Assembly: GCF_902490045.1 (NCBI RefSeq)
Contig: NZ_CABUCJ010000001.1
Coordinates: forward strand, 1 to 59,732
Length of the DNA stretch: 59,732 nucleotides
From: an uncultured Anaerotruncus sp.
Lineage (GTDB): Bacteria > Bacillota > Clostridia > Oscillospirales > Ruminococcaceae
Direction of reading: 5' to 3'
Part shown: piece after piece, positions 1-59,732 of the stretch
How the letters are laid out: the number at the start of each line of letters is the position of its first letter
Numbering within the stretch: position 1 is the first letter of the stretch
Notes under the pieces: generated by a model
Database searches by the model: none
What the model saw: the letters and a program-made list of their open reading frames with translations, nothing else
What the model was told of the DNA's origin: nothing
Position numbers and translations under genes: made by a program

Positions 1-841
1 TGAGAGTTCGGAGGAACTTCGCAGGCTCCACCCAAAGGGAGCGATCGATCCCGAAGGAGTGGGCGTCGGGTTGTATGACCATGACGCGGGTTATGCCGAC
101 CCCTACAAGGTGGCGGTCGGCTATGCGGAACGTGCACGCGAACTGGGCGTGGACATCCGCTGCGGGGCGGAGGTGCAGGACATCCTGATCGAAAAAGGCC
201 GGGTCACGGGAGTCGTCACCAACAGGGGGACGATCGCGGCGCCGCTGGTCGTCAACGCGGCCGGGATCGGCGCGGTTGCAATCAACCGGATGGCCGGGGT
301 CGAACTGCCACTGAGGTATATGAGCCTCGGGCACGGGGTACTCATCCCGGACGAGCCGTTTGAGACGAACATCCTGACGATCAACGACGCGAGCCGGGAG
401 GAATTTCTCTTCTTCCTGCGTCCTGAGAGCGGTGGAACGGTGCTGATCGGTATGGACCAGGATCTGCCCGACCGGGAGATCGTGCCGGAGACCTATTATA
501 TGGACGCCCCCTTTGACCGTATTGGCAAGTACTATGAACATCTCGTCAAACGGATGCCCTTTATCGCGGGCTATCGGTTGCAGACGGCGTTTGGCGCGCT
601 CGACCTGCGCACCCCCGACTGGAACCCCGGCGTCGGTTTTCTCGCGGACGGACCGGAGGGATTTTATCTGGCAGTCGGCGGAAGCGGGCACAGCTTCAAG
701 CTGGCACCCGCGCTGGGGGAGGTCATTTCACAGGAGCTCACCGGCGAAGCCCCCTCCTTTGATTTCTCAATTTTCGACGTCAACAGGCTGCGCTCGTTTA
801 CCGATGCCGACTTCGGCGGCAGCTTCTTTATCAACGAATGA
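1..841 (+). CDS. FAD-dependent oxidoreductase, DAO/sarcosine oxidase beta family (5'-truncated by window)
   Basis: Frame open from nt 2; motifs GYADP, VVNAAG, TPDWNP and GGSGHSFKLAPALG. Confidence 0.85.
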   Translation, partial: ESSEELRRLHPKGAIDPEGVGVGLYDHDAGYADPYKVAVGYAERARELGVDIRCGAEVQDILIEKGRVTGVVTNRGTIAAPLVVNAAGIGAVAINRMAGVELPLRYMSLGHGVLIPDEPFETNILTINDASREEFLFFLRPESGGTVLIGMDQDLPDREIVPETYYMDAPFDRIGKYYEHLVKRMPFIAGYRLQTAFGALDLRTPDWNPGVGFLADGPEGFYLAVGGSGHSFKLAPALGEVISQELTGEAPSFDFSIFDVNRLRSFTDADFGGSFFINE

Positions 842-855
842 ACGGGGGTGGAGCA

Positions 856-1650
856 GTGAAGATCATCGTATTGGTAAAACAGGTTCCCAACACCACGCAG
901 GTCAAGATCGACCCCAAGACGAACAACCTGGTGCGCGAGGGCGTGCCGAGCGTCATCAATGCCTATGACCTGTACGCGGTCGAAGAGGCGCTCTCCCTGC
1001 GGGAGCGGTTCGGCGGCACTGTGACGGTATTGAGCATGGGTCCCCGACAGGCTGCGGAAGCGCTCAAATACACGATGGCGATGGGCGCCGACCGGGCTGT
1101 GCTGCTGAGCGACCGCGCCTTCGCGGGCTCCGACACGCTGGCCACCTCCTACACCCTTGCGGCCGGGATCCGGCGGCTGGGCGTGCCCGATCTGATTCTC
1201 TGCGGAAAGCAGGCGGCGGATGGAGACACGGCACAGGTGCCCGCGGAGCTTGCCGAGCATCTCGGGATCGGCTGCCTGACCTATGTGGCCCGGGTCCAGA
1301 ATATTTCGGACGGGCGAGCACTCGTGGAACGAACGATGGATTTTGCTGGAATCCGGGCCGAGGTCCGGCTGCCCGCTGTGCTGACGGTCAACAAGGGGAT
1401 CAACGAGCCGAGGCTGCCCGCCCTCAGGGACATGGTGCGGGCGATGTATATGGAATGTGAGCTGATGACGGCGGCGGATGTGGATGTGGAAGAGGGAAGT
1501 ATCTCGCTCGCAGGTTCTCCAACACAGGTGGTGAAGATATTCTCCCCTGAACGGAAAAAGGGCGGCCGGATGCTATCCGGAGGGACGGACGAACAGGTGG
1601 AGGAGCTGCTGCGGCTGCTGGCGGAAGCGAAGCTCGTGTCTGCACAGTGA
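856..1650 (+). CDS. etfB: Electron transfer flavoprotein beta subunit
   Basis: KIIVLVKQVP N-terminus, AGSDTLATS, GKQAADGDTAQV; GTG start at 856. Confidence 0.95.
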   Translation: MKIIVLVKQVPNTTQVKIDPKTNNLVREGVPSVINAYDLYAVEEALSLRERFGGTVTVLSMGPRQAAEALKYTMAMGADRAVLLSDRAFAGSDTLATSYTLAAGIRRLGVPDLILCGKQAADGDTAQVPAELAEHLGIGCLTYVARVQNISDGRALVERTMDFAGIRAEVRLPAVLTVNKGINEPRLPALRDMVRAMYMECELMTAADVDVEEGSISLAGSPTQVVKIFSPERKKGGRMLSGGTDEQVEELLRLLAEAKLVSAQ

Positions 1651-1662
1651 GGAGGGAACGAT

Positions 1663-2871
1663 ATGGCTGAGTTGATCATTGACGCGGGCCGGTGCGTCGG
1701 CTGCGGCGCGTGCGCGGGCGCCTGCCCGTTCGGAGCTCTGCGCATGGAGGGGGAACTTCCTCGTGTGGACTGCGACAAATGCACCCTCTGCGGGGCGTGT
1801 GCTGGCGAATGCCCGGCGGACGCTATCCGCGTGGAGGCGGCGCGCTCCGCGCAGGCGGATCTGGGCGATTACCACGGGATCTGGGTCTATACGGAGCAGT
1901 GGCAGGGAACGATCGATGGCACGGCGTTCGAGCTGCTGACCCGGGCGCGCGAACTCGCGCGGGAGATGGGGGAACCGCTGTCGGCGGTGGCGGTCGGTTC
2001 CGGGATGCGCACTGCCGCGCAGGAGCTGATCGCCTACGGCGCGGACCGCGTCTACCTGCTAGACGCGCCCGCCCTCGCGATGCCCGACGAGGAAATTTAT
2101 GCGCGGCTGCTGGCGGATGAGATCTTCCGCCGCCGCCCCGCGGTCGTGCTCTACGGTGCGAGCACCTTTGGGCGTTCGTTGGCTCCGCGCGTGGCGGCAA
2201 AACTGCACACGGGGCTTACGGCGGACTGCACGAAGCTCGAGATCGACCCGGAGACGAAGCTGCTGCGTCAGACGCGGCCGGCCTTTGGCGGAAACGTCAT
2301 GGCGACGATCCTCTGTCCCAACCACCGTCCCCAGATGGCAACGGTACGCCCGAAGGTTTTCAGAAAAGAGCTGCCAGAAGCCCCACACAGCGGGGAGATC
2401 GTGGAAGCGCCGGTCGACACATCTAAATATGACTTTAAAAGCCAGATTGTAAAGGCCTTTGACTTTCCAAAGGGGAAACTGCACCTCGAGGACGCTGAAA
2501 TTATTGTTTCGGGCGGGGCGGGTTTTAAGAGCAGGGAGGAATACGCACTGGTAGAGGAGCTGGCGGAGGCGCTTGGCGGCTGCGCGGGCGCGAGCCGCTG
2601 TGCGGTCGACGCTGGTTACGCGCCGCACGCGCAGCAGGTGGGGCAGACGGGGAAGGTCGTTACGCCCAAGCTCTATATCGCGGCGGGGATTTCCGGGGCG
2701 ATCCAGCACATGGTCGGCATGGAAAACGCCGATCTGATCGTGGCGATCAACAAGGACCCGGATGCCGCGATTTTTCAGATCGCCGACATAGGAATCGTGG
2801 GGGACGTCATGGAGATCCTTCCGCGGCTGACAAAGGCCGTCCTGCGGGCAAAACAGCGGGAAGCGGTCTGA
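1663..2871 (+). CDS. etfA: Electron transfer flavoprotein alpha subunit with N-terminal 2x[4Fe-4S] ferredoxin domain
   Basis: Two CxxCxxCxxxCP motifs, then GLTADCT, RPAFGGN, QVGQTGK, GISGAIQH. Confidence 0.95.
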   Translation: MAELIIDAGRCVGCGACAGACPFGALRMEGELPRVDCDKCTLCGACAGECPADAIRVEAARSAQADLGDYHGIWVYTEQWQGTIDGTAFELLTRARELAREMGEPLSAVAVGSGMRTAAQELIAYGADRVYLLDAPALAMPDEEIYARLLADEIFRRRPAVVLYGASTFGRSLAPRVAAKLHTGLTADCTKLEIDPETKLLRQTRPAFGGNVMATILCPNHRPQMATVRPKVFRKELPEAPHSGEIVEAPVDTSKYDFKSQIVKAFDFPKGKLHLEDAEIIVSGGAGFKSREEYALVEELAEALGGCAGASRCAVDAGYAPHAQQVGQTGKVVTPKLYIAAGISGAIQHMVGMENADLIVAINKDPDAAIFQIADIGIVGDVMEILPRLTKAVLRAKQREAV

Positions 2872-2885
2872 CGGGCCGTACGGAG

Positions 2886-5183
2886 GTGACAGGATTGAAA
2901 CCGCTCAATGTCATTGGGAAAGGCGTCCGTCGGGTAGACGGCGCAGAAAAGGTAACCGGAAAGGCCCTCTTCAGCGACGACCTGTTCCTACCGGGTATGC
3001 TTTGCGGAAAGGCGCTGCACAGCGCCTATTCCCACGCGGAGATCGTCCGGCTGGACACGGAAAAGGCTCGGGCGCTTCCCGGCGTGCGCGCCGTGCTGAC
3101 CGCGCGGGATGTCAAAAACAACAAATGCTATCACCGGACGGGGGATACGTGGGTCCTGGCTGACGGCGAGGTGCGCTATATCGGAGACATCGTGGCAATT
3201 GTAGCTGCGGACGACGAGCGTACCGCCGAGCGGGCGCTGGGGCTGATCGAGGTGGAGTACCGCCCAAAGGAGCCGGTGGCGCAGCTTCAGGAGGCGGATA
3301 CGGGAGCGCGTCTTGTCCGCGACGACAAGCCGGACAACGTCGCGATGCCGCTTGTGGTCACCCGCGGCGATGTGGAGGCGGATTTCGCGCGGGCGGACGT
3401 CGTGGTCAGCGGGAAATATGTGTTCCCGTCGCTGCATCAGGTGCATCTTGAGCCGAACAGCGCGACGGCGGTCTACGAGCTGGGGAAGCTGACCGTCTAC
3501 TGCGCATCGCAGGTGTGGTTCCATACGAGACACGAGCTCGCCAAAATTACCGGCGTGCCGGAAAAGGATGTCGTGGTGCGCACCATGCAGATCGGCGGAG
3601 CGTTCGGCGCGCGAAACGAGCAGATCACGCCGATTCTGGCGGCGCTGCTGGCGGTGGCCTGCCGCAGACCGGTGAAGCTCACGAACACCCGGCTGGAGGA
3701 ATTCCTCGCGACCCGTCCGTCCGTGGGGATGGAGATCGAAGTGTCGATCGCGGCGGACCGGGAGGGAAACCTTTTGAGTAAAAAATCCAGGCTGCTCACC
3801 GATTTCGGCGCGTTTTCCAGCGACAGCGACGCGGTCACCGCAATCGCGAGCATGCGTGCCGACACCAACTACCACTTCCGCAGCACCCACGTCGAGGCGC
3901 ACGGGCTCTATACCAACCGCACGCCGACCTCCTCCTACCGCGGCTTCGGCAATCCGCAGATGCACTTCGCGCAGGAGTCGCTGCTCGACGAGCTCGCGGA
4001 AAAGCTGGCAATGGACCCGACCGAACTACGCCTGAAAAATTTTATCCGTCCGGGTGAGACGAGCATCCACGGTTTCCAGATCAGTTCGTGCGGGCTCGAA
4101 GCGTGTATGGAAAAGGCAAAGGAGCTGATCGGCTGGGAGGAAAAGCGCCGGAATCCCACGCCCGGGAAGGGGATCGGAGTCGCGGCGCTGGTGCACGCGA
4201 ACAGCAGCCGCGCGGGTGCGCCGGAATTTTCCGGTAGCAGCGCGATGGTCCGGGTGGACAGCGTAGGCAGGGTCACCGCCTATGTGGGCGAATCGGAGAT
4301 CGGGCAGGGCATCTGCACGGTGGTCGCTCAGATTGTGGCGGAGGAGTTCGGCGTTGACCCGCAGGAGGTCTATGTGGTGATGGGCGACACCGACCTCGCC
4401 CCCTTCTCCACGGGGACCAACGGCAGCAAGCTGACGACGAATATTGGAAATTCGGTGTTGTTTGCCTGTCGCGACGCCAAGGAGCAGATCCTCACGGTTT
4501 TGCGCGAACGGCTCGGAATGGGACCGGTTGCGATCGAAGACGGCAAGGTCGTCGGCGAAAACGGTGGAGAACCGCTGATGACGCTTCCGGAGGCGATGGA
4601 AAAGGTGAGCTACCGGCTCAGCGGCCGGCCTGTTATCGGTTTCGGTTCCTTTGAGCCCCACACGGTGACGGGGGACCGCACGGGGTATGGGCACCTCGCC
4701 CCAACCTATCCGTTCGGCGTGCAGATGGCAGAGGTCACCGTCGCTGAAAACGGGAACTTCACGATCGACCGGATCGTGTCGGTTCACGATGTCGGGCGGG
4801 TCGTCAATACCCAGATGGCGCTCGGACAGATCTACGGTGGCGTGATGCAGGCGGTCGGCTTTACGACGCTCGAGGACCTCGCGCCCAATGAGCATGGGGT
4901 CTATGCCGCGAACACGCTGCTGGAATACAAGGCGCCGACCGTCTGGGAGATGCCGGAGATCCTAGGCACGTTTGTGGAGACGAACGATCCCTTCGGACCC
5001 TACGGTGCGAAGGGAATTGGGGAACCTCCGATCATCGCGGTGGCCCCTGCGGTCGCCAACGCGATCTATAACGCCTGCGGCGTCCGGTTCCGGGAAATTC
5101 CGATCACCCCGGTAAGAATCCGGCAAAAAAAGCTGGAACAACAGCGGGTGCGGGCCGGTGAAAAAAAGGAGGATGGGCTGTGA
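2886..5183 (+). CDS. Xanthine dehydrogenase-family molybdopterin-binding subunit (HcrA-like)
   Basis: KVTGKA, GGAFGAR, YRGFG, EIGQG, GAKGIGEPP motifs. Confidence 0.9.
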   Translation: MTGLKPLNVIGKGVRRVDGAEKVTGKALFSDDLFLPGMLCGKALHSAYSHAEIVRLDTEKARALPGVRAVLTARDVKNNKCYHRTGDTWVLADGEVRYIGDIVAIVAADDERTAERALGLIEVEYRPKEPVAQLQEADTGARLVRDDKPDNVAMPLVVTRGDVEADFARADVVVSGKYVFPSLHQVHLEPNSATAVYELGKLTVYCASQVWFHTRHELAKITGVPEKDVVVRTMQIGGAFGARNEQITPILAALLAVACRRPVKLTNTRLEEFLATRPSVGMEIEVSIAADREGNLLSKKSRLLTDFGAFSSDSDAVTAIASMRADTNYHFRSTHVEAHGLYTNRTPTSSYRGFGNPQMHFAQESLLDELAEKLAMDPTELRLKNFIRPGETSIHGFQISSCGLEACMEKAKELIGWEEKRRNPTPGKGIGVAALVHANSSRAGAPEFSGSSAMVRVDSVGRVTAYVGESEIGQGICTVVAQIVAEEFGVDPQEVYVVMGDTDLAPFSTGTNGSKLTTNIGNSVLFACRDAKEQILTVLRERLGMGPVAIEDGKVVGENGGEPLMTLPEAMEKVSYRLSGRPVIGFGSFEPHTVTGDRTGYGHLAPTYPFGVQMAEVTVAENGNFTIDRIVSVHDVGRVVNTQMALGQIYGGVMQAVGFTTLEDLAPNEHGVYAANTLLEYKAPTVWEMPEILGTFVETNDPFGPYGAKGIGEPPIIAVAPAVANAIYNACGVRFREIPITPVRIRQKKLEQQRVRAGEKKEDGL

Positions 5184-5656
5184 GCAGCTTTCGTTTGCAC
5201 ATCTGGGTCAATGGGGAGCGGTATGAGGACGATATCCCCTCCGACCTGCTGCTGATTGACTATCTGCGCGGTTTCCGGCATCTGACGGGGACCAAACGCG
5301 CGTGCGGCGCGGGGGAGTGCGGCGCGTGCACCGTCCTGTTGGACGGCAGGGCGGTTTACTCCTGCATCATGCTCGCGCTGCAGGCAGACGGCAGGTCGGT
5401 GGAGACGATTGAAGGGCTCCGGGAGGGGGACGCTCTGCATCCCATCCAGCAGGCGTTTTTGGACGCGGGGGCGGTGCAGTGCGGATATTGCACGCCCGGG
5501 ATGATCATGTCCGCAAAGGCGCTGCTCGACAGCGACCCCCACCCGGATGAATACTGCGTCCGGGAGGCGCTTTCGGGCAATCTCTGCAGGTGCACCGGGT
5601 ACGCACAGATCCTCGATGCGGTCCGTCTCGCCTCGGAGAGGCTGCCAAAGCCGTAG
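5180..5656 (+). CDS. Molybdoenzyme 2x[2Fe-2S] small subunit (HcrC/XdhC-like)
   Basis: GTKRACGAGECGACTV, QCGYCTPG, GNLCRCTGY. Confidence 0.95.
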   Translation: MSSFRLHIWVNGERYEDDIPSDLLLIDYLRGFRHLTGTKRACGAGECGACTVLLDGRAVYSCIMLALQADGRSVETIEGLREGDALHPIQQAFLDAGAVQCGYCTPGMIMSAKALLDSDPHPDEYCVREALSGNLCRCTGYAQILDAVRLASERLPKP

Positions 5657-5738
5657 ACGGACGGTTCCCGCCGGATTTTCTGCGCAGGGCGGGGAAACCA
5701 ATGACAGCCGGCGCGCAGCGGCGGAAAGGGGGCTTTCG

Positions 5739-6710
5739 ATGGAAGTTGTCAAGATGGATTCAGTTGCGGCCGTCAGCCGGTTCCTGATGGAGCATCCCGG
5801 GGCGGGCCTTGTCGCGGGGGGGACCGATCTGATCCCCCGGCTCAATCAGAAGATCGAATCGCGCGCGCTGCTCTGCTCGATCGACGGGATCTCGGAGCTC
5901 TCCAAGGTACAGGAGCTGCCGGATGGAGGTGTCCTGATCGGCGCGGGGGTACGGCTTTCGGAGATTCCCGGCCATCCGCTGCTTGCCGGTTACGCCGCGC
6001 TCACCCGCGCGGCGGGGGAGGCGGCCTCGCTCCAGATACGCAACCGGGCGACGCTCGGCGGGAATATCCTGCAGGAGAACCGGTGTATGTACTTCAACCA
6101 GTCGGTCCACTGGTCGCAGCTGAACCGCTGCTTCAAGCTGGGTGGGGACCAGTGCTTTCAGTACCGCAAAAGCCCGGAGTGCGTCGCGCTTTTCCAGTCG
6201 GATGCGGCCCCTGCGCTGATGGCGCTGGGCGCGTCCGCGGTGGTGCAGAACGGCGACGTGCGGCGGGAGTTTCTGCTCGGTGAGCTTTATCTGCGCGCGG
6301 GGAAGAAGAACCTGTGTCCGGGAGACGTCCTGACCGGCGTCAGGCTGCCGCCCCTTCGGGAGGGAAGCAGCAGCGCCTACGAACGAAAGACACTGCGCGG
6401 TTCCTTCGATTTCCCGCTGATCAGCTGTGCGGTGTCGCTGTGCGAACGGAACGGCAGGGTATCTTCCCTGAGGGCGGTCCTGGGTTCCGCCGGCGTGATG
6501 CCACAGGAAATCCCGGAGGCGGGAGAACTGCTCATCGGGCTTGCGGCAGAGGCACTGCCGCAGGCGGCGCCTCGGGTACTGCCAGCGCTCCGCCACGCGG
6601 TCGCGCCCTTCCGGGACACACGCGTCAACGGCGCCGTGCGGACGGAGATGGGCGGGGAGGTGTTCCTGCGCGCCGTCAAAGCAGCGGCGGAGGCGTGCGG
6701 CCAGAAATGA
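5739..6710 (+). CDS. Molybdoenzyme FAD-binding subunit with Cys-rich [4Fe-4S] insert (HcrB-like)
   Basis: AGGTDL and IRNRATLGGN, then RCMYFNQ..CFKLGGDQC..ECVA insert; ATG 5739 follows RBS GAAAGGGGG. Confidence 0.9.
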   Translation: MEVVKMDSVAAVSRFLMEHPGAGLVAGGTDLIPRLNQKIESRALLCSIDGISELSKVQELPDGGVLIGAGVRLSEIPGHPLLAGYAALTRAAGEAASLQIRNRATLGGNILQENRCMYFNQSVHWSQLNRCFKLGGDQCFQYRKSPECVALFQSDAAPALMALGASAVVQNGDVRREFLLGELYLRAGKKNLCPGDVLTGVRLPPLREGSSSAYERKTLRGSFDFPLISCAVSLCERNGRVSSLRAVLGSAGVMPQEIPEAGELLIGLAAEALPQAAPRVLPALRHAVAPFRDTRVNGAVRTEMGGEVFLRAVKAAAEACGQK

Positions 6711-6767
6711 CCGGAGGTGCTCCGGTACGGCGCGGGGGACAGGTCATGTTCAGAGGGGGAGAGTCGT

Positions 6768-7370
6768 ATGGGGCGTTACATTGTGGGTGTGACCGGTGCG
6801 AGCGGAACGGTCTATGCCGAACGGCTTATTGCGCGGCTGACGCAAAAGGGACACGAGGTGCGCCTTTGCGTCACCGACGCGGGCCGGATGGTTTCCCGTG
6901 AGGAACGGGACTGGGAGGCCGGGACACCGGAGGCGCTGGAACGCTGCCTGCGAGAGCGGTGCGGCGCGCCGGAGGAATTGCTGCGCGTCTATCCCATCCA
7001 TGCGGTTGGCGCGGACATCGCCAGCGGATCGTTTCATTCCGACGGGATGATCGTGCTGCCCTGTTCGATGGGGACCCTCTCCTCAATTGCGCACGGGGCG
7101 TCCCACAACCTGCTGGAACGTGCGGCGGACGTGATGCTTAAGGAGCGTCTCCCGCTGCTTCTAGTTCCGCGGGAGGCCCCTTATAACACCATCCATCTGG
7201 AAAACATGCTTACGCTTTCCCGGCTGGGTGTTATTTTGGTCCCCGCGAGCCCGGCCTTTTATCATCGTCCGCATTCCGTGGACGAGCTTGTGGATTTTTT
7301 CGTCACCCGCCTGCTTGACCAGCTTGGTATTCGGGAAGAGTGTCCGGCCCGATGGCGGGGAATGGAATAG
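6768..7370 (+). CDS. ubiX: Flavin prenyltransferase UbiX
   Basis: VGVTGASG, IASGSF, PCSMGTL, RAADVMLKER, PREAP, PASPAFYH. Confidence 0.95.
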   Translation: MGRYIVGVTGASGTVYAERLIARLTQKGHEVRLCVTDAGRMVSREERDWEAGTPEALERCLRERCGAPEELLRVYPIHAVGADIASGSFHSDGMIVLPCSMGTLSSIAHGASHNLLERAADVMLKERLPLLLVPREAPYNTIHLENMLTLSRLGVILVPASPAFYHRPHSVDELVDFFVTRLLDQLGIREECPARWRGME

Positions 7371-7447
7371 ACGAGAACATATCCTGTATCAAATACCGTC
7401 CGCCAGTCGATGAGATGACCGGGGTATCATCATAAGGAGGAAAAGCA

Positions 7448-8845
7448 ATGTCAATCAAGTACATTCCGGAGCCCTTCCGAATCAAAATGGTGGAGACGAT
7501 CAGGATGACCACCCGGGAGGAACGGGAGGAAAAGATCGCGGCGGCGCATTACAACATGTTCAATCTTCGGGGCGAGGATGTCTACATTGATCTGTTGACC
7601 GACTCGGGCACCAATGCGATGAGCGCGGAGCAGTGGGCGGGAGTGATGAATGGAGACGAGGCCTATGCCGGCGCACGCAGTTACTACCGGCTGGTGGAAA
7701 CGGCGCAGGAGTTGTTCGGCTACGAGTATATCCAGCCAGTCCACCAGGGGCGCGCGGCGGAAAAGGTACTCTTCCCGGCGTTCCTGCACGAGGGGCAGTT
7801 TGCAATTTCCAACATGTTTTTTGATACGACCCGCGCACATGTCGAGCTGGCGGGCGCGCGTGCCATTGACTGCGTCGTCGAGGAGGCAAAGGATCCCTCC
7901 CACCGCTGCAAGTTCAAGGGAAATATGGATGTGGCCAGACTGGAAAGGCTTATCAAGGAATACGGCCCGGAACGTATCGGGCTGGTCGTCATGACGATCA
8001 CCAACAATTCGGCGGGCGGTCAGCCTGTTTCCCTCCAGAATATGGAGGAGGTCTCCGCAGTCTGCAAAAAGTACCATATCCCGCTGGACATCGACGCGGC
8101 GCGCTACGCGGAGAACGCCTACTTCGTCAAACGTGATGAAGAGGCGTGTAAGGGAATGTCCATCAAAGAGATCGTACACAAAATGTTTTCCTTCGCGGAT
8201 CTGTTTACGATGTCCGCCAAAAAGGACGGCATCGTCAATATGGGCGGCCTGATCGGTGTCCGCGATCCTAAGGAGAATGCCGACCTTGTTATGAAGATAC
8301 GTGCCAACTGCATCAGCTACGAGGGGTTTATCACCTATGGCGGACTGGCTGGACGCGATTTGGAGGCGCTGGCGATCGGCATGCGTGAGGGAATCGATGA
8401 GGATTATCTGCGCTACCGCATTGGGCAGATGGAGTACCTCGCCGCCCGACTGGACGACGCTGGCATCGCCTATCAGGCACCGGTCGGCGGGCACGGCGTA
8501 TTTGTTGATGCGGCGGCCATGTTCCCGCAGATTCCCTATTATGAGTTCCCGGGGCAGGTTCTCAGCATTGAACTCTATAAAGAGGCGGGCATTCGTGCCT
8601 GCGATATCGGTTCCTACATGCTCGGAAACGACCCCGACACCGGAAAACAGCTGCATGCAGACTTTGAATTCACAAGGCTCGCGATTCCGCGCCGCGTCTA
8701 CACCCAGGCGCATTTTGACATCATGGCGGAAGCGCTTATTGCGATCAAGGCCCGTGCGCATGAGATTAAACGCGGCTATAGAATTACTTGGGAACCGCCC
8801 ATTCTGCGGCACTTCCAGGCCCACTTGACCCCGATTGACGGCTGA
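7448..8845 (+). CDS. tnaA: Tryptophanase (tryptophan indole-lyase)
   Basis: [19 protein letters not shown] Lys motif MSAKKD; TnaA-type residues FFDTT (Asp), DIGS (no TPL Arg381) and LRHF (His). Confidence 0.88.
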
Positions 8846-8848
8846 AAT

Positions 8849-8887
8849 ACGGAAAGGAGGCGGCGCGGAACGCCGCCTCCTTTCCGT
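8849..8887 (+). terminator. Intrinsic terminator after tnaA
   Basis: 17-bp perfect inverted repeat ACGGAAAGGAGGCGGCG / CGCCGCCTCCTTTCCGT. Confidence 0.8.
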
Positions 8888-8920
8888 CCGTTTCCGCATA
8901 CAGAATTGGTGCCATTCCTG

Positions 8921-9034
8921 TGCATGGGCTTTGGATGCAACGCGGCGGGCATCACGGGCTGCCGAATCATCGATTCGCCGCGGGAACGCCTGATCGCGAT
9001 CATCACGAACAATTTTGTTCCCTGCAACGGGCGA
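8921..9034 (+). pseudogene. feoB: Internal 38-codon fragment of a split feoB-like gene (gate region)
   Basis: [38 protein letters not shown]; continues in frame as FPTLIAII at 25150. Confidence 0.9.
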
Positions 9035-9059
9035 TTGCCCCCTCCCGGGAGATGGAAAC
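9034..9059 (+). repeat. Left attachment site (core ATT plus arm CCCCTCCCGGGAGATGGAAAC)
   Basis: Arm 9039-9059 matches the reverse complement of 25127-25147 at 18/21 positions. Confidence 0.85.
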
Positions 9060-9342
9060 AATCGCCGGTTTCAGGGCTGATATGGAGCTTTTTGACCTGG
9101 ATTTGGAGGTGGAAACGACAGTTTTGTTGCCCTGTGGTAAGAGACCCTGGGGTCACTTACCAGACATCCAAAAGGCTTTCAGTCAGACGCTACAGGATTA
9201 CCGCAGCAAAAGGCATCTTACTCAAAAACAGCTCGCTGTTCAGCTTGGCGTGGCGGAAACGACACTTCGCCTCTGGGAACAGGGAAAGACGATTCCACAT
9301 CCCTCCACCCGGTTGAGGGCGGAAAAGATGTTGAAAGAGTAA
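9052..9342 (+). CDS. XRE-family HTH protein (start 9052 or 9082)
   Basis: [27 protein letters not shown]ro/CI-type HTH. Confidence 0.7.
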
Positions 9343-9384
9343 AAGGCAGGCCGCGATTCAAAAACGAACCGCGGCCTGCCTTTT
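9341..9384. terminator. Bidirectional terminator between convergent genes
   Basis: AAAAGGCAGGCCGCG...CGCGGCCTGCCTTTT. Confidence 0.8.
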
Positions 9385-9574
9385 AGAGATTGGATGATAG
9401 AAGTTGTATGATACGTGTCAAAACCTCTGTTTTTTGCATGGGGGACAGCGCGGATTCATTCAACCTCCGCTCAATGAGTTGGAGATGGTACTGATTCGCC
9501 CGCTCCGCGATGGACTTTCCATCCGGGGAGGGAACAAAATGAATCCGTACATGCTGAATCTGGTTTCGCTTCAT
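9383..9574 (-). CDS. Small hypothetical protein (63 aa) downstream of the tyrosine recombinase
   Basis: ATG with GAGGGGG RBS; MKRNQIQHVRIHF...; co-oriented with the integrase. Confidence 0.6.
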   Translation of the reverse strand: MKRNQIQHVRIHFVPSPDGKSIAERANQYHLQLIERRLNESALSPMQKTEVLTRIIQLLSSNL

Positions 9575-9632
9575 TTTTGCCGCCCCCTCGTCACAGGGTA
9601 TGCGGGGAGCGATTTGTCCTATTCCGACGCAC

Positions 9633-10535
9633 TCAATCCCCTTCGCTTCCACCGTTAAATCGGGAGGCCAGATAGATACGCGTGACATCGTCCCTGGTGT
9701 GGCCAAGCAACTTGGACACCTTCTTGCGGGCCTCCAATTCCGTAAAGCCCTGCCGGATAAAACCGTCGTACCATTCCGCCGCGCAGGTATGCCGGAGTCC
9801 GTGAAAAGTCATGGGCCGGGTGGAACCGACTTCCTGCATTTCGGCTTTGTGATAGTTGATGAACGCTTCCAGTCGGTGAATTGCCAGATGAGTCTTGTCG
9901 TCCGGGGCGACAAACAGTTTTTGCCCGCGCGGAGTGACCTTCAGGATGTCTCTCAGCATGATTCGGATGCTGTCGTTGATCGGCACCTCCCGCACGAGCC
10001 CGCCCTTGCCTTTGACGGTGAGCATTCCTACTGTCAGTGCCTTTTCCGCGGCGGCAGTGTCAAGCCGGAAACACTCATGGATACGCAAGGCGGCGTAGCG
10101 CCCCAGGCAGAGGATGGCAATATAATCGTTGTGATCTAACTTGGATGCTCTTGCTAAAAAACGATTAAATTCCGGTGAGCCCCAGGTGCGGTCCACCCCG
10201 CCGAACCGCCGCCGCTTCAAGTCCAATACGGCGTTATTGGGCAGGGTATATTTCGCGCCCGCGATCTGGTCGTGAAAGAACCGGATGGCCGACAGTTCGG
10301 TCTTGATGTAGGCCGCCGATAATCCTTTTTCCGAAAGATGGTCCACATAGGAGAAAAGGTGCTTTGGCGCGATATTTGCCAGCTTTTCCAGCCGGTATTC
10401 CTCCGCGAGATAAGCGAGGAACCGCTTGAACGCCTCGGCATACCGGGCCTTGGTCTTGTAGCTCCCCTGCCGGTTATGGGAAGAGAGTTTATCAAATTGG
10501 GACAGCAGATTGAGATAGATGCCTTTATTCAACAT
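9633..10535 (-). CDS. Tyrosine recombinase/integrase with SAM-like N-terminal domain
   Basis: Catalytic residues intact: ALRIHE (R), KGKGG (K), HGLRH, LLGH, TRIY (Y); GGAGG RBS. Confidence 0.9.
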   Translation of the reverse strand: MLNKGIYLNLLSQFDKLSSHNRQGSYKTKARYAEAFKRFLAYLAEEYRLEKLANIAPKHLFSYVDHLSEKGLSAAYIKTELSAIRFFHDQIAGAKYTLPNNAVLDLKRRRFGGVDRTWGSPEFNRFLARASKLDHNDYIAILCLGRYAALRIHECFRLDTAAAEKALTVGMLTVKGKGGLVREVPINDSIRIMLRDILKVTPRGQKLFVAPDDKTHLAIHRLEAFINYHKAEMQEVGSTRPMTFHGLRHTCAAEWYDGFIRQGFTELEARKKVSKLLGHTRDDVTRIYLASRFNGGSEGD

Positions 10536-11120
10536 GATAATCCTCCAAATGTTCTGCCTTGGAGGCGCAGTTCGCCCACTGGAAAATGGCGGCGTTTCGA
10601 CCGTTTTTCTGTTTCAGGGAGAGAAAAGAACCCCGCCGGGGATGGTCAGCGAAAGAAGTAAAAACCGCATTCCAACCGGCTTTTGGGAGACTTCCGGCTC
10701 GATGCTTTCCTCCGAAGTCCTCCGGGATTCCAAACCGTCTCGTTTAGAAATAGATTCGTGTTCAGCAATGGATGCCGCGAAAGCCTTTTATAAAAGGCCG
10801 GAGCATACGAACTCCACGGCGAACGCGATGCCGCCATAGCGGTGCAGGCTTGCGCTCACAGGCGTTCTTCTGCCGCCGGATTGCGAAAGCAGAACACCCA
10901 CCGGCGACAGGTGTGTGGGTGTTCTGCTGCGGGAGCCTGCCAAAGCTCTCTGGACGAATTCCGTGCCTGGATCCTCCGCATCGTCCCGTGCGGGGAGGCC
11001 TGTCTGCTGTCCCGTTAGAATGCTTATCCTTTTCTCCCTCTACCCGGGCCTTTGGCCTCGGCCGGGGGACACGCGCGCAACGCGCGCGGGAGATTGTGCC
11101 AAAAGTTGCTGGCTAAACGC

Positions 11121-11161
11121 AAAAAGGCCCTGATCAATGAGTTACACACTGATCAGGGCCT
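11121..11161 (-). terminator. Intrinsic terminator inside the leader
   Basis: AGGCCCTGATCA/TGATCAGGGCCT stem followed by a U-tract on the minus strand. Confidence 0.65.
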
Positions 11162-11208
11162 GAGCTGTATTGTGGTCTGAAAACCGCAAATTCAATTGAA
11201 AACCTGTG

Positions 11209-11249
11209 AAAAAGGCACAGTACGCCCACTTGTATGGGGTACTGCGCCT
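11209..11249 (-). terminator. Promoter-proximal intrinsic terminator/attenuator
   Basis: Minus strand AGGCGCAGTAC...GTACTGTGCCT then TTTT. Confidence 0.65.
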
Positions 11250-11327
11250 AGCAACAATCCATTAACGGCGGCACCGAAGCCGCCAACTGAGGAATCCACC
11301 GAAGGATTCAAAAAACACTGTAAACAC

Positions 11328-11356
11328 AGTATATGGCATAATAATGGCATTGTCAA
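11328..11356 (-). promoter_or_regulatory. Sigma-A type promoter
   Basis: Minus strand TTGACA-N17-TATACT with an AT-rich upstream tract. Confidence 0.75.
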
Positions 11357-11567
11357 GTGATAAAATCAATATATATAAAAAAATATAATAATTTAAAAAA
11401 AATACACAATATATAGTATGCAGAAATGCAATACTTGCTTCGGCAACTAATAGCCACTGGTGGTTAACCCGCAGGCCGTCAGTATGTGACGGAAAACTCT
11501 TTCTTCATCTCACGGATTTAAGTTTTTGACGAGTCCAACGACTGCTCCGCTGAGTTGCCGTAAGCCG

Positions 11568-12260
11568 TCAGCTTTCCATAACCTCAAGCACACCTGAAAA
11601 ATCTTCCGTCTGCCCGGAAATCACTTCAAGCCCGGTTTCCACAATACCCAAAGGCACCAGTTCGTCTGAGTGCCTGAAATCGCCGTAGAAGATCGTAAAA
11701 TTCCCCCACGGGCGATAGATCACCATTTCTCCGGTAATCGGATCGTATCCGGGCTGCTCCTCGCCGATGGAGAGCGGCTCATCTGGGGTTTGCGCGGGCT
11801 TTTCAATCCCTGACAAGTCATAGAATGACAGGTCAGTCATGGGAAGGCGCTCCAGAAAGGCGTCGACCGCAGTGTTGTCATACATTGCAATGACGACCTC
11901 CTCTGTGCCGTTTACAGTCAGCTTCAACTTGACGCCGCTGAATGTGGGGGCGCTTCCGTCAGGGTATGTCCCCGTGCTGGTTACTTGAGTTGCTTGATCA
12001 GGAGCGGAAGTCTGGCTGGGGGCATCTTCATCCGGTACTTCAGAGGAGATGTCCAAAGGCACTTTTCCATCATCTTCTGCTGCTTCGGAAGAGATGTCCA
12101 AAAGCACATCCCCATCATCTTCTGCTGCTTCGGAAGATAGGACTGAGGAGGTATTGGCTCCATCATTCCCGACAGGCTTTGAATTGTTGCTGGAAGAACA
12201 CGCTGTGAAAACAATGGAGACGCAAACCAGCATTGTGATCAGCAATAAATATTTTTTCAT
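11568..12260 (-). CDS. Lipoprotein with C-terminal cyclophilin-like fold
   Basis: Lipobox FTAC; C-terminal FLERLP..EK..GEMVIYRPWGNFTIFYGDF..LVPLG. Confidence 0.75.
   Translation of the reverse strand: MKKYLLLITMLVCVSIVFTACSSSNNSKPVGNDGANTSSVLSSEAAEDDGDVLLDISSEAAEDDGKVPLDISSEVPDEDAPSQTSAPDQATQVTSTGTYPDGSAPTFSGVKLKLTVNGTEEVVIAMYDNTAVDAFLERLPMTDLSFYDLSGIEKPAQTPDEPLSIGEEQPGYDPITGEMVIYRPWGNFTIFYGDFRHSDELVPLGIVETGLEVISGQTEDFSGVLEVMES
12046..12135. repeat. 45-bp in-frame tandem repeat (SSEAAEDDGxVxLDI)
   Basis: GAGATGTCCAAA at 12046 and 12091; period 45. Confidence 0.85.
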
Positions 12261-12369
12261 TCTCAAAATCCTTTCGCTTCATTAAGTTAAATAGATAGCT
12301 GGGTCCGGTCTGCTCCGGTCTGCTTATGAAGATTTTCGCAAGCGACGACACGGCTTACAAAACTTGATT

Positions 12370-12728
12370 TCAAGAGACTAATTCCAACTCACCAAGCCAC
12401 TTTTCTACTTCCGGCTGTGCTGCCGCGACTTCTCTCATGGGTATATGCAGCCCATTTTTTATGACATTCGCATCGGGCAGCAATTCCTGAATGGATGCGA
12501 TCGTGTTGGAAAACCCGCTGCTGGCGCTTGTCGCAAAGGGGATGACCGTCTTGCCGGAAAAGTCATATGCCTCCAAAAAACTGTATACGGGCATCGGCAT
12601 ATCGTACCACCAGTTGGGAAATCCAAAGATTGTGCTATGGAAGAGTCCTCCATTCGAGTCTGACCGGAACAAGCTGCCGTCAGTAAAAGCGTCAGGCATG
12701 ACAAACAAGCGAAAATCGTTCTTTTCAT
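12370..12728 (-). pseudogene. Internally deleted flavodoxin lipoprotein
   Basis: Signal/lipobox MKRTIFACL..TAAC is out of frame with the flavodoxin C-half GFPNWWYDMPMP..DFSGKTVIPF; N-half missing. Confidence 0.7.
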
Positions 12729-12757
12729 ACGTTGATCCTTTCAGATGCGCAAAAGCA

Positions 12758-13612
12758 TTAAGATAAATGGAGTTCAGCAAGCCACGCTTGAACGGCGGGC
12801 CGCGCGGAGTCAACCTCTGGACGGTACACGCCGATGACGTTGTCGATCACGGTGCAGTCCTCCGGCAGCGCCGCGGTAATATCCTGCACACTGCTGGCAA
12901 GCCCTCCCGTGCCGTGGGTGCAAAACAGGACGATGGTTTTCCCAGAAAGATCGTTCTCTTCGATAAAGCTCAAAATCGCCATAGGACAGCTGTACCACCA
13001 GTTGGGATAGCCGATGAACACGGTGTCGTAGTCGTCGATGTTCTCCACGCGGTGCGTAAGTTTTGGCCGGGCGTTTGCCGCCTTTTCATCGGCGGCCCGG
13101 TCCAGACATTCGTCGTAATCGCTGGAGTATGGCTCGGTCACGACAATCGAAAATAGATCCCCGCCGATTTCCTGCTGAATCCAGCCCGCCAGTTTTGCGG
13201 CGTTGCCGGGGAGCAGAACACTTGCGGACGCAGTGGCGTCCACATCGATTGAAGCAGGGTCCTCCACTTGGGTATTTTCCGCCCAGGTAAAGTAGGCGAT
13301 CAGCGTCTTGCCGTCGGGCTGCTCCTGCTCAGTGGGCAAATCCGGGATGGAGCTTTCAGAAGGAGCTGGGGCAGCTTCTGCGGAAGGAGTGGAAGCTGCG
13401 CTTTCGGACTGCTGGCTGGCGGCGTCCGACGGCGCGGAAACGGCGCTTTGCGGGGATGAAGACACGACCGCTGCTTCCGATGATGATTGGGGCGCGGCGC
13501 TCTCCGACCCTGAGGATTGCGCTGGAATCGACGGTTTAGACGTCTGATTTCCGCACGCGGTAAGACAAATCAGCGTGCTCAGGCAAATCAGAATTGCGGC
13601 AGCTTTTTTCAT
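12758..13612 (-). CDS. Flavodoxin lipoprotein with Ser/Ala/Pro-rich linker
   Basis: Lipobox LTAC; LIAYFTW, GYPNWW, FCTHGTGG. Confidence 0.85.
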   Translation of the reverse strand: MKKAAAILICLSTLICLTACGNQTSKPSIPAQSSGSESAAPQSSSEAAVVSSSPQSAVSAPSDAASQQSESAASTPSAEAAPAPSESSIPDLPTEQEQPDGKTLIAYFTWAENTQVEDPASIDVDATASASVLLPGNAAKLAGWIQQEIGGDLFSIVVTEPYSSDYDECLDRAADEKAANARPKLTHRVENIDDYDTVFIGYPNWWYSCPMAILSFIEENDLSGKTIVLFCTHGTGGLASSVQDITAALPEDCTVIDNVIGVYRPEVDSARPAVQAWLAELHLS

Positions 13613-14303
13613 GTGGCACCTCCTTGGGATGATTGGCCAGCTTTTTGCAGGCCTTGGAAAGTACGTGTCCGAGAAAGACGAAAAGCCCCATGATCGAGAG
13701 GTAATCGAGATAAAACAGGAGCTTCGGTTCCTCAAAGTCCATGAACACAAATTCGTTTTGCAGCAGCATATAAGACGGCAAATCCCGCTGGAAGAGCGCA
13801 TACAGGCCGTAGACCGCGATGACCAAACCGGCAAAAAAAAGAGAGGATGATGCCGCCTTCGACGGCTTCGCCTGGCCGAAGCGTTTTTTCGCCATGCCGA
13901 GGAACATACCCCAGTGCAGCCCCAGATGCAGGCTCAACAACGCATAGCCCCAATAGGCGCCAAGGATGTGGAGCCGCCGCGCCAGCATCATGCCTCCGTC
14001 GATGGGGAGGAACGCGAACACATGGCGGCTCATGACGATGCCGCTATACATTTGCGTCAGCATGGCGGCCAGCACAAGCAGATTGACGCTGACTGTCAGG
14101 ACACGCATCGGCGTGTAGCGGCCCTTAAAGAGGTTTCTATACCAACCGAAGTTCAGAAGGTTGTGCGCGAAAAACAGCGCGAACATACCCGCGCCTACCC
14201 ATTCGTGCGCCGCCTGCCCGAAGAATTGATAGCCCATCAGAACGAGCAGCGCCAGCGTCATGGCGGCGTCTAGGACCATCTTTACGATAGCTTTTGTTTT
14301 CAA
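13536..14303 (-). CDS. DUF4405-type cytochrome b-like membrane protein
   Basis: Several TM helices with His motifs HEWVG, FAHN, LHILG, LHLGLHW. Confidence 0.7.
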   Translation of the reverse strand: MKTKAIVKMVLDAAMTLALLVLMGYQFFGQAAHEWVGAGMFALFFAHNLLNFGWYRNLFKGRYTPMRVLTVSVNLLVLAAMLTQMYSGIVMSRHVFAFLPIDGGMMLARRLHILGAYWGYALLSLHLGLHWGMFLGMAKKRFGQAKPSKAASSSLFFAGLVIAVYGLYALFQRDLPSYMLLQNEFVFMDFEEPKLLFYLDYLSIMGLFVFLGHVLSKACKKLANHPKEVPHEKSCRNSDLPEHADLSYRVRKSDV

Positions 14304-14306
14304 CAG

Positions 14307-14846
14307 TCATCCACCGACCTTTCTGCCCAGCGCATAGGCTTTATCAGGAAATTCGGTTGCTTTTGTCATGGACACTGTGCCGCAACCGACGCCCAGGATC
14401 ATGCCCTGGTCCTGAAAATGCAGATAGCGGCAGAGCGTCTGATAATGGCTTTGCAGCTCCCGCATCGTCCAGTCATTGCTGTCCCATGCGGCGGCAATGA
14501 GCACGGTTTTCAGTTTTTTTGCGGTCAGCTCGCCGTTAAAGCTGTAAAAGCGGTCGATCACCATCTTGAGCTGTGCAGAGATTCCAAAATAGTAAAGCGG
14601 GGTGACGAACACGGCCAGATCACTGGCGAGAAGCTGTTCCCGCACCCGCGCCATATCGTCTTTTTGGCAGCAGGGGCCAGACATACCGCAGGCCTCACAG
14701 CCGAGGCAGGGATGTAGATCGGCGTGGCCCGCATCGAATACGATCACGGTGTTGCCGGCCTCCTTTGCGCCGCGGATAAACTGTTCCGCCAACAAATTGG
14801 AAGAGCCGTGCTTATGGGGGCTGCTTTCAATGACGAAGATGTTCAT
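14307..14846 (-). CDS. Iron-sulfur flavoprotein / NADPH-dependent FMN reductase family
   Basis: SSPHKHGSS, PCLGCEAC..C, TPLYYF, LKMVIDR. Confidence 0.85.
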   Translation of the reverse strand: MNIFVIESSPHKHGSSNLLAEQFIRGAKEAGNTVIVFDAGHADLHPCLGCEACGMSGPCCQKDDMARVREQLLASDLAVFVTPLYYFGISAQLKMVIDRFYSFNGELTAKKLKTVLIAAAWDSNDWTMRELQSHYQTLCRYLHFQDQGMILGVGCGTVSMTKATEFPDKAYALGRKVGG

Positions 14847-14859
14847 GCCGCTCCTCCCT

Positions 14860-15270
14860 CTAGTTCAGTTGGTCGTATGTTTCGTCGTCCACTGCCTCGC
14901 ACCATTCATTGGACGTGTTCTCGCCGAGGACCTCGATAGCGAGGTGGGCAAACCAGCTGTCCCTCGCCGCGCCGTGCCAGTGCTTGACCTCCGGTGGGAT
15001 GACCACCGAGTCGCCGGGGCGCAGCTCCCGCGCGGGCTTGCCCCACTCCTGATACCATCCCCGGCCCGACATACAGAGCAGGATCTGACCACCACCCTTT
15101 GTGGCGTGGTGGATATGCCAGTTGTTGCGGCAGGCCGGCTCAAAGGTGACGTTGAAAATCCCCATCCCTTCGGTGGTTACAGGATTCAAATAGCTCTGCC
15201 CGATGAAATACTGCGCGAAGGCGTCGTTGGGCCGTCCCAGCCCGAAGAGGCCAGCTTGTTCGTTGTTCAT
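14860..15270 (-). CDS. Cupin domain protein
   Basis: NVTFEPACRNNWHIH..GGQIL..KHWHGA. Confidence 0.9.
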   Translation of the reverse strand: MNNEQAGLFGLGRPNDAFAQYFIGQSYLNPVTTEGMGIFNVTFEPACRNNWHIHHATKGGGQILLCMSGRGWYQEWGKPARELRPGDSVVIPPEVKHWHGAARDSWFAHLAIEVLGENTSNEWCEAVDDETYDQLN

Positions 15271-15326
15271 GGTAAAGTCCCTCCAATTCGTATTTATGTT
15301 TCCTTGAACTGTCCGATAAACAGGAA

Positions 15327-15503
15327 TCATTCAACTTCTCTCTTGAGTACGACCATCGTATTTTTCCACTGAACAAATTCCCATCCTTCTAAACCGAGTT
15401 TAGTGAGTTCGCCCTCGATTTCGTGGGCTATTTCGGCATATTTTTTATCATTCAAGGCCGCGGGAATTCCCTTTGAAATTACCTTATACTCAAATTTTTT
15501 CAT
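15327..15503 (-). CDS. DUF4177-like small protein
   Basis: MKKFEYKV..LGLEGWEFV..LKRE. Confidence 0.7.
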   Translation of the reverse strand: MKKFEYKVISKGIPAALNDKKYAEIAHEIEGELTKLGLEGWEFVQWKNTMVVLKREVE

Positions 15504-15513
15504 TACATTATCC

Positions 15514-15996
15514 TCACAGCCCAAGGCTTTTGATCCATGCGTCCAGTGATTCTTTGGAAGGACTGCCGTTCAGCAGCTTCCCGGTGCGAACCTCCCCGGC
15601 GCAGCAGGCGCGCAGGATGCCGGCCGTCTTTCCCATCCCGCTGCCGCCGGAGGTAGCGAACGGGATCACCGTCTTGCCCGCGAAATCGTAGCTCTCCAAA
15701 AAGGCGTTGATGATTGTGGGGGCCACATACCACCAGATGGGGAAGCCCACAAAAACCGTGTCGTAATCCTCCATGTGTTCCACCGACCCGGAGATCTCCG
15801 GGCGGGAGGCCGGGTCGTTCATCTCGACACTGCTGCGGCTCTTTTTATTCGTCCAGTCCAGGTCGGCAGCGGTGTAGGGGACCTGCGGTTTGATTTCATA
15901 GAGATCCGCGCCCGCCGCCTCCGCCAGCTTCTGCGCGGCTCGTTTTGTCACGCCGCTGCAGGAAAAGTACGCCACCAATATCTTTTTACCATTCAT
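15514..15996 (-). CDS. Flavodoxin (cytoplasmic)
   Basis: [24 protein letters not shown]. Confidence 0.9.
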
Positions 15997-16011
15997 CTCT
16001 AAAACCTCCGC

Positions 16012-16338
16012 TCATTCTTCGCCGTGCACTTCTTTTGCCATTTTGAACGCCGCCCACGCATTGGGCCATCCCGCATAAAAAGCCGCATGGGTCAGGATTT
16101 CCGCCATCTCCCCGGCGGTGACGCCCTGCTTTTTGGCATTGCTGATGTGGTATTGGAGGGAACTGTCCAGAATTCCCTTGCTCATCAGCGCGGTGACGGT
16201 GACAATGCAGCGATCCCGCAGGGAAAACTGCTCCTCCCTCGCCCAAATTTCTCCGAACAGCACGTCATCGTTAAGCTCCGCGAACTTGGGAGCGAATGTC
16301 CCAAGAGCGTCGTGTCCGGCGGTCTGTTTTTCAATCAT
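16012..16338 (-). CDS. Carboxymuconolactone decarboxylase family protein
   Basis: FAPKFAELNDDVLFGEIW, HAAFYAGWP. Confidence 0.88.
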   Translation of the reverse strand: MIEKQTAGHDALGTFAPKFAELNDDVLFGEIWAREEQFSLRDRCIVTVTALMSKGILDSSLQYHISNAKKQGVTAGEMAEILTHAAFYAGWPNAWAAFKMAKEVHGEE

Positions 16339-16414
16339 GAGTTCTTCCAACCTTTCTTTGATTCGGATAAGCGGCAGGCGGGGCGGCCATTTAGACCGCC
16401 CCGCCTGCCTGCGC

Positions 16415-17362
16415 TTAAACCATGGGTTTTTCCCAGGAACCTCTGGTATCCACGCCGGTCTGGGCAGCGGCCTGCTCCAGTTCCGCCATTTCTTTCGCGT
16501 TCAATGCGACATTCACGGCCTTGACGGCGTCCTCCACCTGCTTGGGGCCGGTGACGCCGATGATCGGAGTCGTCCCCTTGGCGATTGCCCACGCCACCGG
16601 AATCTGCGCCGATGCCACCTGATGCGCCTGCGCGATCTCTTTCATCACGGTGGTCAGCCGCTCAATGCGGGGCAGGAGCGGATTATAGGTGGCGGCGCGC
16701 ATACTGCCCTCCGGCAGCGGGTGGGCGACATCATACTTTCCCGAAAGCGCGCCCTGCTCCAGCACCATATAAGAAAAGAACTCTATTCCTTTCTCTTTAC
16801 AGTAATCCAAAATTCCGGCATCTTCCGAAGAACGGTACAGCAGGCTGTAATGATTTTGAACTGCGGAGAGATGCACACCCTCGGCGTACAGGATTTCCTC
16901 AGCGCGCTTGATCTGCTCCAGATTGTGGTTGGAAACGCCAACGCGCTTCACCTTGCCGCTCTTAACGAGGGGAATGAGGCCCGGTGTCCATTTTTCCACA
17001 TCGCCCGGATTGTGAATCCAATAAAGGTCAATAAAATCCGTACCGAGACGCTTCAGGCTGCTATTGCACATCTCTTCTACGGGGTTTTCGCTTTCCCCGG
17101 CGATATCGGGGGTGAATTTGGTGGAGAGGAGCACATCCTTCCGGGAGTAGGTTTTGGCGAACGTGCCCAGGATGTCCTCAGAGGCGCCCATGCCATAGAC
17201 GACAGCTGTGTCCCAGAAATTGAGTCCGGCTTTCATGGCCGCATCAAAGACCGGCCTGAGCTCCGCCTCGCCCAGATGATTGCCAAAGACTTGATCCCCG
17301 CCGACGGCGCCCACGCCCCAGGACCAGGTGCCCAGCGCGATTTTGGGAGTGTTGTTGTTCAT
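16415..17362 (-). CDS. Aldo/keto reductase
   Basis: LGTWSWG, DTAVVYG, IDLYWIH, GVSNH, QNHYSLL. Confidence 0.92.
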   Translation of the reverse strand: MNNNTPKIALGTWSWGVGAVGGDQVFGNHLGEAELRPVFDAAMKAGLNFWDTAVVYGMGASEDILGTFAKTYSRKDVLLSTKFTPDIAGESENPVEEMCNSSLKRLGTDFIDLYWIHNPGDVEKWTPGLIPLVKSGKVKRVGVSNHNLEQIKRAEEILYAEGVHLSAVQNHYSLLYRSSEDAGILDYCKEKGIEFFSYMVLEQGALSGKYDVAHPLPEGSMRAATYNPLLPRIERLTTVMKEIAQAHQVASAQIPVAWAIAKGTTPIIGVTGPKQVEDAVKAVNVALNAKEMAELEQAAAQTGVDTRGSWEKPMV

Positions 17363-17395
17363 TTGAAAGTCCCCTTTCTCCGAATTTCAAGAAAA

Positions 17396-18901
17396 TCACT
17401 TTACTGCAATGTTGTTTGTTTCCAGCCATGCACTCACATCGCCCGCGAGGCTGGAGCCGCCGGAATAGTGGATATCCAGCGCCTCGCCCATTGCGGCATC
17501 GGGGGCCAGTTTGGCGATTGCCGTCAGGCTCTGCCCGAAGCGGCCGCCGCCATGGCTGCAAAACGGGATAATCGTTTTGCCGGAGAAGTCATATTCCTCC
17601 AGGAAGGAAGCAATGGGCATAGGGATTGACGCCCACCAGTTGGGGTAGCCGATCAGGATGGTGTCGTACTGCTCCATGTTCTCCACATGGGCGGCAAGCT
17701 CCGGACGGGCCTGTGCGTTTTGATCCCGCTGCGCCTCCTCCAGGACGGTATTGTAATCGTCCGAATAGGGGGTTGCCGGCGTGATCTCAAAAAGGTTCGC
17801 GCCCGTCTGGCGCTGGATCTCCTCCGCGACGCCCTGGGTGTTGCCGCCCCAGGAGAAGTAAGCAATCAGGATGTTGCCGCCGTTCGAGTTGCTTTGGCTT
17901 TGCGCGCCGAAGGTGCTGACACTGCCCATCCCCGCCGACGCGTTGCGCGCAAGACGGATACCGAGGTTAAAGCTGCCCTTGTTCTGCTCCATCGTGGCGC
18001 GGTAGGCCGAGCGCATATTTTTTGCGAAGTCGTTCCAGCCGCCACCCCGGTACACCCGCAGGACGCCGGTGTCCGGCCCGGTGGGGTCGGTTTGCGCCGC
18101 GGCATCATAGTCCCCATAGAAATCCCAGACCCACTCGCTCACGTTGCCGTGCATATCGTACAGCCCATAGGCGTTGGGCGCGAAGCTGCCGACTGCGACA
18201 GTGGTTTCCCGGTACTGTCCGGGCCGGGTGGAGAGGTTCCCCTGCGAAAAGTAGTTTTCTTCGATCTGGTAGGGATAGTGGCCGTAGTAGTTGACCTCAT
18301 CCGCGCTGGGGGAGTTTTCCGTGTTGAACGGCGTGGTCGTTCCCGCGCGGCAGGCGTACTCCCACTCCGCCTCGGTGGGCAGGCGGTAGCCGTCCGCGGA
18401 GCGGTCCCAGCTTACGCTCTGCCCGTTGATGGTGTAGGCCGGCGTCAGCCCCTCGCTTTCGCTGCGGGCGTTGCAGTAGGCAATCGCATCAAGCCAGGAG
18501 ACATTTTCCACAGGGAGCCGCTCCCCGGAAAAGCTGCTGGGAGTGCTTCCCATAACCGATTCATATTCCGCCTGGGTCAGTTCATAGGCGCTGATATAGA
18601 AATTGCTGACAGTCACGGTGTGCTGGGTTTCGTCGCCGCTGCGCCAAGCCTCGGAATCGGGGCTGCCCATCTGGAAAGTACCGCCTTCAACCAGGACAAA
18701 GGGCTCCGGCACCTGTGCCGGGGCGGCCTCGGAGGGGGTGAACTGGATCACCTCTTGTTCTTGCGACGGGGTGGAGACTGAAGCTGAAGCAGCGCTCCCG
18801 TAATCGGTTTGCGCGGGCGATTTGTTCCCCGCGCAGGCAGACAAAGAGAAGATCAGCAGAATGGAAAGTGCCAGTGTGGTCCATCGCTTCATATACTTCA
18901 C
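17396..18901 (-). CDS. Lipoprotein: FGE/SUMF1-like domain fused to C-terminal flavodoxin
   Basis: Lipobox LSAC; YRLPTEAEWEYAC and NAYGLYDMHGNVSEW, then IAYFSWGGNT and GYPNWW. Confidence 0.85.
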   Translation of the reverse strand: MKYMKRWTTLALSILLIFSLSACAGNKSPAQTDYGSAASASVSTPSQEQEVIQFTPSEAAPAQVPEPFVLVEGGTFQMGSPDSEAWRSGDETQHTVTVSNFYISAYELTQAEYESVMGSTPSSFSGERLPVENVSWLDAIAYCNARSESEGLTPAYTINGQSVSWDRSADGYRLPTEAEWEYACRAGTTTPFNTENSPSADEVNYYGHYPYQIEENYFSQGNLSTRPGQYRETTVAVGSFAPNAYGLYDMHGNVSEWVWDFYGDYDAAAQTDPTGPDTGVLRVYRGGGWNDFAKNMRSAYRATMEQNKGSFNLGIRLARNASAGMGSVSTFGAQSQSNSNGGNILIAYFSWGGNTQGVAEEIQRQTGANLFEITPATPYSDDYNTVLEEAQRDQNAQARPELAAHVENMEQYDTILIGYPNWWASIPMPIASFLEEYDFSGKTIIPFCSHGGGRFGQSLTAIAKLAPDAAMGEALDIHYSGGSSLAGDVSAWLETNNIAVK

Positions 18902-18905
18902 CTGC

Positions 18906-19667
18906 TTACTGCGCCAGGCCGATCTTGGTCAGCCATTCGGTCACGGCGCCGCCGGGATTTTGGGACGCGGAGCTGGAAAGGGAAAGACCGTCCGTAATGG
19001 TTGCGCCCGGCTCCAGACCGGCGATGGTGCGGAGCGTGCCCGAGAAGCCGCTGCCGCCGCTGGACACAAAGGGGGCGATGGTCTTACCGGACAGGTCGTA
19101 GGCATCCAGGAAGCTGTAAAGGATCATCGGCATATCGCCCCACCAGTTGGGGAAGCCCAGATAGACGACATCGTAGCTGGCGAAGTTCTCGATGCCGCCG
19201 GTGATCTCCGGGCGGGCGTTTTCGCTCTGCTCGTTCTGCGCCTCGTCGAGGACGGTGTTGTAGTCGGTGGAATAGGGGATGACGGGTACCAGCTCGAACG
19301 TGTCCGCGCCGGTCTGGCTGGCGATTTCGCCCGCGATGGTTTTGGTGTTGCCCGACCAGGAGAAATAGACCACCAGCGCCTTTGCGCCGGTTTCCTCCGG
19401 CTGGGCGGGAGCCTCTTCAGAGAGGGATTCTGGCGCGGATGCCGGTTCAGAAGACATTTCGGCGGATGGCGCCGGTGCAGCTGTCGGTTCAGAGAATGCC
19501 TCGGAGGGGGCTTCGGATGTGGATTCCACAGGCGCGGACACCGCCGAAGAAGAAACAGCGGCGGCGGAAGCCGGTGCGGAACTTGATGGGGTGGAAGCGG
19601 AACCGCCGCACGCCGCCAGCGAGAGCGGCATTGTAAAGGCTAAGAGGAATGCAAATATTTTTTTCAT
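18906..19667 (-). CDS. Flavodoxin lipoprotein with Ser/Ala/Pro/Glu-rich linker
   Basis: Lipobox LAAC; VVYFSWSGNT, GFPNWWG. Confidence 0.85.
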   Translation of the reverse strand: MKKIFAFLLAFTMPLSLAACGGSASTPSSSAPASAAAVSSSAVSAPVESTSEAPSEAFSEPTAAPAPSAEMSSEPASAPESLSEEAPAQPEETGAKALVVYFSWSGNTKTIAGEIASQTGADTFELVPVIPYSTDYNTVLDEAQNEQSENARPEITGGIENFASYDVVYLGFPNWWGDMPMILYSFLDAYDLSGKTIAPFVSSGGSGFSGTLRTIAGLEPGATITDGLSLSSSASQNPGGAVTEWLTKIGLAQ

Positions 19668-19737
19668 GTTGATTGACTCCTTCCTAATTGTTTTGAACGA
19701 TCCGGGCAATCCCGGTTGTTAATCTGACGCCGGTTTT

Positions 19738-19947
19738 TCAAATGCCGGACTTTATGAACATACTTTCCGGGGGGATCTGCTCCATTGACTGTTTCCAGTC
19801 CTCCTTCGGCACATCCTGAACAGAAACCGACACGACCTTTTCTTCAATTTTGAGCTCGTCACAAATCAGCCGCTGGACCTTGACCGCCAGCGCCTTTTTG
19901 GTTTCATCGTCTCTCCCTGGGAACATGGTGATTGCAATATGCGGCAT
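19738..19947 (-). CDS. 4-oxalocrotonate tautomerase family protein
   Basis: N-terminal Pro (MPHIAITMFPGR); GGAGG RBS. Confidence 0.85.
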   Translation of the reverse strand: MPHIAITMFPGRDDETKKALAVKVQRLICDELKIEEKVVSVSVQDVPKEDWKQSMEQIPPESMFIKSGI

Positions 19948-19972
19948 AAAATCTCCTCCTTTAAGACTGCGT

Positions 19973-20521
19973 TCATGGTTTTCCAAGCGACATACACGCC
20001 GCGATGGTCTCGCCGGTCTTGAGGTAGGTATAACCCGGCATCTCAAACAATACTGGCTTGAATTTGCCGAAATCTGGTTTTGTACCGTCCCTGGTCAAAA
20101 TGGACTCCTCCGCAAAGGTGTGGACGATTTTGAGCATGAAGTTTTCAAACGCGGCGGTTTCGTACACATCTTCCACGGTGCATTCCATGGAAATCTTTGC
20201 TTCGTCAATCATAGGGGTGCCAGCTTCTCCTGTCGTGTAGGAGAACACCTTAGATTTATCTGTCTTTCCGCCGCTGACACAGCCTACATAGTCGGCCTTT
20301 TGCAGCCAGCCTTCATCCACCACATTGATGGACAGCGCCCGGTTTTCCCGAATCCCTTGATTGATGTAGTGCGCTTTGGCAAGGCTTACCATCACCAGGT
20401 CATGGGAAGGGATACCGGTATGCGCCGCCAGCGTCCAGGTAGGCTTGCCTTGCACTATCGCGCCTACGACGACCACCGGCACAGGGTAAAGGGCGCCGAT
20501 ACTGCCCAAATCTTTTTTCAT
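19973..20521 (-). CDS. Flavin reductase (flavoredoxin) family protein
   Basis: LYPVPVVVVG, ADYVGCVSG. Confidence 0.85.
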   Translation of the reverse strand: MKKDLGSIGALYPVPVVVVGAIVQGKPTWTLAAHTGIPSHDLVMVSLAKAHYINQGIRENRALSINVVDEGWLQKADYVGCVSGGKTDKSKVFSYTTGEAGTPMIDEAKISMECTVEDVYETAAFENFMLKIVHTFAEESILTRDGTKPDFGKFKPVLFEMPGYTYLKTGETIAACMSLGKP

Positions 20522-20526
20522 TGCGA

Positions 20527-20877
20527 TCAAATCCCTTTCTTTTTCATTTTAAACCGAAGATAGTCCAGCCGATCCAGTTGCCTTTCCCGGAAATGGATTT
20601 CGTCCAGCGTGTCGCTGCGCTTGTCGGTTAGCATCCGCAGCCGCTCCTGTTCGGTGGAGTCTCCCGCCAGCATCAGGCGCATATAGGTTTCGATTTCCTT
20701 GTTGCTGAAACCGATATCGTGCAGGGTCATGATCATGCTGAGGCGTTCGATATCCCTGTCGTCATACTGCCATGCGCCCATGACTTTTTTGACCTCACCG
20801 CAGAGTCCCCAGCTTTCATATTCGTCCAGTACCTCTACAGGGATGTTGTAATGCTCACTTGCTTCCGTCTTTGTCAT
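20527..20877 (-). CDS. MerR-family regulator
   Basis: YDDRDIERLSMIMTLHDIGFS HTH/coiled coil. Confidence 0.8.
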   Translation of the reverse strand: MTKTEASEHYNIPVEVLDEYESWGLCGEVKKVMGAWQYDDRDIERLSMIMTLHDIGFSNKEIETYMRLMLAGDSTEQERLRMLTDKRSDTLDEIHFRERQLDRLDYLRFKMKKKGI

Positions 20878-20959
20878 TTTTTGTTTGACTCCTCTCCACG
20901 CGGAATAAAAAATAAAGGCGCTCCCTCTCGGGTACGCCTTTAGTATAAAACTCGCCTAT

Positions 20960-20999
20960 TGATATGTCTAATACTTATATCGTATTCATTGAAATGCCT
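20960..20999. promoter_or_regulatory. Putative LysR operator/promoter, copy 1
   Basis: 31/40 identical to 23082-23121. Confidence 0.55.
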
Positions 21000-21865
21000 G
21001 TTACGCATTTCTGGGAGTATTCAAGAAATGCGGCTGTGGTGGGAGCGGTCATCTGATCTTTCTTCCACACCAAAACAGAACCGCTCTCCATGGGCGGGGA
21101 AAGTGGAATAAAGTAGGTATCGTCATAACTGCAATCCAACTTGATGCAGACGGCTGCGCCGATTTTGTTGCGCACCAGGATTGCCGCATTGTAAAGCAGG
21201 TTATAGAGGCCCACGATATGCAGATCGTCAAAATCAACCCCAAAGCAGTTGGCGATGAACCCCTGAATCAGATTACCGTTGGGAACCATTAAGGGGACAT
21301 TCAATAGTTCGGATGGGCTGACGGACTGTTTCCCGGCAAGTTCAGAATCCTTGTGAACCAGTACGCCCCAGGTTTCCTTCTGCGGCACCTGCAAGAAAGC
21401 ATATTTTGTCATGTCCACAGGCTCGGGCACAAGCCCCATATCCAGGAGTCCGTTTTCGATGCGCTCCTTGATGCTGTCCGTATTGCTGCTGAAAATGCTC
21501 ATTTGAACAAGAGGGTGCTCTGCTTGAAATCGGGCCAGGAGCTTCGCAAGGAAGTCCACACTTTGCAGCTCGCCGCAGCCAATCGAGATTTCACCCGTCA
21601 GCTCCGCATCCTTCTGCATCAAATCCAGCCTTGTTTTTTCCGCCAGGCTGATCAGCTCCTGCGCCCGCCGCTTTAAGAGCATCCCCTCCTCGGTGAGGAT
21701 GATACTGTGGTTGCTCCGCTGAAACAACTTGACGCCCAGTTCCTCCTCCAGCTGCATGAGCTGGCGGGATAAGGTAGGCTGCGTCACGTGCAAAAGCTGA
21801 GCTGCCTTTGTGATGTTTTCCTCCCGGGCCGCCATCAAAAAATAGTTTAATACACGCAGTTCCAT
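20975..21865 (-). CDS. LysR-family transcriptional regulator
   Basis: MELRVLNYF..ITKAAQLLHVTQPTLSRQ. Confidence 0.95.
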   Translation of the reverse strand: MELRVLNYFLMAAREENITKAAQLLHVTQPTLSRQLMQLEEELGVKLFQRSNHSIILTEEGMLLKRRAQELISLAEKTRLDLMQKDAELTGEISIGCGELQSVDFLAKLLARFQAEHPLVQMSIFSSNTDSIKERIENGLLDMGLVPEPVDMTKYAFLQVPQKETWGVLVHKDSELAGKQSVSPSELLNVPLMVPNGNLIQGFIANCFGVDFDDLHIVGLYNLLYNAAILVRNKIGAAVCIKLDCSYDDTYFIPLSPPMESGSVLVWKKDQMTAPTTAAFLEYSQKCVTGISMNTI

Positions 21866-21976
21866 AGGCTCACCTCTTTGCCCACAGTATAGCACAGGGT
21901 TAACGCATAATCAACATATCTTATGTTAAGAAATGCTATATTCCTATATCTGTTTTTCAAACAGAATAAGAGGGCC

Positions 21977-23014
21977 TCAGAGTGTTTGGTCCCCAATTGA
22001 CCAGGTGGGTGAAGCCTTTAACATTTTTTCATTGTTTTCCGCCATCACGCCCACCAGCTTGTGAAGAATATAGGCTTCCTCCAAATAACAGATTTCTTCT
22101 TCTGACAGGGTAAGCTCCACAGCCTTTGCTGCGCCCTCAATATGATGGAGCTTGGTGGCGCCGACAACTGGAGAATCCACCTTTGTCAACAGCCACGCCA
22201 GAGAGATTTCCGTCATGGAAATACCCTTTTGCTTGGCCAGCTCCGCCACACGTTCGATGATCACACCGTCCTGTTGCGCTGTGGCGTCATACTTGAATCT
22301 CGCGTAGCTGTCCTCCCGCAGACGTTTCGATGTCTCACCAGGGTGCCTGGAAAGCCGTCCTCCGGCCAGCGCGCTGTAGGGCGTCAACGCAATGTTTTCT
22401 TCTCGACAGAGGGGAACCATTTCCCGTTCCTCCTCGCGGAAAAGCAGGTTATAATGTCCTTGAATGGAAACAAATTTCGCAAAGCCTTCTCTTTCAGCCA
22501 GGGCATTCGCCTTGGCAAGCTGCCACGCAAAGCAGTTGGAGATTCCGATGTAATGGGCCTTTCCCGCCTTTACGATGCGGTTGAGTCCGTCCATGATCTC
22601 GTAAAGCGGCGTTGCAAAATCCCACATATGGTAGATATAGAGATCCACATAGTCCATGCCGAGATTTTGCAGGCTTTTATCGATCATCCGCTGGATGTGC
22701 TGCTGCCCGCTGATCCCGTTTTCAAGATCCGTGGCGGTGCGGGGCAGGAACTTGGTGGCCACGACCACCTCGTTGCGCTTTGCATAATCCCGCAGCGCCC
22801 GGCCCACATACTGCTCGCTGGTGCCGCTCTGGTAGGCGATGGCCGTGTCGTAAAAATTCACGCCCAGCTCCAAGCCGCGCCGGATGATCTCTCTGGAATG
22901 CGCTTCATCCAGCGTCCAAGAGTGCTGGCCCTTCTGCGCGTCGCCAAAGCCCATGCAGCCCATGCAGATTCGCGAGACTCGCAAATCAGAAGCACCCAGT
23001 TTTGTGTACTCCAC
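21977..23014 (-). CDS. Aldo/keto reductase
   Basis: VSRICMGCMGFG, DTAIAY, YVDLYIYH, IGISN. Confidence 0.92.
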   Translation of the reverse strand: MEYTKLGASDLRVSRICMGCMGFGDAQKGQHSWTLDEAHSREIIRRGLELGVNFYDTAIAYQSGTSEQYVGRALRDYAKRNEVVVATKFLPRTATDLENGISGQQHIQRMIDKSLQNLGMDYVDLYIYHMWDFATPLYEIMDGLNRIVKAGKAHYIGISNCFAWQLAKANALAEREGFAKFVSIQGHYNLLFREEEREMVPLCREENIALTPYSALAGGRLSRHPGETSKRLREDSYARFKYDATAQQDGVIIERVAELAKQKGISMTEISLAWLLTKVDSPVVGATKLHHIEGAAKAVELTLSEEEICYLEEAYILHKLVGVMAENNEKMLKASPTWSIGDQTL

Positions 23015-23081
23015 TTTTCATCCGCCTTTCATACATAAACGAAGAACTCCTCAGGTTACTTTCATTATAGGGCCTTGTTAC

Positions 23082-23121
23082 TGATATAGCTAATACTTAA
23101 AATGTATTGTCAGAAATGCCT
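23082..23121. promoter_or_regulatory. Putative LysR operator/promoter, copy 2
   Basis: TGATAT..CTAATACTTA..GTATT..GAAATGCCT shared with 20960-20999. Confidence 0.55.
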
Positions 23122-23249
23122 TTTGCAAATTTATTTCTCTATATTTTATGATGTTCTAATTATATAAGCGTTGGAAGTCTTTGATTTTTCCAATTGCTTT
23201 GATATAATTAGTGTAAGGAATACATTACTCGGCGAAAGGGGCGTCATAG

Positions 23250-23438
23250 ATGGAGCTTGCAAAGATTACCGCCAAAGGGCAAATTACGATACCGATTGGT
23301 ATCCGCCGAAAATTGGGCGTCAAAGAAGGAGACAAGATCCTTTTTATTGAAGAAAATGGAAAAATCTATCTTTCAAATGCATCCAAGATACCCTTGGACG
23401 CATTGGTGAAAGCGACCTTTGTAGAAGAAGCGGAATAA
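23250..23438 (+). CDS. AbrB/MazE/SpoVT-family DNA-binding protein
   Basis: AKITAKGQITIP..RRKLGVKEGD; preceded by TTGATT-N16-TATAAT (23181-23208). Confidence 0.88.
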   Translation: MELAKITAKGQITIPIGIRRKLGVKEGDKILFIEENGKIYLSNASKIPLDALVKATFVEEAE

Positions 23439-23473
23439 GTTGACTGTTCTATTTTTCAAAGGAGGTGAAAGTT

Positions 23474-25090
23474 ATGCGGATTTACATCTACAGCCGCAAG
23501 TCGGTCTGGACCGGCAAGGGCGAGTCCATCGAAAATCAGGTGGAGATGTGTCGGCAGTACATCACAAACCGTATTGATGGTGGCAGGGCCGCCGAGGTCA
23601 CCGTCTACGAGGACGAGGGCTTTTCCGGCAAAAATCTCGACCGGCCGCAGTTCCAAAGGATGCTGGCCGACTCGAAGAAGCAGAAACCGGATTACATCGT
23701 CTGCTACCGGCTCGATCGCATAAGCCGCAGTGTGGGGGACTTTGCACCGTTGGTGGAGGATTTCATATCGCGGGACATCGGATTCATCTGCATCAAGGAG
23801 CAATTCGACACCTCCACGCCCATGGGTAAGGCGATGATGTACATCGCGAGCGTGTTCGCCCAGCTCGAGAGGGAGACGATTGCCGAGCGGGTGCGGGACA
23901 ATATGCTGATGCTGGCCCGCACCGGCCGCTGGCTGGGCGGAGCTCCGCCTACCGGCTACCAAAGCGAGAAAGTTGAAGAGTGTGTCGTCGATGGAAAAGT
24001 AAAGACCTCGTTCAAGCTGAAGTCCAATCCCGCTGAGATCGGCACGGTTAAGCTCCTGTTCCAGAAGTATTTGGAGTTGCGTTCGCTGAACGGCGTTTCC
24101 AAGTATCTGATTCATGCCGGCATCTGTAACCGTAATGGAGACCCCTATTCGCTGCCGGGCATCAAGGATATTTTACGCAACCCAGTCTACTGCATCGCCG
24201 ATCGTGCCGCGCGGGACTACTTCGTCAGCTGCGGGTCGGATGTGTGTTTCCCGCTTGAGGGATGCTCGGACAAATATGGGCTTCTTTCCTACAACAAGCG
24301 AAATTATACCCGAAAAGGCCACTCCCGGCTGGATAAATCCCAGTGGATCATCGCGGTCGGCAAGCATCGGGGGATCGTCAGCGGCGCAGATTGGGTGCGG
24401 GTGCAGCAGCTTTTGGAGGAGAGGTCGGAGAAGAACATCGCGAAATCCCCACTGAGCTACAACGACTATTCGCTGCTTTCGGGACAGATTTTCTGTTCCA
24501 AGTGCGGGGCGCGGATGTTTGCCAAACGCCGCAGCAACAGCGAAACGCTGTTCGATTACATCTGTGGAAATAAGCTGCGGGATGGAGGGCTCTGCGACTG
24601 CCAGAACCTGAGCGGGCAGCAGGCGGATCACAAGGTATCTGAGTATCTGATGGACTACGTCCATGAGGACAACGGGATCTATCAGCTTTTGGACGCGCTG
24701 AAAAAGAAGATTGAGGACCAGATACCAGCAGACCCGGCGGGGCATTTCGGTGCCCAGATGGAAAAGGCACAGCGGGAGATGGACGGCCTGGTGGCAACGC
24801 TGGCAGCATCCGGGGGGAACGAATCAGTGGTGCGGCATGTGAGCGCCCGGATGGAGGAATTGGACGAGGAACTGAAGCGGCTGACGGCTGCCAAGGCGCA
24901 GGCAAAACAGGCTCATTTGGGCGCGAAGATGGGAGAAGCGCAGATTGCGGCGCTCTCCTGGGCACTCTCGGGCTTCAAGGAACACTTCGACGACATGACC
25001 ATCCACGAGAAGCGCGACTTCGTCCGGCTGTTCGTGAAGAAGCTGGAGTGGGACGGCAAGGACCTCCATATTTTTGTGTACAAGGGATAG
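23474..25090 (+). CDS. Large serine recombinase (resolvase + recombinase + Zn ribbon/coiled coil)
   Basis: YSRKS catalytic Ser, DEGFSGKN, YRLDRISR, FAQLERETIAERV, CSKCG; AGGAGGTG RBS. Confidence 0.95.
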   Translation: MRIYIYSRKSVWTGKGESIENQVEMCRQYITNRIDGGRAAEVTVYEDEGFSGKNLDRPQFQRMLADSKKQKPDYIVCYRLDRISRSVGDFAPLVEDFISRDIGFICIKEQFDTSTPMGKAMMYIASVFAQLERETIAERVRDNMLMLARTGRWLGGAPPTGYQSEKVEECVVDGKVKTSFKLKSNPAEIGTVKLLFQKYLELRSLNGVSKYLIHAGICNRNGDPYSLPGIKDILRNPVYCIADRAARDYFVSCGSDVCFPLEGCSDKYGLLSYNKRNYTRKGHSRLDKSQWIIAVGKHRGIVSGADWVRVQQLLEERSEKNIAKSPLSYNDYSLLSGQIFCSKCGARMFAKRRSNSETLFDYICGNKLRDGGLCDCQNLSGQQADHKVSEYLMDYVHEDNGIYQLLDALKKKIEDQIPADPAGHFGAQMEKAQREMDGLVATLAASGGNESVVRHVSARMEELDEELKRLTAAKAQAKQAHLGAKMGEAQIAALSWALSGFKEHFDDMTIHEKRDFVRLFVKKLEWDGKDLHIFVYKG

Positions 25091-25126
25091 GAATTTATCA
25101 GCCGCTTGTCTCTCGTTGCTCCGGAG

Positions 25127-25151
25127 GTTTCCAGCCTCCGGGAGGGGTATT
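25127..25151 (+). repeat. Right attachment site (arm GTTTCCAGCCTCCGGGAGGGG plus core ATT)
   Basis: Inverted partner of 9039-9059; the feoB frame resumes at 25150. Confidence 0.85.
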
Positions 25152-25884
25152 CCCGACCCTTATTGCAATTATCACGATGTTTTTTGTCGGGGGCGCGGTG
25201 GGCGCGTTTTCCTCCGTCGTTTCGACCCTGCTGCTCACTGCTGTCATCGTGCTCGGCGTGCTGATGACCTTCGCGGTGTCGGCGCTCCTCTCCTGCACGA
25301 TCCTCAAGGGGATGCCGTCCTCCTTTACCCTTGAGCTGCCGCCCTACCGCCGTCCGCAGATCGGCAGGGTGATCGTCCGTTCGATCTTTGACCGGACCCT
25401 CTTCGTACTTGGGCGCGCGATCGTCGTCGCGGCGCCGGCCGGGCTCGTCATCTGGGTGATGGCCAACGTCACCGTCGGGGGTATGAGTTTGCTGGCCCAC
25501 TGTGCGGGCTTCCTCGATCCCTTCGCACGGCTGCTCGGGCTGGACGGCGTGATCCTCATGGCGTTCATCCTCGGGTTCCCGGCCAACGAGATCGTCGTGC
25601 CGATCATCATCATGGCCTATCTGGCGACGGGGAGCATCCTCGACTTCGACAATCTCGCGCAGCTCAAGACGCTGCTTGTCGACAATGGCTGGACCTGGCT
25701 GACGGCGGTGTGCACGATGCTCTTTTCCTTGATGCACTGGCCCTGCTCGACGACCTGCCTGACCATACGCAAGGAGACGCAGAGCTGGAAGTGGACGGCG
25801 ATTTCCTTCCTCGTGCCGACGGTGATCGGCATGGTCGTCTGCTTCCTCGTCGCGGGCGCGGCGCGGCTGTTCGGGCTGGCATAA
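25150..25884 (+). pseudogene. feoB: C-terminal segment of the split feoB-like gene (no stops; restorable by excision)
   Basis: FTLELPPYRRP, GFPANEIVVP, HWPCSTT FeoB C-terminal motifs. Confidence 0.9.
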
Positions 25885-25885
25885 G

Positions 25886-25921
25886 AAAAAAGCGTCCCGC
25901 TTTTAAGCGGGACGCTTTTTT
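25886..25921. terminator. Bidirectional terminator
   Basis: AAAAAAGCGTCCCGC..GCGGGACGCTTTTTT. Confidence 0.85.
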
Positions 25922-26864
25922 AAAGGTCCTTGACGAAGCCGCGCAGGACCTCGCAGGAGGCGTGGAATTTTTCTTCCTCGGCGCCAGTGAGGGGGAGCTG
26001 GACGATTTCCTGGATTCCGCCGCGCCCGATAACCGCGGGCACTCCGCAGAAGACGCCGCGTTCGCCATATTCTCCCTCGAGCAGGGTGGAGACGGGGATG
26101 ATGCGGTTTTCGTCGTGCAGGATGCACTTGATGATACCCGCCGCGGTGGTGGCGATGCCGTAGTAGGTCGTGCCCTTGCGCTTGAGAATTTCCCAGCCTG
26201 CCTGGACGGTGTCGTGGACAAGCCGGTCGAGGTCGACCCCCTCAAAGCGGCCGGGATTGTCCTGCAGGACCTCGTCGAAGGTCTTGCCGCCCACGGTGAC
26301 GCGCGACCAGGGGACCATCTGGCTGTCGCCGTGCTCGCCGAGCGCAAAGGCGTGGACGCTGCGCGGGTCGACGCCGATCAGCTCGCCGAGGAGCGCCTTG
26401 AGGCGGGCGGAGTCGAGCGCGGTGCCGGTGCCGATCACCTGGCTTTTGGGCAGCCCGGAGAGCTTCCAGACGTACTGCGCGATGATGTCCACCGGGTTGG
26501 AGATGATGAGGAAGATGCCCGAGAACCCCGCCTCCATGACCGGCCCGACGATCGACCGGACGATCTCCTTCGAGAGACCGAGGGTGTCAAGCCGGGTCTG
26601 GCCCTCGCGGGGCGGCGGCCCGGCGGTGATGACGACGATGTCCGCGTCGCCGCAGCCGGCATATCCGCCGGCCGTCACCCGGATGTTGCGGCCGAGATAG
26701 TCGATGCCGTCCCGCAGGTCCATCATCTCCCCATGGGCGCGTTCGGCGTTGCGGTCGACGAGCAGGATTTCGTCGCAGAGGCCCTGTGTCAGCAGGCTGA
26801 AGGCGGTGGAGGAGCCGACGAGCCCCGCTCCGATGACGGCGACCTTGCTTATGGATTTTTTCAT
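25920..26864 (-). CDS. ldh: L-lactate dehydrogenase family protein
   Basis: GAGLVG, SNPVD, GTALDSAR, GEHGDS, KGTTYYGIA. Confidence 0.85.
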   Translation of the reverse strand: MKKSISKVAVIGAGLVGSSTAFSLLTQGLCDEILLVDRNAERAHGEMMDLRDGIDYLGRNIRVTAGGYAGCGDADIVVITAGPPPREGQTRLDTLGLSKEIVRSIVGPVMEAGFSGIFLIISNPVDIIAQYVWKLSGLPKSQVIGTGTALDSARLKALLGELIGVDPRSVHAFALGEHGDSQMVPWSRVTVGGKTFDEVLQDNPGRFEGVDLDRLVHDTVQAGWEILKRKGTTYYGIATTAAGIIKCILHDENRIIPVSTLLEGEYGERGVFCGVPAVIGRGGIQEIVQLPLTGAEEEKFHASCEVLRGFVKDL

Positions 26865-26907
26865 GGGATCACTCCGGTCAAAAGATTTCCGGATTAGTAT
26901 GCCCCAA

Positions 26908-28248
26908 TCAGTCGAGCAGATGCTTGGAGCGCCAGTTTCCATTGCGCCAGCGCAGGAAGGAGACGAGCCCGCGGAAGCACTCGTCGCAGGTCATGGCGAT
27001 CCAGATGCCGGGCAGCCCGAGCCCGAGGACGATGCCGAGCAGGTAGCCGCCGCCGACCGCGACCGTCCAGACGGTGGTGACATTGAGGCAGATGGGGAAG
27101 CGGATGTCCCCCGCCGTTTGCAGCGCGCGGAAGAGGACGATGTTGGCCGCGCGCCCGAGTTCGAGCAAGATTTCGATGCCCATGATCGTCCGGCACATGG
27201 CAAGCACCTGCGGGTCGCTCGTAAAGAGGCCGAAGAGCGGCTCGCAGAGCAGGAAAAGCAGCAGCGAGATCACGAAGGAGACGAGCATCGCGGCGCGCAG
27301 CGTCGCGTTGACGCGTCGGTCGGTCTCCTCGATCTTACGCGCGCCCATCAGATAGCCGACGATGATCTGGGTGGCCTGTGCGATCGCGGAGCCGTAGATG
27401 TAGGAGAGCATCGCGAACATGTTGGAATAGGCGCGCGCCGTGATGACGAAGATGGGCAGGGAATTGCACATCGTCTGGATGACGATCTGGGTCAGGTTGT
27501 AGGAAATCGACTCGCCGCCCGAGGGGATGCCGATTTTGAGAAGGCGCTTGAGGTGGTCGACGGGGAAGGGGCGCAGGTTTCGGAAATCGACGGGGGTGCG
27601 GACCGTGCGCTTAAAGAGCCAGATGACGATGACGACGCCGACCAGGCGGGACAGGTCGCTCGAGATGGCCGCGCCCGCGACGCCGAGCATCGGAATCGGT
27701 CCCATGCCGCCGATGAGGAGGAAGTTGCCGGCGATGTTCAGGAGGTTGATGACGATCGAGATGAACATCGTCTGCTTGGTGAGGCCGTGCGCGCGGAAGA
27801 AGGCGACGAAGGTCAGGTGGATGGCCTGCAGGGGCATGCCGACGCCGATGATGCGCAGATAGGCGCTCGCCTCGGGCATCAGCTCCGCCGGGACCCCCAT
27901 CAGCCCGTAGATCTGCGTGGAAAAGAAGGTGAGGGAGACGAAGATGACGAGCGAGAGCGTGACGTTGACCACGAGAGAAACGGTGTAGGTCTGGGCGACC
28001 CGCTCGGTGCTGCCCGCGCCGATATACTGGGTGATCAGGATGGTTGCCGCCATGCAGATGACCGAGAAGGAGATGAGCAGCAGGTTGGTGATGACGTTGG
28101 CGTTGCCGATCGCTGCGACGGCGGTGGGGGAAGTGCGGGCCACCATCATCTGGTCGACGTTGCTGACGAGCATCTGGAGGACCAGCTCGACGAAAATTGG
28201 CCAGGTAAGCTGAAAGAGATACCCGCGGGAATTGACATTTTGATCCAT
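26908..28248 (-). CDS. MATE family efflux transporter
   Basis: LTWPIFVE..VDQMMV; about 12 TM segments; LGVAGAAIS. Confidence 0.9.
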   Translation of the reverse strand: MDQNVNSRGYLFQLTWPIFVELVLQMLVSNVDQMMVARTSPTAVAAIGNANVITNLLLISFSVICMAATILITQYIGAGSTERVAQTYTVSLVVNVTLSLVIFVSLTFFSTQIYGLMGVPAELMPEASAYLRIIGVGMPLQAIHLTFVAFFRAHGLTKQTMFISIVINLLNIAGNFLLIGGMGPIPMLGVAGAAISSDLSRLVGVVIVIWLFKRTVRTPVDFRNLRPFPVDHLKRLLKIGIPSGGESISYNLTQIVIQTMCNSLPIFVITARAYSNMFAMLSYIYGSAIAQATQIIVGYLMGARKIEETDRRVNATLRAAMLVSFVISLLLFLLCEPLFGLFTSDPQVLAMCRTIMGIEILLELGRAANIVLFRALQTAGDIRFPICLNVTTVWTVAVGGGYLLGIVLGLGLPGIWIAMTCDECFRGLVSFLRWRNGNWRSKHLLD

Positions 28249-28381
28249 AAGCGTCCCCTGTTCACATCATAATAACGGAGTCATTATAGTACCTGCACGA
28301 AAAAAGTCAATGACTTTTTGGCATCTCGCACAAATAAAGCGGACAGCACAAAAATGCTGTCCGCTGAAAGCCCGTGGTTCG

Positions 28382-30286
28382 TTATTTTGACATGAGATCG
28401 CAGATGGCGTTGGAGAAGGCGACGGGGTCGTCGATCGACATCCCTTCGATGAGCAGCGCCTGCGAATAGAGCAGGGAGGCGTACTGCCCCAGCCGGCCGC
28501 GGCCGTCCTCATCCGCGTAGAGCTTCTGCATCGCGGCAAAGACGGGGTGGGAGGCGTTGACTTCCAGCACCCGCTCCGCCTTGGGCTTCTGTTCGCCCGG
28601 CATCGCGCTGAGCACCTTTTCCATCTCAAGCGAAACCGCGCCCTCGCTCGAGAGGCAGACGGGGTGGGATTTGAGCCGGCTGGAAAGGCGCACCTCCTTG
28701 ACCTTGCCGTCGAGGGCGTCCCGCAGGAAGCCGAGCAGATCCTTGTTCTCCTCGTTCTGCTTTTTGATCTCTTCCTTTTCCTCCTCGGTTTCCAAACCGA
28801 GGTCCTTGTCGGCGACCGACTTGAATTCCTTGTCCTCATACTTGAAAAGCATCTTGAGCGCGAACTCGTCCACGTCGTCGGTGAGGCAGAGGATTTCGTA
28901 GCCTTGGTCGCGGAGCAGTTCGGTCTGGGGCAGCAGGTTGATCTTGTCCACCGTCTCGCCGCAGGCGTAGTAGATATATTTCTGCGACTCCTTCATGCGG
29001 CCGACATACTCCGACAGGGTGGCCAGCTTCCCTTCGCTCGACGAGTGGAAGAGCAGCAGGTCCTGGAGCAGGTCCTTCTTGGCGCCGTAGTCGTTGTAGA
29101 CGCCGAATTTGAGCTGGAGGCCGAAGTTTTTCCAGAACTTCTCGTATTTCTCCCGGTCGTTTTTGAGCATCGAGAGCAGTTCGGAATGGATTTTCTTTTC
29201 GAGCCGTCCGGCGATCACCTTGAGCTGACGGTCGTGCTGGAGCATCTCGCGGGAGATGTTGAGGGAGAGGTCCTGCGAGTCGACGAGGCCCTTCACGAAG
29301 CTGAAGCAGTCGGGCAGCAGGTCGGCGCATTTGTCCATGATGAGCACACCCGAGGCGTAGAGCTGGAGCCCCTTCTCGTAGTCGCGGGAGTAGTAGTTGA
29401 AGGGGGCGCGGGAAGGGATGAAGAGCAGGGCGTTGTAGGTCGCCGCGCCCTCGGTGGAGCTGTGGATGACGAGCGCCGGGTCCTCGAAATCGAAGTATTT
29501 CTCCTTGTAGAAGTTGTTATAGTCCTCGTCCTTCAGCTCCGATTTGTTCTTCTTCCAGATGGGCACCATGCTGTTGAGGGTCTCGTGCTCGGTGCAGTCC
29601 TCATATTCGGGCTTGTCCTCGGGGCAGCCCTCCTTGAGGCGGCGCGTGGGCATGTCCATGCGGATGGGGTAGCGGATGTAGTCGGAGTACCGTTTCACAA
29701 GCGCGGAGATGCGGTGCGGTTCGAGGAACTCGTCGTAGTTCTCCTCGCCCTCGTTCTCCTTGAGGGTCAGCACGATCTTTGTGCCGTGGCCTTCCATCTC
29801 GCAGGGTTCGATCGTATAGCCCTCCACGCCGCGGCTCTCCCACTTCCACGCCTCGTCCGAGCCGTAGGGGCGGCTGTAGACGGTGACGCGGGAGGCGACC
29901 ATAAACGCGGAATAGAAGCCGACGCCGAACTGGCCGATGATATCGATCTCATCCCTGTGCTCGCCCTCCTCTTCCTGCTTAAAGGCGAGGGAGCCCGACT
30001 TGGCGATCGTGCCGAGGTTGCTTTCGAGCTCGTCCTTCGTCATGCCGCAGCCGTTGTCCGTGATCGTAAGGGTGCGGGCCTCCCTGTCGACCGCCAGCTC
30101 GATCGAAAAATCGTCCCTTGAAAGCCCGGTGAGGTTGTCCGAAAGGGAATGGTAGTAGAGTTTGTCGATCGCGTCGGAGGCGTTGGAGATCAGTTCGCGC
30201 AGAAAGATCTCCCGATGGGTGTAGATCGAATTGATCATCAATTCGAGCAGCCGCTTGCTCTCGGCCTTGAACTGCTTGGTGCGCAT
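28382..30286 (-). CDS. htpG: Chaperone HtpG (Hsp90)
   Basis: [33 protein letters not shown]. Confidence 0.98.
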
Positions 30287-30328
30287 GAAACCAGACCTTT
30301 CTATGAGAATTTCATGAGAAACGAAAAG

Positions 30329-30355
30329 TTAGCACTCAATTAGTATGAGTGCTAA
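30329..30355. promoter_or_regulatory. CIRCE element (HrcA operator)
   Basis: Perfect TTAGCACTC-N9-GAGTGCTAA upstream of htpG. Confidence 0.95.
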
Positions 30356-30470
30356 CAATACTATAATATAAGTCAAAGGAAAAATCAAGTCTAATTTGTT
30401 AACATTTTCGGCAGTAAAACACGCTTTTTCCGCCACTGATTTCACAGAAGGACAAAAAGGGGGGACCGGC

Positions 30471-30812
30471 ATGGGCCGGATCAATCATCTGCTGAAATTT
30501 GCCTGCATTGCGGCGGCGCTGACACTGCTTGCCGCCTCCCCGGCGCTTACCGCCCGGCCGCCCGAGCCGCCGGCGGAGACGGTTGAGATGCGCCTGCTGC
30601 CCGACGACCGCCCGATCCGCGTGACGGGAGACGGCCGGGTGCTCGAGCTGCGCGCGCCCGCCGCCGAGCAGCTGCCTTCCTACGGTTTTGACGCGGAGCT
30701 GATGCCCGTCTACGACACGGCGGAGCCGGTCGCCATTGCGCAGATGCCGGTACGGGACACGCCTGAAACGGCGGATTCCCGCGTCTGCCCGTTTGACGGG
30801 GGAGCTGTGTGA
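30471..30812 (+). CDS. Hypothetical exported protein
   Basis: GGGGGG RBS, signal-peptide-like N-terminus, host-like codon usage. Confidence 0.55.
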   Translation: MGRINHLLKFACIAAALTLLAASPALTARPPEPPAETVEMRLLPDDRPIRVTGDGRVLELRAPAAEQLPSYGFDAELMPVYDTAEPVAIAQMPVRDTPETADSRVCPFDGGAV

Positions 30813-31060
30813 AACGCCGGCACGCCCTGGTTGCGGTCGTGCTGACCGTCCTGCTGTTTGAAACAGGGTAGCTGCCATACAGGATGCGGAGAAAGACGGG
30901 CAAAAAGCGATTGCTTTTTACCCGTCTTTCTCATTTTGTCACGCCAATAGAACGCCATTTTTGAGGGGGATATAAAAATACCTTCTATTGAATCTTCAAA
31001 GCTGCCGTTTCTGTAAGGCGCGAAAGGCAGCACACTAACCGCAGCTTAATGGTTTTTTTA

Positions 31061-31252
31061 CTATTCATGTTCTCCCCGTAATCTTTTCTTCGCGTCTCCT
31101 ATGGTTTCGCCGTCTTTGGTAAGATAGCGGTCAACAAAGGCATCCTCTATTTTAGTATATCCGCCAACAACGGTGTCCTCAATTTTCCCAAATGCTCCAA
31201 CAACCTTCTCGGCAATCTTTTCATTTGCTTTTACAATTTTAGATTTTGCCAT
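31061..31252 (-). CDS. Small hypothetical protein
   Basis: MAKSKIVKANEKIAEKVVG..VVGGYTKIEDAFVD; overlaps the upstream gene end. Confidence 0.75.
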   Translation of the reverse strand: MAKSKIVKANEKIAEKVVGAFGKIEDTVVGGYTKIEDAFVDRYLTKDGETIGDAKKRLRGEHE

Positions 31253-31922
31253 AACTACACACCTTTCCTTTTCTTGTTATTGTGACGCCAAGCATAAAAA
31301 CAAATAGGCAGACAGCAGCTCCGGTTAAGATATCCATAATATGTGCGCTGAAATCGCCTATGCTTCCGAAAGAAGCAAACATAGACCGCTGTAAGGTTAA
31401 AACGGACACGGCTACATCCGCATAGCCGATACTGCGAATAGTCGCAAGCAAGGGCGAGGGATTTTTTCGCTGCTTCACTGCACGTATGATTGCCATTGTG
31501 ATTTTATAGAAAGTGTAAGTGGCAATGGTTATCATAATCACGGGATTATACTTTGTTACGATATTTTCTGTTGAGCTAATGTAAATTACGCCTGTCAAAA
31601 CAAAGCTTAATACAGCAAGCAGCATACCGGACAGCTTCATCACAAAATATTCTGTGTCGAGAGAGTCCGTAGAATTGCTTTTCCATTCACATAAAACGGC
31701 TGAAAAACGCATGGTACTCAAAATGGTGTAGTGAGCGCATACAGTAATAAACCATAGTGACCGATTGGCAATACCAAGCGCCCCATGATAGAGAGCATAC
31801 AGCAGATTAACAGAGAAACCGCAAGCTGCGGCTGATACCATTCTGTATCGCTGTTCCTTCACCATTCGTTTTCCGAATTCTGTGGCTTCGATTTTATCAA
31901 GTACGTTTTGCTTTATACTCAT
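31239..31922 (-). CDS. Hypothetical membrane protein
   Basis: About 6 hydrophobic segments. Confidence 0.75.
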   Translation of the reverse strand: MSIKQNVLDKIEATEFGKRMVKEQRYRMVSAAACGFSVNLLYALYHGALGIANRSLWFITVCAHYTILSTMRFSAVLCEWKSNSTDSLDTEYFVMKLSGMLLAVLSFVLTGVIYISSTENIVTKYNPVIMITIATYTFYKITMAIIRAVKQRKNPSPLLATIRSIGYADVAVSVLTLQRSMFASFGSIGDFSAHIMDILTGAAVCLFVFMLGVTITRKGKVCSYGKI

Positions 31923-31962
31923 ACCATTAAACCCGATGATGCCGTTTAATGCGCGGCATAGT

Positions 31963-32334
31963 TCATTCCTTTACGCCTTTTGTTAAGGGAATTAAGAAGA
32001 GCAAGACAACAAGGCCAATCAGACCAATTACAACTCCCAGAATCATCTTACCCCAAACCATACTGAAACACATTCCAACGCCCAACGCCAAAGCGCCGAC
32101 AACGCCGACGATAACCGCAAAAACCGTTTTACCCGAAAACTCGATAGGCGCTTTGTGTTCCATTTTCCGCCATACGATCAGCGTAACAAGCCCAAGCAGA
32201 AGCCCGACGCACCCGAATACAATTCCCGGCTGAAATGCTCCCCACTCCGGGATGAGAGCCATACACATTCCGAGGGCGAATAAAACCCCGCTGACCGTTC
32301 CTAATACCATTGCGACAAAACTGCTTTTCTTCAT
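31963..32334 (-). CDS. Hypothetical 4-TM membrane protein
   Basis: Internal repeat GMCMAL/GMCFSM; GGAGG RBS. Confidence 0.8.
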   Translation of the reverse strand: MKKSSFVAMVLGTVSGVLFALGMCMALIPEWGAFQPGIVFGCVGLLLGLVTLIVWRKMEHKAPIEFSGKTVFAVIVGVVGALALGVGMCFSMVWGKMILGVVIGLIGLVVLLFLIPLTKGVKE

Positions 32335-32358
32335 TTAATTTACCTCCACAATTTATTA

Positions 32359-32376
32359 AAACAACAGTTGTTGTTT
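32359..32376. promoter_or_regulatory. Putative TetR operator
   Basis: Palindrome AAACAACA-GT-TGTTGTTT between divergent genes. Confidence 0.6.
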
Positions 32377-32462
32377 CTGTATAAGTTTAGTATAATGGTG
32401 GCTGGGAACAGAAACAATCATCAATTTGCAGACAAGTGTTGGAATAATAAAAGAGGGCTACC

Positions 32463-32996
32463 ATGAACACAAAAAACAATCGACGCCGGCGCGAATCCAT
32501 TGAACGCATTGAAAAGGTCTTTATTGAATTGCTGCAGACAAAGGAACTTCACGAAATAACCGTTTCGGACATTTGCAAGCGGTGTGAATTGAACCGCAGC
32601 ACTTTCTACGCGAACTATGTAGACATTTATGAACTTGCGGACAAAGTAAGAGTAGATTTGGAAAGAGAAGTAGATTTACTTTATGAAGCAGAGACAACGC
32701 AGAAGTTTAACAGCAATGATTATCTGAAACTGTTTCGCCACATCAGGGATAATCAACTGTTTTACTGCACCTACTTTAAGCTCGGCTATGATAATCAATT
32801 CAAGCTCAGGTATTATGACATTCATCAAGCAAAGCAAGATTTTGGTAATCGACATGTTGAATACCATATTGAGTTTTTCAGAAGTGGATTTAATGCGATT
32901 GTGAAAAAGTGGCTTGCAGGCGGGTGCAAAGAAACGCCGGAAGAAATGGACGAAATTATTCGTAGCGAATACCAAGGGCGTGTTGCATTACAATAG
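32463..32996 (+). CDS. TetR/AcrR-family regulator
   Basis: ITVSDICKRCELNRSTFYANY HTH. Confidence 0.92.
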   Translation: MNTKNNRRRRESIERIEKVFIELLQTKELHEITVSDICKRCELNRSTFYANYVDIYELADKVRVDLEREVDLLYEAETTQKFNSNDYLKLFRHIRDNQLFYCTYFKLGYDNQFKLRYYDIHQAKQDFGNRHVEYHIEFFRSGFNAIVKKWLAGGCKETPEEMDEIIRSEYQGRVALQ

Positions 32997-33001
32997 ACAC
33001 G

Positions 33002-33127
33002 ATTTATGTTCATGCTCCCGACAGGTCAAGCGTTCAGAGGGAATAGCAGATTGACATTTCCTATGGCCTTGTGGGAATACTGCCCGCGTCTTTGCTCAAC
33101 AACCTACAAAACGGAGAAACGGCATAG
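33002..33127 (+). pseudogene. Remnant of a serine recombinase C-terminus (DUF4368-like)
   Basis: IYVHAPDRSSVQRE*QIDISYGLVGILP..NGETA*, no start, one internal stop. Confidence 0.55.
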
Positions 33128-33205
33128 CCGAAGCTACGCCGTTTCCCGAAAACATTCCGATGCTGTTTTATGAGGGCCGCCCTTTTGGCGGTCCTATTTT
33201 GTAGT

Positions 33206-33886
33206 TTAGGACTGAGTATAGGCCTGGCCTGTATGCTCCTTGTAGTGGTGCGCTTCCTCGAGCATCATGTCCTTGACCTTCATCAGGCGGATCTGGGTGC
33301 TGCGTTCGTTCTCGTCGAGCTTCATCGTGATGTACTTGATGTTCTCCCGCAGTTCGGGGATCACGACGTGTTCGAGCGCGTTGACGCGGCGTCGGGTCTT
33401 TTCGATCTCGGCCGCCATCAACTGGCAGGACTTCTCCACCTCGGCCAGCCGCAGCAGGTCGGGCAGGATGTCCGAGAGGGACTTGATCGCGCCGTCGAGG
33501 TCGGAGGAGGTGAAGGCGAAGCCGTAGGAATAGATGTTGTTTTCGTCGCCCGAGCGGGTCTTGTACGCGAAGACGGGGATTTCCACGCTCATGACGTTGC
33601 GTTCAGAAGCCTCGAGGTAGACCTCCTGCATCGGGGCCATCATCGCCACGTTGAGCACCTCGTCGTCCATGCCCGCGCGCGCCAGCACGAAATTTTTGTT
33701 GGCGGCGGCGATGCCCGCCTCCACAGTTTCGCGCAGGGCCTTGTTTTCCCGCACCAACTCGAGGAACTGGCGCATCAGCTCGTCGCGCTTATCCTTGAGG
33801 AGCTTGTGGCCGCGCGTGGCAGTGACCAGCTTTTTCTTGAGCCTGGTCAGCTCCATGCGGGTCGGGTTCACCTGTGTTTTAGCCAC
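33206..33886 (-). CDS. ntpD: V/A-type ATPase subunit D
   Basis: [27 protein letters not shown]. Confidence 0.97.
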
Positions 33887-33892
33887 GGTGCA

Positions 33893-35272
33893 TCACCCCT
33901 CCTGCTGGCCGTAATACTGATCGAGGAACTTGTCGTCGATACGTTTCAGCTCGCTGCGCGGCAGGATGCGCAGCAGCTTCCAGCCGATGTCGAGGGTCTC
34001 CTCGATGTCGCGGTTGGCGTTGTAGCCCTGCGAGACGTACTCCTGCTCGAACGCCTCGGCGAATTTGGCGTAGAGCTTGTCGATATCGGTCAGCGCGGCC
34101 TCGCCGAGGATGACCATCAGCTCCTTCGCGTCCTTGCCGCGGGAATAGGCGGCGAACAGCTGGTTCATCGTGTTCGCGTGGTCGGCGCGGGTCTTGCCGG
34201 CGCCGATGCCCTTGTCCTTCAGACGGGAGAGGGAGGGCAGCACGTCGATCGGCGGGGTGACGCCCTTGCGGTAGAGCTCGCGCGACAGGATGATCTGTCC
34301 CTCGGTGATGTAGCCGGTGAGGTCGGGGATCGGGTGGGTCTTGTCGTCCTCGGGCATCGTCAGGATGGGGATCATCGTGATCGAGCCGGTCTTGCCCTTC
34401 TGCCGCCCGGCGCGCTCGTAGAGGGAGGCGAGGTCGGTGTACATGTAGCCGGGATAGCCGCGGCGTCCGGGGACCTCCTTGCGGGCCGCCGAAACCTCGC
34501 GCAGCGCGTCGGCGTAGTTGGTGATGTCGGTGAGGATGACCAGCACGTGCATGTTCTTCTCGAACGCGAGGTACTCGGCCGCGGTCAGCGCCATGCGCGG
34601 GGTCGCGATGCGCTCGACGGCGGGGTCGTTCGCGAGGTTGATGAAGAGCACGGCGCGGTCGAGCGCGCCCGTCTCGCGGAAGGATTCGATGAAGAAGTTG
34701 GACTCCTCAAACGTGATGCCCATCGCGGCGAAGACGACCGCGAACTGCTCGTCGGCGCCGCGCACCTTCGCCTGGCGCGCGATCTGCGCGGCAAGCTGGG
34801 CGTGAGGCAGGCCGGACGCCGAGAAGATCGGCAGCTTCTGGCCGCGGACCAGCGTGTTGAGCCCGTCGATCGCGGAGATGCCCGTCTGGATGAACTCCTG
34901 CGGGTAGCTGCGGGCGGCCGGGTTCATCGGCAGGCCGTTGATGTCCATGCGTTTTTCGGGCAGGATCTCCGGGCCGCCGTCGATCGGGCGGCCGAGGCCG
35001 TCGAAGACGCGGGAGAGCATATCCTCCGAGACGCCCAGCTCCATGCTGCGCCCGAGGAAGCGGACGCGGGAGTTGGAGAGGTTGATGCCGGTCGAGGACT
35101 CGAAGAGCTGGACCAGCGCGTCGCTGCCGTTGATCTCCAGCACCTTGCAGCGGCGCTTTTCGCCGCTGGCAAGCTCGATTTCACCCAGCTCGTTGAAGGT
35201 GACGCCCTCCACGCCGCGGACCAGCATCAGAGGTCCCGCGACCTCCTGTATGGTACGATATTCCTTCGGCAT
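33893..35272 (-). CDS. ntpB: V/A-type ATPase subunit B
   Basis: [32 protein letters not shown]. Confidence 0.97.
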
Positions 35273-37047
35273 TAGAACTCCTCCTTCTGTTTGGCCGCGA
35301 GCTCGGCGATCTCACTGGCGAGCTCCCGCTGGATCGACTCGTACTCCGGTCCGATCTGGTCGGGCAGGATGTACTTGAAGCGGCCGATCTGCTCGCGCAC
35401 CGGCAGGTTGACGAGGGAATCGACCGGGATGCCCTTGGAGAGGCCCTCGACCGCCGCGTCGTAATAGTCGAGCACAAGCTTCATCATCGTGAACTGCTTG
35501 GGCAGCGGGGTATAGGTGTCGACGTCGTGGAAGGAGTTCTGGTGCAGGAAGTCCTCGCGGATCGACCGCGCGGCCTCCAGCTTGATGCGGTCGGGCGCGG
35601 ACAGCGCGTCCATGCCGACGAGCTGGACGATCTCCTGCAGCTCCGATTCCTCCTGCAAAAGCAGCATCATCCGCTGGCGCAGGGAGGACCACTCGGACGC
35701 GACGTTCTCGTTGAACCATTTTTCGGTGGTATCCGTGTAAAGCGAATAACTTGTCAGCCAGTTGATGGCGGGGAAGTGGCGCTGGTAGGCAAGCTGCGCG
35801 TCGAGGCTCCAGAAGACCTTGACGATGCGCAGCGTCGCCTGCGAAACCGGCTCGGAGATGTCGCCGCCCGGAGGGGAGACGGCGCCGATCGCCGAGAGGG
35901 AGCCCTCGCGGCCTTCGGAGCCGAGCGTGATGACACGGCCGGCGCGCTCATAGAACTGCGCGAGGCGGCTGCCGAGGTAGGCGGGGTAGCCCTCCTCGCC
36001 GGGCATCTCCTCGAGGCGGCCGGACATCTCGCGCAGGGCTTCCGCCCAGCGGGAGGTCGAGTCGGCCATCAGCGCGACCGAATAACCCATGTCGCGGAAG
36101 TATTCGGCGATCGTGATGCCGGTGTAGATCGACGCCTCGCGCGCCGCGACGGGCATATCCGACGTGTTCGCGATCAGCACGGTGCGCTCCATCAGGCTGC
36201 GGCCCGTTTTCGGGTCCTTCAGCTCGGGGAACTCGTTGAGCACGTCGGTCATCTCGTTGCCGCGCTCGCCGCAGCCGATGTAGACGACGATGTCCGCCTC
36301 GGCCCATTTCGCCAGCTGGTGCTGGATGACCGTCTTGCCCGAGCCGAACGGCCCGGGAACGGCGGCCACGCCGCCCTTGGCGATGGGGAAGAGGGCGTCG
36401 ATGACGCGCTGGCCGGTGACCAGCGGCATGTCGGGGGAGAGTTTTTCCTTGTAGGGGCGCCCGCGGCGGACCGGCCAGCGCTGCATCAGCGTCAGCGGCT
36501 GTTCGGCCCCGTTGGCCGTCTCGATGACGGCGACCGTCTCTGTGATGGTATAGTCGCCCTCTTCGATCGATTTGATCGTGCCGACGACTCCCACGGGGGC
36601 CATGATCTTGTGCAGGACGATCTCCGTCTCCTGCACAGTGCCGATCACGTCGCCCGCGACGACCGCGTCGCCCTGGCGGACGGCGGGGGTGAAGTGCCAT
36701 TTCTTCTCCCGGTCGAGGGAGGGGACCTCGACGCCGCGCGCGAGCGAGTTGCCGATCTTCGCGCGGATTTCCTCCAGCGGGCGCTGGATGCCGTCGTAGA
36801 TATTCGAGATGAGGCCGGGGCCGAGCTCGACGCTCATCGGCACGCCGGTCGATTCCACCGGCTCGCCGGGGCCGAGGCCGGAGGTCTCCTCATAGACCTG
36901 GATCGACGCCTCGTCGCCGTGGATCTCGATGATCTCGCCGATGAGGCGCTGCCCGGAAACGCGCACCACGTCGAACATGTTGGCGTCGCGCATCCCCTCG
37001 GCGATGACCAGCGGGCCGGCCACCTTTTTGATCGTACCTTTGCTCAT
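35272..37047 (-). CDS. ntpA: V/A-type ATPase subunit A
   Basis: GPFGSGKT P-loop, [18 protein letters not shown]. Confidence 0.97.
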
Positions 37048-37126
37048 AGCTTGCTTTCACCTGCTCTATTCCGGTTTCGGAGGCCCCGCCGCTGCGGGGT
37101 CCGCGAAAGCCCTATTTTGCCGGCGG

Positions 37127-37447
37127 TCAGTTGCCGCCGAAGATGATGTCGGAGCCAACTGCCTGCTCCACCGATTTTTTCACGTTCCGGATGCCCATGC
37201 CGGTGTTCCCCGAGACGCCGGGGATGGGGATGATGGCGGGGAGGCGCTGGGCGCGGTAGCGGTCGATCTCCGTTTCGAGCTGGGCGGCGAGCGCCTCGGT
37301 GACGTAGATCACCGCGTAATCGCCCTCCGCGAGCCTGCGGAGCTGCTTTGCGGCTTCGGCCGGGTCGGTGACCGGGAAGGTGTCCAGGCCGAGCGCCGCG
37401 AAACCGTAGATGCTGTCCCGGTCCCCCATGACTGCTGTCCTATACAT
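37127..37447 (-). CDS. ntpG: V/A-type ATPase subunit F (NtpG in enterococcal naming)
   Basis: AVMGDRDSIYGF..VEQAVGSDI. Confidence 0.92.
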   Translation of the reverse strand: MYRTAVMGDRDSIYGFAALGLDTFPVTDPAEAAKQLRRLAEGDYAVIYVTEALAAQLETEIDRYRAQRLPAIIPIPGVSGNTGMGIRNVKKSVEQAVGSDIIFGGN

Positions 37448-38411
37448 ACATCTCCCTGATCCTTTCCCGGATCGACGCCTCCGGCAAATCGTTGAGCTTG
37501 CCGGAGAGGATGATCCGCACGCACTTGATCTCGTTTTCCCGCCCGAGGATATAGGCGGCGAGCGGCCCGATGCCGAACGCCTGGAACTGCTGCGGGCGGA
37601 TCGACTCGATGATCACGTTGTCGCACCACCGCTCGAACGCGGAGGGCGACTGCTCAAGCGCCGAGACGGCGGCCGCGTAGTCGGTCGCGGAGAGGTAGTC
37701 GCTGACGGCCTCGAGGCTGTCTGCGGCCGCGCGCGCGAGCTGGTAGACATCGAGCGACCGGCAGGGCGCCAGCGCGCGGCGGATGAACTCGAGGGGCTTG
37801 CCCGTTTTCTGGCAGCGCACGGCGGTCTTGATGTCCGCCGCCGCGACGGTGAGCTCGGCGTATTTGGCGATCAGATCGCTCTCGCTCTCCCGCCCGGCGC
37901 GCTCGATCGCCTCGAGCGCGGCGCGGTCGATGACGATGTCGCAGAGCTGGCCGTCCCGGGTCTGGGAGAGGGCGGTATACGCCTCCTCGGCGGGGGCGCG
38001 CATCGCCTCGGGCAGCAGGCCGAATTCCTTCTGGCGCACGGCGTCAAGAATCGCGCGATAATCGACCGTCCCGTGCGAAATAAAGATGCCGAAGTCCTCT
38101 TCGCCGGTGCAGACCAGCTTGACCGCGGCCTTGAGATTGTGGTAGTCGTTGGCGTAGAGGAAGACGTCGAAGACCGACATGTCCTCCACCAGCTCCCCGA
38201 TCAGGCTCCAGGTCTTCTCCCGCTCGGCCGCGAGCATGCGCTCGGCGCCGATGCCGGGCTCTCCGTCCCCCCAGCCGCGGTCGGCCAGCAGGCGCATGCA
38301 CTCGTCATGGCTCTTGGCCGCGAGCAGCTGTTCGATCGCCTGCGAGTTGAGGAGAGAGAGCTCCTTGGAGCGGATACGCGCAACGGCATAGGTATATAAC
38401 GAATCGGACAT
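37440..38411 (-). CDS. ntpC: V/A-type ATPase subunit C
   Basis: YAVARIRSKE, DYHNLK, IRERIREMYV; operon position. Confidence 0.92.
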   Translation of the reverse strand: MSDSLYTYAVARIRSKELSLLNSQAIEQLLAAKSHDECMRLLADRGWGDGEPGIGAERMLAAEREKTWSLIGELVEDMSVFDVFLYANDYHNLKAAVKLVCTGEEDFGIFISHGTVDYRAILDAVRQKEFGLLPEAMRAPAEEAYTALSQTRDGQLCDIVIDRAALEAIERAGRESESDLIAKYAELTVAAADIKTAVRCQKTGKPLEFIRRALAPCRSLDVYQLARAAADSLEAVSDYLSATDYAAAVSALEQSPSAFERWCDNVIIESIRPQQFQAFGIGPLAAYILGRENEIKCVRIILSGKLNDLPEASIRERIREMYV

Positions 38412-38433
38412 TGCCTAACCTCCTTTGCGCGAT

Positions 38434-39018
38434 TTAAGAGAAGAGGAGCTCCTGGACCCGGTCCTGCAGCCGCTCGCGCGCCGCATAGAAGAGCGCCTCG
38501 ATCGAGCAGTTTTCCTCGATGCCGCCGTAGCTGAGCACGAAGCCGCCGTCGATGGCGCGGGTCTCCCGCGAGACGGTGAGCTTCCCGTTCGCGGATTTCG
38601 CGAGCGAGGTCTCGAAGCTGGCGGGCAGCCGCCCGAGGTCGGCGGGGGAGAAGAGCAGCTCGCCCTCCTGCGGGAGGGAAAACTTGCTGATCATTTTGAG
38701 GATCAGCGCGAAATAGTCGGAATCGGGGAGCTTGTAGATCGACTGGCGGGCGCTTTCAATCGCTTCGCCGATGATCTCCTGCTTGGCGGCGAGCACCGCC
38801 CGGCGCTGCGCCAGCTCGGCGGCGGATTTCGCGGCGGCCAGATGGTTCTGCACGTCGGTTTTCGATTTGGCCAGGATCGCGCCGGACTGCGCCTGCGCGT
38901 CCTCCGCCGCCTTCGCGGCGATCTGCCCGGCCTCCTCCTTCGCCTGTGCGATGACCGCGTCCGCGGCCTGCTGCGCCTCGTCCCGAATCTGCTGTACAAT
39001 TTTTTCTAGTCCGGTCAT
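38434..39018 (-). CDS. ntpE: V/A-type ATPase subunit E
   Basis: MTGLEKI..IDGGFVL..IEENCS. Confidence 0.92.
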   Translation of the reverse strand: MTGLEKIVQQIRDEAQQAADAVIAQAKEEAGQIAAKAAEDAQAQSGAILAKSKTDVQNHLAAAKSAAELAQRRAVLAAKQEIIGEAIESARQSIYKLPDSDYFALILKMISKFSLPQEGELLFSPADLGRLPASFETSLAKSANGKLTVSRETRAIDGGFVLSYGGIEENCSIEALFYAARERLQDRVQELLFS

Positions 39019-39064
39019 AGCAGAATTCTCCTTACTTTGAAAGTGCGGAACATTCCGCCGGGGA

Positions 39065-41561
<2,497 letters not shown>

Positions 41562-41601
41562 GAAACGGATGCCTCCTTTTTCATGAAATTGGGCAGGGGG
41601 A

Positions 41602-41910
41602 TCAGATCAGCTCGGAGAGAATCAGGCGACGGACCTCGGCCCCCTTTGCATCCGCGCCGGCGCGCAGCGAGGCAATTTCCTTCTTGACGGATTCGAGCGC
41701 CTCGCTCTGCATCGCTTCGCCCAGTTGTTTTGCTTCGGCAAGCGCCGCGTCCGCCCGTGCTTTCGCCCCGGCGACCGCCTGGCCGACCGTTTCGGCAGCG
41801 TCGGCTTTCGCCCGCGCGAGAAGCTCCTCCCGTTGGCGCGCCGCCTCCTGCTCGATCTGTTCGGCCGCAAGTTCCGCATCGCGGACGGCCCGAATGGTCT
41901 CCTGTTCCAT
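41602..41910 (-). CDS. V/A-type ATPase peripheral stalk subunit G/H
   Basis: Ala/Glu-rich coiled coil, first gene of the operon. Confidence 0.8.
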   Translation of the reverse strand: MEQETIRAVRDAELAAEQIEQEAARQREELLARAKADAAETVGQAVAGAKARADAALAEAKQLGEAMQSEALESVKKEIASLRAGADAKGAEVRRLILSELI

Positions 41911-42426
41911 AGTATCACCACCCACTTATCTGATTTTACTGGATCCGTGTATGGAAGGCCCCATGGCCGGGTAAACGATGTTGGGATATCCTGTATAGTA
42001 TACCGCCTTTTTTGGGAAGAATCAACAAAGCGCGGCCCGCTGAAGGAAATTTACGATAAATTTTTATTATCATTCCACAAATGGGGCCAAAGGCACATCA
42101 TCGGGGATTTTCCGGCCCTTTCGTTACATTATATAATAGAAAAGGGAAAAAGATACTGTTATTGTACTATATAAAGGCAACAGAATCAAGGTATAATTGG
42201 AAGTAATTTTGTGAAAAATAATAATTAATTATTTTGTGAGGACACAATGGAAGAAAAAGCCGTTTGGGGTTGAACGGAAAGGGAATCCGTAGTAAAATGG
42301 CGGTAGAAGGCGGCCTGCGTCAATCATAGCATTCCGCGCCGGGGCCGTAATTAGACAGATTTACCGGATTGTCGGAAAACGAGACGGTTTTCGCAATCTG
42401 TATGGACAGATCGGGGAGGAGACGGG

Positions 42427-44049
42427 ATGAACAGAGGCCGACGCAGAGGGCTCCGGTGGCTGGCCGCCGCGCTGGCCCTGCTGTTTGCGTGCGCGGGGCT
42501 GCCCGCTTTCGCAGAGGACGCGGCCGTGCCGGCCATTTCCCCGACGGAAAAGACGCTGGAAGAGGGGCGGAAGCTCACGGAGATCGCCTTTACCGCGAAG
42601 GACGGGGAGGTTACCCTGTCCGGCAGCTTTGCCTGGGCGTCCGGCGTACCCTTTGATCGGGCGCTCACGCGGGAGGATTCCGGGAATTACACGGTCATCT
42701 TCACTCCGGAGCCCGCGGAGCAGAACGAGAAAATCTATTCCGAGGCGCGGCAGGCGGTCGCGGTCACCGTGGAGCCGAAGGAATCCCCCGGCCCCGCCTA
42801 TGACACCGCGTCGGCGGTCACCGAGGCGGTCCGCGCCATTTCGGGCATGACGGACGACGAGGTCCGCCACATCGCCGAGGCGGTGCGCGCGTTGAGCGGC
42901 CGCGAGCAGGACAGGCTTTCCCGGTCGACGCTCGAAAAGCTCGACGCGGAGTACTGCAAACGGTTCGGATACACCCACGAAACGACGGTCGACGTGCGGG
43001 ACGACGGCGTTTCGAGCAACCGTATCCCGCGCGGCTCCCACGCCTACGGCGTGGCGGCGGCCACCGGGGGAAACCGCGTGGTGAAGCTCTACCAGCAGAA
43101 GCCGTCGGGCAGTTCGGTGCTTCAGTTCGAACTGGAGGTGGACGGCAGCTCCGCGTCGCTGCCCGCGCCGATCGTCGTATACGTCGCGCTTCCCGGCAAC
43201 ATCAGCAGTTCCCGCGATTACTATTTGAAAAGTCCGGACGGGGAGATTTCCGCGAGCGTTTCGCGCGACTACCTCGCTTTTACGACCAGCACCCTCGGCC
43301 GGTTCCGCCTCTATCGGGAGCGTTCCTCCAGCCGGGACGACGATGATGACGATGACGACTGGTACCGCTATCGTTCCCGGAATGACCGCCGGGATTACGT
43401 CGTCACCTCCTTTTGGGAGTCGGTGATCGACGCGGTGCACGATGCAAAGGAGGACGACCGCCTGCGCGTCAACATCGGGACCCGTACCGAGATCCCCGCC
43501 GACCTGCTGAGGGAGCTGAAAGGCCGCCGGGTCATGCTGGTGCTGCGGCCCACGCGCGGGGAGAGCGTTACGATCCGCGGGCAGGAGGTCGTTTCCATCC
43601 CCGCTTCGCGCGACTACTACACGATGAACAATCTGCTTTCCCTCTACGAGCGGGGGGACCGTTTCGACGATCCCGCGCCCGTTTCAAGCGCATCGGCCCC
43701 TGCCGTTCCCGCGGCGCCCGCCGTGACCCGGCCGCCGGCGGCTTACACTCCGACTGTTCCCGTCTATACGCCTCCGGCGGCCTCCTCCGATTCGTCGGAA
43801 CCTGCCGCGAGCGTCCTGCCCGAGCCTTCCGGGGAGGAGCCGCTTCCCGACGTTGAAATCGCGGCGGAGGAGGACGATCCGCCCGAGTCCTCTGCGGAGG
43901 AGCCGGCCAAACCGCAGGAACCGACCGGCGGCGCGGAAAACCCCTTCGGTCTAGCGGTCTTTGCGGCGGCCGCGGTGGCGGTTGCGGCGCTGCTCTCCTG
44001 TGTGCTGACGCTCGTTATCTGGGGGGCGCGGCGCAGGAGGGGAAGATAG
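42427..44049 (+). CDS. Hypothetical surface protein (signal peptide, Pro-rich stalk, C-terminal TM anchor)
   Basis: AFA-E cleavage site, Asp/Arg tract, TM segment followed by RRRRGR. Confidence 0.75.
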   Translation: MNRGRRRGLRWLAAALALLFACAGLPAFAEDAAVPAISPTEKTLEEGRKLTEIAFTAKDGEVTLSGSFAWASGVPFDRALTREDSGNYTVIFTPEPAEQNEKIYSEARQAVAVTVEPKESPGPAYDTASAVTEAVRAISGMTDDEVRHIAEAVRALSGREQDRLSRSTLEKLDAEYCKRFGYTHETTVDVRDDGVSSNRIPRGSHAYGVAAATGGNRVVKLYQQKPSGSSVLQFELEVDGSSASLPAPIVVYVALPGNISSSRDYYLKSPDGEISASVSRDYLAFTTSTLGRFRLYRERSSSRDDDDDDDDWYRYRSRNDRRDYVVTSFWESVIDAVHDAKEDDRLRVNIGTRTEIPADLLRELKGRRVMLVLRPTRGESVTIRGQEVVSIPASRDYYTMNNLLSLYERGDRFDDPAPVSSASAPAVPAAPAVTRPPAAYTPTVPVYTPPAASSDSSEPAASVLPEPSGEEPLPDVEIAAEEDDPPESSAEEPAKPQEPTGGAENPFGLAVFAAAAVAVAALLSCVLTLVIWGARRRRGR

Positions 44050-44093
44050 GCAAAAACAGTTGACTTTCCGCAAGTTTGTGTTATATTGAAGAC

Positions 44094-44189
44094 AGAGTCC
44101 GGGGCACGGAATTAAAAATGACATCTTCACACCCTCACCCCCTATAGCATGGAGCGGTCCGCGCATCTGCGCGGGCCGCTCCGCTTTTT
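44094..44189 (+). ncRNA. Candidate ~95-nt small RNA
   Basis: TTGACT-N16-(TG)TATATT promoter at 44060-44087, C-rich tract, strong terminator at 44151-44189, no ORF with an RBS. Confidence 0.45.
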
Positions 44190-44450
44190 GTACGAAAAAG
44201 TAAGAGAAATGTAAGAAAACTGTTGCAAAATCGGTAAGAACCGTCCTGTATGATCTCTTTGTGTGAAATAGATGTTGACATTTTTTTAGCAATACTGTAT
44301 TATTGTACCGTTATGTTAATACAATAGGCGGAAATAATTTCACACGCCTGAATCCAGACGGCAGGGTATGTCGTTTCTATCAAAGGAGTTTCACGACGCC
44401 CGTCCGGGCGTCCGGCTGAAAAAGATTCTTAAATAAAGGGGTTATAAGGA

Positions 44451-46133
44451 ATGCTGGGGATAAAAAAGAAAAATCCGGAATCCACCGCGCCCGGCGCGGA
44501 ACAGGAGACGCCGAATCCCGCCGGGGTGAATCAGGACATCGCCCGCTTTACCAAGCGCAAATCCCACAAAAAACGGATTGTCATCGCCGTGGTGGCGGTT
44601 GTGGCGGTCGGGGCGATCGGATGGAAGTTCCTCTTTGCGAGCGCGCCGGTGATGGCCCCGGTCGCGTCCACCACCCTGCAGAAGTCCGACCTGGTCAACA
44701 GCATCAGCCTGACCGGCACGGTGGAGAGCGCGGAGGCCTCCTATGTACATACGACCCTCAACAGCACGGTGAACACCGTGGCGGTAAAGGTCGGGGACCG
44801 CGTGGAGGCGGGCGATCTGCTTGCCCAGCTCGACACCTCCGATCTTGAACTGTCGATCGCGGAACAGCAGGCGGTCATCAACAAGGCTTCCCGCCAGAAC
44901 CAGTACGCGATGGAAAACGCGCAGAAGAAGCTCGAGGACGCCAAGAGCGACATTTCCAACAACGTCGACGCGGAGCTGATCGCGGCGGAAAACGCCCTGC
45001 GCAGCGCGCAGCAGAACCTGAACGACGCGCGCCGCGACCTCAACGAGCACAAGGACGACCTCGATCATGCGGACGAGGTGATGAACAACCTTGAGAAGAA
45101 ACTCAACCGTGCGCGAAATGAATACCAGGACGCAGAAAAGAAATATCAGATCGCCGAGCGGGAACATAAGAATAACGGCACCCCGATCCCGCAGGACGTT
45201 ATCGATGAGCTTGATCGTTCGGAGAAGGCTTACGACGAGGCGCTCAAGGAATGGCAGAAGAACGACAACGAATACGGTGGCGATCTGAGCAGCTACAGCA
45301 AGGAGTACCGCTCCGCGCGTATCGCCTATGAGAACGCGCTCGCCAACAAGAACGCGATTGAAAACAGCGTCAACCGCAACCTCGACAACCTGCAGGACAG
45401 CATCAGGGGGCAGGAGATCGACGGAGACCTCACCTCCCAGCAGATCTCCCTCAAGAAGCTGCAGAAGGACCTCTCGGAGTCCACCGTTACCGCGCCGATC
45501 TCCGGTACCGTGACGGCGGTCTACGCCAAGGAGGGGGTCCCCGCCTCCGGGCTGCTCTTCGTGATCGAGAACACCGACGACCTGCTCGTAAAGACCTCCC
45601 TCAAGGAGTATGACGTTGCGTCTGTCCAGGAGGGGATGCTCACAGAGATCAAGTCGGACGCCACCGGCGAAGAGGTGTTTGAAGGAGAGGTTGGCCGCAT
45701 CTACCCCACGGCGGTCAAGGCCGCGGACGGCTCCACCAAGACGGACGGCGGCGTCGAGTTCGAGACGGAGGTCAACCTCATCAATCCCGCTTCCACCGGG
45801 CTGCGCGTCGGCATGAACGTCCGCCTCAGCATCGTCACGCAGAAGAAGGAGAACGTCTGGGCCGTCCCGTTTGAGGCGGTGGGGACCGACGCCGAGGGAC
45901 AGAGCGTGGTCTATGTCGCCAAGCCCAACGAGGAGGGTGCGATGATTGCGACGGCCGTTCCCGTGACCACCGGTATGGAGACCGACTTCTATCTCGAGAT
46001 CTCTTCCGACGGGCTAGCGGACGGCGATCAGGTGCTCTCCGACGCGAGCACGGTCATCCCCGGCATGCCGGTCGCGCTGGCTTCCGCCATGGCCGGCGGC
46101 GCGGTTCCCGCGGGCGCCGTAATGGAGGGCTGA
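44451..46133 (+). CDS. MacA/HlyD-type periplasmic adaptor subunit
   Basis: N-terminal TM, VKVGDRVEAGD, long coiled coil, VTAPISGTV. Confidence 0.88.
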   Translation: MLGIKKKNPESTAPGAEQETPNPAGVNQDIARFTKRKSHKKRIVIAVVAVVAVGAIGWKFLFASAPVMAPVASTTLQKSDLVNSISLTGTVESAEASYVHTTLNSTVNTVAVKVGDRVEAGDLLAQLDTSDLELSIAEQQAVINKASRQNQYAMENAQKKLEDAKSDISNNVDAELIAAENALRSAQQNLNDARRDLNEHKDDLDHADEVMNNLEKKLNRARNEYQDAEKKYQIAEREHKNNGTPIPQDVIDELDRSEKAYDEALKEWQKNDNEYGGDLSSYSKEYRSARIAYENALANKNAIENSVNRNLDNLQDSIRGQEIDGDLTSQQISLKKLQKDLSESTVTAPISGTVTAVYAKEGVPASGLLFVIENTDDLLVKTSLKEYDVASVQEGMLTEIKSDATGEEVFEGEVGRIYPTAVKAADGSTKTDGGVEFETEVNLINPASTGLRVGMNVRLSIVTQKKENVWAVPFEAVGTDAEGQSVVYVAKPNEEGAMIATAVPVTTGMETDFYLEISSDGLADGDQVLSDASTVIPGMPVALASAMAGGAVPAGAVMEG

Positions 46134-46135
46134 GC

Positions 46136-46885
46136 ATGAGCGACGAAAAACTTGCCTGGAGCCCCATGCCGGAAGGCGACCTGATCATTGACATGCGGGG
46201 AATCTACAAGCGCTTTTACATCGGCCAGCCCAACGAGCTGGAAATCCTCAAGGGCATCGACCTGCAGGTCGGACGGGGGGAGTTTGTTTCGATCGTCGGC
46301 GCTTCCGGCTCGGGCAAGTCGACGCTGATGAACATCATCGGCGCGCTCGACCGGCCGACAGAGGGCAGCTACACCCTCGACGGGGTGCCAATGCGCGACG
46401 TGCCCGACAACATGCTCTCGGAAATCCGCAACTGCAAAATCGGGTTCGTCTTCCAGACCTTCAACCTTATCCCGCGCACCTCGGCGCTGCGCAACGTTGA
46501 GCTGCCGATGCTCTATTCGGGCATGGGCGCTTCGGCCCGCAGCCGCCGCGCGAAGGAGCTGCTCGACCTCGTCGGCATGGCGGACCGGATGAAGCACCAG
46601 CCCAGCGAGCTGTCGGGCGGGCAGAAACAGCGTGTGGCCATCGCGCGCGCGATGGCCAACGATCCGGCGATCATCCTCGCGGACGAGCCGACCGGCGCGC
46701 TCGACACCCAGACGGGCCACATGGTGATGGACCTCTTCCACCGGCTGCACCGGGAGGAGGGGAAGACGATCGTGCTGATCACCCACAACCCCGAGCTCGC
46801 CGCCGAGACCGAACGGATCGTTACGATCAGCGACGGGCGGATCATCCGGACCGAGAAGGGAGGGTTGCCGCGTGCAGCTGTTTGA
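46136..46885 (+). CDS. ABC transporter ATP-binding protein (MacB/LolD family)
   Basis: GASGSGKST, LSGGQKQRV, LADEPTGALD. Confidence 0.95.
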   Translation: MSDEKLAWSPMPEGDLIIDMRGIYKRFYIGQPNELEILKGIDLQVGRGEFVSIVGASGSGKSTLMNIIGALDRPTEGSYTLDGVPMRDVPDNMLSEIRNCKIGFVFQTFNLIPRTSALRNVELPMLYSGMGASARSRRAKELLDLVGMADRMKHQPSELSGGQKQRVAIARAMANDPAIILADEPTGALDTQTGHMVMDLFHRLHREEGKTIVLITHNPELAAETERIVTISDGRIIRTEKGGLPRAAV

Positions 46886-48155
46886 AAACATCGCCCTCGC
46901 GGTCGCGGGCCTGCGCGCCAACAAGATGCGCGCGCTGCTCACGATGCTCGGCATCATCATCGGCATCGGCTCGGTCATCACGATCATGACGGTCGGCGAC
47001 GCGATGACCAGCTCGGTCACCGCGGTCTTCAACGACATGGGCGCCAACTCCTTCCAGCTGATGATGTCCGACAAGCCGGATGAAAACGGGGCCCTCAACT
47101 GGAACCGCAGCTATGAGGCGGAGGACTATATTAACGACGACATGCTCGACCTCTACACCGAACGGTTTGCCGACGAGATCGACTGCTGGGCGGTCACGGT
47201 CAACGCGGGCAACGGACGGGCGCAGGTGGGCCGCAGGCAGGCGGACTCCTGGGTCTATGGCGTCAACGCAAACGCCCTTGGCATCCAGAATATCAAGCCG
47301 ATCGCGGGCCACGACCTCAACGAACGGGAGGTCAGCGGCGGCAAATACGTCGCGGTCGTCTCTAAGGGAATGCTCGAAAAGCTGATGCCCGGCACGACCC
47401 CGCAGCAGGCGCTCGGTCAGGAGATCAAGGTGCGGCTGACGGGAGGGCTCTATACCTTCAGCGTCGTGGGAGTCTACGATTACCAGATCACCGGCATCAT
47501 GGCGAGCATGGCTGGGGATACCTCCCGCCAAATGTTTATCCCTGTGGGGGTGGCCAAGCAGATCGCCAAGGACGGCGGCGCGGACGCGAAAAACGTCGAC
47601 GGCTACTACGCCGTGCAGGTGAAGGCGAAGGCGGGCGTGGACGTGCAGGATTTTGCCGACCGCACCGCGGAGTTCTTCAACCGCTCCTTCTACCGGGACA
47701 ACAAATATGTCGAGATCGTGTCCCAGAACATGGACAGCATGATCGGCCAGATGACCGCGACCATGAGCACGATGAAGATGGCGGTTTCGGTCATCGCGGC
47801 GATCTCGCTGCTCGTGGGCGGCATCGGCGTCATGAACATCATGCTCGTTTCGGTCACCGAGCGGACCCGCGAAATCGGCACCCGCAAGGCGCTCGGCGCC
47901 AAGAACAGCGCCATCCGCGTGCAGTTCATCGTCGAATCGATGATCATCTGCCTGATCGGCGGCACCATCGGCGTCCTGCTCGGCACGACGCTCGGGCGGC
48001 TCGGTTCGGTCGTGCTCGGCGCGCCGAGCTGGCCGTCGCCGTCAGTCGTGCTGGTGGCCGTCACCTTCTCAATGGCGATCGGCGTCTTCTTTGGATACTA
48101 CCCCGCGAACAAGGCGGCGAAGCTCGACCCGATCGAGGCGCTGCGCTACGAATAA
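46872..48155 (+). CDS. ABC transporter permease (MacB/FtsX family)
   Basis: LTMLGIIIGI, GGIGVMNIMLVSVTERTREIG, LDPIEALRYE. Confidence 0.95.
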   Translation: MQLFENIALAVAGLRANKMRALLTMLGIIIGIGSVITIMTVGDAMTSSVTAVFNDMGANSFQLMMSDKPDENGALNWNRSYEAEDYINDDMLDLYTERFADEIDCWAVTVNAGNGRAQVGRRQADSWVYGVNANALGIQNIKPIAGHDLNEREVSGGKYVAVVSKGMLEKLMPGTTPQQALGQEIKVRLTGGLYTFSVVGVYDYQITGIMASMAGDTSRQMFIPVGVAKQIAKDGGADAKNVDGYYAVQVKAKAGVDVQDFADRTAEFFNRSFYRDNKYVEIVSQNMDSMIGQMTATMSTMKMAVSVIAAISLLVGGIGVMNIMLVSVTERTREIGTRKALGAKNSAIRVQFIVESMIICLIGGTIGVLLGTTLGRLGSVVLGAPSWPSPSVVLVAVTFSMAIGVFFGYYPANKAAKLDPIEALRYE

Positions 48156-48161
48156 AACTTA

Positions 48162-48195
48162 CCAAAAAGGACGGGCTTTTGCCCGTCCTTTTTGG
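48162..48195. terminator. Intrinsic terminator
   Basis: CCAAAAAGGACGGGC-TTTT-GCCCGTCCTTTTTGG. Confidence 0.85.
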
Positions 48196-48269
48196 AATTG
48201 CGCCGGTCGGACAACATGGTATAATAGAGTTGTTCAGGCAATCCGATATTTTGGAAGGAGCTGTTTTTT

Positions 48270-49208
48270 ATGCCGTTGGTCACTACCACCGAAATGTTCA
48301 AAAAAGCCTATGAGGGCGGGTACGCGGTCGGCGCGTTCAACGTCAACAACATGGAGATCGTCCAGGGGATCACCGAGGCCGCATCCGAATTGAAGGCGCC
48401 GGTCATCCTGCAGGTTTCCGCGGGCGCGCGCAAATACGCCAAGCACGCCTACCTTGTCAAGCTGGTCGAGGCGGCCGTCGTCGACTGCCCCGATATCCCC
48501 ATCGCGCTGCACCTTGACCACGGCGCGAATTTTGAGATCTGCAAATCCTGCATCGACGGCGGGTTTACCTCGGTCATGATCGACGGCAGCTCCCGCTCCT
48601 TTGCGGACAACATCGCCGAGACCCGCAGGGTCGTCGAATACGCCCACGCGCACGGTGTCGTGGTCGAGGCAGAGCTGGGCAAGCTCGCCGGCATCGAGGA
48701 CGCCGTCAACGTCGCGGCGGACGACGCGCAGTTCACCAACCCCGCCGAGGTCGAGGAGTTCGTCAGCAAGACGGGCGTCGACTCGCTCGCCATCGCCATC
48801 GGCACCAGCCACGGCGCCTACAAGTTCAAACCCGGCCAGAAGCCGCAGCTGCGCTTCGACATTCTCGAAGAGGTCAGCCGCCGCCTGCCAGGCTTCCCGA
48901 TCGTCCTGCACGGCGCTTCCTCCGTCCCGCAGGACCTCGTGAAGGTCATCAACCAGTACGGCGGAGCGATGCCCGACGCGATCGGCATCCCCGAGGAGAT
49001 GCTGCGCCAGGCGGCCGCGATGGCGGTCTGCAAGATCAACATCGATTCGGACGTGCGCGTTGCGATGACCGCCGCCATCCGCAGGTACATGGCGGAGAAC
49101 CCCAGCCACTTCGACCCGCGCCAGTACCTGACCCCGGCGCGCACCGCGGTCAGGGAGATGGTCTCCCACAAGATCACCGAAGTGCTCGGCTGCGCCGGAA
49201 AGGCATAA
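48270..49208 (+). CDS. fba: Class II fructose-1,6-bisphosphate aldolase
   Basis: ALHLDHG, SVMIDGS, GTSHGAYK, VLHGASS, FDPRQYL. Confidence 0.96.
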   Translation: MPLVTTTEMFKKAYEGGYAVGAFNVNNMEIVQGITEAASELKAPVILQVSAGARKYAKHAYLVKLVEAAVVDCPDIPIALHLDHGANFEICKSCIDGGFTSVMIDGSSRSFADNIAETRRVVEYAHAHGVVVEAELGKLAGIEDAVNVAADDAQFTNPAEVEEFVSKTGVDSLAIAIGTSHGAYKFKPGQKPQLRFDILEEVSRRLPGFPIVLHGASSVPQDLVKVINQYGGAMPDAIGIPEEMLRQAAAMAVCKINIDSDVRVAMTAAIRRYMAENPSHFDPRQYLTPARTAVREMVSHKITEVLGCAGKA

Positions 49209-49222
49209 TCGGTTTTATCGGG

Positions 49223-49257
49223 AAAAGCCCGGCGGACGGCATCCGCCGGGCTTTTTT
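49223..49257 (+). terminator. Intrinsic terminator after fba
   Basis: AAAAGCCCGGCGGA..TCCGCCGGGCTTTTTT. Confidence 0.85.
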
Positions 49258-49305
49258 GCGTCAGACCGCGTCCGGCGCGCATAGGATGGGGCAGGAGGTG
49301 AGCGC

Positions 49306-49485
49306 ATGGCACCGTACTATTATGGCCCGCGCCCGGTGCAGACCCCGATGCGGCACCACGGACGCAACTGGCCGACCAATATCAATGCTCCCGGCATGCA
49401 CTCCTTTCAGAGGGGGCCGCGAAGCATCTATGAGGAGCAGGAGTACTTCCGCACCAATCCATACGGCCGCCCGCTGTCCCGCTGA
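49306..49485 (+). CDS. Small Tyr/Pro/Arg-rich protein (59 aa), below the ORF-track cutoff
   Basis: AGGAGGTG RBS 5 nt before ATG; MAPYYYGPRPVQTP..NPYGRPLSR*; hairpin after the stop. Confidence 0.6.
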   Translation: MAPYYYGPRPVQTPMRHHGRNWPTNINAPGMHSFQRGPRSIYEEQEYFRTNPYGRPLSR

Positions 49486-49541
49486 GGGAAGGGAAAGCGG
49501 CGGGGCGCACGCCCCGCCGCTTAATCTATGGAAAGCCGGAG

Positions 49542-49715
49542 TTATCCCTCGGCCATCATCCGGTGGGCGAACCGGCGCATATCCTCGATCGAGTGGATCT
49601 CGCCGGCATGCTCGTTGATCGCGAGCTTTACCTCCAGCGGAAGCGCGTCGAAATAGCTGGCCATCGTCACGTCCGCGCCGAACCCGAACGAAAAAAAGTT
49701 CGGATACTCCTGCAT
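49542..49715 (-). CDS. Small hypothetical protein (57 aa)
   Basis: GGAGGTG RBS; MQEYPNFFSFGFG..RMMAEG*. Confidence 0.6.
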   Translation of the reverse strand: MQEYPNFFSFGFGADVTMASYFDALPLEVKLAINEHAGEIHSIEDMRRFAHRMMAEG

Positions 49716-50027
49716 GAAAATCACCTCCGCAGATAGCTTGCGCGGAATTTGCGATTCCATGTGAGCAATTTCTGGATATCGGAAAGACCGGGTGACGGCC
49801 CGGACCTTTCTCGTCCGGCGGAACGCCTCCGGACAAAAACCCAAAAAGCATCAGCCGGTATGGCCCTTGCGACAGCAATTCGCGGCATTGAAACCCGGAC
49901 AGGAAATTTACAACTTGGCGGATGAATTCGGCTGATTTGTCGATTACTTTGCACAACCCCTCTTTTCTTTGTGCGCCGGATGTGTTATAGTGTGGAAAGA
50001 AAAAACTGGAAGGGAAGAGAAGACAGG

Positions 50028-51134
50028 ATGGAACCGTCAAAGGTCTATTACACCAACCTCCACACCACGCTTGAGGAGAACCTGCTGCAAAAGCTCCGCC
50101 GGCTCGTCAAGGCGGCGGGAATCGATTCGATCGATTTCAAAAACAAATACGCGGCGATCAAAATCCACTTCGGGGAGCCGGGCAACCTCGCCTTCCTGCG
50201 CCCGAACTTTTCCAAGGTGATCGCCGACATCGTCAAGGAAAACGGCGGCAAGCCGTTTTTGACCGATTGCAACACCCTCTATGTCGGGCGGCGCAAGAAC
50301 GCGCTCGACCACATCGAGGCGGCCTATGAAAACGGCTACACCCCCTTTTCGACCGGCTGCCAGATCCTGATCGGCGACGGGCTCAAGGGCACCGACGAGC
50401 AGATTGTCCCGATCGACGGGGAATATGTGAAGGAGGCGAAGATCGGCCGCGCGGTGATGGATGCGGACATCGTCATCAGCCTCACCCATTTCAAGGCGCA
50501 CGAATGCACCGGAATCGGCGGCGCGATCAAAAACCTCGGCATGGGCTGCGGCTCCCGTGCTGGCAAGATGGAGATGCACTCGGCGGGCAAGCCGTTCGTC
50601 GACCGGAGCCTGTGCGTCAGCTGCGGCATGTGCTTTAAAAACTGTGCGCACGGCGCGATCTCCTTCCCGGAGAAAAAGGCGCAGATCGACCATGACAAGT
50701 GCGTCGGCTGCGGACGCTGCATCGGCGTCTGTCCGGCCGACGCGGTGCAGGCCGCGCAGGACGAGGCGTTCGACATCCTCAACAGGAAGATGTCCGAGTA
50801 CGCGTGGGCGGTCGTCAAGGGCCGTCCGGGCTTCCATGTCAGCCTGGTGCTCGACGTGTCCCCCTTCTGCGACTGCCACCCCGAAAACGACGTGCCGATC
50901 GTGCCCGACGTGGGCATCTTCGCCTCCTTCGACCCGGTGGCGCTCGATACCGCCTGCGCCGACGCGGTCAACGGGCAGCCGGTCCTTCCCGACAGCCTGC
51001 TCGCCAAACGGGGCGCGGCGGAAAAGGACCACTTCCACGCGCTGCATCCCGACACCAACTGGCGGATCGGCATTGAGCAGGCCGTCAAGATGGGGATGGG
51101 AAGCGCGGAATACGAGCTGGTTGAGATCAAATAG
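50028..51134 (+). CDS. DUF362 domain protein with 2x[4Fe-4S] insert
   Basis: IKIHFGEPGN, LTDCNTLY, HFKAHE, two CxxCxxCxxxC motifs, SPFCDC, DPVALD. Confidence 0.88.
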   Translation: MEPSKVYYTNLHTTLEENLLQKLRRLVKAAGIDSIDFKNKYAAIKIHFGEPGNLAFLRPNFSKVIADIVKENGGKPFLTDCNTLYVGRRKNALDHIEAAYENGYTPFSTGCQILIGDGLKGTDEQIVPIDGEYVKEAKIGRAVMDADIVISLTHFKAHECTGIGGAIKNLGMGCGSRAGKMEMHSAGKPFVDRSLCVSCGMCFKNCAHGAISFPEKKAQIDHDKCVGCGRCIGVCPADAVQAAQDEAFDILNRKMSEYAWAVVKGRPGFHVSLVLDVSPFCDCHPENDVPIVPDVGIFASFDPVALDTACADAVNGQPVLPDSLLAKRGAAEKDHFHALHPDTNWRIGIEQAVKMGMGSAEYELVEIK

Positions 51135-51138
51135 CATG

Positions 51139-51171
51139 AAAAAGCCTCCCGCTTAAGCGGGAGGCTTTTTT
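51139..51171. terminator. Bidirectional terminator
   Basis: AAAAAGCCTCCCGC-TTAA-GCGGGAGGCTTTTTT. Confidence 0.85.
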
Positions 51172-51189
51172 GCAGGCGGTAGGCCGCCG

Positions 51190-52347
51190 TCACTGGATCC
51201 GGTAACCATGCTTCAGGAGCAGCTGGCGGATCTTTTCGTGCGGGTCGATGATCGCGCTGACCGACATGTCGTGGTTGATCGCGGCGATGAAGTAGGCGAT
51301 ATACTTGGAGACGTCGACTTCGTGGAACCACTCGCGCGAAAGCAGCTCGGGGGAGCGGTAGGTGAGGTTGGTGCCAAAGACGCCGGAGACAAGTCCCTCG
51401 TCGTAGGCCCGGTCGAACTCGTCGAGGCCGTTTGTGAAGATCGCGTAGGTGGCGTAGGCGAAGATGCGCGAGGCATTGCGCTTTTTCAGCTCGCGCGCGA
51501 CTTCGAGCATCGACTCGCCCGACGAGATGATGTCGTCCGCGATGAAGACGTCCTTGCCCTCGAGGGTGTTGCCGAGATACTCGTGCGCCACGATGGGATT
51601 GCGCCCGTTGACGACGCGTGCATAGTCGCGGCGCTTGTAGAACATGCCCAGGTCGATGCCGAGCACGGAGGCATAGTACATGTTGCGGCTCATCGCGCCC
51701 TCGTCCGGGCTGACGACCATCAGGTGCTCGCGGTCGAGCCGGATGTCCGGGATGCTGCGCAGCAGGCATTTGAGGACCTGGTAGGAGGGAGTGACGTTGT
51801 CGAAGCCCATGAGGGGGACCGCGTTCTGCACGCGCGGGTCGTGCGCGTCGAAGGTGACGATGTTGGAGACGCCCATGTTCTGGAGCTCCTGGAGCGCCAC
51901 GGCGCAGTCGAGCGACTCCCGGTAGTTGCGGCGGTGCTGGCGGCTGCCGTAGAGCATCGGCATGATGACCGTGATGCGGTGCGCCTTGCCGCTGGCGGCC
52001 TGGATCAGCCGCTTCAGATCCTGGAAATGGTCGTCGGGGGACATGGCGTTCTGCCGCCCGAAGACGTTGTAGGTGCAGCTGTAGTTGCCGACGTCCACGA
52101 TGAAGAAGAGATCGTCCCCGCGGATGGTCGATTTGATAAGGCCCTTGCCGTCGCCGGAGGAAAAACGGGGACATTCGCTTTCGACGATGTAGCTGTCCTT
52201 ATAAAGTGGGCTGCCGTCCGCCCACTTCACAAGGTGCGCGTCGATCTTCTCGGTCAGTTCGCGCGCGCCGGTCAGGCTGATCAGTCCAAGTTCCGCCACC
52301 CGGTCACCCGACCGGAAGATGTCTTCCGCATCAATCTGCCCTGCCAT
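51190..52347 (-). CDS. prs: Ribose-phosphate pyrophosphokinase
   Basis: RFSSGDGK, FDAHDPRVQ, VSPDEG, DDIISSGES. Confidence 0.92.
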   Translation of the reverse strand: MAGQIDAEDIFRSGDRVAELGLISLTGARELTEKIDAHLVKWADGSPLYKDSYIVESECPRFSSGDGKGLIKSTIRGDDLFFIVDVGNYSCTYNVFGRQNAMSPDDHFQDLKRLIQAASGKAHRITVIMPMLYGSRQHRRNYRESLDCAVALQELQNMGVSNIVTFDAHDPRVQNAVPLMGFDNVTPSYQVLKCLLRSIPDIRLDREHLMVVSPDEGAMSRNMYYASVLGIDLGMFYKRRDYARVVNGRNPIVAHEYLGNTLEGKDVFIADDIISSGESMLEVARELKKRNASRIFAYATYAIFTNGLDEFDRAYDEGLVSGVFGTNLTYRSPELLSREWFHEVDVSKYIAYFIAAINHDMSVSAIIDPHEKIRQLLLKHGYRIQ

Positions 52348-52612
52348 TCATAACGCTCCTTTTCGTTCCGCGGTCCGCAAGGGCCCGCCGATCCTTTTCT
52401 GTGGCCCGAATTATGCAAAATCGGGTCGAAAAAACACAATTTGATTATACATGATCGTTTCAAGAATGTATACGGTTTTCACCCCTGAATGTAAAAAATG
52501 GGTAATCTCTACAAATTTCGAGATCGGCTCGGAAAAGATTTGTCCGTTGCCGTCATATACCGCTTTAAAGGGGCAAAAAGGCCGGGACCGCGCGCGCGGT
52601 CCCGGCCTTTTT

Positions 52613-53803
52613 TCAGTCAGCAAAATTGTCAAAATATCCCTGGATCAGGACGATGGGCGTGCCCTTGTCGCCGCTGCCGCTCGTCAGATCGCACAGGCTG
52701 CCGATCAGGTCGGTCAGGCGGCGGGGGGTGGTGCCCTGCGTCTCCATCGTGCCCTTGAGATCGGCCTTTTTGTTGTGGATATACTCGGAGACGGCCTGCC
52801 GGAGCTCGTTGCCCGAGAGGTCGCGGAACTGGTTATCCGCGAGATATTTGAGCTTGACCTCGTTGGGCAGGCCGTTGAGCCCCTCGGTGAAACCGGGGCT
52901 GACGACCGGGTCGGCGAGTTCCCAGATTTTGCCCACCGGGTCGCGGAAAGCGCCGTCGCCGTAGACGAGCGCCTCGATCTGCCTGCCGGTCGCCTCGCTC
53001 AGCTTGTGCTGCAGGTCGCGCGCGAAGGCGGCGCAGTCGCGCGGGAAGAGCTTGACGCGGCTTTCGGTCGACTTGTTGCTGCCGAGCAGACCGTAATCGG
53101 CGTTGTAGCCGCTGCCGTTTATGGGGGCGGAGAGGATGTCGTCGAGGCCGTAGACCGTCTCGGCGCCCGCCGCGCGCAGGAGGCGCTTGGTGCGCTCGCG
53201 GGTGTGGATATCGCAGCAGAGGACATGCTTCGTGTGCTCGAGGACGGCGGAAGGGCGGTTGGCGAAGAGAATCTCAACGTCTGCCCCTTCCTCGCGGATG
53301 AGGGAGGCGTAGTATTCGACATAGTCCACGCCGGTGAACAGGTGCTTATTCTCCCCGAAAAGCGCGCGGTAGCGCTTTTCGTCAAGTACGTCGGTCCACG
53401 GGTTGACCCCGGCGGCCTCGAGCTTTTCCTCCGAAACGAGGGTGTTGCCCACCTCGTCGCTCGGGTAGCTGAACATCAGCACGATCTTTTTCGCGCCGCG
53501 CGCGATGCCGCGCAGGCAGATGGCGAACCGGTTGCGGCTGAGGATGGGGAAGATCACGCCAATGGGGTGGTCGCCGAATTTGGAGCGGACGTCCGCCGCA
53601 ATGTCGTCGGTGGAGGCGTAGTTGCCCTGTGCCTTGGCGACGACCGCTTCGGTAACGCCCACGACGTCGCGGTCGTGGAAAGAAAAGCCCTCGCTTGCGG
53701 CGGCTTCGAGCACGGAATCGGTGACGATCTGCGCGAGGTCGTCGCCCGGCCGGATAATCGGAGCGCGCACGCCCCGGACAGTGGTGCCGATCATTCTTGA
53801 CAT
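52613..53803 (-). CDS. Coenzyme F420-0:L-glutamate ligase (CofE)-like protein
   Basis: GVRAPIIRPGDDL, VTEAVVAKAQG, DLTSGSGDKGTPIVLI. Confidence 0.75.
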   Translation of the reverse strand: MSRMIGTTVRGVRAPIIRPGDDLAQIVTDSVLEAAASEGFSFHDRDVVGVTEAVVAKAQGNYASTDDIAADVRSKFGDHPIGVIFPILSRNRFAICLRGIARGAKKIVLMFSYPSDEVGNTLVSEEKLEAAGVNPWTDVLDEKRYRALFGENKHLFTGVDYVEYYASLIREEGADVEILFANRPSAVLEHTKHVLCCDIHTRERTKRLLRAAGAETVYGLDDILSAPINGSGYNADYGLLGSNKSTESRVKLFPRDCAAFARDLQHKLSEATGRQIEALVYGDGAFRDPVGKIWELADPVVSPGFTEGLNGLPNEVKLKYLADNQFRDLSGNELRQAVSEYIHNKKADLKGTMETQGTTPRRLTDLIGSLCDLTSGSGDKGTPIVLIQGYFDNFAD

Positions 53804-54009
53804 GAGTGAATCCCTCCGATGGCGGCTGGTCCGCCGGTTTACACGCCGGAACGGCGCGGCGGCCCTCCCTGAGGGAAGGCCGTATCTTAATCTCCATTAT
53901 ACAGGAATTCGCCGCAAGATACAACGATTCTGCAAAAAAGCGGGAAAAAATTTGCAATCCCCACCCAAAAGCCAAAAAGGAAGAAAAAAATCGTCTTTTC
54001 AGCGGCCTG

Positions 54010-54189
54010 TCAGGGTTCTACCTGCACCAGGCTGAACTCCTTGCCGCAGAAATCCGACTTTCGGAAGTAGCGCCTGGCCATATTTGTGGTGGAGAAGGGC
54101 TTGGCAAGCGCGATATCGTTCAGAAGAATCCGCGTGTTAAAGAGATAGCGGCTGCCGTCCTGCTGTTGGATCTGGATGACGTAATGCAT
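54010..54189 (-). CDS. Small hypothetical protein (59 aa), below the ORF-track cutoff
   Basis: GAAAGGA RBS; MHYVIQIQQQDGSRYLF..LVQVEP*; host-like codons. Confidence 0.6.
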   Translation of the reverse strand: MHYVIQIQQQDGSRYLFNTRILLNDIALAKPFSTTNMARRYFRKSDFCGKEFSLVQVEP

Positions 54190-54347
54190 CGACTGACACT
54201 TCCTTTCCCCTCCGGTCTTGTACGCGGAGCGGGAGTGTCAGTATAGCATGCTTTGGATTCCAGAACAAGTAATAGCAGGAAAATTTCAGCGTATTATGTA
54301 AAATTCGGAAGACCTCTTGCCGCAAAAAGGACAAAATGCCCGCCGGA

Positions 54348-55688
54348 TCAGCCGGCGAGCGTTTCGGAAAGGTAGCGGATGCGTTCCCGGGACTCCGAGT
54401 CAAGCCGGTTGAACCAGCCGGCGAACGCCTCCTGCCATTCGATTTCGTCGAGCGGGCGAAGCATCCCCTCCTCCCAAGCCGCCCGGATTCGGGAGAGCAG
54501 CAGGGCGGCGGACGCCTCGTCGAAGCAGGAGAAGACCTCCGCGTATTCGTCCTCAAAGACGCATCCTGCGCCGAGCAGGTCGCAGAGGTCGTCCAGGCTG
54601 CGCAGCTCCTCCCGGATGATCTGCGCCTTTCGGCCGGCGGCGTCGCAGAGAAGCACCTCCCCGGCAACGGCGGCGAACGCGTCGTTGTCGAGGCGTTCCC
54701 CATCGATGAAGAGGAGCGGCGCGTCCTCCGCAGCGACCACCGCGAAGGGGGCGAGCGCGCCGCCCGCGCGGTTGAGTTCCCCTGCGAAGCGCGCGGCCCC
54801 CTCGCGGATATAGCCGTCGAGACGGTCGTTTTCAAAGGCGCAGGAGTCGATCAGGTTTTCCGCGGCCCGCTGAAGCAGCGCCGCACGCTGTTCGGGGGCG
54901 AGGGGGCGCAGCCGTTCCTCCAGCCCGGCGCGTTCCCCGGCGCTGAGCGACGCGTCCTCCCGGCCGAGCAGACGGGCGAGCAGCAGGTTTTGGAGCGCGA
55001 TCGTGAAGAGGTTCACATAGGCCTCGGCGGGGGAGGTGCGGTTTTGGCGCGCCCAGCCGCGCAGCAGGCCGTCCAACGCCGACGCGAACCGGCCGCAGAA
55101 ACGGTTTTCCAGCGCGAGCGACTCGAGCCGCTCGCGCACGCCGAAGATTCCGCTCGCGGAGACCTCCCGCGCGAGCGGGTACTCGGTGAGCACGACAAAG
55201 TCGCCCGGGTGTCTGCGGACCTTCCAGTCCCGCAGGTACTGGGGAAAGGTGACGTCGAGCAAAATCCGGTAGCCCTCGTTGACGGTGGGGGTGCGGGTCG
55301 CGCGCACCCGGGAGAGCAGTCGTTCACAGGCGCGTTCCTCCTGGTCCAGGAGCTCCGTCCCCATCCGGTAGAGCGTGTCCATCGGATGTTCCCGCAGCAG
55401 CGCGAGGCTCTCCTGCGGGGTCGCCGCGTGCTTGAGCGCCACGTCGATGCAGTAGCCGATGTCGTCCATCAGCTGGTCGGCGGTCTCGGCGGGGACGGAG
55501 CTGCTCTCGCCGCGCGTGATCTCCTCGATCTGAGACCGGAGAAGACCCAGAAGCCCCTCCTGCATCGAGGTGAGCGCGCGTTCGTCCAGCAGGCCCGCCT
55601 CCGCCGCCTGCCGCATGAGCGAGGCGGTATAGGCGCCGTAATCGATCCCGTCGAGCGGGGCTTTGTTCAAAAGCGAACGGTTCTCCAC
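54348..55688 (-). CDS. DUF6179-like hypothetical protein
   Basis: TRGESSSVPAETA..IGYCI, EYPLA, LENRFC. Confidence 0.7.
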   Translation of the reverse strand: MENRSLLNKAPLDGIDYGAYTASLMRQAAEAGLLDERALTSMQEGLLGLLRSQIEEITRGESSSVPAETADQLMDDIGYCIDVALKHAATPQESLALLREHPMDTLYRMGTELLDQEERACERLLSRVRATRTPTVNEGYRILLDVTFPQYLRDWKVRRHPGDFVVLTEYPLAREVSASGIFGVRERLESLALENRFCGRFASALDGLLRGWARQNRTSPAEAYVNLFTIALQNLLLARLLGREDASLSAGERAGLEERLRPLAPEQRAALLQRAAENLIDSCAFENDRLDGYIREGAARFAGELNRAGGALAPFAVVAAEDAPLLFIDGERLDNDAFAAVAGEVLLCDAAGRKAQIIREELRSLDDLCDLLGAGCVFEDEYAEVFSCFDEASAALLLSRIRAAWEEGMLRPLDEIEWQEAFAGWFNRLDSESRERIRYLSETLAG

Positions 55689-56200
55689 TGTTCGTCCTCC
55701 TCTACCGCATAATCGCCGTTTTCCCCGGCGGGCTTGTCCGTTTCGGGGGGCGCCTCCACGCTGCCGCAGGCACGCACATTGCGCGCCATCGCTTCCATGT
55801 CGCGTCCCGCGAGCAGTTCGAGCGAGCCCTCGCAGCCGCCTTCAAAGCATTGCTTCATCACGGCAATCAGTTCGTCGTCGGGCAGGCAATCGAGCGTGTC
55901 ATTTTTGAGGTAGTAGAAAAGCTCGGTCAGCGCGCAGAGGGTGTCGGCATAGTTCTGAGCGTCGATATAGGCGGAATCGCAGAACGCCTCGGCAAGTTTC
56001 TCGAGCACGCCGGGGCCCACCTCGATGCGGCGGCTGTTCCTGAGCGCGTCGGTCCGCACCTTGAGCAGCGCGACGGCGTCTTCGTGGGTCAGCGACAGGC
56101 CGTAGGGGCGGGTGAGGTCGTTGAGACGGAGCAGTTCATCTGCGTCGCGCCGGGCCAGCGCGTCATCCCGCTGGGTGAGAAGGGAGAGGAGTCCGCTCAT
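55667..56200 (-). CDS. DUF6323-like hypothetical protein
   Basis: YGLSLT..RIEVG..FCDSAYI..FYYLKN..CEGSLE; AAGGAG RBS. Confidence 0.7.
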   Translation of the reverse strand: MSGLLSLLTQRDDALARRDADELLRLNDLTRPYGLSLTHEDAVALLKVRTDALRNSRRIEVGPGVLEKLAEAFCDSAYIDAQNYADTLCALTELFYYLKNDTLDCLPDDELIAVMKQCFEGGCEGSLELLAGRDMEAMARNVRACGSVEAPPETDKPAGENGDYAVEEDEQWRTVRF

Positions 56201-56229
56201 GTTGTTCAGCTCCTTTTGCAGCTTGGGAC

Positions 56230-56258
56230 TTGACAAAACTTTTAAAATGTGATATGGT
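56230..56258 (+). promoter_or_regulatory. Sigma-A type promoter facing the ICE end
   Basis: TTGACA-N17-TATGGT with extended TG. Confidence 0.55.
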
Positions 56259-56459
56259 GTAGAAGGAAAAATTTATGGTTTTTTTGAATCATTTAATAGA
56301 TTTCCAATTATCTCTTTAGGTTTTCTTATATGCCGGTATAGCCCGTAACTTCGGGCTTTTCCGGCACTTTTCCTATCGGAAGAACCTCACAAACGTTCTT
56401 ATTACCCTTCATGTTTTCGCTCTCAAACGTAGTACAAACAGTAGTACATTCTGCGCATT

Positions 56460-57737
56460 CTATGCGGCTTGGGCTTCCTGGGCGCTCTCTGACGCTGGCT
56501 GCGTGTTGACGGTTGCGCTGGTCTGTGCCTGAGCTTGCAGCCGTTTCATTTCCTCCTGTGCGGAATGGAACGTGGCGTGAGCGTAATAGTTCAACGTCAT
56601 AACGATATTGGCATGCCCCATGATGTACTGTAATGCCTTTGGGTTCATGCCTGCGTTTGCCATTCTGGTACAGAATGTATGCCGCATGGTGTGCGGCGTC
56701 ATGACCTCCGGCAGCGGTTCCTTATGGAACTTGTTGAACTTCTTAGCAAGGCACTGAAACATGGCATCATAGTGGACAGCCACTTTCGGCAGTCCATCCC
56801 GGTTTAAGAACAGGAAGCCCTTATATCCGTCCACCACAACGCCTTTGCCATCCTTTCGCCTGTGCAGCACGCGCTGAAATGCTTTGTAGGCCGCTGCGCT
56901 CATAGGCACCTGGCGATAACCGCTGTCTGTCTTTGGCGCTTCGATGTAGTAGCCGTCCTCGGTGCTTCTCAAAAGCTGGTGGTCTACATTCACAAACCGC
57001 TTGTCAAAATTCAGGTCGGCAGGCGTCAGGCCGCAGAGTTCGGAAACGCGAAGTCCGGTTTCCAGCAGAATCAATACCTCGTCATAATACTTGGCATAAA
57101 CGGGGTCACTCTGCATGAAGCCCAAAAGCTCCTTTTCCTGTGCAGGGGTAAGCGGCACCTTTGGTACGGTATCGTCGTTGATAACCTCATTGATCTGGAA
57201 GTCAAAGGGATTCTTGCGGAGGCAATCGTCCTGTACGGCCATGTGAAAAATGGCTTTCAGGGAACGCTTGCCGTTGCAGATGGTATGATAGGCCACGCCC
57301 TTTTCCTGCATACGCAAGGCCCATTCTTTGGCGTCAGACAGCTTCACGCTGTCGATGCTGGCCCCTCCGATTTTATCCTCGGACAGAAGTTTCATTAACT
57401 GCTGGCGGCTCTTATGGGTTCCCCGTTTCACATTGCCCCGCTGCCGGATATACTTTTCATATAGCTGGCACACGGTCATTTTCTTACCGATGGTGTCAAT
57501 CCCATCGTCAAGGTCTTTTTGTATCTGCTTGATTTTCTCACGCAGAGAAATATCCGGGCGTTTTCCGGCAGGGATTTTGTCCGTAGGGACTAACTTCCAT
57601 GAGTACACAAACTTCGGTTCTCCAAAGGTATCCGTATATTTGTAGGCGTATCTTCCGTCTGTTCGCTGGCTCTCTCCAGATTTCAAAAGGCGGCCTTTGC
57701 TGTCCCGCCTTTTTTCATCTCGTTCTTTTTTTGACAT
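56460..57737 (-). CDS. int: Tn916/Tn1549-family tyrosine integrase
   Basis: EKRRDSKGRLLKSGESQRTDGRY, GLRVSE, HTMRHTF, IMGH, YYAH. Confidence 0.96.
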   Translation of the reverse strand: MSKKERDEKRRDSKGRLLKSGESQRTDGRYAYKYTDTFGEPKFVYSWKLVPTDKIPAGKRPDISLREKIKQIQKDLDDGIDTIGKKMTVCQLYEKYIRQRGNVKRGTHKSRQQLMKLLSEDKIGGASIDSVKLSDAKEWALRMQEKGVAYHTICNGKRSLKAIFHMAVQDDCLRKNPFDFQINEVINDDTVPKVPLTPAQEKELLGFMQSDPVYAKYYDEVLILLETGLRVSELCGLTPADLNFDKRFVNVDHQLLRSTEDGYYIEAPKTDSGYRQVPMSAAAYKAFQRVLHRRKDGKGVVVDGYKGFLFLNRDGLPKVAVHYDAMFQCLAKKFNKFHKEPLPEVMTPHTMRHTFCTRMANAGMNPKALQYIMGHANIVMTLNYYAHATFHSAQEEMKRLQAQAQTSATVNTQPASESAQEAQAA

Positions 57738-57816
57738 TTCGTCATGCTCCTTTCCATGACGGAAAGAGCCTTGACACGCTTTAAGAGTATTATAGCATAG
57801 TCAAGGCTCTTTTTCA

Positions 57817-58020
57817 CTAGATTGTGTCAAGAGAATCAATGATTTTTTCAAATTTTTGCCGTTTGATCTGGATGCGGTTGCCGTTCAAAATCACCCAGCC
57901 AGCGGATGGGTTTTCCTCGGCAAGCCGACGCAGTTTGTTTTCTCCAATGCGAAAATATTTCGACGCTTCCTCAATGGTAAGCGTATACTTTTCCCAAATA
58001 GGCACATCGTTATTACTCAT
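57817..58020 (-). CDS. xis: Tn916-family excisionase
   Basis: [26 protein letters not shown]. Confidence 0.96.
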
Positions 58021-58449
58021 AATATGGCCTCCTTCTGTTCAAAGCAAAGGTTCCTTGTAAATGTGGGCAAAACACGGACGGCTGGCGGCCCAGCTCCACG
58101 GGCTTTTCACCCCCGTGTGGTTCTCACACGGCCCTACCCATTGCCTGTGACGCTTTTAACGCTCGGACTGTGGCTGTAAGGGAGTATCATTGTCCTGCCT
58201 GCACGTCATCGCCCATAAGCAGCTACGCTTATTTTGCGGCTGGGTGGTTGTCGCTCCGCTGTTTTCGTAGAAACCAGCATCATGGCGCACCCGCCGTCCG
58301 GCTCGGTGTAGACAGAATGTGTCCGTATGCCCTATGACGCGCCGCCATTGTCCTGCGGGCGTATTTGTCAAGGTACATACATCAGCCACCGAGCCGGCGG
58401 AAATGCGGAAAGAGAGTAATAAGACATTTCCGTTACCGTGGCCGGGTCG

Positions 58450-58689
58450 TTACTTCAAGGCAACGATGATGGAATGAATGAGCTTGATTTCCAAACGGTG
58501 CTTCATATACTCGTCCACGCACACATAGGGGATGCCGTTGCTGTCATACAAGGTGCGGATGCAGAGCTTGTTTATGTAGTCCTCATAGTACCGCAGCACT
58601 TGCTCCATAGCCATTGCATCCCCAGCGTGGGCAGCTTCCATCACCGAAAGGGGAAGAAGCTCTCTGCCGTTGAATGTAGGTTCCTTCAT
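58450..58689 (-). CDS. Tn916 Orf8-like HTH protein
   Basis: LLPLSVMEAAHAGD..VLRYYEDYI..RLEIKLI. Confidence 0.85.
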   Translation of the reverse strand: MKEPTFNGRELLPLSVMEAAHAGDAMAMEQVLRYYEDYINKLCIRTLYDSNGIPYVCVDEYMKHRLEIKLIHSIIVALK

Positions 58690-59129
58690 CCGCGTTTACC
58701 TCCCTCTGGCATGAACGCCATCAATTTCATACGCAACTGTTTCAGGGTCCTTGTCCTGTGACGCTGTACGGCGCTGCGGGACATTCCCATGAGGCTGCCG
58801 ATTTCTCCGTCTGCCAAATCCAGAACACAGTGCAAAATCAAAATGCTTTGTTCCTGTTCCGGCAGGCTGGCGAACGCCTCGGCTACAAGCTCGTTGTCGA
58901 TCAGCAGGTCATACCCATACGACGAAAAAACGTAGCTGTCGCTGGGGTAATCATCCACGACTGAGAGCTTGTCCATTTCCTCTTGTGTCAGAGCATCCAG
59001 CGACTTTTCACGTTCGCGGCGATGCGCCATCTCCGACCAGTAGCTTTTAGCCTCATTGCGGAGTACCGCTTTGCAGAAAGCATCATAGCGGTGCCGCAGG
59101 ATAAAATCATTGCGGGGGATCGTTTCCAT
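58686..59129 (-). CDS. Tn916 Orf7-like sigma-70 region 4 protein
   Basis: YDAFCKAVLRNEA..LPEQEQSILIL..EIGSLMGMSRSAVQ. Confidence 0.85.
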   Translation of the reverse strand: METIPRNDFILRHRYDAFCKAVLRNEAKSYWSEMAHRREREKSLDALTQEEMDKLSVVDDYPSDSYVFSSYGYDLLIDNELVAEAFASLPEQEQSILILHCVLDLADGEIGSLMGMSRSAVQRHRTRTLKQLRMKLMAFMPEGGKRG

Positions 59130-59732
59130 CTTTTCACCCCCTTTCTGTGGGGGATTTCGGTGGTTTTCTCCCTTTCCGCCAAAGTTACTGTTGAAAGGCC
59201 TCCAGCTACCCGCCAAACACCACTTTTTTAAAAAAATTTTGAAAAAGTGTTTGACCGATAGAGCGGCCGAAGGAAATAACAAAATTCGCCCGGAAGGGCA
59301 TAAACCCTCCGGGCGAACAAAAAAATAGTATGATATTTTATTGCATACGCAAATTCATGGTTCCGGCCACATTTCCCACGGGCCGGGGGATGTTTTTTTT
59401 AACGGTGTTACTCCCATTTCCGTTGGTCGATATCCCGTTCTACACATGACGGCTCCCTCCTGAAACCGCCAATGGGATCAGCGTTAGGGGGAATTGCTCC
59501 CATCCAATACCTTACGAACCGCGGTGTGGTTGCTCGGGGCGATCCGGCTGATGTAATGACGGCCTGATTGCGCAACGTTCCTTTGGTTTGATGTTCCATC
59601 TTTCACTTTCTCCATTTTTTTAGAAAATAACTTCGATACAAAATCCAAGGACAACAAACAGTAAAATGCTGATAATCGTTCCAACTCTCGTCATGATCTG
59701 ATACTTTGTAAACTTCTTATTTCGCACAAATG

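Follow-up and report, generated by a model that had tools for sequence, protein, structure and literature searches.

Two neighbouring site-specific islands as the probable cause of a three-piece feoB gene in an uncultured Anaerotruncus

Here we describe a feoB gene of an uncultured Anaerotruncus sp. (genome G000) that lies in three pieces, probably because two unrelated integrative islands, each with its own large serine recombinase (LSR), inserted at fixed sites in one of the four feoB genes of this genome. The window, by which we mean the whole stretch of 59,732 nucleotides that was analysed (on contig C1), holds the middle and the 3' piece of the gene, while the 5' piece is found on a second contig, C36. 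In the history that we propose, each LSR would have recombined a circular attP form with its attB in feoB, the two insertions being independent of each other, and the 114 bp between the left site (A) and the right site (B) would have been left behind as an orphan piece of 38 codons. Precise excision by the LSR together with a putative directionality factor would restore feoB, and in the meantime the three other feoB paralogs would cover iron uptake. The three pieces are as follows (window positions unless a contig is named).

C36:11977-13278: feoB 5' piece, which ends in ..GKQALTMCM and then diverges into an LSR gene
8921-9034, + strand: feoB middle piece, amino acids 433-470 of a 714-amino-acid protein, in the first Gate domain
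25150-25884, + strand: feoB 3' piece, 244 codons and a stop (FPTLIA...), with FeoB_C and Gate domains

The first-pass annotation had taken window 8921-9034 for a feoB fragment, and rightly so. The frame read from the sequence is an internal piece of 38 codons with no stop, running from a Cys codon (8921-8923) to an Arg codon (9032-9034). All 36 residues after the initial C-M are identical in the intact 714-amino-acid ortholog of a sister species of the same genus (G016), with seven synonymous differences, and the C-M itself is also present on the 5' piece. With the G016 protein as tblastn query, amino acids 432-472 fall on window 8918-9040 at 95% (E 4e-20), a match far beyond chance. Taken alone, the middle piece matches the Pfam Gate profile weakly and under the cut-off (E 4e-4), and each of the three pieces by itself scores under the TIGR00437 equivalog cut-off. 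Together, the 434, 36 and 244 codons of the three pieces match the G016 ortholog end to end, so far as to give one open reading frame of 714 amino acids when both islands are removed at the joints (pieces compared with G016). Across the two sites the intact protein reads ..QALTMCMGFGCN...PCNGRFPTLIA.., and 234 of the 244 amino acids of the 3' piece are identical to it. The domains follow in order, with FeoB_N on C36, Gate matches on C36, at window 8882-9040 and at window 25414-25785, and FeoB_C and Gate on the 3' piece. The FeoB_N (GTPase) profile has 15 matches in the genome and none on C1, in keeping with the earlier statement that the window holds no GTPase part; the 5' part that had been predicted to lie upstream and to end in ..ALTM is present on C36, where it ends in ..ALTMCM and joins in frame.

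The same order is seen at the level of DNA. When 20 kb of the G016 locus are aligned by blastn, they fall on C36:2540-13279 at 91.8%, on window 8919-9039 at 93.4% and on window 25150-30851 at 93.5%, and successive segments overlap by 9 bp and by 5 bp at the two joints. Both feoB sites are empty in this sister species, and along its locus the sequences of C36, of the 114-bp piece and of the window from 25150 onward follow one another without a gap; it follows that in our genome two islands stand 114 bp apart and that the left one holds the tnaA-like operon as cargo, within an element in feoB as the first-pass annotation had supposed. Seen in the window alone, with nothing FeoB-like upstream of 8919, the 114 bp might pass for the remnant of a decayed feoB without partner pieces. 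We give this next to no credence, since the 5' piece is present and abuts exactly and every piece is stop-free with a dN/dS of about 0.09; the 5' piece on C36, the 714-amino-acid G016 ortholog and the collinear blastn refute it.

C36 and the window are separate contigs of the assembly, and their adjacency comes from a split gene and from an independent run contig. A DAO gene is divided over the contig ends: C36 holds profile positions 1-122 and the window holds 121-352. In run X1, which may be the source sample and whose contigs were assembled independently, a Logan contig of 23,049 bp runs unbranched and with 0 differences through window 7000-15133, so both junctions are bridged, and it extends about 7.9 kb beyond the window start, as long as the 7.9 kb element part of C36. 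One could still suppose that two strains with one island each were stitched together across the common 114 bp: the assembly has 215 contigs and an estimated contamination of 4.36%, the contigs of this strain in run X4 stop inside the 114 bp (7000-8995 and 8971-10429), and the same run holds a relative with an empty site B, in which a contig of depth 30.7 joins 9033 to 25150. That joint, with its one extra G, was considered as an excision product and rejected, as it reads like the relative's empty site (CGG, as in G016). The unbranched X1 contig across both junctions argues against such stitching, as does a single contig of another genome, G020, which carries a site-A LSR, the 38-codon piece and the end of a site-B element in succession, and we regard an assembly artefact as very improbable. 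Only short pieces of low depth came from runs X9 and X10 (shares 0.29 and 0.26), which were left out of habitat and strain claims.

The features of the left island, element 2, and of site A are listed here.

C36:13280-21179 (7.9 kb, left part) and window 1-8918 (8.9 kb, right part, + strand): element 2, about 16.8 kb, at site A
C36:13535-15175: LSR of element 2, a complete gene with Resolvase, Recombinase, Zn_ribbon_recom and DUF4368 domains
7448-8845, + strand: tryptophanase-family beta-eliminating lyase (Pfam Beta_elim_lyase; NF009709), the last cargo gene of element 2
8851-8865 and 8871-8885, + strand: perfect 15-bp hairpin after the lyase stop (8843-8845), read from the sequence
8886-8918, + strand: element-side arm of attR at site A, containing CCGCATAC at 8894-8901
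8919-8927, + strand: 9-bp core TGTGCATGG, common to C36:13271-13279 and equal to the 9-bp blastn overlap on G016

The window stretch 1-8918 is missing from the collinear G016 locus, and the LSR gene on C36 is the second recombinase that had been expected after the 5' piece. By Pfam and NCBIfam, the cargo in the window comprises the 3' part of the DAO-type oxidoreductase, ETF beta and alpha, a three-subunit molybdenum hydroxylase, a UbiX-type prenyltransferase and the tryptophanase-family lyase, a set whose predicted role is aromatic or amino-acid catabolism. The cargo is accessory: in five same-genus genomes the molybdenum-hydroxylase subunit finds nothing closer than paralogs of at most 35% identity. 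The earlier label tnaA for the lyase holds at the level of the tryptophanase subfamily (NF009709, 713 bits against a cut-off of 285) but not beyond, for the protein falls under the equivalog cut-offs for TnaA and for tyrosine phenol-lyase. As for the "terminator" ascribed to it, the hairpin is there and ends 33 nt ahead of the core at 8919, but a simple terminator scan lists none at 8851-8885, because the T-run is too weak, so that the term is a reading of the sequence and not a result.

Site A lies in the codons for ..T-M-C-M-G-F-G-C.. of the first Gate domain. An inverted copy of CCGCATAC is found at C36:13290-13297, and each copy stands 17 nt from a TG (8919-8920 in the window, 13271-13272 on C36). 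The crossover most likely took place at this TG, which had been proposed before and is the best supported candidate: it is the top dyad centre in three of five elements of site-A lineage 1 (G020, G017 and G026; the lineages are given with the LSR tree below), but in G000 the arms about it are complementary at 13 of 24 positions, a weak dyad that ranks third there.

The right island, element 1, occupies site B.

9037-25149, + strand: element 1, 16.1 kb, missing from the G016 locus
9035-9036, + strand: TT crossover dinucleotide of site B in attL of element 1, with its partner at 25150-25151
23465-25090, + strand: LSR of element 1, 541 amino acids, with Resolvase, Recombinase and Zn_ribbon_recom domains

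Site B lies in the codons for ..P-C-N-G-R|F-P.., also in the first Gate domain, and the middle piece does end at the att core of the 16-kb element, as claimed earlier. The arms are complementary at 18 of 24 positions about the TT, a clear imperfect dyad with the core ATT, and the same TT is at the crossover in G001, G004, G011, G020 and G017. The attachment DNA of sites A and B encodes the two conserved Cys motifs of the first Gate domain. Element 1 has a GC content of 54.4% (genome, 63.2%), and its LSR gene ends 59 nt ahead of the TT at 25150-25151 (attR). Its other genes, by Pfam, encode an XRE-type HTH protein, a tyrosine-recombinase-like protein, four flavodoxin-domain proteins, an FMN reductase, two aldo/keto reductases, a cupin, an FGE-sulfatase/flavodoxin fusion, a LysR regulator and a small MazE/AbrB-like protein. 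Among the scanned ORFs of both islands, which take in part of the small ones, there are no relaxase, coupling-protein or type IV secretion genes, and none for capsid, portal, terminase or tail.

The two recombinases have different relatives. The LSR of element 2 shares 37.5% identity, across 96% of its length, with Enterococcus plasmid genes that are annotated tndX; the best solved relative of its catalytic domain is TnpX (2mhc, E 1.8e-32), and its residues 15-338 match the SPbeta SprA/YokA structures (9dxh, E 2.8e-22). The LSR of element 1 is 36-42% identical to phage integrases of Terrisporobacter TPELB_ph1, Clostridium HM T and C. perfringens CP51. In a quick maximum-likelihood tree of 70 LSRs, with SH-aLRT support only, the element 1 LSR sits in a site-B clade (support 100) of ten LSRs, nine of which adjoin feoB site B and one of which has no feoB in its flank. 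At site A there are two lineages, lineage 1 (support 96), in which 12 of 12 LSRs are flanked by feoB, and lineage 2 (support 100), made up of those of G012 and G025. No LSR in the order at or under about 42% identity is flanked by feoB, and each feoB site has its own LSR clade. The tree is incongruent with the host families, and near-identical LSRs are found in different families (G183 of family f22, G060 of family f25).

Both breakpoints had been expected to recur with different cargo, and they do. Among 30 orthologous feoB loci in relatives, 20 are uninterrupted, seven are broken at amino acids 432-436 and three at amino acid 472, and all ten interrupted genomes keep a stop-free 3' piece (nine by search, that of G000 in the window itself). 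A wider census, a scan of species-representative genomes from which 80 loci were kept, gave 63 intact loci, eight broken at site A and seven at site B, with no break at any other position; the remaining two run off their contigs after passing both sites. Named isolates among the interrupted genomes of this census are Youxingia wuxianensis NSJ-64 (site B) and Massiliimalia timonensis Marseille-P3753 (site A). The three-piece state occurs again in G020 and G017, which brings double occupancy to 3 of the 30 related orthologs against about 1.4 expected under independence (7/30 x 6/30), an excess on which we make no claim, as the numbers are small and the genomes related. In 13 element parts compared, the LSR alone is common to all, and the cargo is otherwise different: metabolic, redox, defence, prophage, or nothing but the LSR. 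The site-A element of G025 is a complete-looking prophage (TerL, portal), that of G026 carries defence-like genes, and the site-A inserts of G084 (2.6 kb, with space for little beyond the LSR) and G017 (3.3 kb) are short. Because the cargo is unrelated and because of the LSR phylogeny, we infer that the islands move horizontally.

The pieces themselves show no decay. Against G016, dN/dS is 0.090, 0 and 0.111 for pieces 1, 2 and 3, or about 0.09, at a dS of about 0.2, and when the amino-acid changes are polarised, eight fall on the G000 branch, eight on the G016 branch and 11 are ambiguous. If two islands inserted independently, such low values would reflect a recent insertion; intact, constrained pieces fit a regularly rebuilt gene equally well. 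The genome has three intact feoB paralogs besides the interrupted copy. In the best of them (C30), on which the comparison of sites rests after the gapped alignments of C7 and C135 were left out, 33 of 54 positions match at the site-A region and 27 of 54 at the site-B region, the Cys codon differs, and the sites are unoccupied.

The islands could be intervening elements of the skin/sigK, SPbeta/spsM, gin/gerE or heterocyst nif type, excised serially in the mother cell or under a signal such as iron limitation, so that a working FeoB is made. Several observations fit: none of the three pieces is damaged and they join in frame to 714 amino acids, their dN/dS is about 0.09 with no surplus of changes on the interrupted lineage, Spo0A and SpoIVA are encoded in the genome, the short site-A inserts of G084 and G017 resemble known intervening elements more than cargo islands, and three pieces are found again in G020 and G017. 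There is precedent too for a non-phage LSR element in gerE with a 42-amino-acid helper that has no conserved motif (PMC5595907) and for cyanobacterial genes with up to four elements (PMC4874684). Set against this, the cargo is unrelated in every element compared, the LSR tree crosses host families, as that of a domesticated element handed down vertically would not, the sister species G016 lacks both islands, and one site-A element is the complete-looking prophage of G025. Two small ORFs of element 1, the MazE/AbrB-like one upstream of the LSR and an HTH one at the far left, have no counterpart beside the LSRs of other elements, and the three intact paralogs remain in the genome. Nor do the data show any sign of excision or of developmental control. 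We also know of no sporulation-specific role for FeoB, which counts against programmed rebuilding. On balance we consider regulated rebuilding unlikely, and slightly less likely still its fullest form, in which this feoB paralog would be conditionally rebuilt by two LSR elements with putative directionality factors, one excised after the other while the mother cell sporulates or when an iron or redox signal arrives. Were that so, the transporter would be deliberately kept off in growing cells and then switched on, while the cargo stayed safe in the germ line, and Firmicutes would gain their first described programmed gene rearrangement with several elements, which would also be the first outside sporulation genes.

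We return to two independent islands as the preferred explanation. Their present-day mobility is something that we infer, because neither an attP circle nor a rebuilt attB turned up for this strain. In Logan contigs of four runs over window 7000-26500, neither island is bridged by a joint of this strain; since rare variants are lost from contigs, this result says nothing on excision.

The event itself is real, though of a rather ordinary kind, and feoB as a favourite target is apparently unreported: among the papers listed, none deals with an LSR element in feoB by title or abstract start, and the supplementary tables of LSR surveys and of PMC4874684 may list feoB. The codons of the two conserved feoB Cys motifs are a much-used landing pad in Clostridia: at least three LSR lineages occupy 15 of 80 orthologs, bringing metabolic, redox and defence genes or whole prophages. 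When two site-specific islands land next to each other, an orphan gene fragment of 114 bp can be left as a by-product, and annotation pipelines would miscall such a split feoB as three pseudogene fragments. This matters for tracking the gain of accessory pathways in gut anaerobes, here an indole or phenol-type amino-acid catabolic set, and for the search for genome-engineering tools among LSRs whose attB sites are defined. Should excision prove to be regulated, iron uptake would have a new genetic switch.

Among known systems, the element 2 LSR resembles the recombinases TndX (Tn5397) and TnpX (Tn4451). These clostridial transposons carry resistance genes together with transfer or mobilisation genes and have other targets, whereas here insertion is at a fixed codon of feoB, with metabolic cargo. 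The clostridial phage integrases resemble the element 1 LSR at 36-42% identity, but element 1 has no phage genes among its scanned ORFs. SCC and SCCmec, moved by Ccr LSRs, insert at the 3' end of rlmH without inactivating it. As in feoB, interchangeable cargo stands behind a conserved LSR at a fixed site, and cassettes lie side by side; the feoB sites, however, are two, and they lie inside the coding sequence and split the gene.

A close likeness is offered by gin in gerE of Bacillus cereus ATCC 10987, moved by the LSR GirC with the RDF GirX, for which excision at mid-sporulation has been shown by experiment, with the note that known RDFs can be about 42 amino acids long without a conserved motif (PMC5595907). 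As described there, gin too is a non-phage element of tens of kb inside a coding sequence, moved by an LSR, with gene content that varies between strains, no conjugation genes of its own and a 9-bp core, like the 9 bp at feoB site A. It differs in its target, since gerE acts in sporulation, whereas the islands described here split a feoB paralog; their excision is only predicted, with putative directionality factors, and two unrelated elements share one gene. In skin/sigK (SpoIVCA; skinCd, PMC5025042) and SPbeta/spsM (SprA/SprB; PMC4191935, PMC5499854), an LSR element splits a gene that precise excision restores. Those elements are prophages or their remnants in mother-cell genes under developmental control, whereas the feoB islands carry metabolic and redox cargo and, among their scanned ORFs, no phage genes. 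For several elements in one gene, the parallel is with the heterocyst elements of nifD, fdxN, hupL and other genes (PMC4874684, PMC11249958), where one gene can hold several recombinase-bearing elements and the recombinases form position-specific clades; 10 of 87 interrupted genes hold more than one element, and nifD of Rivularia holds four (PMC4874684). There the hosts are cyanobacteria, the genes are mostly heterocyst-specific and excision has been shown in terminal differentiation, whereas here the host is a gut anaerobe of the Clostridia and the gene a paralog of an iron transporter.

One feoB gene of this genome is spread over two contigs of a 215-contig assembly (G000), one of which, C1, is the window in its entirety. 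On translation of the window, the frame around the middle piece of the gene reads ..TELVPFL, then 38 residues, then LPPPGRW.., and, as the first-pass annotation had claimed, the GTPase part is absent: of the genome's 15 FeoB_N profile matches, none is on C1. A second contig, C36, has such a match in an open frame of just 490 aa, and it is here that the predicted 5' piece and second recombinase were found, with ..CHACGKQALTMCM followed by a large serine recombinase (LSR) and a core, TGTGCATGG, common to C36:13271-13279 and window 8919-8927. Since the Pfam Gate match of the isolated 38 residues is weak (E 4e-4), the case for the middle piece rests on ortholog comparison. Below, site A is the breakpoint at about aa 432-436, filled by element 2, and site B that at about aa 472, filled by element 1.

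Features of the interrupted gene and its two elements
C36:11977-13437, feoB 5' piece, open frame FeoB-like to ..CHACGKQALTMCM and divergent beyond
C36:13535-15175, element 2 LSR, 546 aa, starting about 255 bp past the core; Resolvase, Recombinase, Zn_ribbon_recom and DUF4368 domains
Window 8851-8865 / 8871-8885, plus strand, perfect 15-bp hairpin beyond the stop codon that closes the preceding lyase gene, ending 33 nt before 8919; not listed by a simple terminator scan
Window 8921-8923 (Cys codon) to 9032-9034 (last Arg codon), plus strand, feoB middle piece
Window 9037-25149, element 1, 16.1 kb
Window 9100-9342, XRE-type HTH gene, left end of element 1
Window 9633-10535, minus strand, tyrosine-recombinase-like protein, 300 aa, Phage_integrase and SAM-like N domains, beside the XRE-type gene
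Window 23250-23438, MazE/AbrB-like ORF (SpoVT-AbrB fold), 62 aa, directly upstream of the LSR
Window 23465-25090, element 1 LSR, 541 aa, ending 59 nt short of its TT crossover (25150-25151)

A relative of the same genus, G016, carries an uninterrupted feoB of 714 aa containing PCNGRFPTLIA, and the 20 kb around it align by blastn to G000 in four pieces, in order.

Alignment of the G016 feoB locus to G000
G016 1-10790, C36:2540-13279, 91.8% identity
G016 10782-10902, window 8919-9039, 93.4% identity
G016 10898-16598, window 25150-30851, 93.5% identity
G016 16637-20000, window 33173-36538, 97.1% identity

At the two feoB joints the pieces overlap on G016 by 9 bp and 5 bp, which are the two cores; relative to G016, therefore, the gene in G000 has exactly two insertions, 114 bp apart. 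The feoB of Anaerotruncus massiliensis AT3 is likewise intact and is 96% identical to the G000 5' piece, which places the G000 organism in the Clostridia, close to Anaerotruncus. Further along the otherwise collinear locus, window 30852-33172 occupies 2.3 kb in G000 (with an ORF at 31239-31922, minus strand) against about 38 bp in G016, and may be a further small indel.

Between G000 and G016 (dS about 0.2), piece 1 is identical at 417/434 aa (dN/dS 0.090), piece 2 at 36/36 (dN/dS 0, with 7 synonymous changes) and piece 3 at 234/244 (dN/dS 0.111). Polarisation with five intact outgroups assigns 8 amino-acid changes to the G000 branch and 8 to that of G016, with 11 left ambiguous. The interrupted gene shows no decay, which fits either a recent insertion or a gene still in use.

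Element 2 is itself divided between the contigs, and a DAO-type oxidoreductase gene is cut off at each of the facing ends (Pfam profile positions 1-122 on C36, 121-352 at the window start). The ends have no exact overlap, so a few bases are missing between them. In the metagenome run X1, a 23,049-bp Logan contig spans window 7000-15133 with 0 differences; by arithmetic from its length, its other 14.9 kb reach about 7.9 kb past window base 1, matching the 7.9 kb of C36 right of the core, and the element is thus about 16.8 kb long. That the double insertion is a product of chimeric assembly is argued against by this same run, where a contig passes both junctions without a branch. Eight runs, recorded as bovine gut metagenomes and drawn from two studies, contain at least 85% of sampled words of window 8500-9500, and six of them are possibly source data. 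In run X4 the contigs of the G000 strain break within the 114 bp, and a more abundant relative has an empty site B (9033 joined to 25150 with one additional G, at depth 30.7). The contigs of X1 and X4 gave no evidence of excision.

Besides its LSR, element 2 encodes a MarR regulator, an AstE/AspA-like hydrolase, a sodium:solute symporter, a UbiD decarboxylase, the DAO oxidoreductase, ETF beta and alpha, a three-subunit molybdenum hydroxylase (matches nearest XdhA and 4-hydroxybenzoyl-CoA reductase, below cut-offs), a UbiX prenyltransferase and a tryptophanase-family lyase (NF009709, 713 bits). The cargo (C36:15222-21179 plus window 1-8845), which also holds a ferredoxin domain with the ETF subunits, resembles a single catabolic module; it has no ortholog among five same-genus genomes and could, judging from its gene content, be an aromatic amino-acid pathway of the indole or phenol type. 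The tnaA-like operon had been read as cargo of another element in the same gene, and so it proved, since it lies inside element 2 and the closest hydroxylase relatives in those five genomes are paralogs of at most 35% identity.

Element 1 (GC 54.4% vs 63.2% for the genome) carries a cyclophilin-like protein, four flavodoxin-domain proteins, an FMN reductase, a cupin, two aldo/keto reductases, an FGE-sulfatase/flavodoxin fusion and a LysR regulator. Its tyrosine-recombinase-like gene is a second recombinase, unrelated to the LSR. No counterpart of the MazE/AbrB-like ORF was found beside the LSRs of other site-B elements, and the scanned ORFs of both elements include no phage, relaxase or secretion genes. 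Summed metagenome contig depth rises several-fold (to 115 in X1, vs about 13 in the rest of element 1) over window 14812-15462 and 22624-23274, segments which appear to be shared with further organisms or elements sampled there; many contig ends lie loose near 15104-15156.

Centred on the TT of 9035-9036 and 25150-25151, the site-B arms of element 1 are complementary at 18/24 positions, and the same TT with GGAAAC/GTTTCC arm motifs is found in five further genomes (G001, G004, G011, G020, G017). The Met-codon TG of site A (8919-8920), suggested earlier as a second crossover dinucleotide, comes first among dyad centres in G020 (15/24), G017 (13/24) and G026 (14/24) and scores 18/24 in G029, but ranks only third in G000 itself (13/24), where CCGCATAC (8894-8901) and its inverted copy (C36:13290-13297) each stand 17 nt from the TG.

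Both breakpoints recur with different cargo, as the first-pass annotation had thought worth asking. Of the 30 orthologous loci compared across related genomes, G000 counted in, 20 are uninterrupted, seven are broken at aa 432-436 (G000, G012, G026, G020, G025, G017, G029) and three at aa 472 (G001, G004, G011); each of these ten has a 3' piece free of stops (nine by search, that of G000 in the window). Inserts with both ends on one contig measure about 3.3, 5.6, 6.0, 13.3, 18.2, 19.8 and 34.3 kb. A wider census of species-representative genomes kept 80 feoB loci: 63 intact, two leaving their contig after both sites, eight broken at site A, seven at site B and none elsewhere. In an all-vs-all ORF comparison of 13 element parts the LSR is the sole common gene, the remaining matches being antisense ORFs inside the LSR gene and aldo/keto-reductase paralogs. 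Cargo elsewhere includes defence-like genes (G026), a sugar transferase (G029) and a LuxR-type regulator (G001), and the 34.3-kb site-A element of G025 is a prophage with TerL (terminase large subunit) and portal genes. Its LSR is of a different, shorter lineage (476 aa), common to the 6-kb element of G012, and in both the dyad centre is the Cys-codon TG, two bases further along (18/24 in either case).

Nor is the three-piece feoB unique to G000. In G020, of a different genus, one contig carries the 5' piece broken at site A; another carries, in order, a site-A LSR (54.5% identical to that of element 2), a lone 37-38-codon piece whose open frame spans just 70 aa, and a site-B element end; a third carries a site-B LSR and the 3' piece. 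In G017, a 3.3-kb site-A element and middle piece run to a contig end exactly at site B, the 3' piece opens another contig exactly at the site-B crossover, and on a third contig the final 85 nt of the middle piece appear again, leading into a site-B element whose LSR is 47% identical, which suggests that occupied and empty forms coexist in that data set.

Both LSRs of G000 were searched against 400 genomes of the order, and that of element 1 matched in 25 other genomes (E 1e-80 or better). The LSRs of G183, G060 and G228 (43-57% identical) adjoin a feoB 3' piece starting at aa 468-471, that of G343 (49%) has no adjoining feoB, and no feoB stood beside relatives of about 42% identity or less. 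The element 2 LSR matched in 111 other genomes, from which 29 loci were fetched; seven of the eight best (G262, G192, G340, G084, G419, G134, G289; 42-53% identical) adjoin a feoB broken at aa 427-435, the eighth (G402) does not, and none of the 29 below about 41% does. The G340 5' piece aligns over aa 1-202 and 301-433 only, with about 58 nt between, either a natural helical-linker deletion or decay beginning. When 70 LSRs are placed in a quick ML tree, nine feoB-flanked entries and G343 make up a site-B clade (support 100), a site-A clade (support 96) is feoB-flanked in 12/12, and G012 and G025 form a separate pair (support 100). Hosts are mixed within the clades (G183 of family f22 is near-identical to G060 of f25, and G340 of f25 pairs with G419 of f14), which points to horizontal movement.

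The three-piece structure proposed in the first-pass annotation was right and the observation real, as the 5' piece, the collinearity with G016 and the second LSR attest. The best-supported reading, and probably the correct one, is that of two independent LSR-mediated integrations of circular islands, each LSR inserting its island into its own feoB attB. These attB sites would be the DNA of two conserved Cys motifs in the first Gate domain of FeoB, whose codons, conserved across Clostridia, would offer dependable landing sites, and loss of the gene would be tolerable because of three intact paralogs (C7, C30, C135). Precise excision would rebuild feoB given a putative directionality factor (RDF), for which no candidate was identified in G000. 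That such excision is programmed, as the annotation had it, seems rather unlikely: the cargo is unrelated, the LSR tree is incongruent with the hosts, a sister species has empty sites and a prophage uses the same site, even though G000 encodes Spo0A and SpoIVA, some site-A inserts have little space beyond an LSR (about 2.6 kb in G084, with both feoB pieces within one 4.2-kb locus), and RDFs can be tiny proteins without a conserved motif (PMC5595907).

The element 2 LSR is nearest to TnpX (2mhc) and SPbeta SprA (9dxh), and plasmid-borne tndX genes are 37.5% identical to it; that of element 1 is nearest to clostridial phage integrases (36-42%) and the TP901-1 catalytic domain. A literature search by titles and abstracts found no link between feoB and a serine recombinase or integrase, and feoB is a widely used yet apparently unreported LSR target. 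In function the islands may be likened to gin/gerE, skin/sigK and SPbeta/spsM, and in exchange of cargo they resemble SCC cassettes. Multiple occupancy has parallels in heterocystous cyanobacteria, where 10 of 87 interrupted genes hold more than one element and one nifD holds four (PMC4874684), and in Calothrix NIES-4101, with nifBHDK in 13 parts (PMC11249958). The feoB islands thus belong to a known class, the LSR integrative or gene-intervening elements, and what is distinctive here is the widely used feoB target together with the tidy double occupancy of one gene.

Follow-up and report, generated by a model that had tools for sequence, protein, structure and literature searches.

SCC elements, including SCCmec, are cargo islands that are moved by the Ccr large serine recombinases (LSRs) at the chromosomal gene rlmH. 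Clostridial elements of the Tn4451/Tn5397 type are moved by the LSRs TnpX and TndX, which use loosely defined, GA-centred targets, and are not known to need an excision factor (a recombination directionality factor, RDF). The gin element of Bacillus cereus ATCC 10987 (PMC5595907) interrupts gerE and employs the LSR GirC and the RDF GirX; broader comparators are skin in sigK and SPbeta in spsM (PMC5499854).

Here, we describe an island in a gut Anaerotruncus, element 1, which is probably a mobile cargo island belonging to an apparently unnamed family that targets feoB in Clostridia, with a second, unrelated island alongside. Like gin, skin, and SPbeta, it is a non-prophage LSR element that splits a coding gene and whose precise excision at a short core would be in frame, and like gin it has a small partner protein, a candidate RDF, and the minimal members of its family carry almost nothing besides LSR and partner. 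It differs from these systems in that its target is unrelated to sporulation and encodes an iron transporter that has paralogues, in that its family spreads horizontally with large and variable cargo whereas gin/skin-type elements are vertically kept, and in that feoB is split here by two unrelated elements, so that the complete gene is not rebuilt by excision of element 1. With SCC the feoB islands share the lack of transfer and replication genes of their own, LSR-mediated movement to one conserved chromosomal gene, variable cargo, and side-by-side stacking at the locus. However, rlmH is not destroyed by SCC, which enters at its 3′ end, whereas the feoB islands split their gene midway, and none of the tests run identified LSR1, the recombinase of element 1, as an orthologue of Ccr. 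The feoB islands are, like Tn4451 and Tn5397, clostridial, non-phage, and LSR-moved; LSR2, the recombinase of the second island (element 2), carries a C-terminal DUF4368 domain, which we take to be typical of TnpX-like enzymes, and the PDB matches of LSR1, which cover its catalytic domain only, include a weak one to a TnpX fragment. In contrast to those elements, both lineages at this locus use fixed sites in one gene.

Attachment sites of element 1

Element 1 comprises positions 9037–25148 plus one copy of ATT (16.1 kb) and lies inside feoB. The features of the window, by which we mean the whole stretch of 59,732 nucleotides that was analysed, are collected in Table 1.

Table 1. Coordinates of features at the split feoB locus, as positions in the window.
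Feature	Position	Strand	Remarks
Element 2, right-hand part	1..8918		Pfam; part of the unrelated LSR island
Beta_elim_lyase gene of element 2	7448-8845		Pfam
Terminator-like hairpin after Beta_elim_lyase	about 8853-8887
9-bp core TGTGCATGG	8919..8927	+	common to the right junction of element 2 and the left junction on C36 (13271-13279)
feoB middle piece, 35 codons	8930..9034	+	protein 100% identical to G016 FeoB residues 440-474; weak Gate-domain match
attL core of element 1, ATT	9034-9036	+	crossover probably TT 9035-9036
P' arm of element 1	9039..9059	+	inverted partner of 25127-25147; GGAAAC motif ends 23 nt from TT
Xre-type HTH regulator	9082..9342	+	left end of element 1; Pfam HTH_31, HTH_3
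63-aa protein, candidate RDF	9383..9574	-	no known family
Tyrosine recombinase (XerC/D-like)	9633..10535	-	inside element 1; Pfam Phage_integrase and SAM-like domains
Cargo block	11568..23014	-	redox/detoxification type; Pfam
MazE/AbrB-type small DNA-binding protein	23250..23438	+	directly 5' of LSR1; not kept in the G001 or G004 elements
LSR1, 541-aa large serine recombinase	23465..25090	+	reads towards the right junction
P arm of element 1	25127..25147	+	GTTTCC motif begins 23 nt before TT
attR core of element 1, ATT	25149-25151	+
feoB 3' piece, 244 codons	25150..25884	+	FeoB_C and Gate; 95.9% identical to G016 FeoB residues 475-718

The initial annotation of this locus had described a serine-recombinase element with ATT at both ends, 16,115 bp apart, and an open frame across the joined flanks. 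Both copies of ATT were read at this spacing, and joining the flanks gives TGC AAC GGG CGA / TTC CCG ACC, which is in frame and free of stops up to the stop codon at 25882–25884. The circle junction, when rebuilt from the two ends of the element, likewise has the inverted arms that had been noted, matching at 18 of 21 positions around the spacer TATTGC; a match of 18 was reached by just 2 of 2000 random 83-mers drawn from the window. The two junctions, attL and attR, are alike in the core only, and the crossover probably takes place at TT.

A comparison with empty-site relatives, which the initial annotation had called for, fixes the ends of the element. In G016, the closest relative, feoB is intact (718 aa), is unoccupied at exactly the codon of element 1, and reads GTT there in place of ATT, and nine other feoB orthologues are empty at the same codon. 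Among 20 orthologous feoB loci, 10 are continuous and intact and 10 are split, each at one of three sites. Site 1, that of element 1, is occupied in 5 of the 20 orthologous loci of the genus, with differing cargo and LSRs that are only 63–70% identical; four loci are continuous at site 1 yet split at site 2, and one is split at the third site. The island that G004 carries at site 1 measures 18.2 kb.

The P arms, both in element 1 and in the consensus of 53 family loci, have an outer motif, GTT[G/T]CC, that begins 23 nt before TT, whereas in the empty sites of the relatives' feoB the motif GTTCCC begins 18 nt before TT. This difference amounts to a 5-bp offset, as expected for the attP and attB of an LSR. 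Work on the LI integrase reportedly found the same spacing rule for the outer motifs of attP and attB. For LSRs, the distance between the centre and the outer (DBD2) motifs is greater in attP than it is in attB (PMC12286644). The proposed LSR element with a defined attL/attR pair and a probable TT crossover is thus supported, its ends being fixed exactly by the empty sites of relatives, and element 1 is an LSR element by its protein domains, its short core and palindromic attP, its empty attB, and the motif offset between attP and attB.

Gene content of element 1

LSR1 has the Pfam domains Resolvase (residues 6–156), Recombinase (residues 189–320), and Zn_ribbon_recom (residues 337–395). It aligns over its full length with 25 homologues and has all of the invariant residues, including the serine S13 of the YSRKS motif, which is the same in all 26 sequences; the earlier impression of an intact recombinase is thus borne out. 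Its nearest match in a phage collection, a Terrisporobacter phage integrase, is 38% identical. No phage structural or conjugation genes were found among 25 element ORFs (Pfam, with PHROGs for 8), in agreement with what had been claimed, and 5 of the 25 had no Pfam or PHROGs match whatsoever. The non-prophage reading of the element is therefore supported, and the LSR element is also non-conjugative.

The enzymes of the cargo block, as assigned by Pfam, are two aldo/keto reductases, several flavodoxins, an FMN reductase, a flavin reductase, and an FGE-sulfatase-flavodoxin fusion; the remainder comprises CMD, cupin, tautomerase, and DUF4405 proteins, a cyclophilin-like protein, and LysR and MerR regulators. 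None of the 80 LSR1-family loci described below has a homologue of the tyrosine recombinase near the left end. Element 1 is a real cargo island and probably an excisable one, with excision that would depend on an RDF.

A candidate for this excision factor is the 63-aa protein, for which Pfam and PHROGs gave no match; in the protein Atlas it matched only clusters labelled ‘hypothetical protein’, scoring no higher than 0.84. Homologues occur in 15 other distinct LSR1-family loci, as judged from the approximately 3 kb inspected upstream of each LSR. A complex model of the 63-aa protein with LSR1 scores 0.68, compared with 0.00 for the best control, and places the contact at the DBD2/coiled-coil junction of LSR1. 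The modelled complex and the co-occurrence both point to a candidate RDF. The small gene lies 14 kb from LSR1 in element 1 and adjoins the LSR in G001 and G004; in the minimal element L088, it is likewise found at the end opposite the LSR, which indicates that the layout of element 1 is normal for the family.

A second island in the same feoB

The initial annotation had further proposed that excision of element 1 restores the feoB frame. This did not hold, as the left piece in the window contains only 35 codons and the 5′ part, of 434 codons, is found on a separate contig, C36, where it is followed by LSR2. Element 1 excision cannot rebuild feoB because an unrelated LSR island also splits the gene 107–110 bp upstream. 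The three pieces tile residues 5–438, 440–474, and 475–718 of G016 FeoB with no stops and with a dN/dS of about 0.09–0.11 relative to G016. The pieces are stop-free both here and in the relatives examined, which also fits selection for a rebuildable gene. The feoB flanks in G016 correspond to C36:1914–13279 and, from 25150 onward, to the window; the two stretches leave a gap of 107 bp, to which the middle piece corresponds. The split gene belongs to a feoAB operon, and the genome holds three other intact feoB genes. The picture of the locus is thereby corrected to one feoAB operon with two stacked, unrelated recombinase islands in place of one clean switch.

From these sequences, element 2 appears to be an island in its own right, which would be moved by a TnpX-like LSR unrelated to LSR1. 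Its treatment as one island is based on the 9-bp core shared by its two junctions, a weak outer inverted motif, and synteny, the interior being unassembled; no overlap of at least 19 bp was found between the C36 end and the C1 start, or between either of these and another contig end. The inverted motif of its arms is just 8/9, with a 36-bp spacer, and an indel breaks longer gapless arms. Intact relatives read ACCATGTGCATGGG at the junction site. The right-hand part has no orthologous stretch in G016, G005, G001, or G004, where merely paralogue-level matches were found (64–91% identity over 33–409 bp), nor do the feoB flanks in G016 match it. By Pfam, its cargo includes a DAO oxidoreductase, ETF beta and alpha, molybdopterin hydroxylase subunits, and a UbiX-type flavoprotein in addition to the Beta_elim_lyase. 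LSR2 is 21% identical to LSR1, and its five nearest relatives (46–53% identical) all adjoin feoB pieces at site 2, unlike the remaining 24 loci that were examined.

Distribution of the LSR1 family

A total of 197 relatives of LSR1 were found, from which 80 loci were kept, 73 of them assessable for a feoB flank. The family is widespread in Clostridia and specific for feoB, with 64 of the 73 assessable loci adjoining a feoB piece. In 53 of the 80 loci, a feoB 3′ piece aligns from residue 1 and lies 36–238 bp past the LSR stop; five further loci have a feoB piece that aligns from a later residue, and six are in reverse orientation, adjoining a feoB 5′ piece. With the queries used, no feoB piece was found in 16 of the 80, of which 7 have less than 1 kb of flank, leaving 9 of 73. 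The parts that stay constant across the family are a terminal LSR and, where visible, a partner protein of ∼65 aa. The cargo is variable, ranging from the redox/detoxification block of element 1 to an RloB/AAA_21 pair or almost nothing in other loci, and the minimal members L088 and L076 measure only about 2.7 kb and about 4.4 kb, respectively.

The family has also spread horizontally. Pairs of LSRs that are 98–99% identical lie in feoB pieces that are just 57–67% identical, from which we infer recent transfer between genera, and LSR identity exceeds feoB identity by at least 15 points in 99 of 1326 pairs. A literature search gave nothing relevant on feoB as a recombinase target or attB, although the supplementary tables of LSR catalogues may list feoB, and this family of feoB-specific cargo islands is apparently unnamed. 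The family is large, and its islands, which have no phage or conjugation genes, move metabolic and defence genes among gut Clostridia.

Discussion

As a mobile cargo island, element 1 was probably inserted by LSR-mediated recombination of attP with attB at TT, within codons R474/F475 of one of the feoB paralogues of a bovine-gut Anaerotruncus. The gene would serve as a landing pad, perhaps picked for its highly conserved sequence, and its loss may be tolerated because the three other feoB genes are intact. Passage of the islands between cells would occur by hitch-hiking; neither an oriT nor a relaxase was noticed in these general analyses. Because a second, unrelated island splits feoB about 110 bp upstream, the locus resembles a preferred docking point for mobile islands more than it does a gene switch.

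The initial annotation had favoured a DNA-level switch. On such a reading, one or both islands would excise when triggered, for instance by iron limitation or sporulation, and rebuild feoB in some cells, as for skin, SPbeta, and gin. Excision at the cores would be exactly in frame at both sites, all three feoB pieces are intact (dN/dS about 0.1 relative to G016), an intact LSR and a modelled RDF-like partner are present, and near-cargoless family members such as L088 resemble gin (PMC5595907). However, a switch would need two independent excisions by unrelated recombinases, and the recent inter-genus transfer of the family, not vertical retention, argues against it, as do the patchy occupancy of site 1 in the genus, with its differing cargo and divergent LSRs, and the intact paralogues. 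To our knowledge, feoB has no link to terminal differentiation. In Logan contigs of metagenome runs X1, X4, X9, and X10, which drop rare forms, neither a circle junction nor an ATT-type empty site was found for positions 8000–26500. The single skip joint in public contigs (run X4) has a G where the core should read A and belongs to the empty site of a co-resident relative, not to excision in this strain. With feoB doubly split, the family horizontally mobile, three other feoB genes intact, and the sole skip joint derived from a relative, the switch is unsupported, and we consider it unlikely. Many short skip joints within the cargo (sides of 20–38 letters) were discarded as paralogues from other organisms.

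Similarly improbable, in our estimation, is a fixed remnant, an immobile island in a lineage in which feoB is dead and its intact pieces merely reflect recent insertion. The integrity of the feoB pieces is also expected soon after insertion, the extra tyrosine recombinase suggests internal rearrangement, and the contigs of the four runs, which cannot show rare forms, contained no excision product of this strain. The distance of the small partner gene from LSR1, compared with its position in G001 and G004, would fit such a remnant as well, but the layout of L088 argues otherwise. Against a remnant also stand the full length of LSR1, with every invariant residue, and the family motifs, which are kept at the correct spacing in both arms.

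In practical terms, the locus yields two presumably orthogonal recombinase/att-site sets about 110 bp apart, one of them with a candidate excision factor. A more far-reaching proposal, which we regard as a long shot, is that at least three unrelated serine-recombinase lineages have converged in gut Clostridia on feoB as a common docking gene, where RDF-equipped islands would enter and leave so often that feoB-on and feoB-off cells, differing in their cargo, would coexist in a population. Such a docking gene would act as a reversible combinatorial switch that links iron uptake to accessory metabolism.

The feoB Gene Is Divided by Two Islands

The initial annotation proposed that precise excision of the 16,115-bp island (element 1) restores the feoB frame. 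However, the frame upstream of 9034 resembles FeoB over only ~35 codons (8930–9034; a weak Gate-domain match) and is preceded by a terminator-like hairpin and a Beta_elim_lyase gene ending at 8845. A FeoB_N search of the source genome revealed three complete feoB genes (contigs C7, C30, and C135) and, on contig C36, a 5′ fragment without the FeoB_C domain that follows a FeoA-domain gene. This fragment runs for 434 codons to ...LTMCM before unrelated sequence begins, and the 9-mer TGTGCATGG is common to the break (C36:13271–13279) and window 8919–8927. G016, the closest relative, has an intact feoB, with 96% protein identity over the 3′ piece. The left flank of that gene matches C36:1914–13279 at 91% and its right flank the window from 25150 onward at 93–97%, and the 107-bp gap between these matches corresponds to the middle piece. 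Together, the pieces cover G016 FeoB residues 5–438, 440–474, and 475–718 without a stop, with dN/dS values against G016 of ~0.09–0.11 for the two longer pieces and zero amino acid changes in the middle one. No orthologue of window 1–8918 or C36:13280–21179 was found in G016, G005, G001, or G004. Because of the C36 fragment, the common 9-mer, the G016 synteny, and flanks without orthologues in relatives, feoB is in three pieces, split by two islands. Restoration by excision of element 1 therefore fails: the left piece is too short, and the 5′ part lies on C36 with the second island (element 2) between.

Element 2 spans at least 16.8 kb, its middle being unassembled. The large serine recombinases (LSRs) of the two islands, LSR1 in element 1 and LSR2 in element 2, share only 21% identity. 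The cargo of element 2 is of an aromatic-compound type, and its LSR is TnpX-like, with DUF4368.

Features of the two islands and related loci
Feature	Location (window unless stated)	Size	Description
Xre-type HTH protein	9082–9342		Pfam
63-aa partner gene	9383–9574 (−)	63 aa	
Tyrosine recombinase	9633–10535 (−)		inside element 1, directly upstream of partner gene
Other element 1 cargo			two aldo/keto reductases; several flavodoxins, FMN reductase, flavin reductase; FGE-sulfatase–flavodoxin fusion; CMD, cupin, tautomerase, DUF4405, cyclophilin-like protein; LysR and MerR regulators (Pfam)
MazE/AbrB-type protein	23250–23438		
LSR1	23465–25090	541 aa	Resolvase, Recombinase, Zn_ribbon_recom (Pfam)
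Right feoB piece		244 codons	FeoB_C, Gate (Pfam)
LSR2	C36, after feoB 5′ fragment	545 aa	Resolvase, Recombinase, Zn ribbon, DUF4368
Element 2 cargo	C36:13280–21179 (L048)		MarR, AstE/AspA-like protein, SSF symporter, UbiD
Element 2 cargo	1–8918		DAO, ETF alpha and beta, molybdopterin hydroxylase with FAD subunit, UbiX-type flavoprotein, Beta_elim_lyase
Minimal element	L088, 1980–4655	~2.7 kb	small partner gene, 143-aa ORF, LSR
Minimal element	L076; RloB/AAA_21 pair at 865–2819	~4.4 kb	also RloB-like protein and AAA_21 ATPase, its only cargo
Third-site LSR	L031 (G014:C237), about 1–1230		23% identical to LSR1; reads toward junction
TetR-like regulator	32463–32996		within low-GC stretch, with two ORFs without family

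Junctions and Recombinase of Element 1

In the window, ATT cores at 9034–9036 and 25149–25151 are spaced by 16,115 bp, and joining ...TGC AAC GGG CGA to TTC CCG ACC gives a single open frame until the stop at 25882–25884, bearing out the junction letters and in-frame join read initially. The circle junction, rebuilt by script, has arms (25127–25147 and 9039–9059) that match at 18 of 21 positions around a TATTGC spacer; just 2 of 2000 83-mers drawn at random from the window reached such a pairing. The recombinase had been described as apparently intact, and LSR1 indeed retains all three domains, can be aligned over its full length with 25 homologues, and keeps their invariant YSRKS serine.

In the P-arm consensus, GTT[G/T]CC starts 23 nt ahead of the TT, whereas in empty sites GTTCCC starts 18 nt ahead. 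This offset supports the LSR attP geometry and TT crossover suggested earlier. Work on LI integrases reportedly describes a 5-bp attP/attB difference. DBD2 is placed differently on attP and attB (PMC12286644). Only TT is common to both strains, since the core reads GTT in G016 and ATT in the window strain.

Eight public bovine-gut runs each contained at least 88% of the words sampled from the left junction stretch. Contigs, which cannot reveal rare products, were mapped on window 8000–26500 for four of these. Those of run X1 span the whole region without differences, and because one of them bridges 8000–15133, the linkage of element 1 to the middle piece and to the end of element 2 is independently confirmed. 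One contig of run X4 skips from 9033 to 25150 with a G between, at a depth of 30.7 versus ~9–12 for the island; X4 also holds a contig ~94% alike over the feoB 3′ piece (window 25441–26500). Excision in the window strain was rejected for this joint: given the core G and the ~94% contig, it comes from a co-resident relative whose empty site is of the GTT type. In the X4 sample, this relative is more abundant than the island-bearing strain.

Cargo and a Candidate Excision Factor

Among 25 element 1 ORFs searched with Pfam, eight of them also with PHROGs, no phage structural or conjugation family was found; five had no match. A substitute feoB end is absent, so the description of the island itself stands. 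The tyrosine recombinase has no counterpart in 80 LSR1-family loci, and element 1 may therefore be nested or fused.

The sole non-LSR ORF recurring in the islands of relatives G001 and G004 encodes a 63-aa protein without a name in Pfam, PHROG, or Atlas. An iterative search found homologues in 15 other distinct LSR1-family loci, among them the minimal elements L088 and L076. The L076 RloB-like/AAA_21 pair resembles an anti-phage defence module.

The LSR1–63-aa protein complex was modeled with purpose-built alignments (A1 and A2) and three controls. It scored 0.68, against 0.00 for the best control; among solved complexes 58 of 80 attain that value, and among mismatched pairs 2 of 110. Between runs, at least 84% of contacts coincide, with partner pLDDT of at least 78, and the modeled contacts fall on LSR1 residues 382–420 and 484–541, which we take as the DBD2/coiled-coil junction and a C-terminal strand. 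Verified recombination directionality factors (RDFs) are predicted to bind at the DBD2/coiled-coil junction (PMC12286644). The model supports LSR1 binding by the 63-aa protein, a candidate excision factor; as SPβ integrase–RDF structures are in the PDB, memory may have coloured it.

feoB as a Recurrent Target

Scanning genome contigs gave 197 LSR1 relatives, of which 80 (46–65% identical; Oscillospiraceae, Lachnospiraceae, and other Clostridia) were kept. The feoB 3′ piece begins 36–238 bp past the LSR stop and aligns from residue 1 in 53 loci, and aligns from a later residue in 5; a feoB 5′ piece lies inverted downstream of the LSR in 6, and 16, 7 of them with <1 kb of flank, have no feoB piece by the queries used. 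A feoB piece adjoins the LSR in 64 of 73 assessable loci. LSR pairs 98–99% identical occur in feoB pieces merely 57–67% identical (e.g., L051, L053, L054, and L059), and LSR identity is at least 15 points above feoB identity in 99 of 1326 pairs; near-identical LSRs in such divergent pieces indicate that these elements transfer across genera. The five nearest relatives of LSR2 (46–53% identical) all adjoin feoB pieces at its insertion point, site 2, which lies upstream of the element 1 site; the other 24 related loci (≤41% identity) do not. One such site-2 element (L132, about 1407–4071) is ~2.7 kb and holds little besides its LSR.

Twenty orthologous feoB loci (L013–L032), the source genome included, were compared. 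Five are occupied at the exact element 1 site (own, G004, G001, G011, and G020), four at site 2 (G012, G026, G029, and G025), and one (G014) at a third site ~55 codons upstream of site 2, beside yet another LSR. The comparison with empty-site relatives advised at the outset thus found intact genes, 10 of the 20, including the 718-aa feoB of G016. The element 1-site islands of G001 (13.3 kb; LSR 70% identical to LSR1) and G004 (18.2 kb; 63–65%) have almost no cargo in common with element 1. At site 2, G012 has an island of only ~6 kb (L045, G012:C4:711000–720000); its 465-aa LSR shares ~25% identity with LSR1 and with LSR2, which means that site 2 is used by more than one lineage.

On the best-supported reading, element 1 is a cargo island that inserts at a specific site and can probably be excised; it belongs to an unnamed LSR family specific for feoB and sits stacked beside an unrelated second island. 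feoB would then act as a conserved landing pad, with the three paralogues buffering loss of the split gene. That excision instead rebuilds feoB as a DNA-level switch accords with intact feoB pieces and the presence of an LSR with a candidate RDF; it would require two independent excisions and is at odds with the pattern of horizontal spread, and we consider it improbable.

As cargo islands, the feoB insertions are similar to SCC-type cassettes. Literature searches, with LSR-catalogue supplements outside their reach, turned up no publication in which feoB is a recombinase target. The closest described systems to element 1 are gin, skin, and SPβ (PMC5595907, PMC5499854).

At window 30852–33172, a 2.3-kb low-GC stretch (0.42 versus ~0.6) is missing from the otherwise collinear G016.

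Follow-up and report, generated by a model that had tools for sequence, protein, structure and literature searches.

The locus and its surroundings

The window, that is, the whole stretch of 59,732 nucleotides of an uncultured Anaerotruncus sp. analyzed here, carries on its minus strand a gene for a 300-aa protein of the tyrosine recombinase fold. A gene-free gap (10536-11567) separates this gene from a cyclophilin-like gene that ends at 11568. The part of the gap next to the gene had been described, from the sequence alone, as about 600 nt of non-coding, structured DNA or RNA located 5' of a recombinase gene, and the non-coding character is borne out: none of the nine stop-to-stop frames (68-120 aa) in 10519-11133 has a Pfam match at E<=1. 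The fold energy of the 630 nt, which was to be compared with shuffled controls, gives MFE z-scores of -3.57 for the minus strand and -3.89 for the plus strand, and none of 20 shuffles folds as well. The stretch could instead be the remains of a decayed gene, or GC-rich by chance and functionless, in keeping with the gene fragments located just past the recombinase-like gene and with the high GC content that gives many open frames; given that 0/9 frames match Pfam and that the stretch can be aligned, with compensatory changes, across loci of only 55-69% protein identity, the chance of this is negligible, and a decayed gene in 10536-11165 is rejected on the Pfam result.

The gene fragments in question are a piece of FeoB (positions 361-401 of 594) and a piece of an XRE-type HTH protein, at 8918-9040 and about 9180-9330 (plus strand), respectively, within the 790 nt that follow the recombinase-like gene; they are debris of earlier rearrangements. 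A palindrome with a 20-bp stem (9340-9385; 95% complementary, 6-nt loop) flanked by runs of A and T is likely to be a two-way terminator after the gene. On the other side of the gap, two overlapping minus-strand frames of 147 aa and 358 aa (12370-13834) match parts of Flavodoxin_4 (73-152 and 11-130) and may represent a frameshifted or split flavodoxin-domain gene. The Rfam scan of the whole window at gathering scores reported only a pemK RNA (RF02913; 58096-58193, minus strand; 56.9 bits), far from the stretch, and the tRNA scan of the window returned none. In a DNA search of 40 related genomes, 10536-11165 was unmatched, and the small-RNA part of the gap alone was matched, in three genomes. 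The contigs of DNA runs X1, X5, X6 and X7, an assembly form that drops rare variants, contain no joint in 9000-12000; in the same four runs, contigs break at the hairpins at a depth of 4-10, which proves nothing. None of the sequencing runs listed for the locus is an RNA run.

The features of the locus, all on the minus strand, are listed below in the order of their coordinates. A6 denotes an alignment of nine leaders from the clade of the window; top fractions (of the most common residue) and gap fractions are from an alignment of 59 loci.

9633-10535, minus: 300-aa tyrosine-recombinase-like gene, candidate MOB_M-type (MpsA/TcpM-like) relaxase (Pfam, hhalign)
10541-10564, minus: Shine-Dalgarno sequence GGAGG (10542-10546) within a CCUCCAA/UUGGAGG hairpin (MFE fold)
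10561-10608, minus: conserved 3' block, GAAAC-loop hairpin (10590-10603) and GGGCGAACUGCGCC (10564-10577)
10620-10654, minus: terminator-like hairpin with U-rich tail, window-specific (gap fraction 0.4-0.8)
10729-10751, minus: conserved block UUUCUAAACGAGACGG (GAGAC invariant in A6; top fraction about 0.63-0.65)
10760-10888, minus: putative divergent xerDC core, including the palindrome 10783-10798 as its last hairpin
10888-10928, minus: perfect 14-bp hairpin (inverted-repeat search)
10930-10950, minus: hairpin with conserved loop UUUGGCAG (5-8 bp stems of differing sequence)
10952-10998, minus: hairpin 10973-10998 and UCGUCC (10952-10957), candidate pseudoknot with the loop GGACGA (10981-10986)
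11043-11088, minus: two 5' hairpins, a GC hairpin (11072-11088) and a GCCAA-loop hairpin (11043-11066), in the clade of the window only
11120-11161, minus: intrinsic-terminator-like hairpin (15 bp) with U-run, opening the conserved block
11209-11356, minus: small RNA gene with two hairpins and its own terminator (about 11249-11209)

The structure proposed in the sequence-only reading consisted of long-range helices that nest local hairpins. The local hairpins are real and conserved: the perfect 14-bp hairpin (10888-10901/10915-10928) was recovered by the inverted-repeat search, the MFE folds contain the hairpin 10973-10998, and both are conserved elements; the perfect 16-bp palindrome 10783-10798, confirmed by direct reading of the sequence, is the last hairpin of the xerDC motif described below. 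The long-range scaffold, in contrast, is without support, although its complementarity is present in the window. Thus, 10616-10628/11029-11041 is complementary over 13 nt (85%), but 10616-10628 pairs with 11029-11039 in only 47.5/42.4% of the cells of A6; 10667-10676/11014-11023 forms 10 bp with one G-U on the minus strand but is paired in only 51.4/35.7% of the cells; and 10844-10855/10929-10940 is complementary over 12 nt (83%), but 10844-10850 with 10934-10940 is paired in only 30.4%. Controls slid along the same alignment give 37-48%, and the last two hairpins of the motif 90.7% and 98.1%. The 3' arm of the helix 10616-10628/11029-11039 lies inside an insertion peculiar to the window, with a gap fraction of 0.80 across 59 loci.

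A divergent xerDC motif upstream of the gene

At permissive settings, the Rfam scan yielded a weak match to the xerDC motif (RF03062) at 10760-10898 of the minus strand, with 16.3 bits (E 3.9-8), far below the gathering score of 72.5 bits. We collected the homologs of the 300-aa protein (1878 matches, many at about 60% identity, which bear names like 'site-specific integrase' in Oscillibacter and Harryflintia) and fetched 80 genome and 23 metagenome loci. Rfam was run on 37 of the loci, and nine of these have bona fide xerDC, above the gathering score, 177-340 nt upstream of the homologous gene (L111, 133.6 bits; L089, 99.9; L081, 96.8; L078, 94.8; L088, 91.9; L085, 85.7; L092, 77.1; L105, 76.2; L082, 74.7). 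Below the threshold, the series continues through L106 (71.4 bits) and L016 (42.1 bits), the closest genome relative with 69% protein identity, down to the 16.3 bits of the window.

A covariance model built from 10 members (R1) was run on 97 homologous loci and matches about 58 of them, in every case 5' of the gene and in its orientation. A second model (R2), built from 50 R1-matched loci with the window left out, scores 31.6 bits on the window (E 5.1e-5, filters off), where it is the sole match under E 0.5; the runner-up in the 59.7 kb has 12.1 bits. With E<=1e-3, R2 further identified 13 loci of the window's clade among the 17 relatives searched, and so picked up every clade relative that Rfam had missed. 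Whole-genome scans with Rfam xerDC, and with R2 on the genome of the window and on 120 genomes of the family, gave no match; they scored only 29-150 of about 1450 candidates and overlooked the copy in the window, and are therefore uninformative. The element is therefore dedicated to the recombinase-like gene, as had been supposed, and, judging from the graded Rfam series and the R2 score, the core at 10760-10888 (minus strand) can be assigned to the Rfam family xerDC as a divergent member, so that the earlier statement that no named RNA family could be assigned no longer holds.

The core helices covary strongly across the homologous loci, as the sequence-only reading had proposed to examine. 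In the 50 loci, 93.8% of the cells are paired, compared with 66.3% in shuffles and 31-47% in slid controls, and compensatory changes occur in 30 of the 34 core pairs; the alignment is model-fitted, which favours the pairing figures. In the window, non-pairs in the R2 alignment are confined to the first hairpin and one inner hairpin, and the other helices pair. The 3' tail reads UUGCUGAAC in the window, UACUGACC in xerDC members and UGCUCAAC or UACUCAAC in the clade relatives. The spacer between core and start codon measures 153-309 nt (median 193; 66 loci), and 224 nt in the window. The core thus shares with xerDC the helix order as well as the position and strand before the same family of genes for recombinase-like proteins of about 300 aa, and, besides the score and the 3' tail, it differs from xerDC in its extent and its first hairpin: the conserved region spans about 600 nt in the window as opposed to the 126 nt of the motif, and the first hairpin was probably replaced by the elongated 14-bp hairpin (10888-10928), followed by an insert of about 25 nt.

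On the sense strand, G-U outnumbers A-C 87:40 in the model-fitted alignment and about 17:13, by our own count, in a MAFFT alignment of 10 loci, so that the strand asymmetry is ambiguous. The nested helices of the core, because they covary, argue for a single-stranded form. This bears on the idea that the inverted repeats are DNA recombination sites for the adjacent recombinase, such as an invertible switch or a dif/lox-like resolution site. The genes for XerS and Cre are located beside their own sites, and in the window a pair of 13-nt inverted repeats lies 400 bp apart beside a gene of the tyrosine recombinase fold; given that this pair is not conserved in A6 and that the covarying, nested long-range helices of the core fit single-strand folding better than duplex half-sites, we consider recombination sites highly improbable.

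The xerDC motif originates from a survey of 224 motifs (PMC5737381, in part), the main text of which contains 'xer' 0 times and gives no function for xerDC; Rfam types RF03062 as Cis-reg.

Conserved elements around the core

In the 59-locus alignment, conservation extends from the terminator-like hairpin (11161-11120), the U-run region of which has a top fraction of 0.65, to the start codon, and is strongest in 10608-10559 and 10748-10729. The 3' block (10561-10608) has a top-residue fraction of about 0.7, and a GAAAYG anchor with this block is found in 37 of 66 loci. The block UAAACGAGACGG (10734-10746 of the window, minus strand) resembles UAAACAGAGACGG at about 1133-1147 of locus L119, where it forms one arm of an 11-bp inverted repeat at the place where the oriT of the island SGI1 should lie; chance may account for the resemblance.

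The elements located 5' of the core follow a common pattern in A6, with stems that vary between relatives and loops that are kept; the basis for this is a set of MFE folds computed independently, together with the alignment as read by eye. The 14-bp hairpin has counterparts with other stem sequences in L098, L101 and L017 (MFE folds) and in L100 and L117 (by hand). The TGGCA-loop hairpin is present in the window, L100, L101, L117, L017 and L103 and in about 12 loci of other subfamilies; the 5' domain of the leader is subfamily-specific because this hairpin is missing from 33 of 66 loci. In the candidate pseudoknot, loop and partner change together within A6 (GACGAU/AUCGUC, GACGAC/GUCGUC, GCGAUG/CAUCGC). 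Near the gene, the CCUCC...GGAGG pairing that would sequester the Shine-Dalgarno sequence was found by eye in L100, L101 and L117 and is missing in L098 and L017, so that the window and three other clade members, that is, 4 of 9 leaders, possess it.

Several other candidates were discarded or yielded nothing above chance. A terminator in the spacer is not conserved (8/66 loci, compared with 20/66 on the reverse complement), which eliminates a terminator as the expression platform of the leader. When L035, L016 and L101 were scanned for promoters, only weak 9/12 matches turned up near the core, at about the chance rate. RNAalifold on a broad 38-locus alignment recovered the core alone, with the flanks misaligned, and a column scan for covarying helices in A6 gave mostly spurious pairs. 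A pairing of GGC..UCCC (10941-10930) with GGG..GCC (10577-10564) suggested by RNAalifold was rejected because compensatory changes are nearly absent from it and a local hairpin with good support competes with it.

Upstream of the leader lies the small RNA gene, with a promoter (TTGACA-17-TATACT, 11356-11328) that matches the consensus in 11 of 12 positions and an RNA of about 110 nt with two covarying UUCG-type hairpins, for which Rfam gives no match at E<=10. The three related genomes, out of 40, that contain this RNA, one of them twice, carry it beside conjugative-element-like genes; 5' of the recombinase-like gene, it is found only in the window (and in L102, an identical metagenome copy), L101, L117, L100 and L017. 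Over 14 nt, the leader block 10563-10576 shows 86% complementarity to the 5' arm of the terminator of this RNA. In L101, a second TTGACA-17-TATACT promoter, with a terminator about 180 nt further on (2125-2345), delineates a further small transcript, placed 3' of the small RNA and 5' of the leader.

The 300-aa protein as a candidate relaxase

Pfam identifies in the 300-aa protein the standard two domains, Phage_integrase and a SAM-like N-terminal domain (residues 13-89). The R-K-H-R-H-Y set is invariant in 18 homologs, including Y288, which aligns with the C-terminal tyrosine (Y319) of MpsA, a tyrosine-recombinase-like protein of Salmonella genomic island 1 (SGI1) put forward as an atypical relaxase. 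We recognized the MpsA ORF by its 321 aa, by Y319 and by the 99-aa ORF located after it, as given in the part of PMC6414798 used here. Comparison of the family profile (A2) with hhalign gives a probability of 98.5 for MpsA (E 1.7e-15, 250 columns) and 82.4 for TcpM of pCW3 (E 1e-5), a modest similarity; the controls score 38.1 (the XerD-like protein encoded in the genome of the window) and 18.4 (a neighbouring integrase). By this profile comparison, the relaxase MpsA is by far a closer match to the protein than are the Xer protein and the integrase, and the designation of its gene as a recombinase gene, from which the sequence-only reading had started, does not fit well. Pfam Integrase_1 (PF12835) is passed by MpsA and by a 45%-identical homolog from a Bacillus plasmid, and matches weakly in 3 of the 18 family members. 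According to the 2026 preprint, in part, the cut-off of the CONJscan profile for MOB_M is 84 bits.

On these similarities, the protein is most likely a MOB_M-type conjugative relaxase of the MpsA/TcpM/MobK kind and not a site-specific recombinase. It is possible that it is a true recombinase, because the catalytic set is complete, a core-binding-like domain is fused to it, and the NCBIfam XerC model matches it end to end (67.5 bits). Indeed, the SAM-like N-terminal domain (13-89) sets the window protein apart from MobK, TcpM and MpsA, which the part of PMC8152469 used here describes as lacking an arm-binding or core-binding domain. A PDB search by sequence gave 0 matches, and the search by profile gave XerA (4a8e, E 4.9e-5) and IntI4 (7e-4); an integron is rejected, as a cassette array is lacking and MpsA is the nearer relative. 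A protein search of 17 genomes of the genus found no homolog at E<=1e-40.

Genomic context of the module

Among the homologous loci, 79 extend at least 1500 nt downstream of the gene, and 75 of these have an integrase gene there, nearly always on the same strand. Over all 102 loci, the downstream gene, mostly 70-540 nt away, is a phage-type tyrosine integrase of about 400 aa in 57 and a large serine recombinase of about 560 aa in 27. The module thus occupies the end of integrated elements at which the integrase is encoded, with either type of integrase. Genes for tRNAs often follow, and in L016, L017 and L098 a small excisionase-like gene, recognized by eye, is located between the two genes. 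In the window, the flanks consist of metabolic genes, with no integrase within 5 kb of the gene and no excisionase or conjugation genes nearby, so that the module is stranded there, without an integrase of its own.

The module is also found on plasmids. A 13-kb Brevibacillus plasmid without an integrase carries it, with a weak motif 217 nt upstream (18.7 bits, E 0.03). On small Bacillales plasmids typed 'non-mobilizable', homologs of the gene are preceded by 0.85-1.5 kb without a listed gene (L128, 4105-5636; L129, 6116-6961); these plasmids may be mobilizable by an MpsA-like type of relaxase.

According to the 2026 preprint, in part, chromosomes are rich in MOB_M relaxases; these frequently carry the annotation of an integrase, and 96% of them are located near one.

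Comparison with known mobilization systems

The oriT lies in the non-coding region before the gene for all three relaxases of this kind that have been studied (PMC6414798, PMC8152469 and the 2026 preprint, each in part). In SGI1, the oriT is formed by a 125-bp GC-rich array of inverted repeats located 304-428 bp before mpsA (PMC6414798, in part). As far as the text of PMC9299015 used here goes, mobilization of SGI1 needs a self-encoded RNA of 650-700 nt that starts at a strong promoter, with a terminator-like repeat close behind it, and extends across oriT up to a point shortly before mpsA. The window resembles this arrangement in the homologous tyrosine-recombinase-like protein, in a GC-rich hairpin array of about 125 nt that precedes the gene by a few hundred nt, in a strong promoter with a terminator-like hairpin after it, and in the residence of the module, among the relatives, in an integrative element with its own integrase. 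The order in the window is the promoter (11356-11328), the small RNA with its terminator, a second terminator, the structured 600 nt and the gene. The differences from SGI1 are the host phylum and the requirement of MpsA for a separate small protein, MpsB, where the window protein has a fused core-binding-like domain.

TcpM of the Clostridium perfringens plasmid pCW3 likewise is a relaxase of the tyrosine recombinase fold in an element of Clostridia, with three consecutive hairpins in the 150 nt before its gene and a C-terminal motif around the tyrosine in common with the window protein; it differs in the hhalign probability of only 82%, in its length of 266 aa and in its location on a conjugative plasmid beside the transfer genes of the latter. 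In pIGRK, MobK is a relaxase-like tyrosine recombinase with the oriT in the 456-bp intergenic region before mobK (PMC8152469, in part), and small plasmids also carry homologs of the window protein; MobK, here likened to the window protein by its description in the same part of PMC8152469, has no core-binding domain. Comparable orphan structured motifs, STAXI and EFASI, precede small tyrosine-recombinase-like genes in mobile islands, and a role as single-stranded DNA has been raised by the authors for STAXI (PMC2864571). These are other motifs, in proteobacterial islands with 'XerDC-type' integrases and in other phyla, and neither was matched in the Rfam scans of the window.

The non-coding regions of the window family and of SGI1 and pCW3 appear to be analogous only, without detectable sequence similarity, because R2 finds nothing at E<=1 in front of mpsA, tcpM or the homologous gene of the Bacillus plasmid; Rfam gave 0 matches on the SGI1-like record.

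The RNA of SGI1 also is an argument for a trans-acting RNA that would be bound by the recombinase as a partner or guide and direct the choice of its DNA target, in the manner of bridge or seek RNAs, and so is the presence of a large structured, RNA-like element always beside the gene of the enzyme. Such a guide is very improbable given that the protein has no domain beyond the standard two, that an unsystematic look noticed no variable loops matching the flanking DNA, and that most loci lack a terminator that would close a discrete RNA before the gene; for the guide proposed in the sequence-only reading, the analysis brought nothing in support.

A proposed control region of a mobilization module

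By analogy with these systems, we propose that the 600-nt stretch is the cis-acting control region of a MOB_M-type mobilization module, comprising an oriT and/or a long structured leader RNA, a reading to which we assign a probability of roughly one half. The hairpin array, together with the conserved unpaired 3' tail, would hold the oriT that is bound and nicked by the relaxase, as in SGI1, pCW3 and pIGRK. The whole region would also be transcribed as a long structured leader, comparable to the sgm primary transcript of SGI1; in the clade of the window, this leader would start at the strong promoter, with terminators after it, and might set the amount of relaxase made, with the ribosome-binding site sequestered. 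For the core itself, action as RNA is plausible, if a little short of an even chance, and action as DNA, that is, as oriT, is a more tentative proposition, part of the weight allowing for both. Of the roles suggested at the outset, the regulatory leader and the origin both stay live readings.

A purely cis-regulatory 5'-UTR RNA that controls translation of, or read-through into, the gene of a true site-specific recombinase, and binds either a small ligand or a protein, which could be the recombinase, is a possible but less likely alternative. It would account for the constant strand and fixed spacing to the start codon, for the multi-branch fold with covariation and the excess of sense-strand G-U over A-C in the model-fitted alignment (A5), and for conservation that reaches the ribosome-binding site, in front of which 4 of the 9 clade members can form an anti-SD hairpin; the full catalytic set and core-binding domain of the protein, and the Rfam class, agree with it as well. 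It does not account for a protein that resembles MpsA far more than it does a Xer protein or integrase, nor for such a gene in elements that already own an integrase; furthermore, a spacer terminator occurs in 8 of 66 loci, below the 20 of 66 on the reverse complement, and no ligand or partner is indicated.

The reading as a mobilization control region suggests a wider one, which we regard as speculative: the tyrosine-recombinase-like relaxases of gut Clostridia would form a very large family that has been overlooked, with the xerDC motif as its mobilization element, and the transcript of the motif would be an sgm-type RNA cofactor required by the relaxase for processing of the embedded oriT. 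xerDC itself is known as an orphan motif; a literature search of titles and abstract openings, supplements of PMC5737381 aside, found no link between xerDC and a relaxase or oriT, which suggests that the relaxase link is new. xerDC is among the many catalogued bacterial RNA motifs without a known function, and the link to a gene family closer to MpsA than to recombinases gives it a concrete, testable role, as an origin of transfer and/or a mobilization RNA. If the wider reading is true, RNA-assisted relaxosomes would be common to MOB_M systems, from Salmonella islands to Oscillospiraceae. The analysis also suggests that many of the 'site-specific integrase' genes of Oscillospiraceae encode relaxases of mobilizable islands; if so, estimates of the amount of DNA in the gut microbiota that can be moved by conjugation would change.
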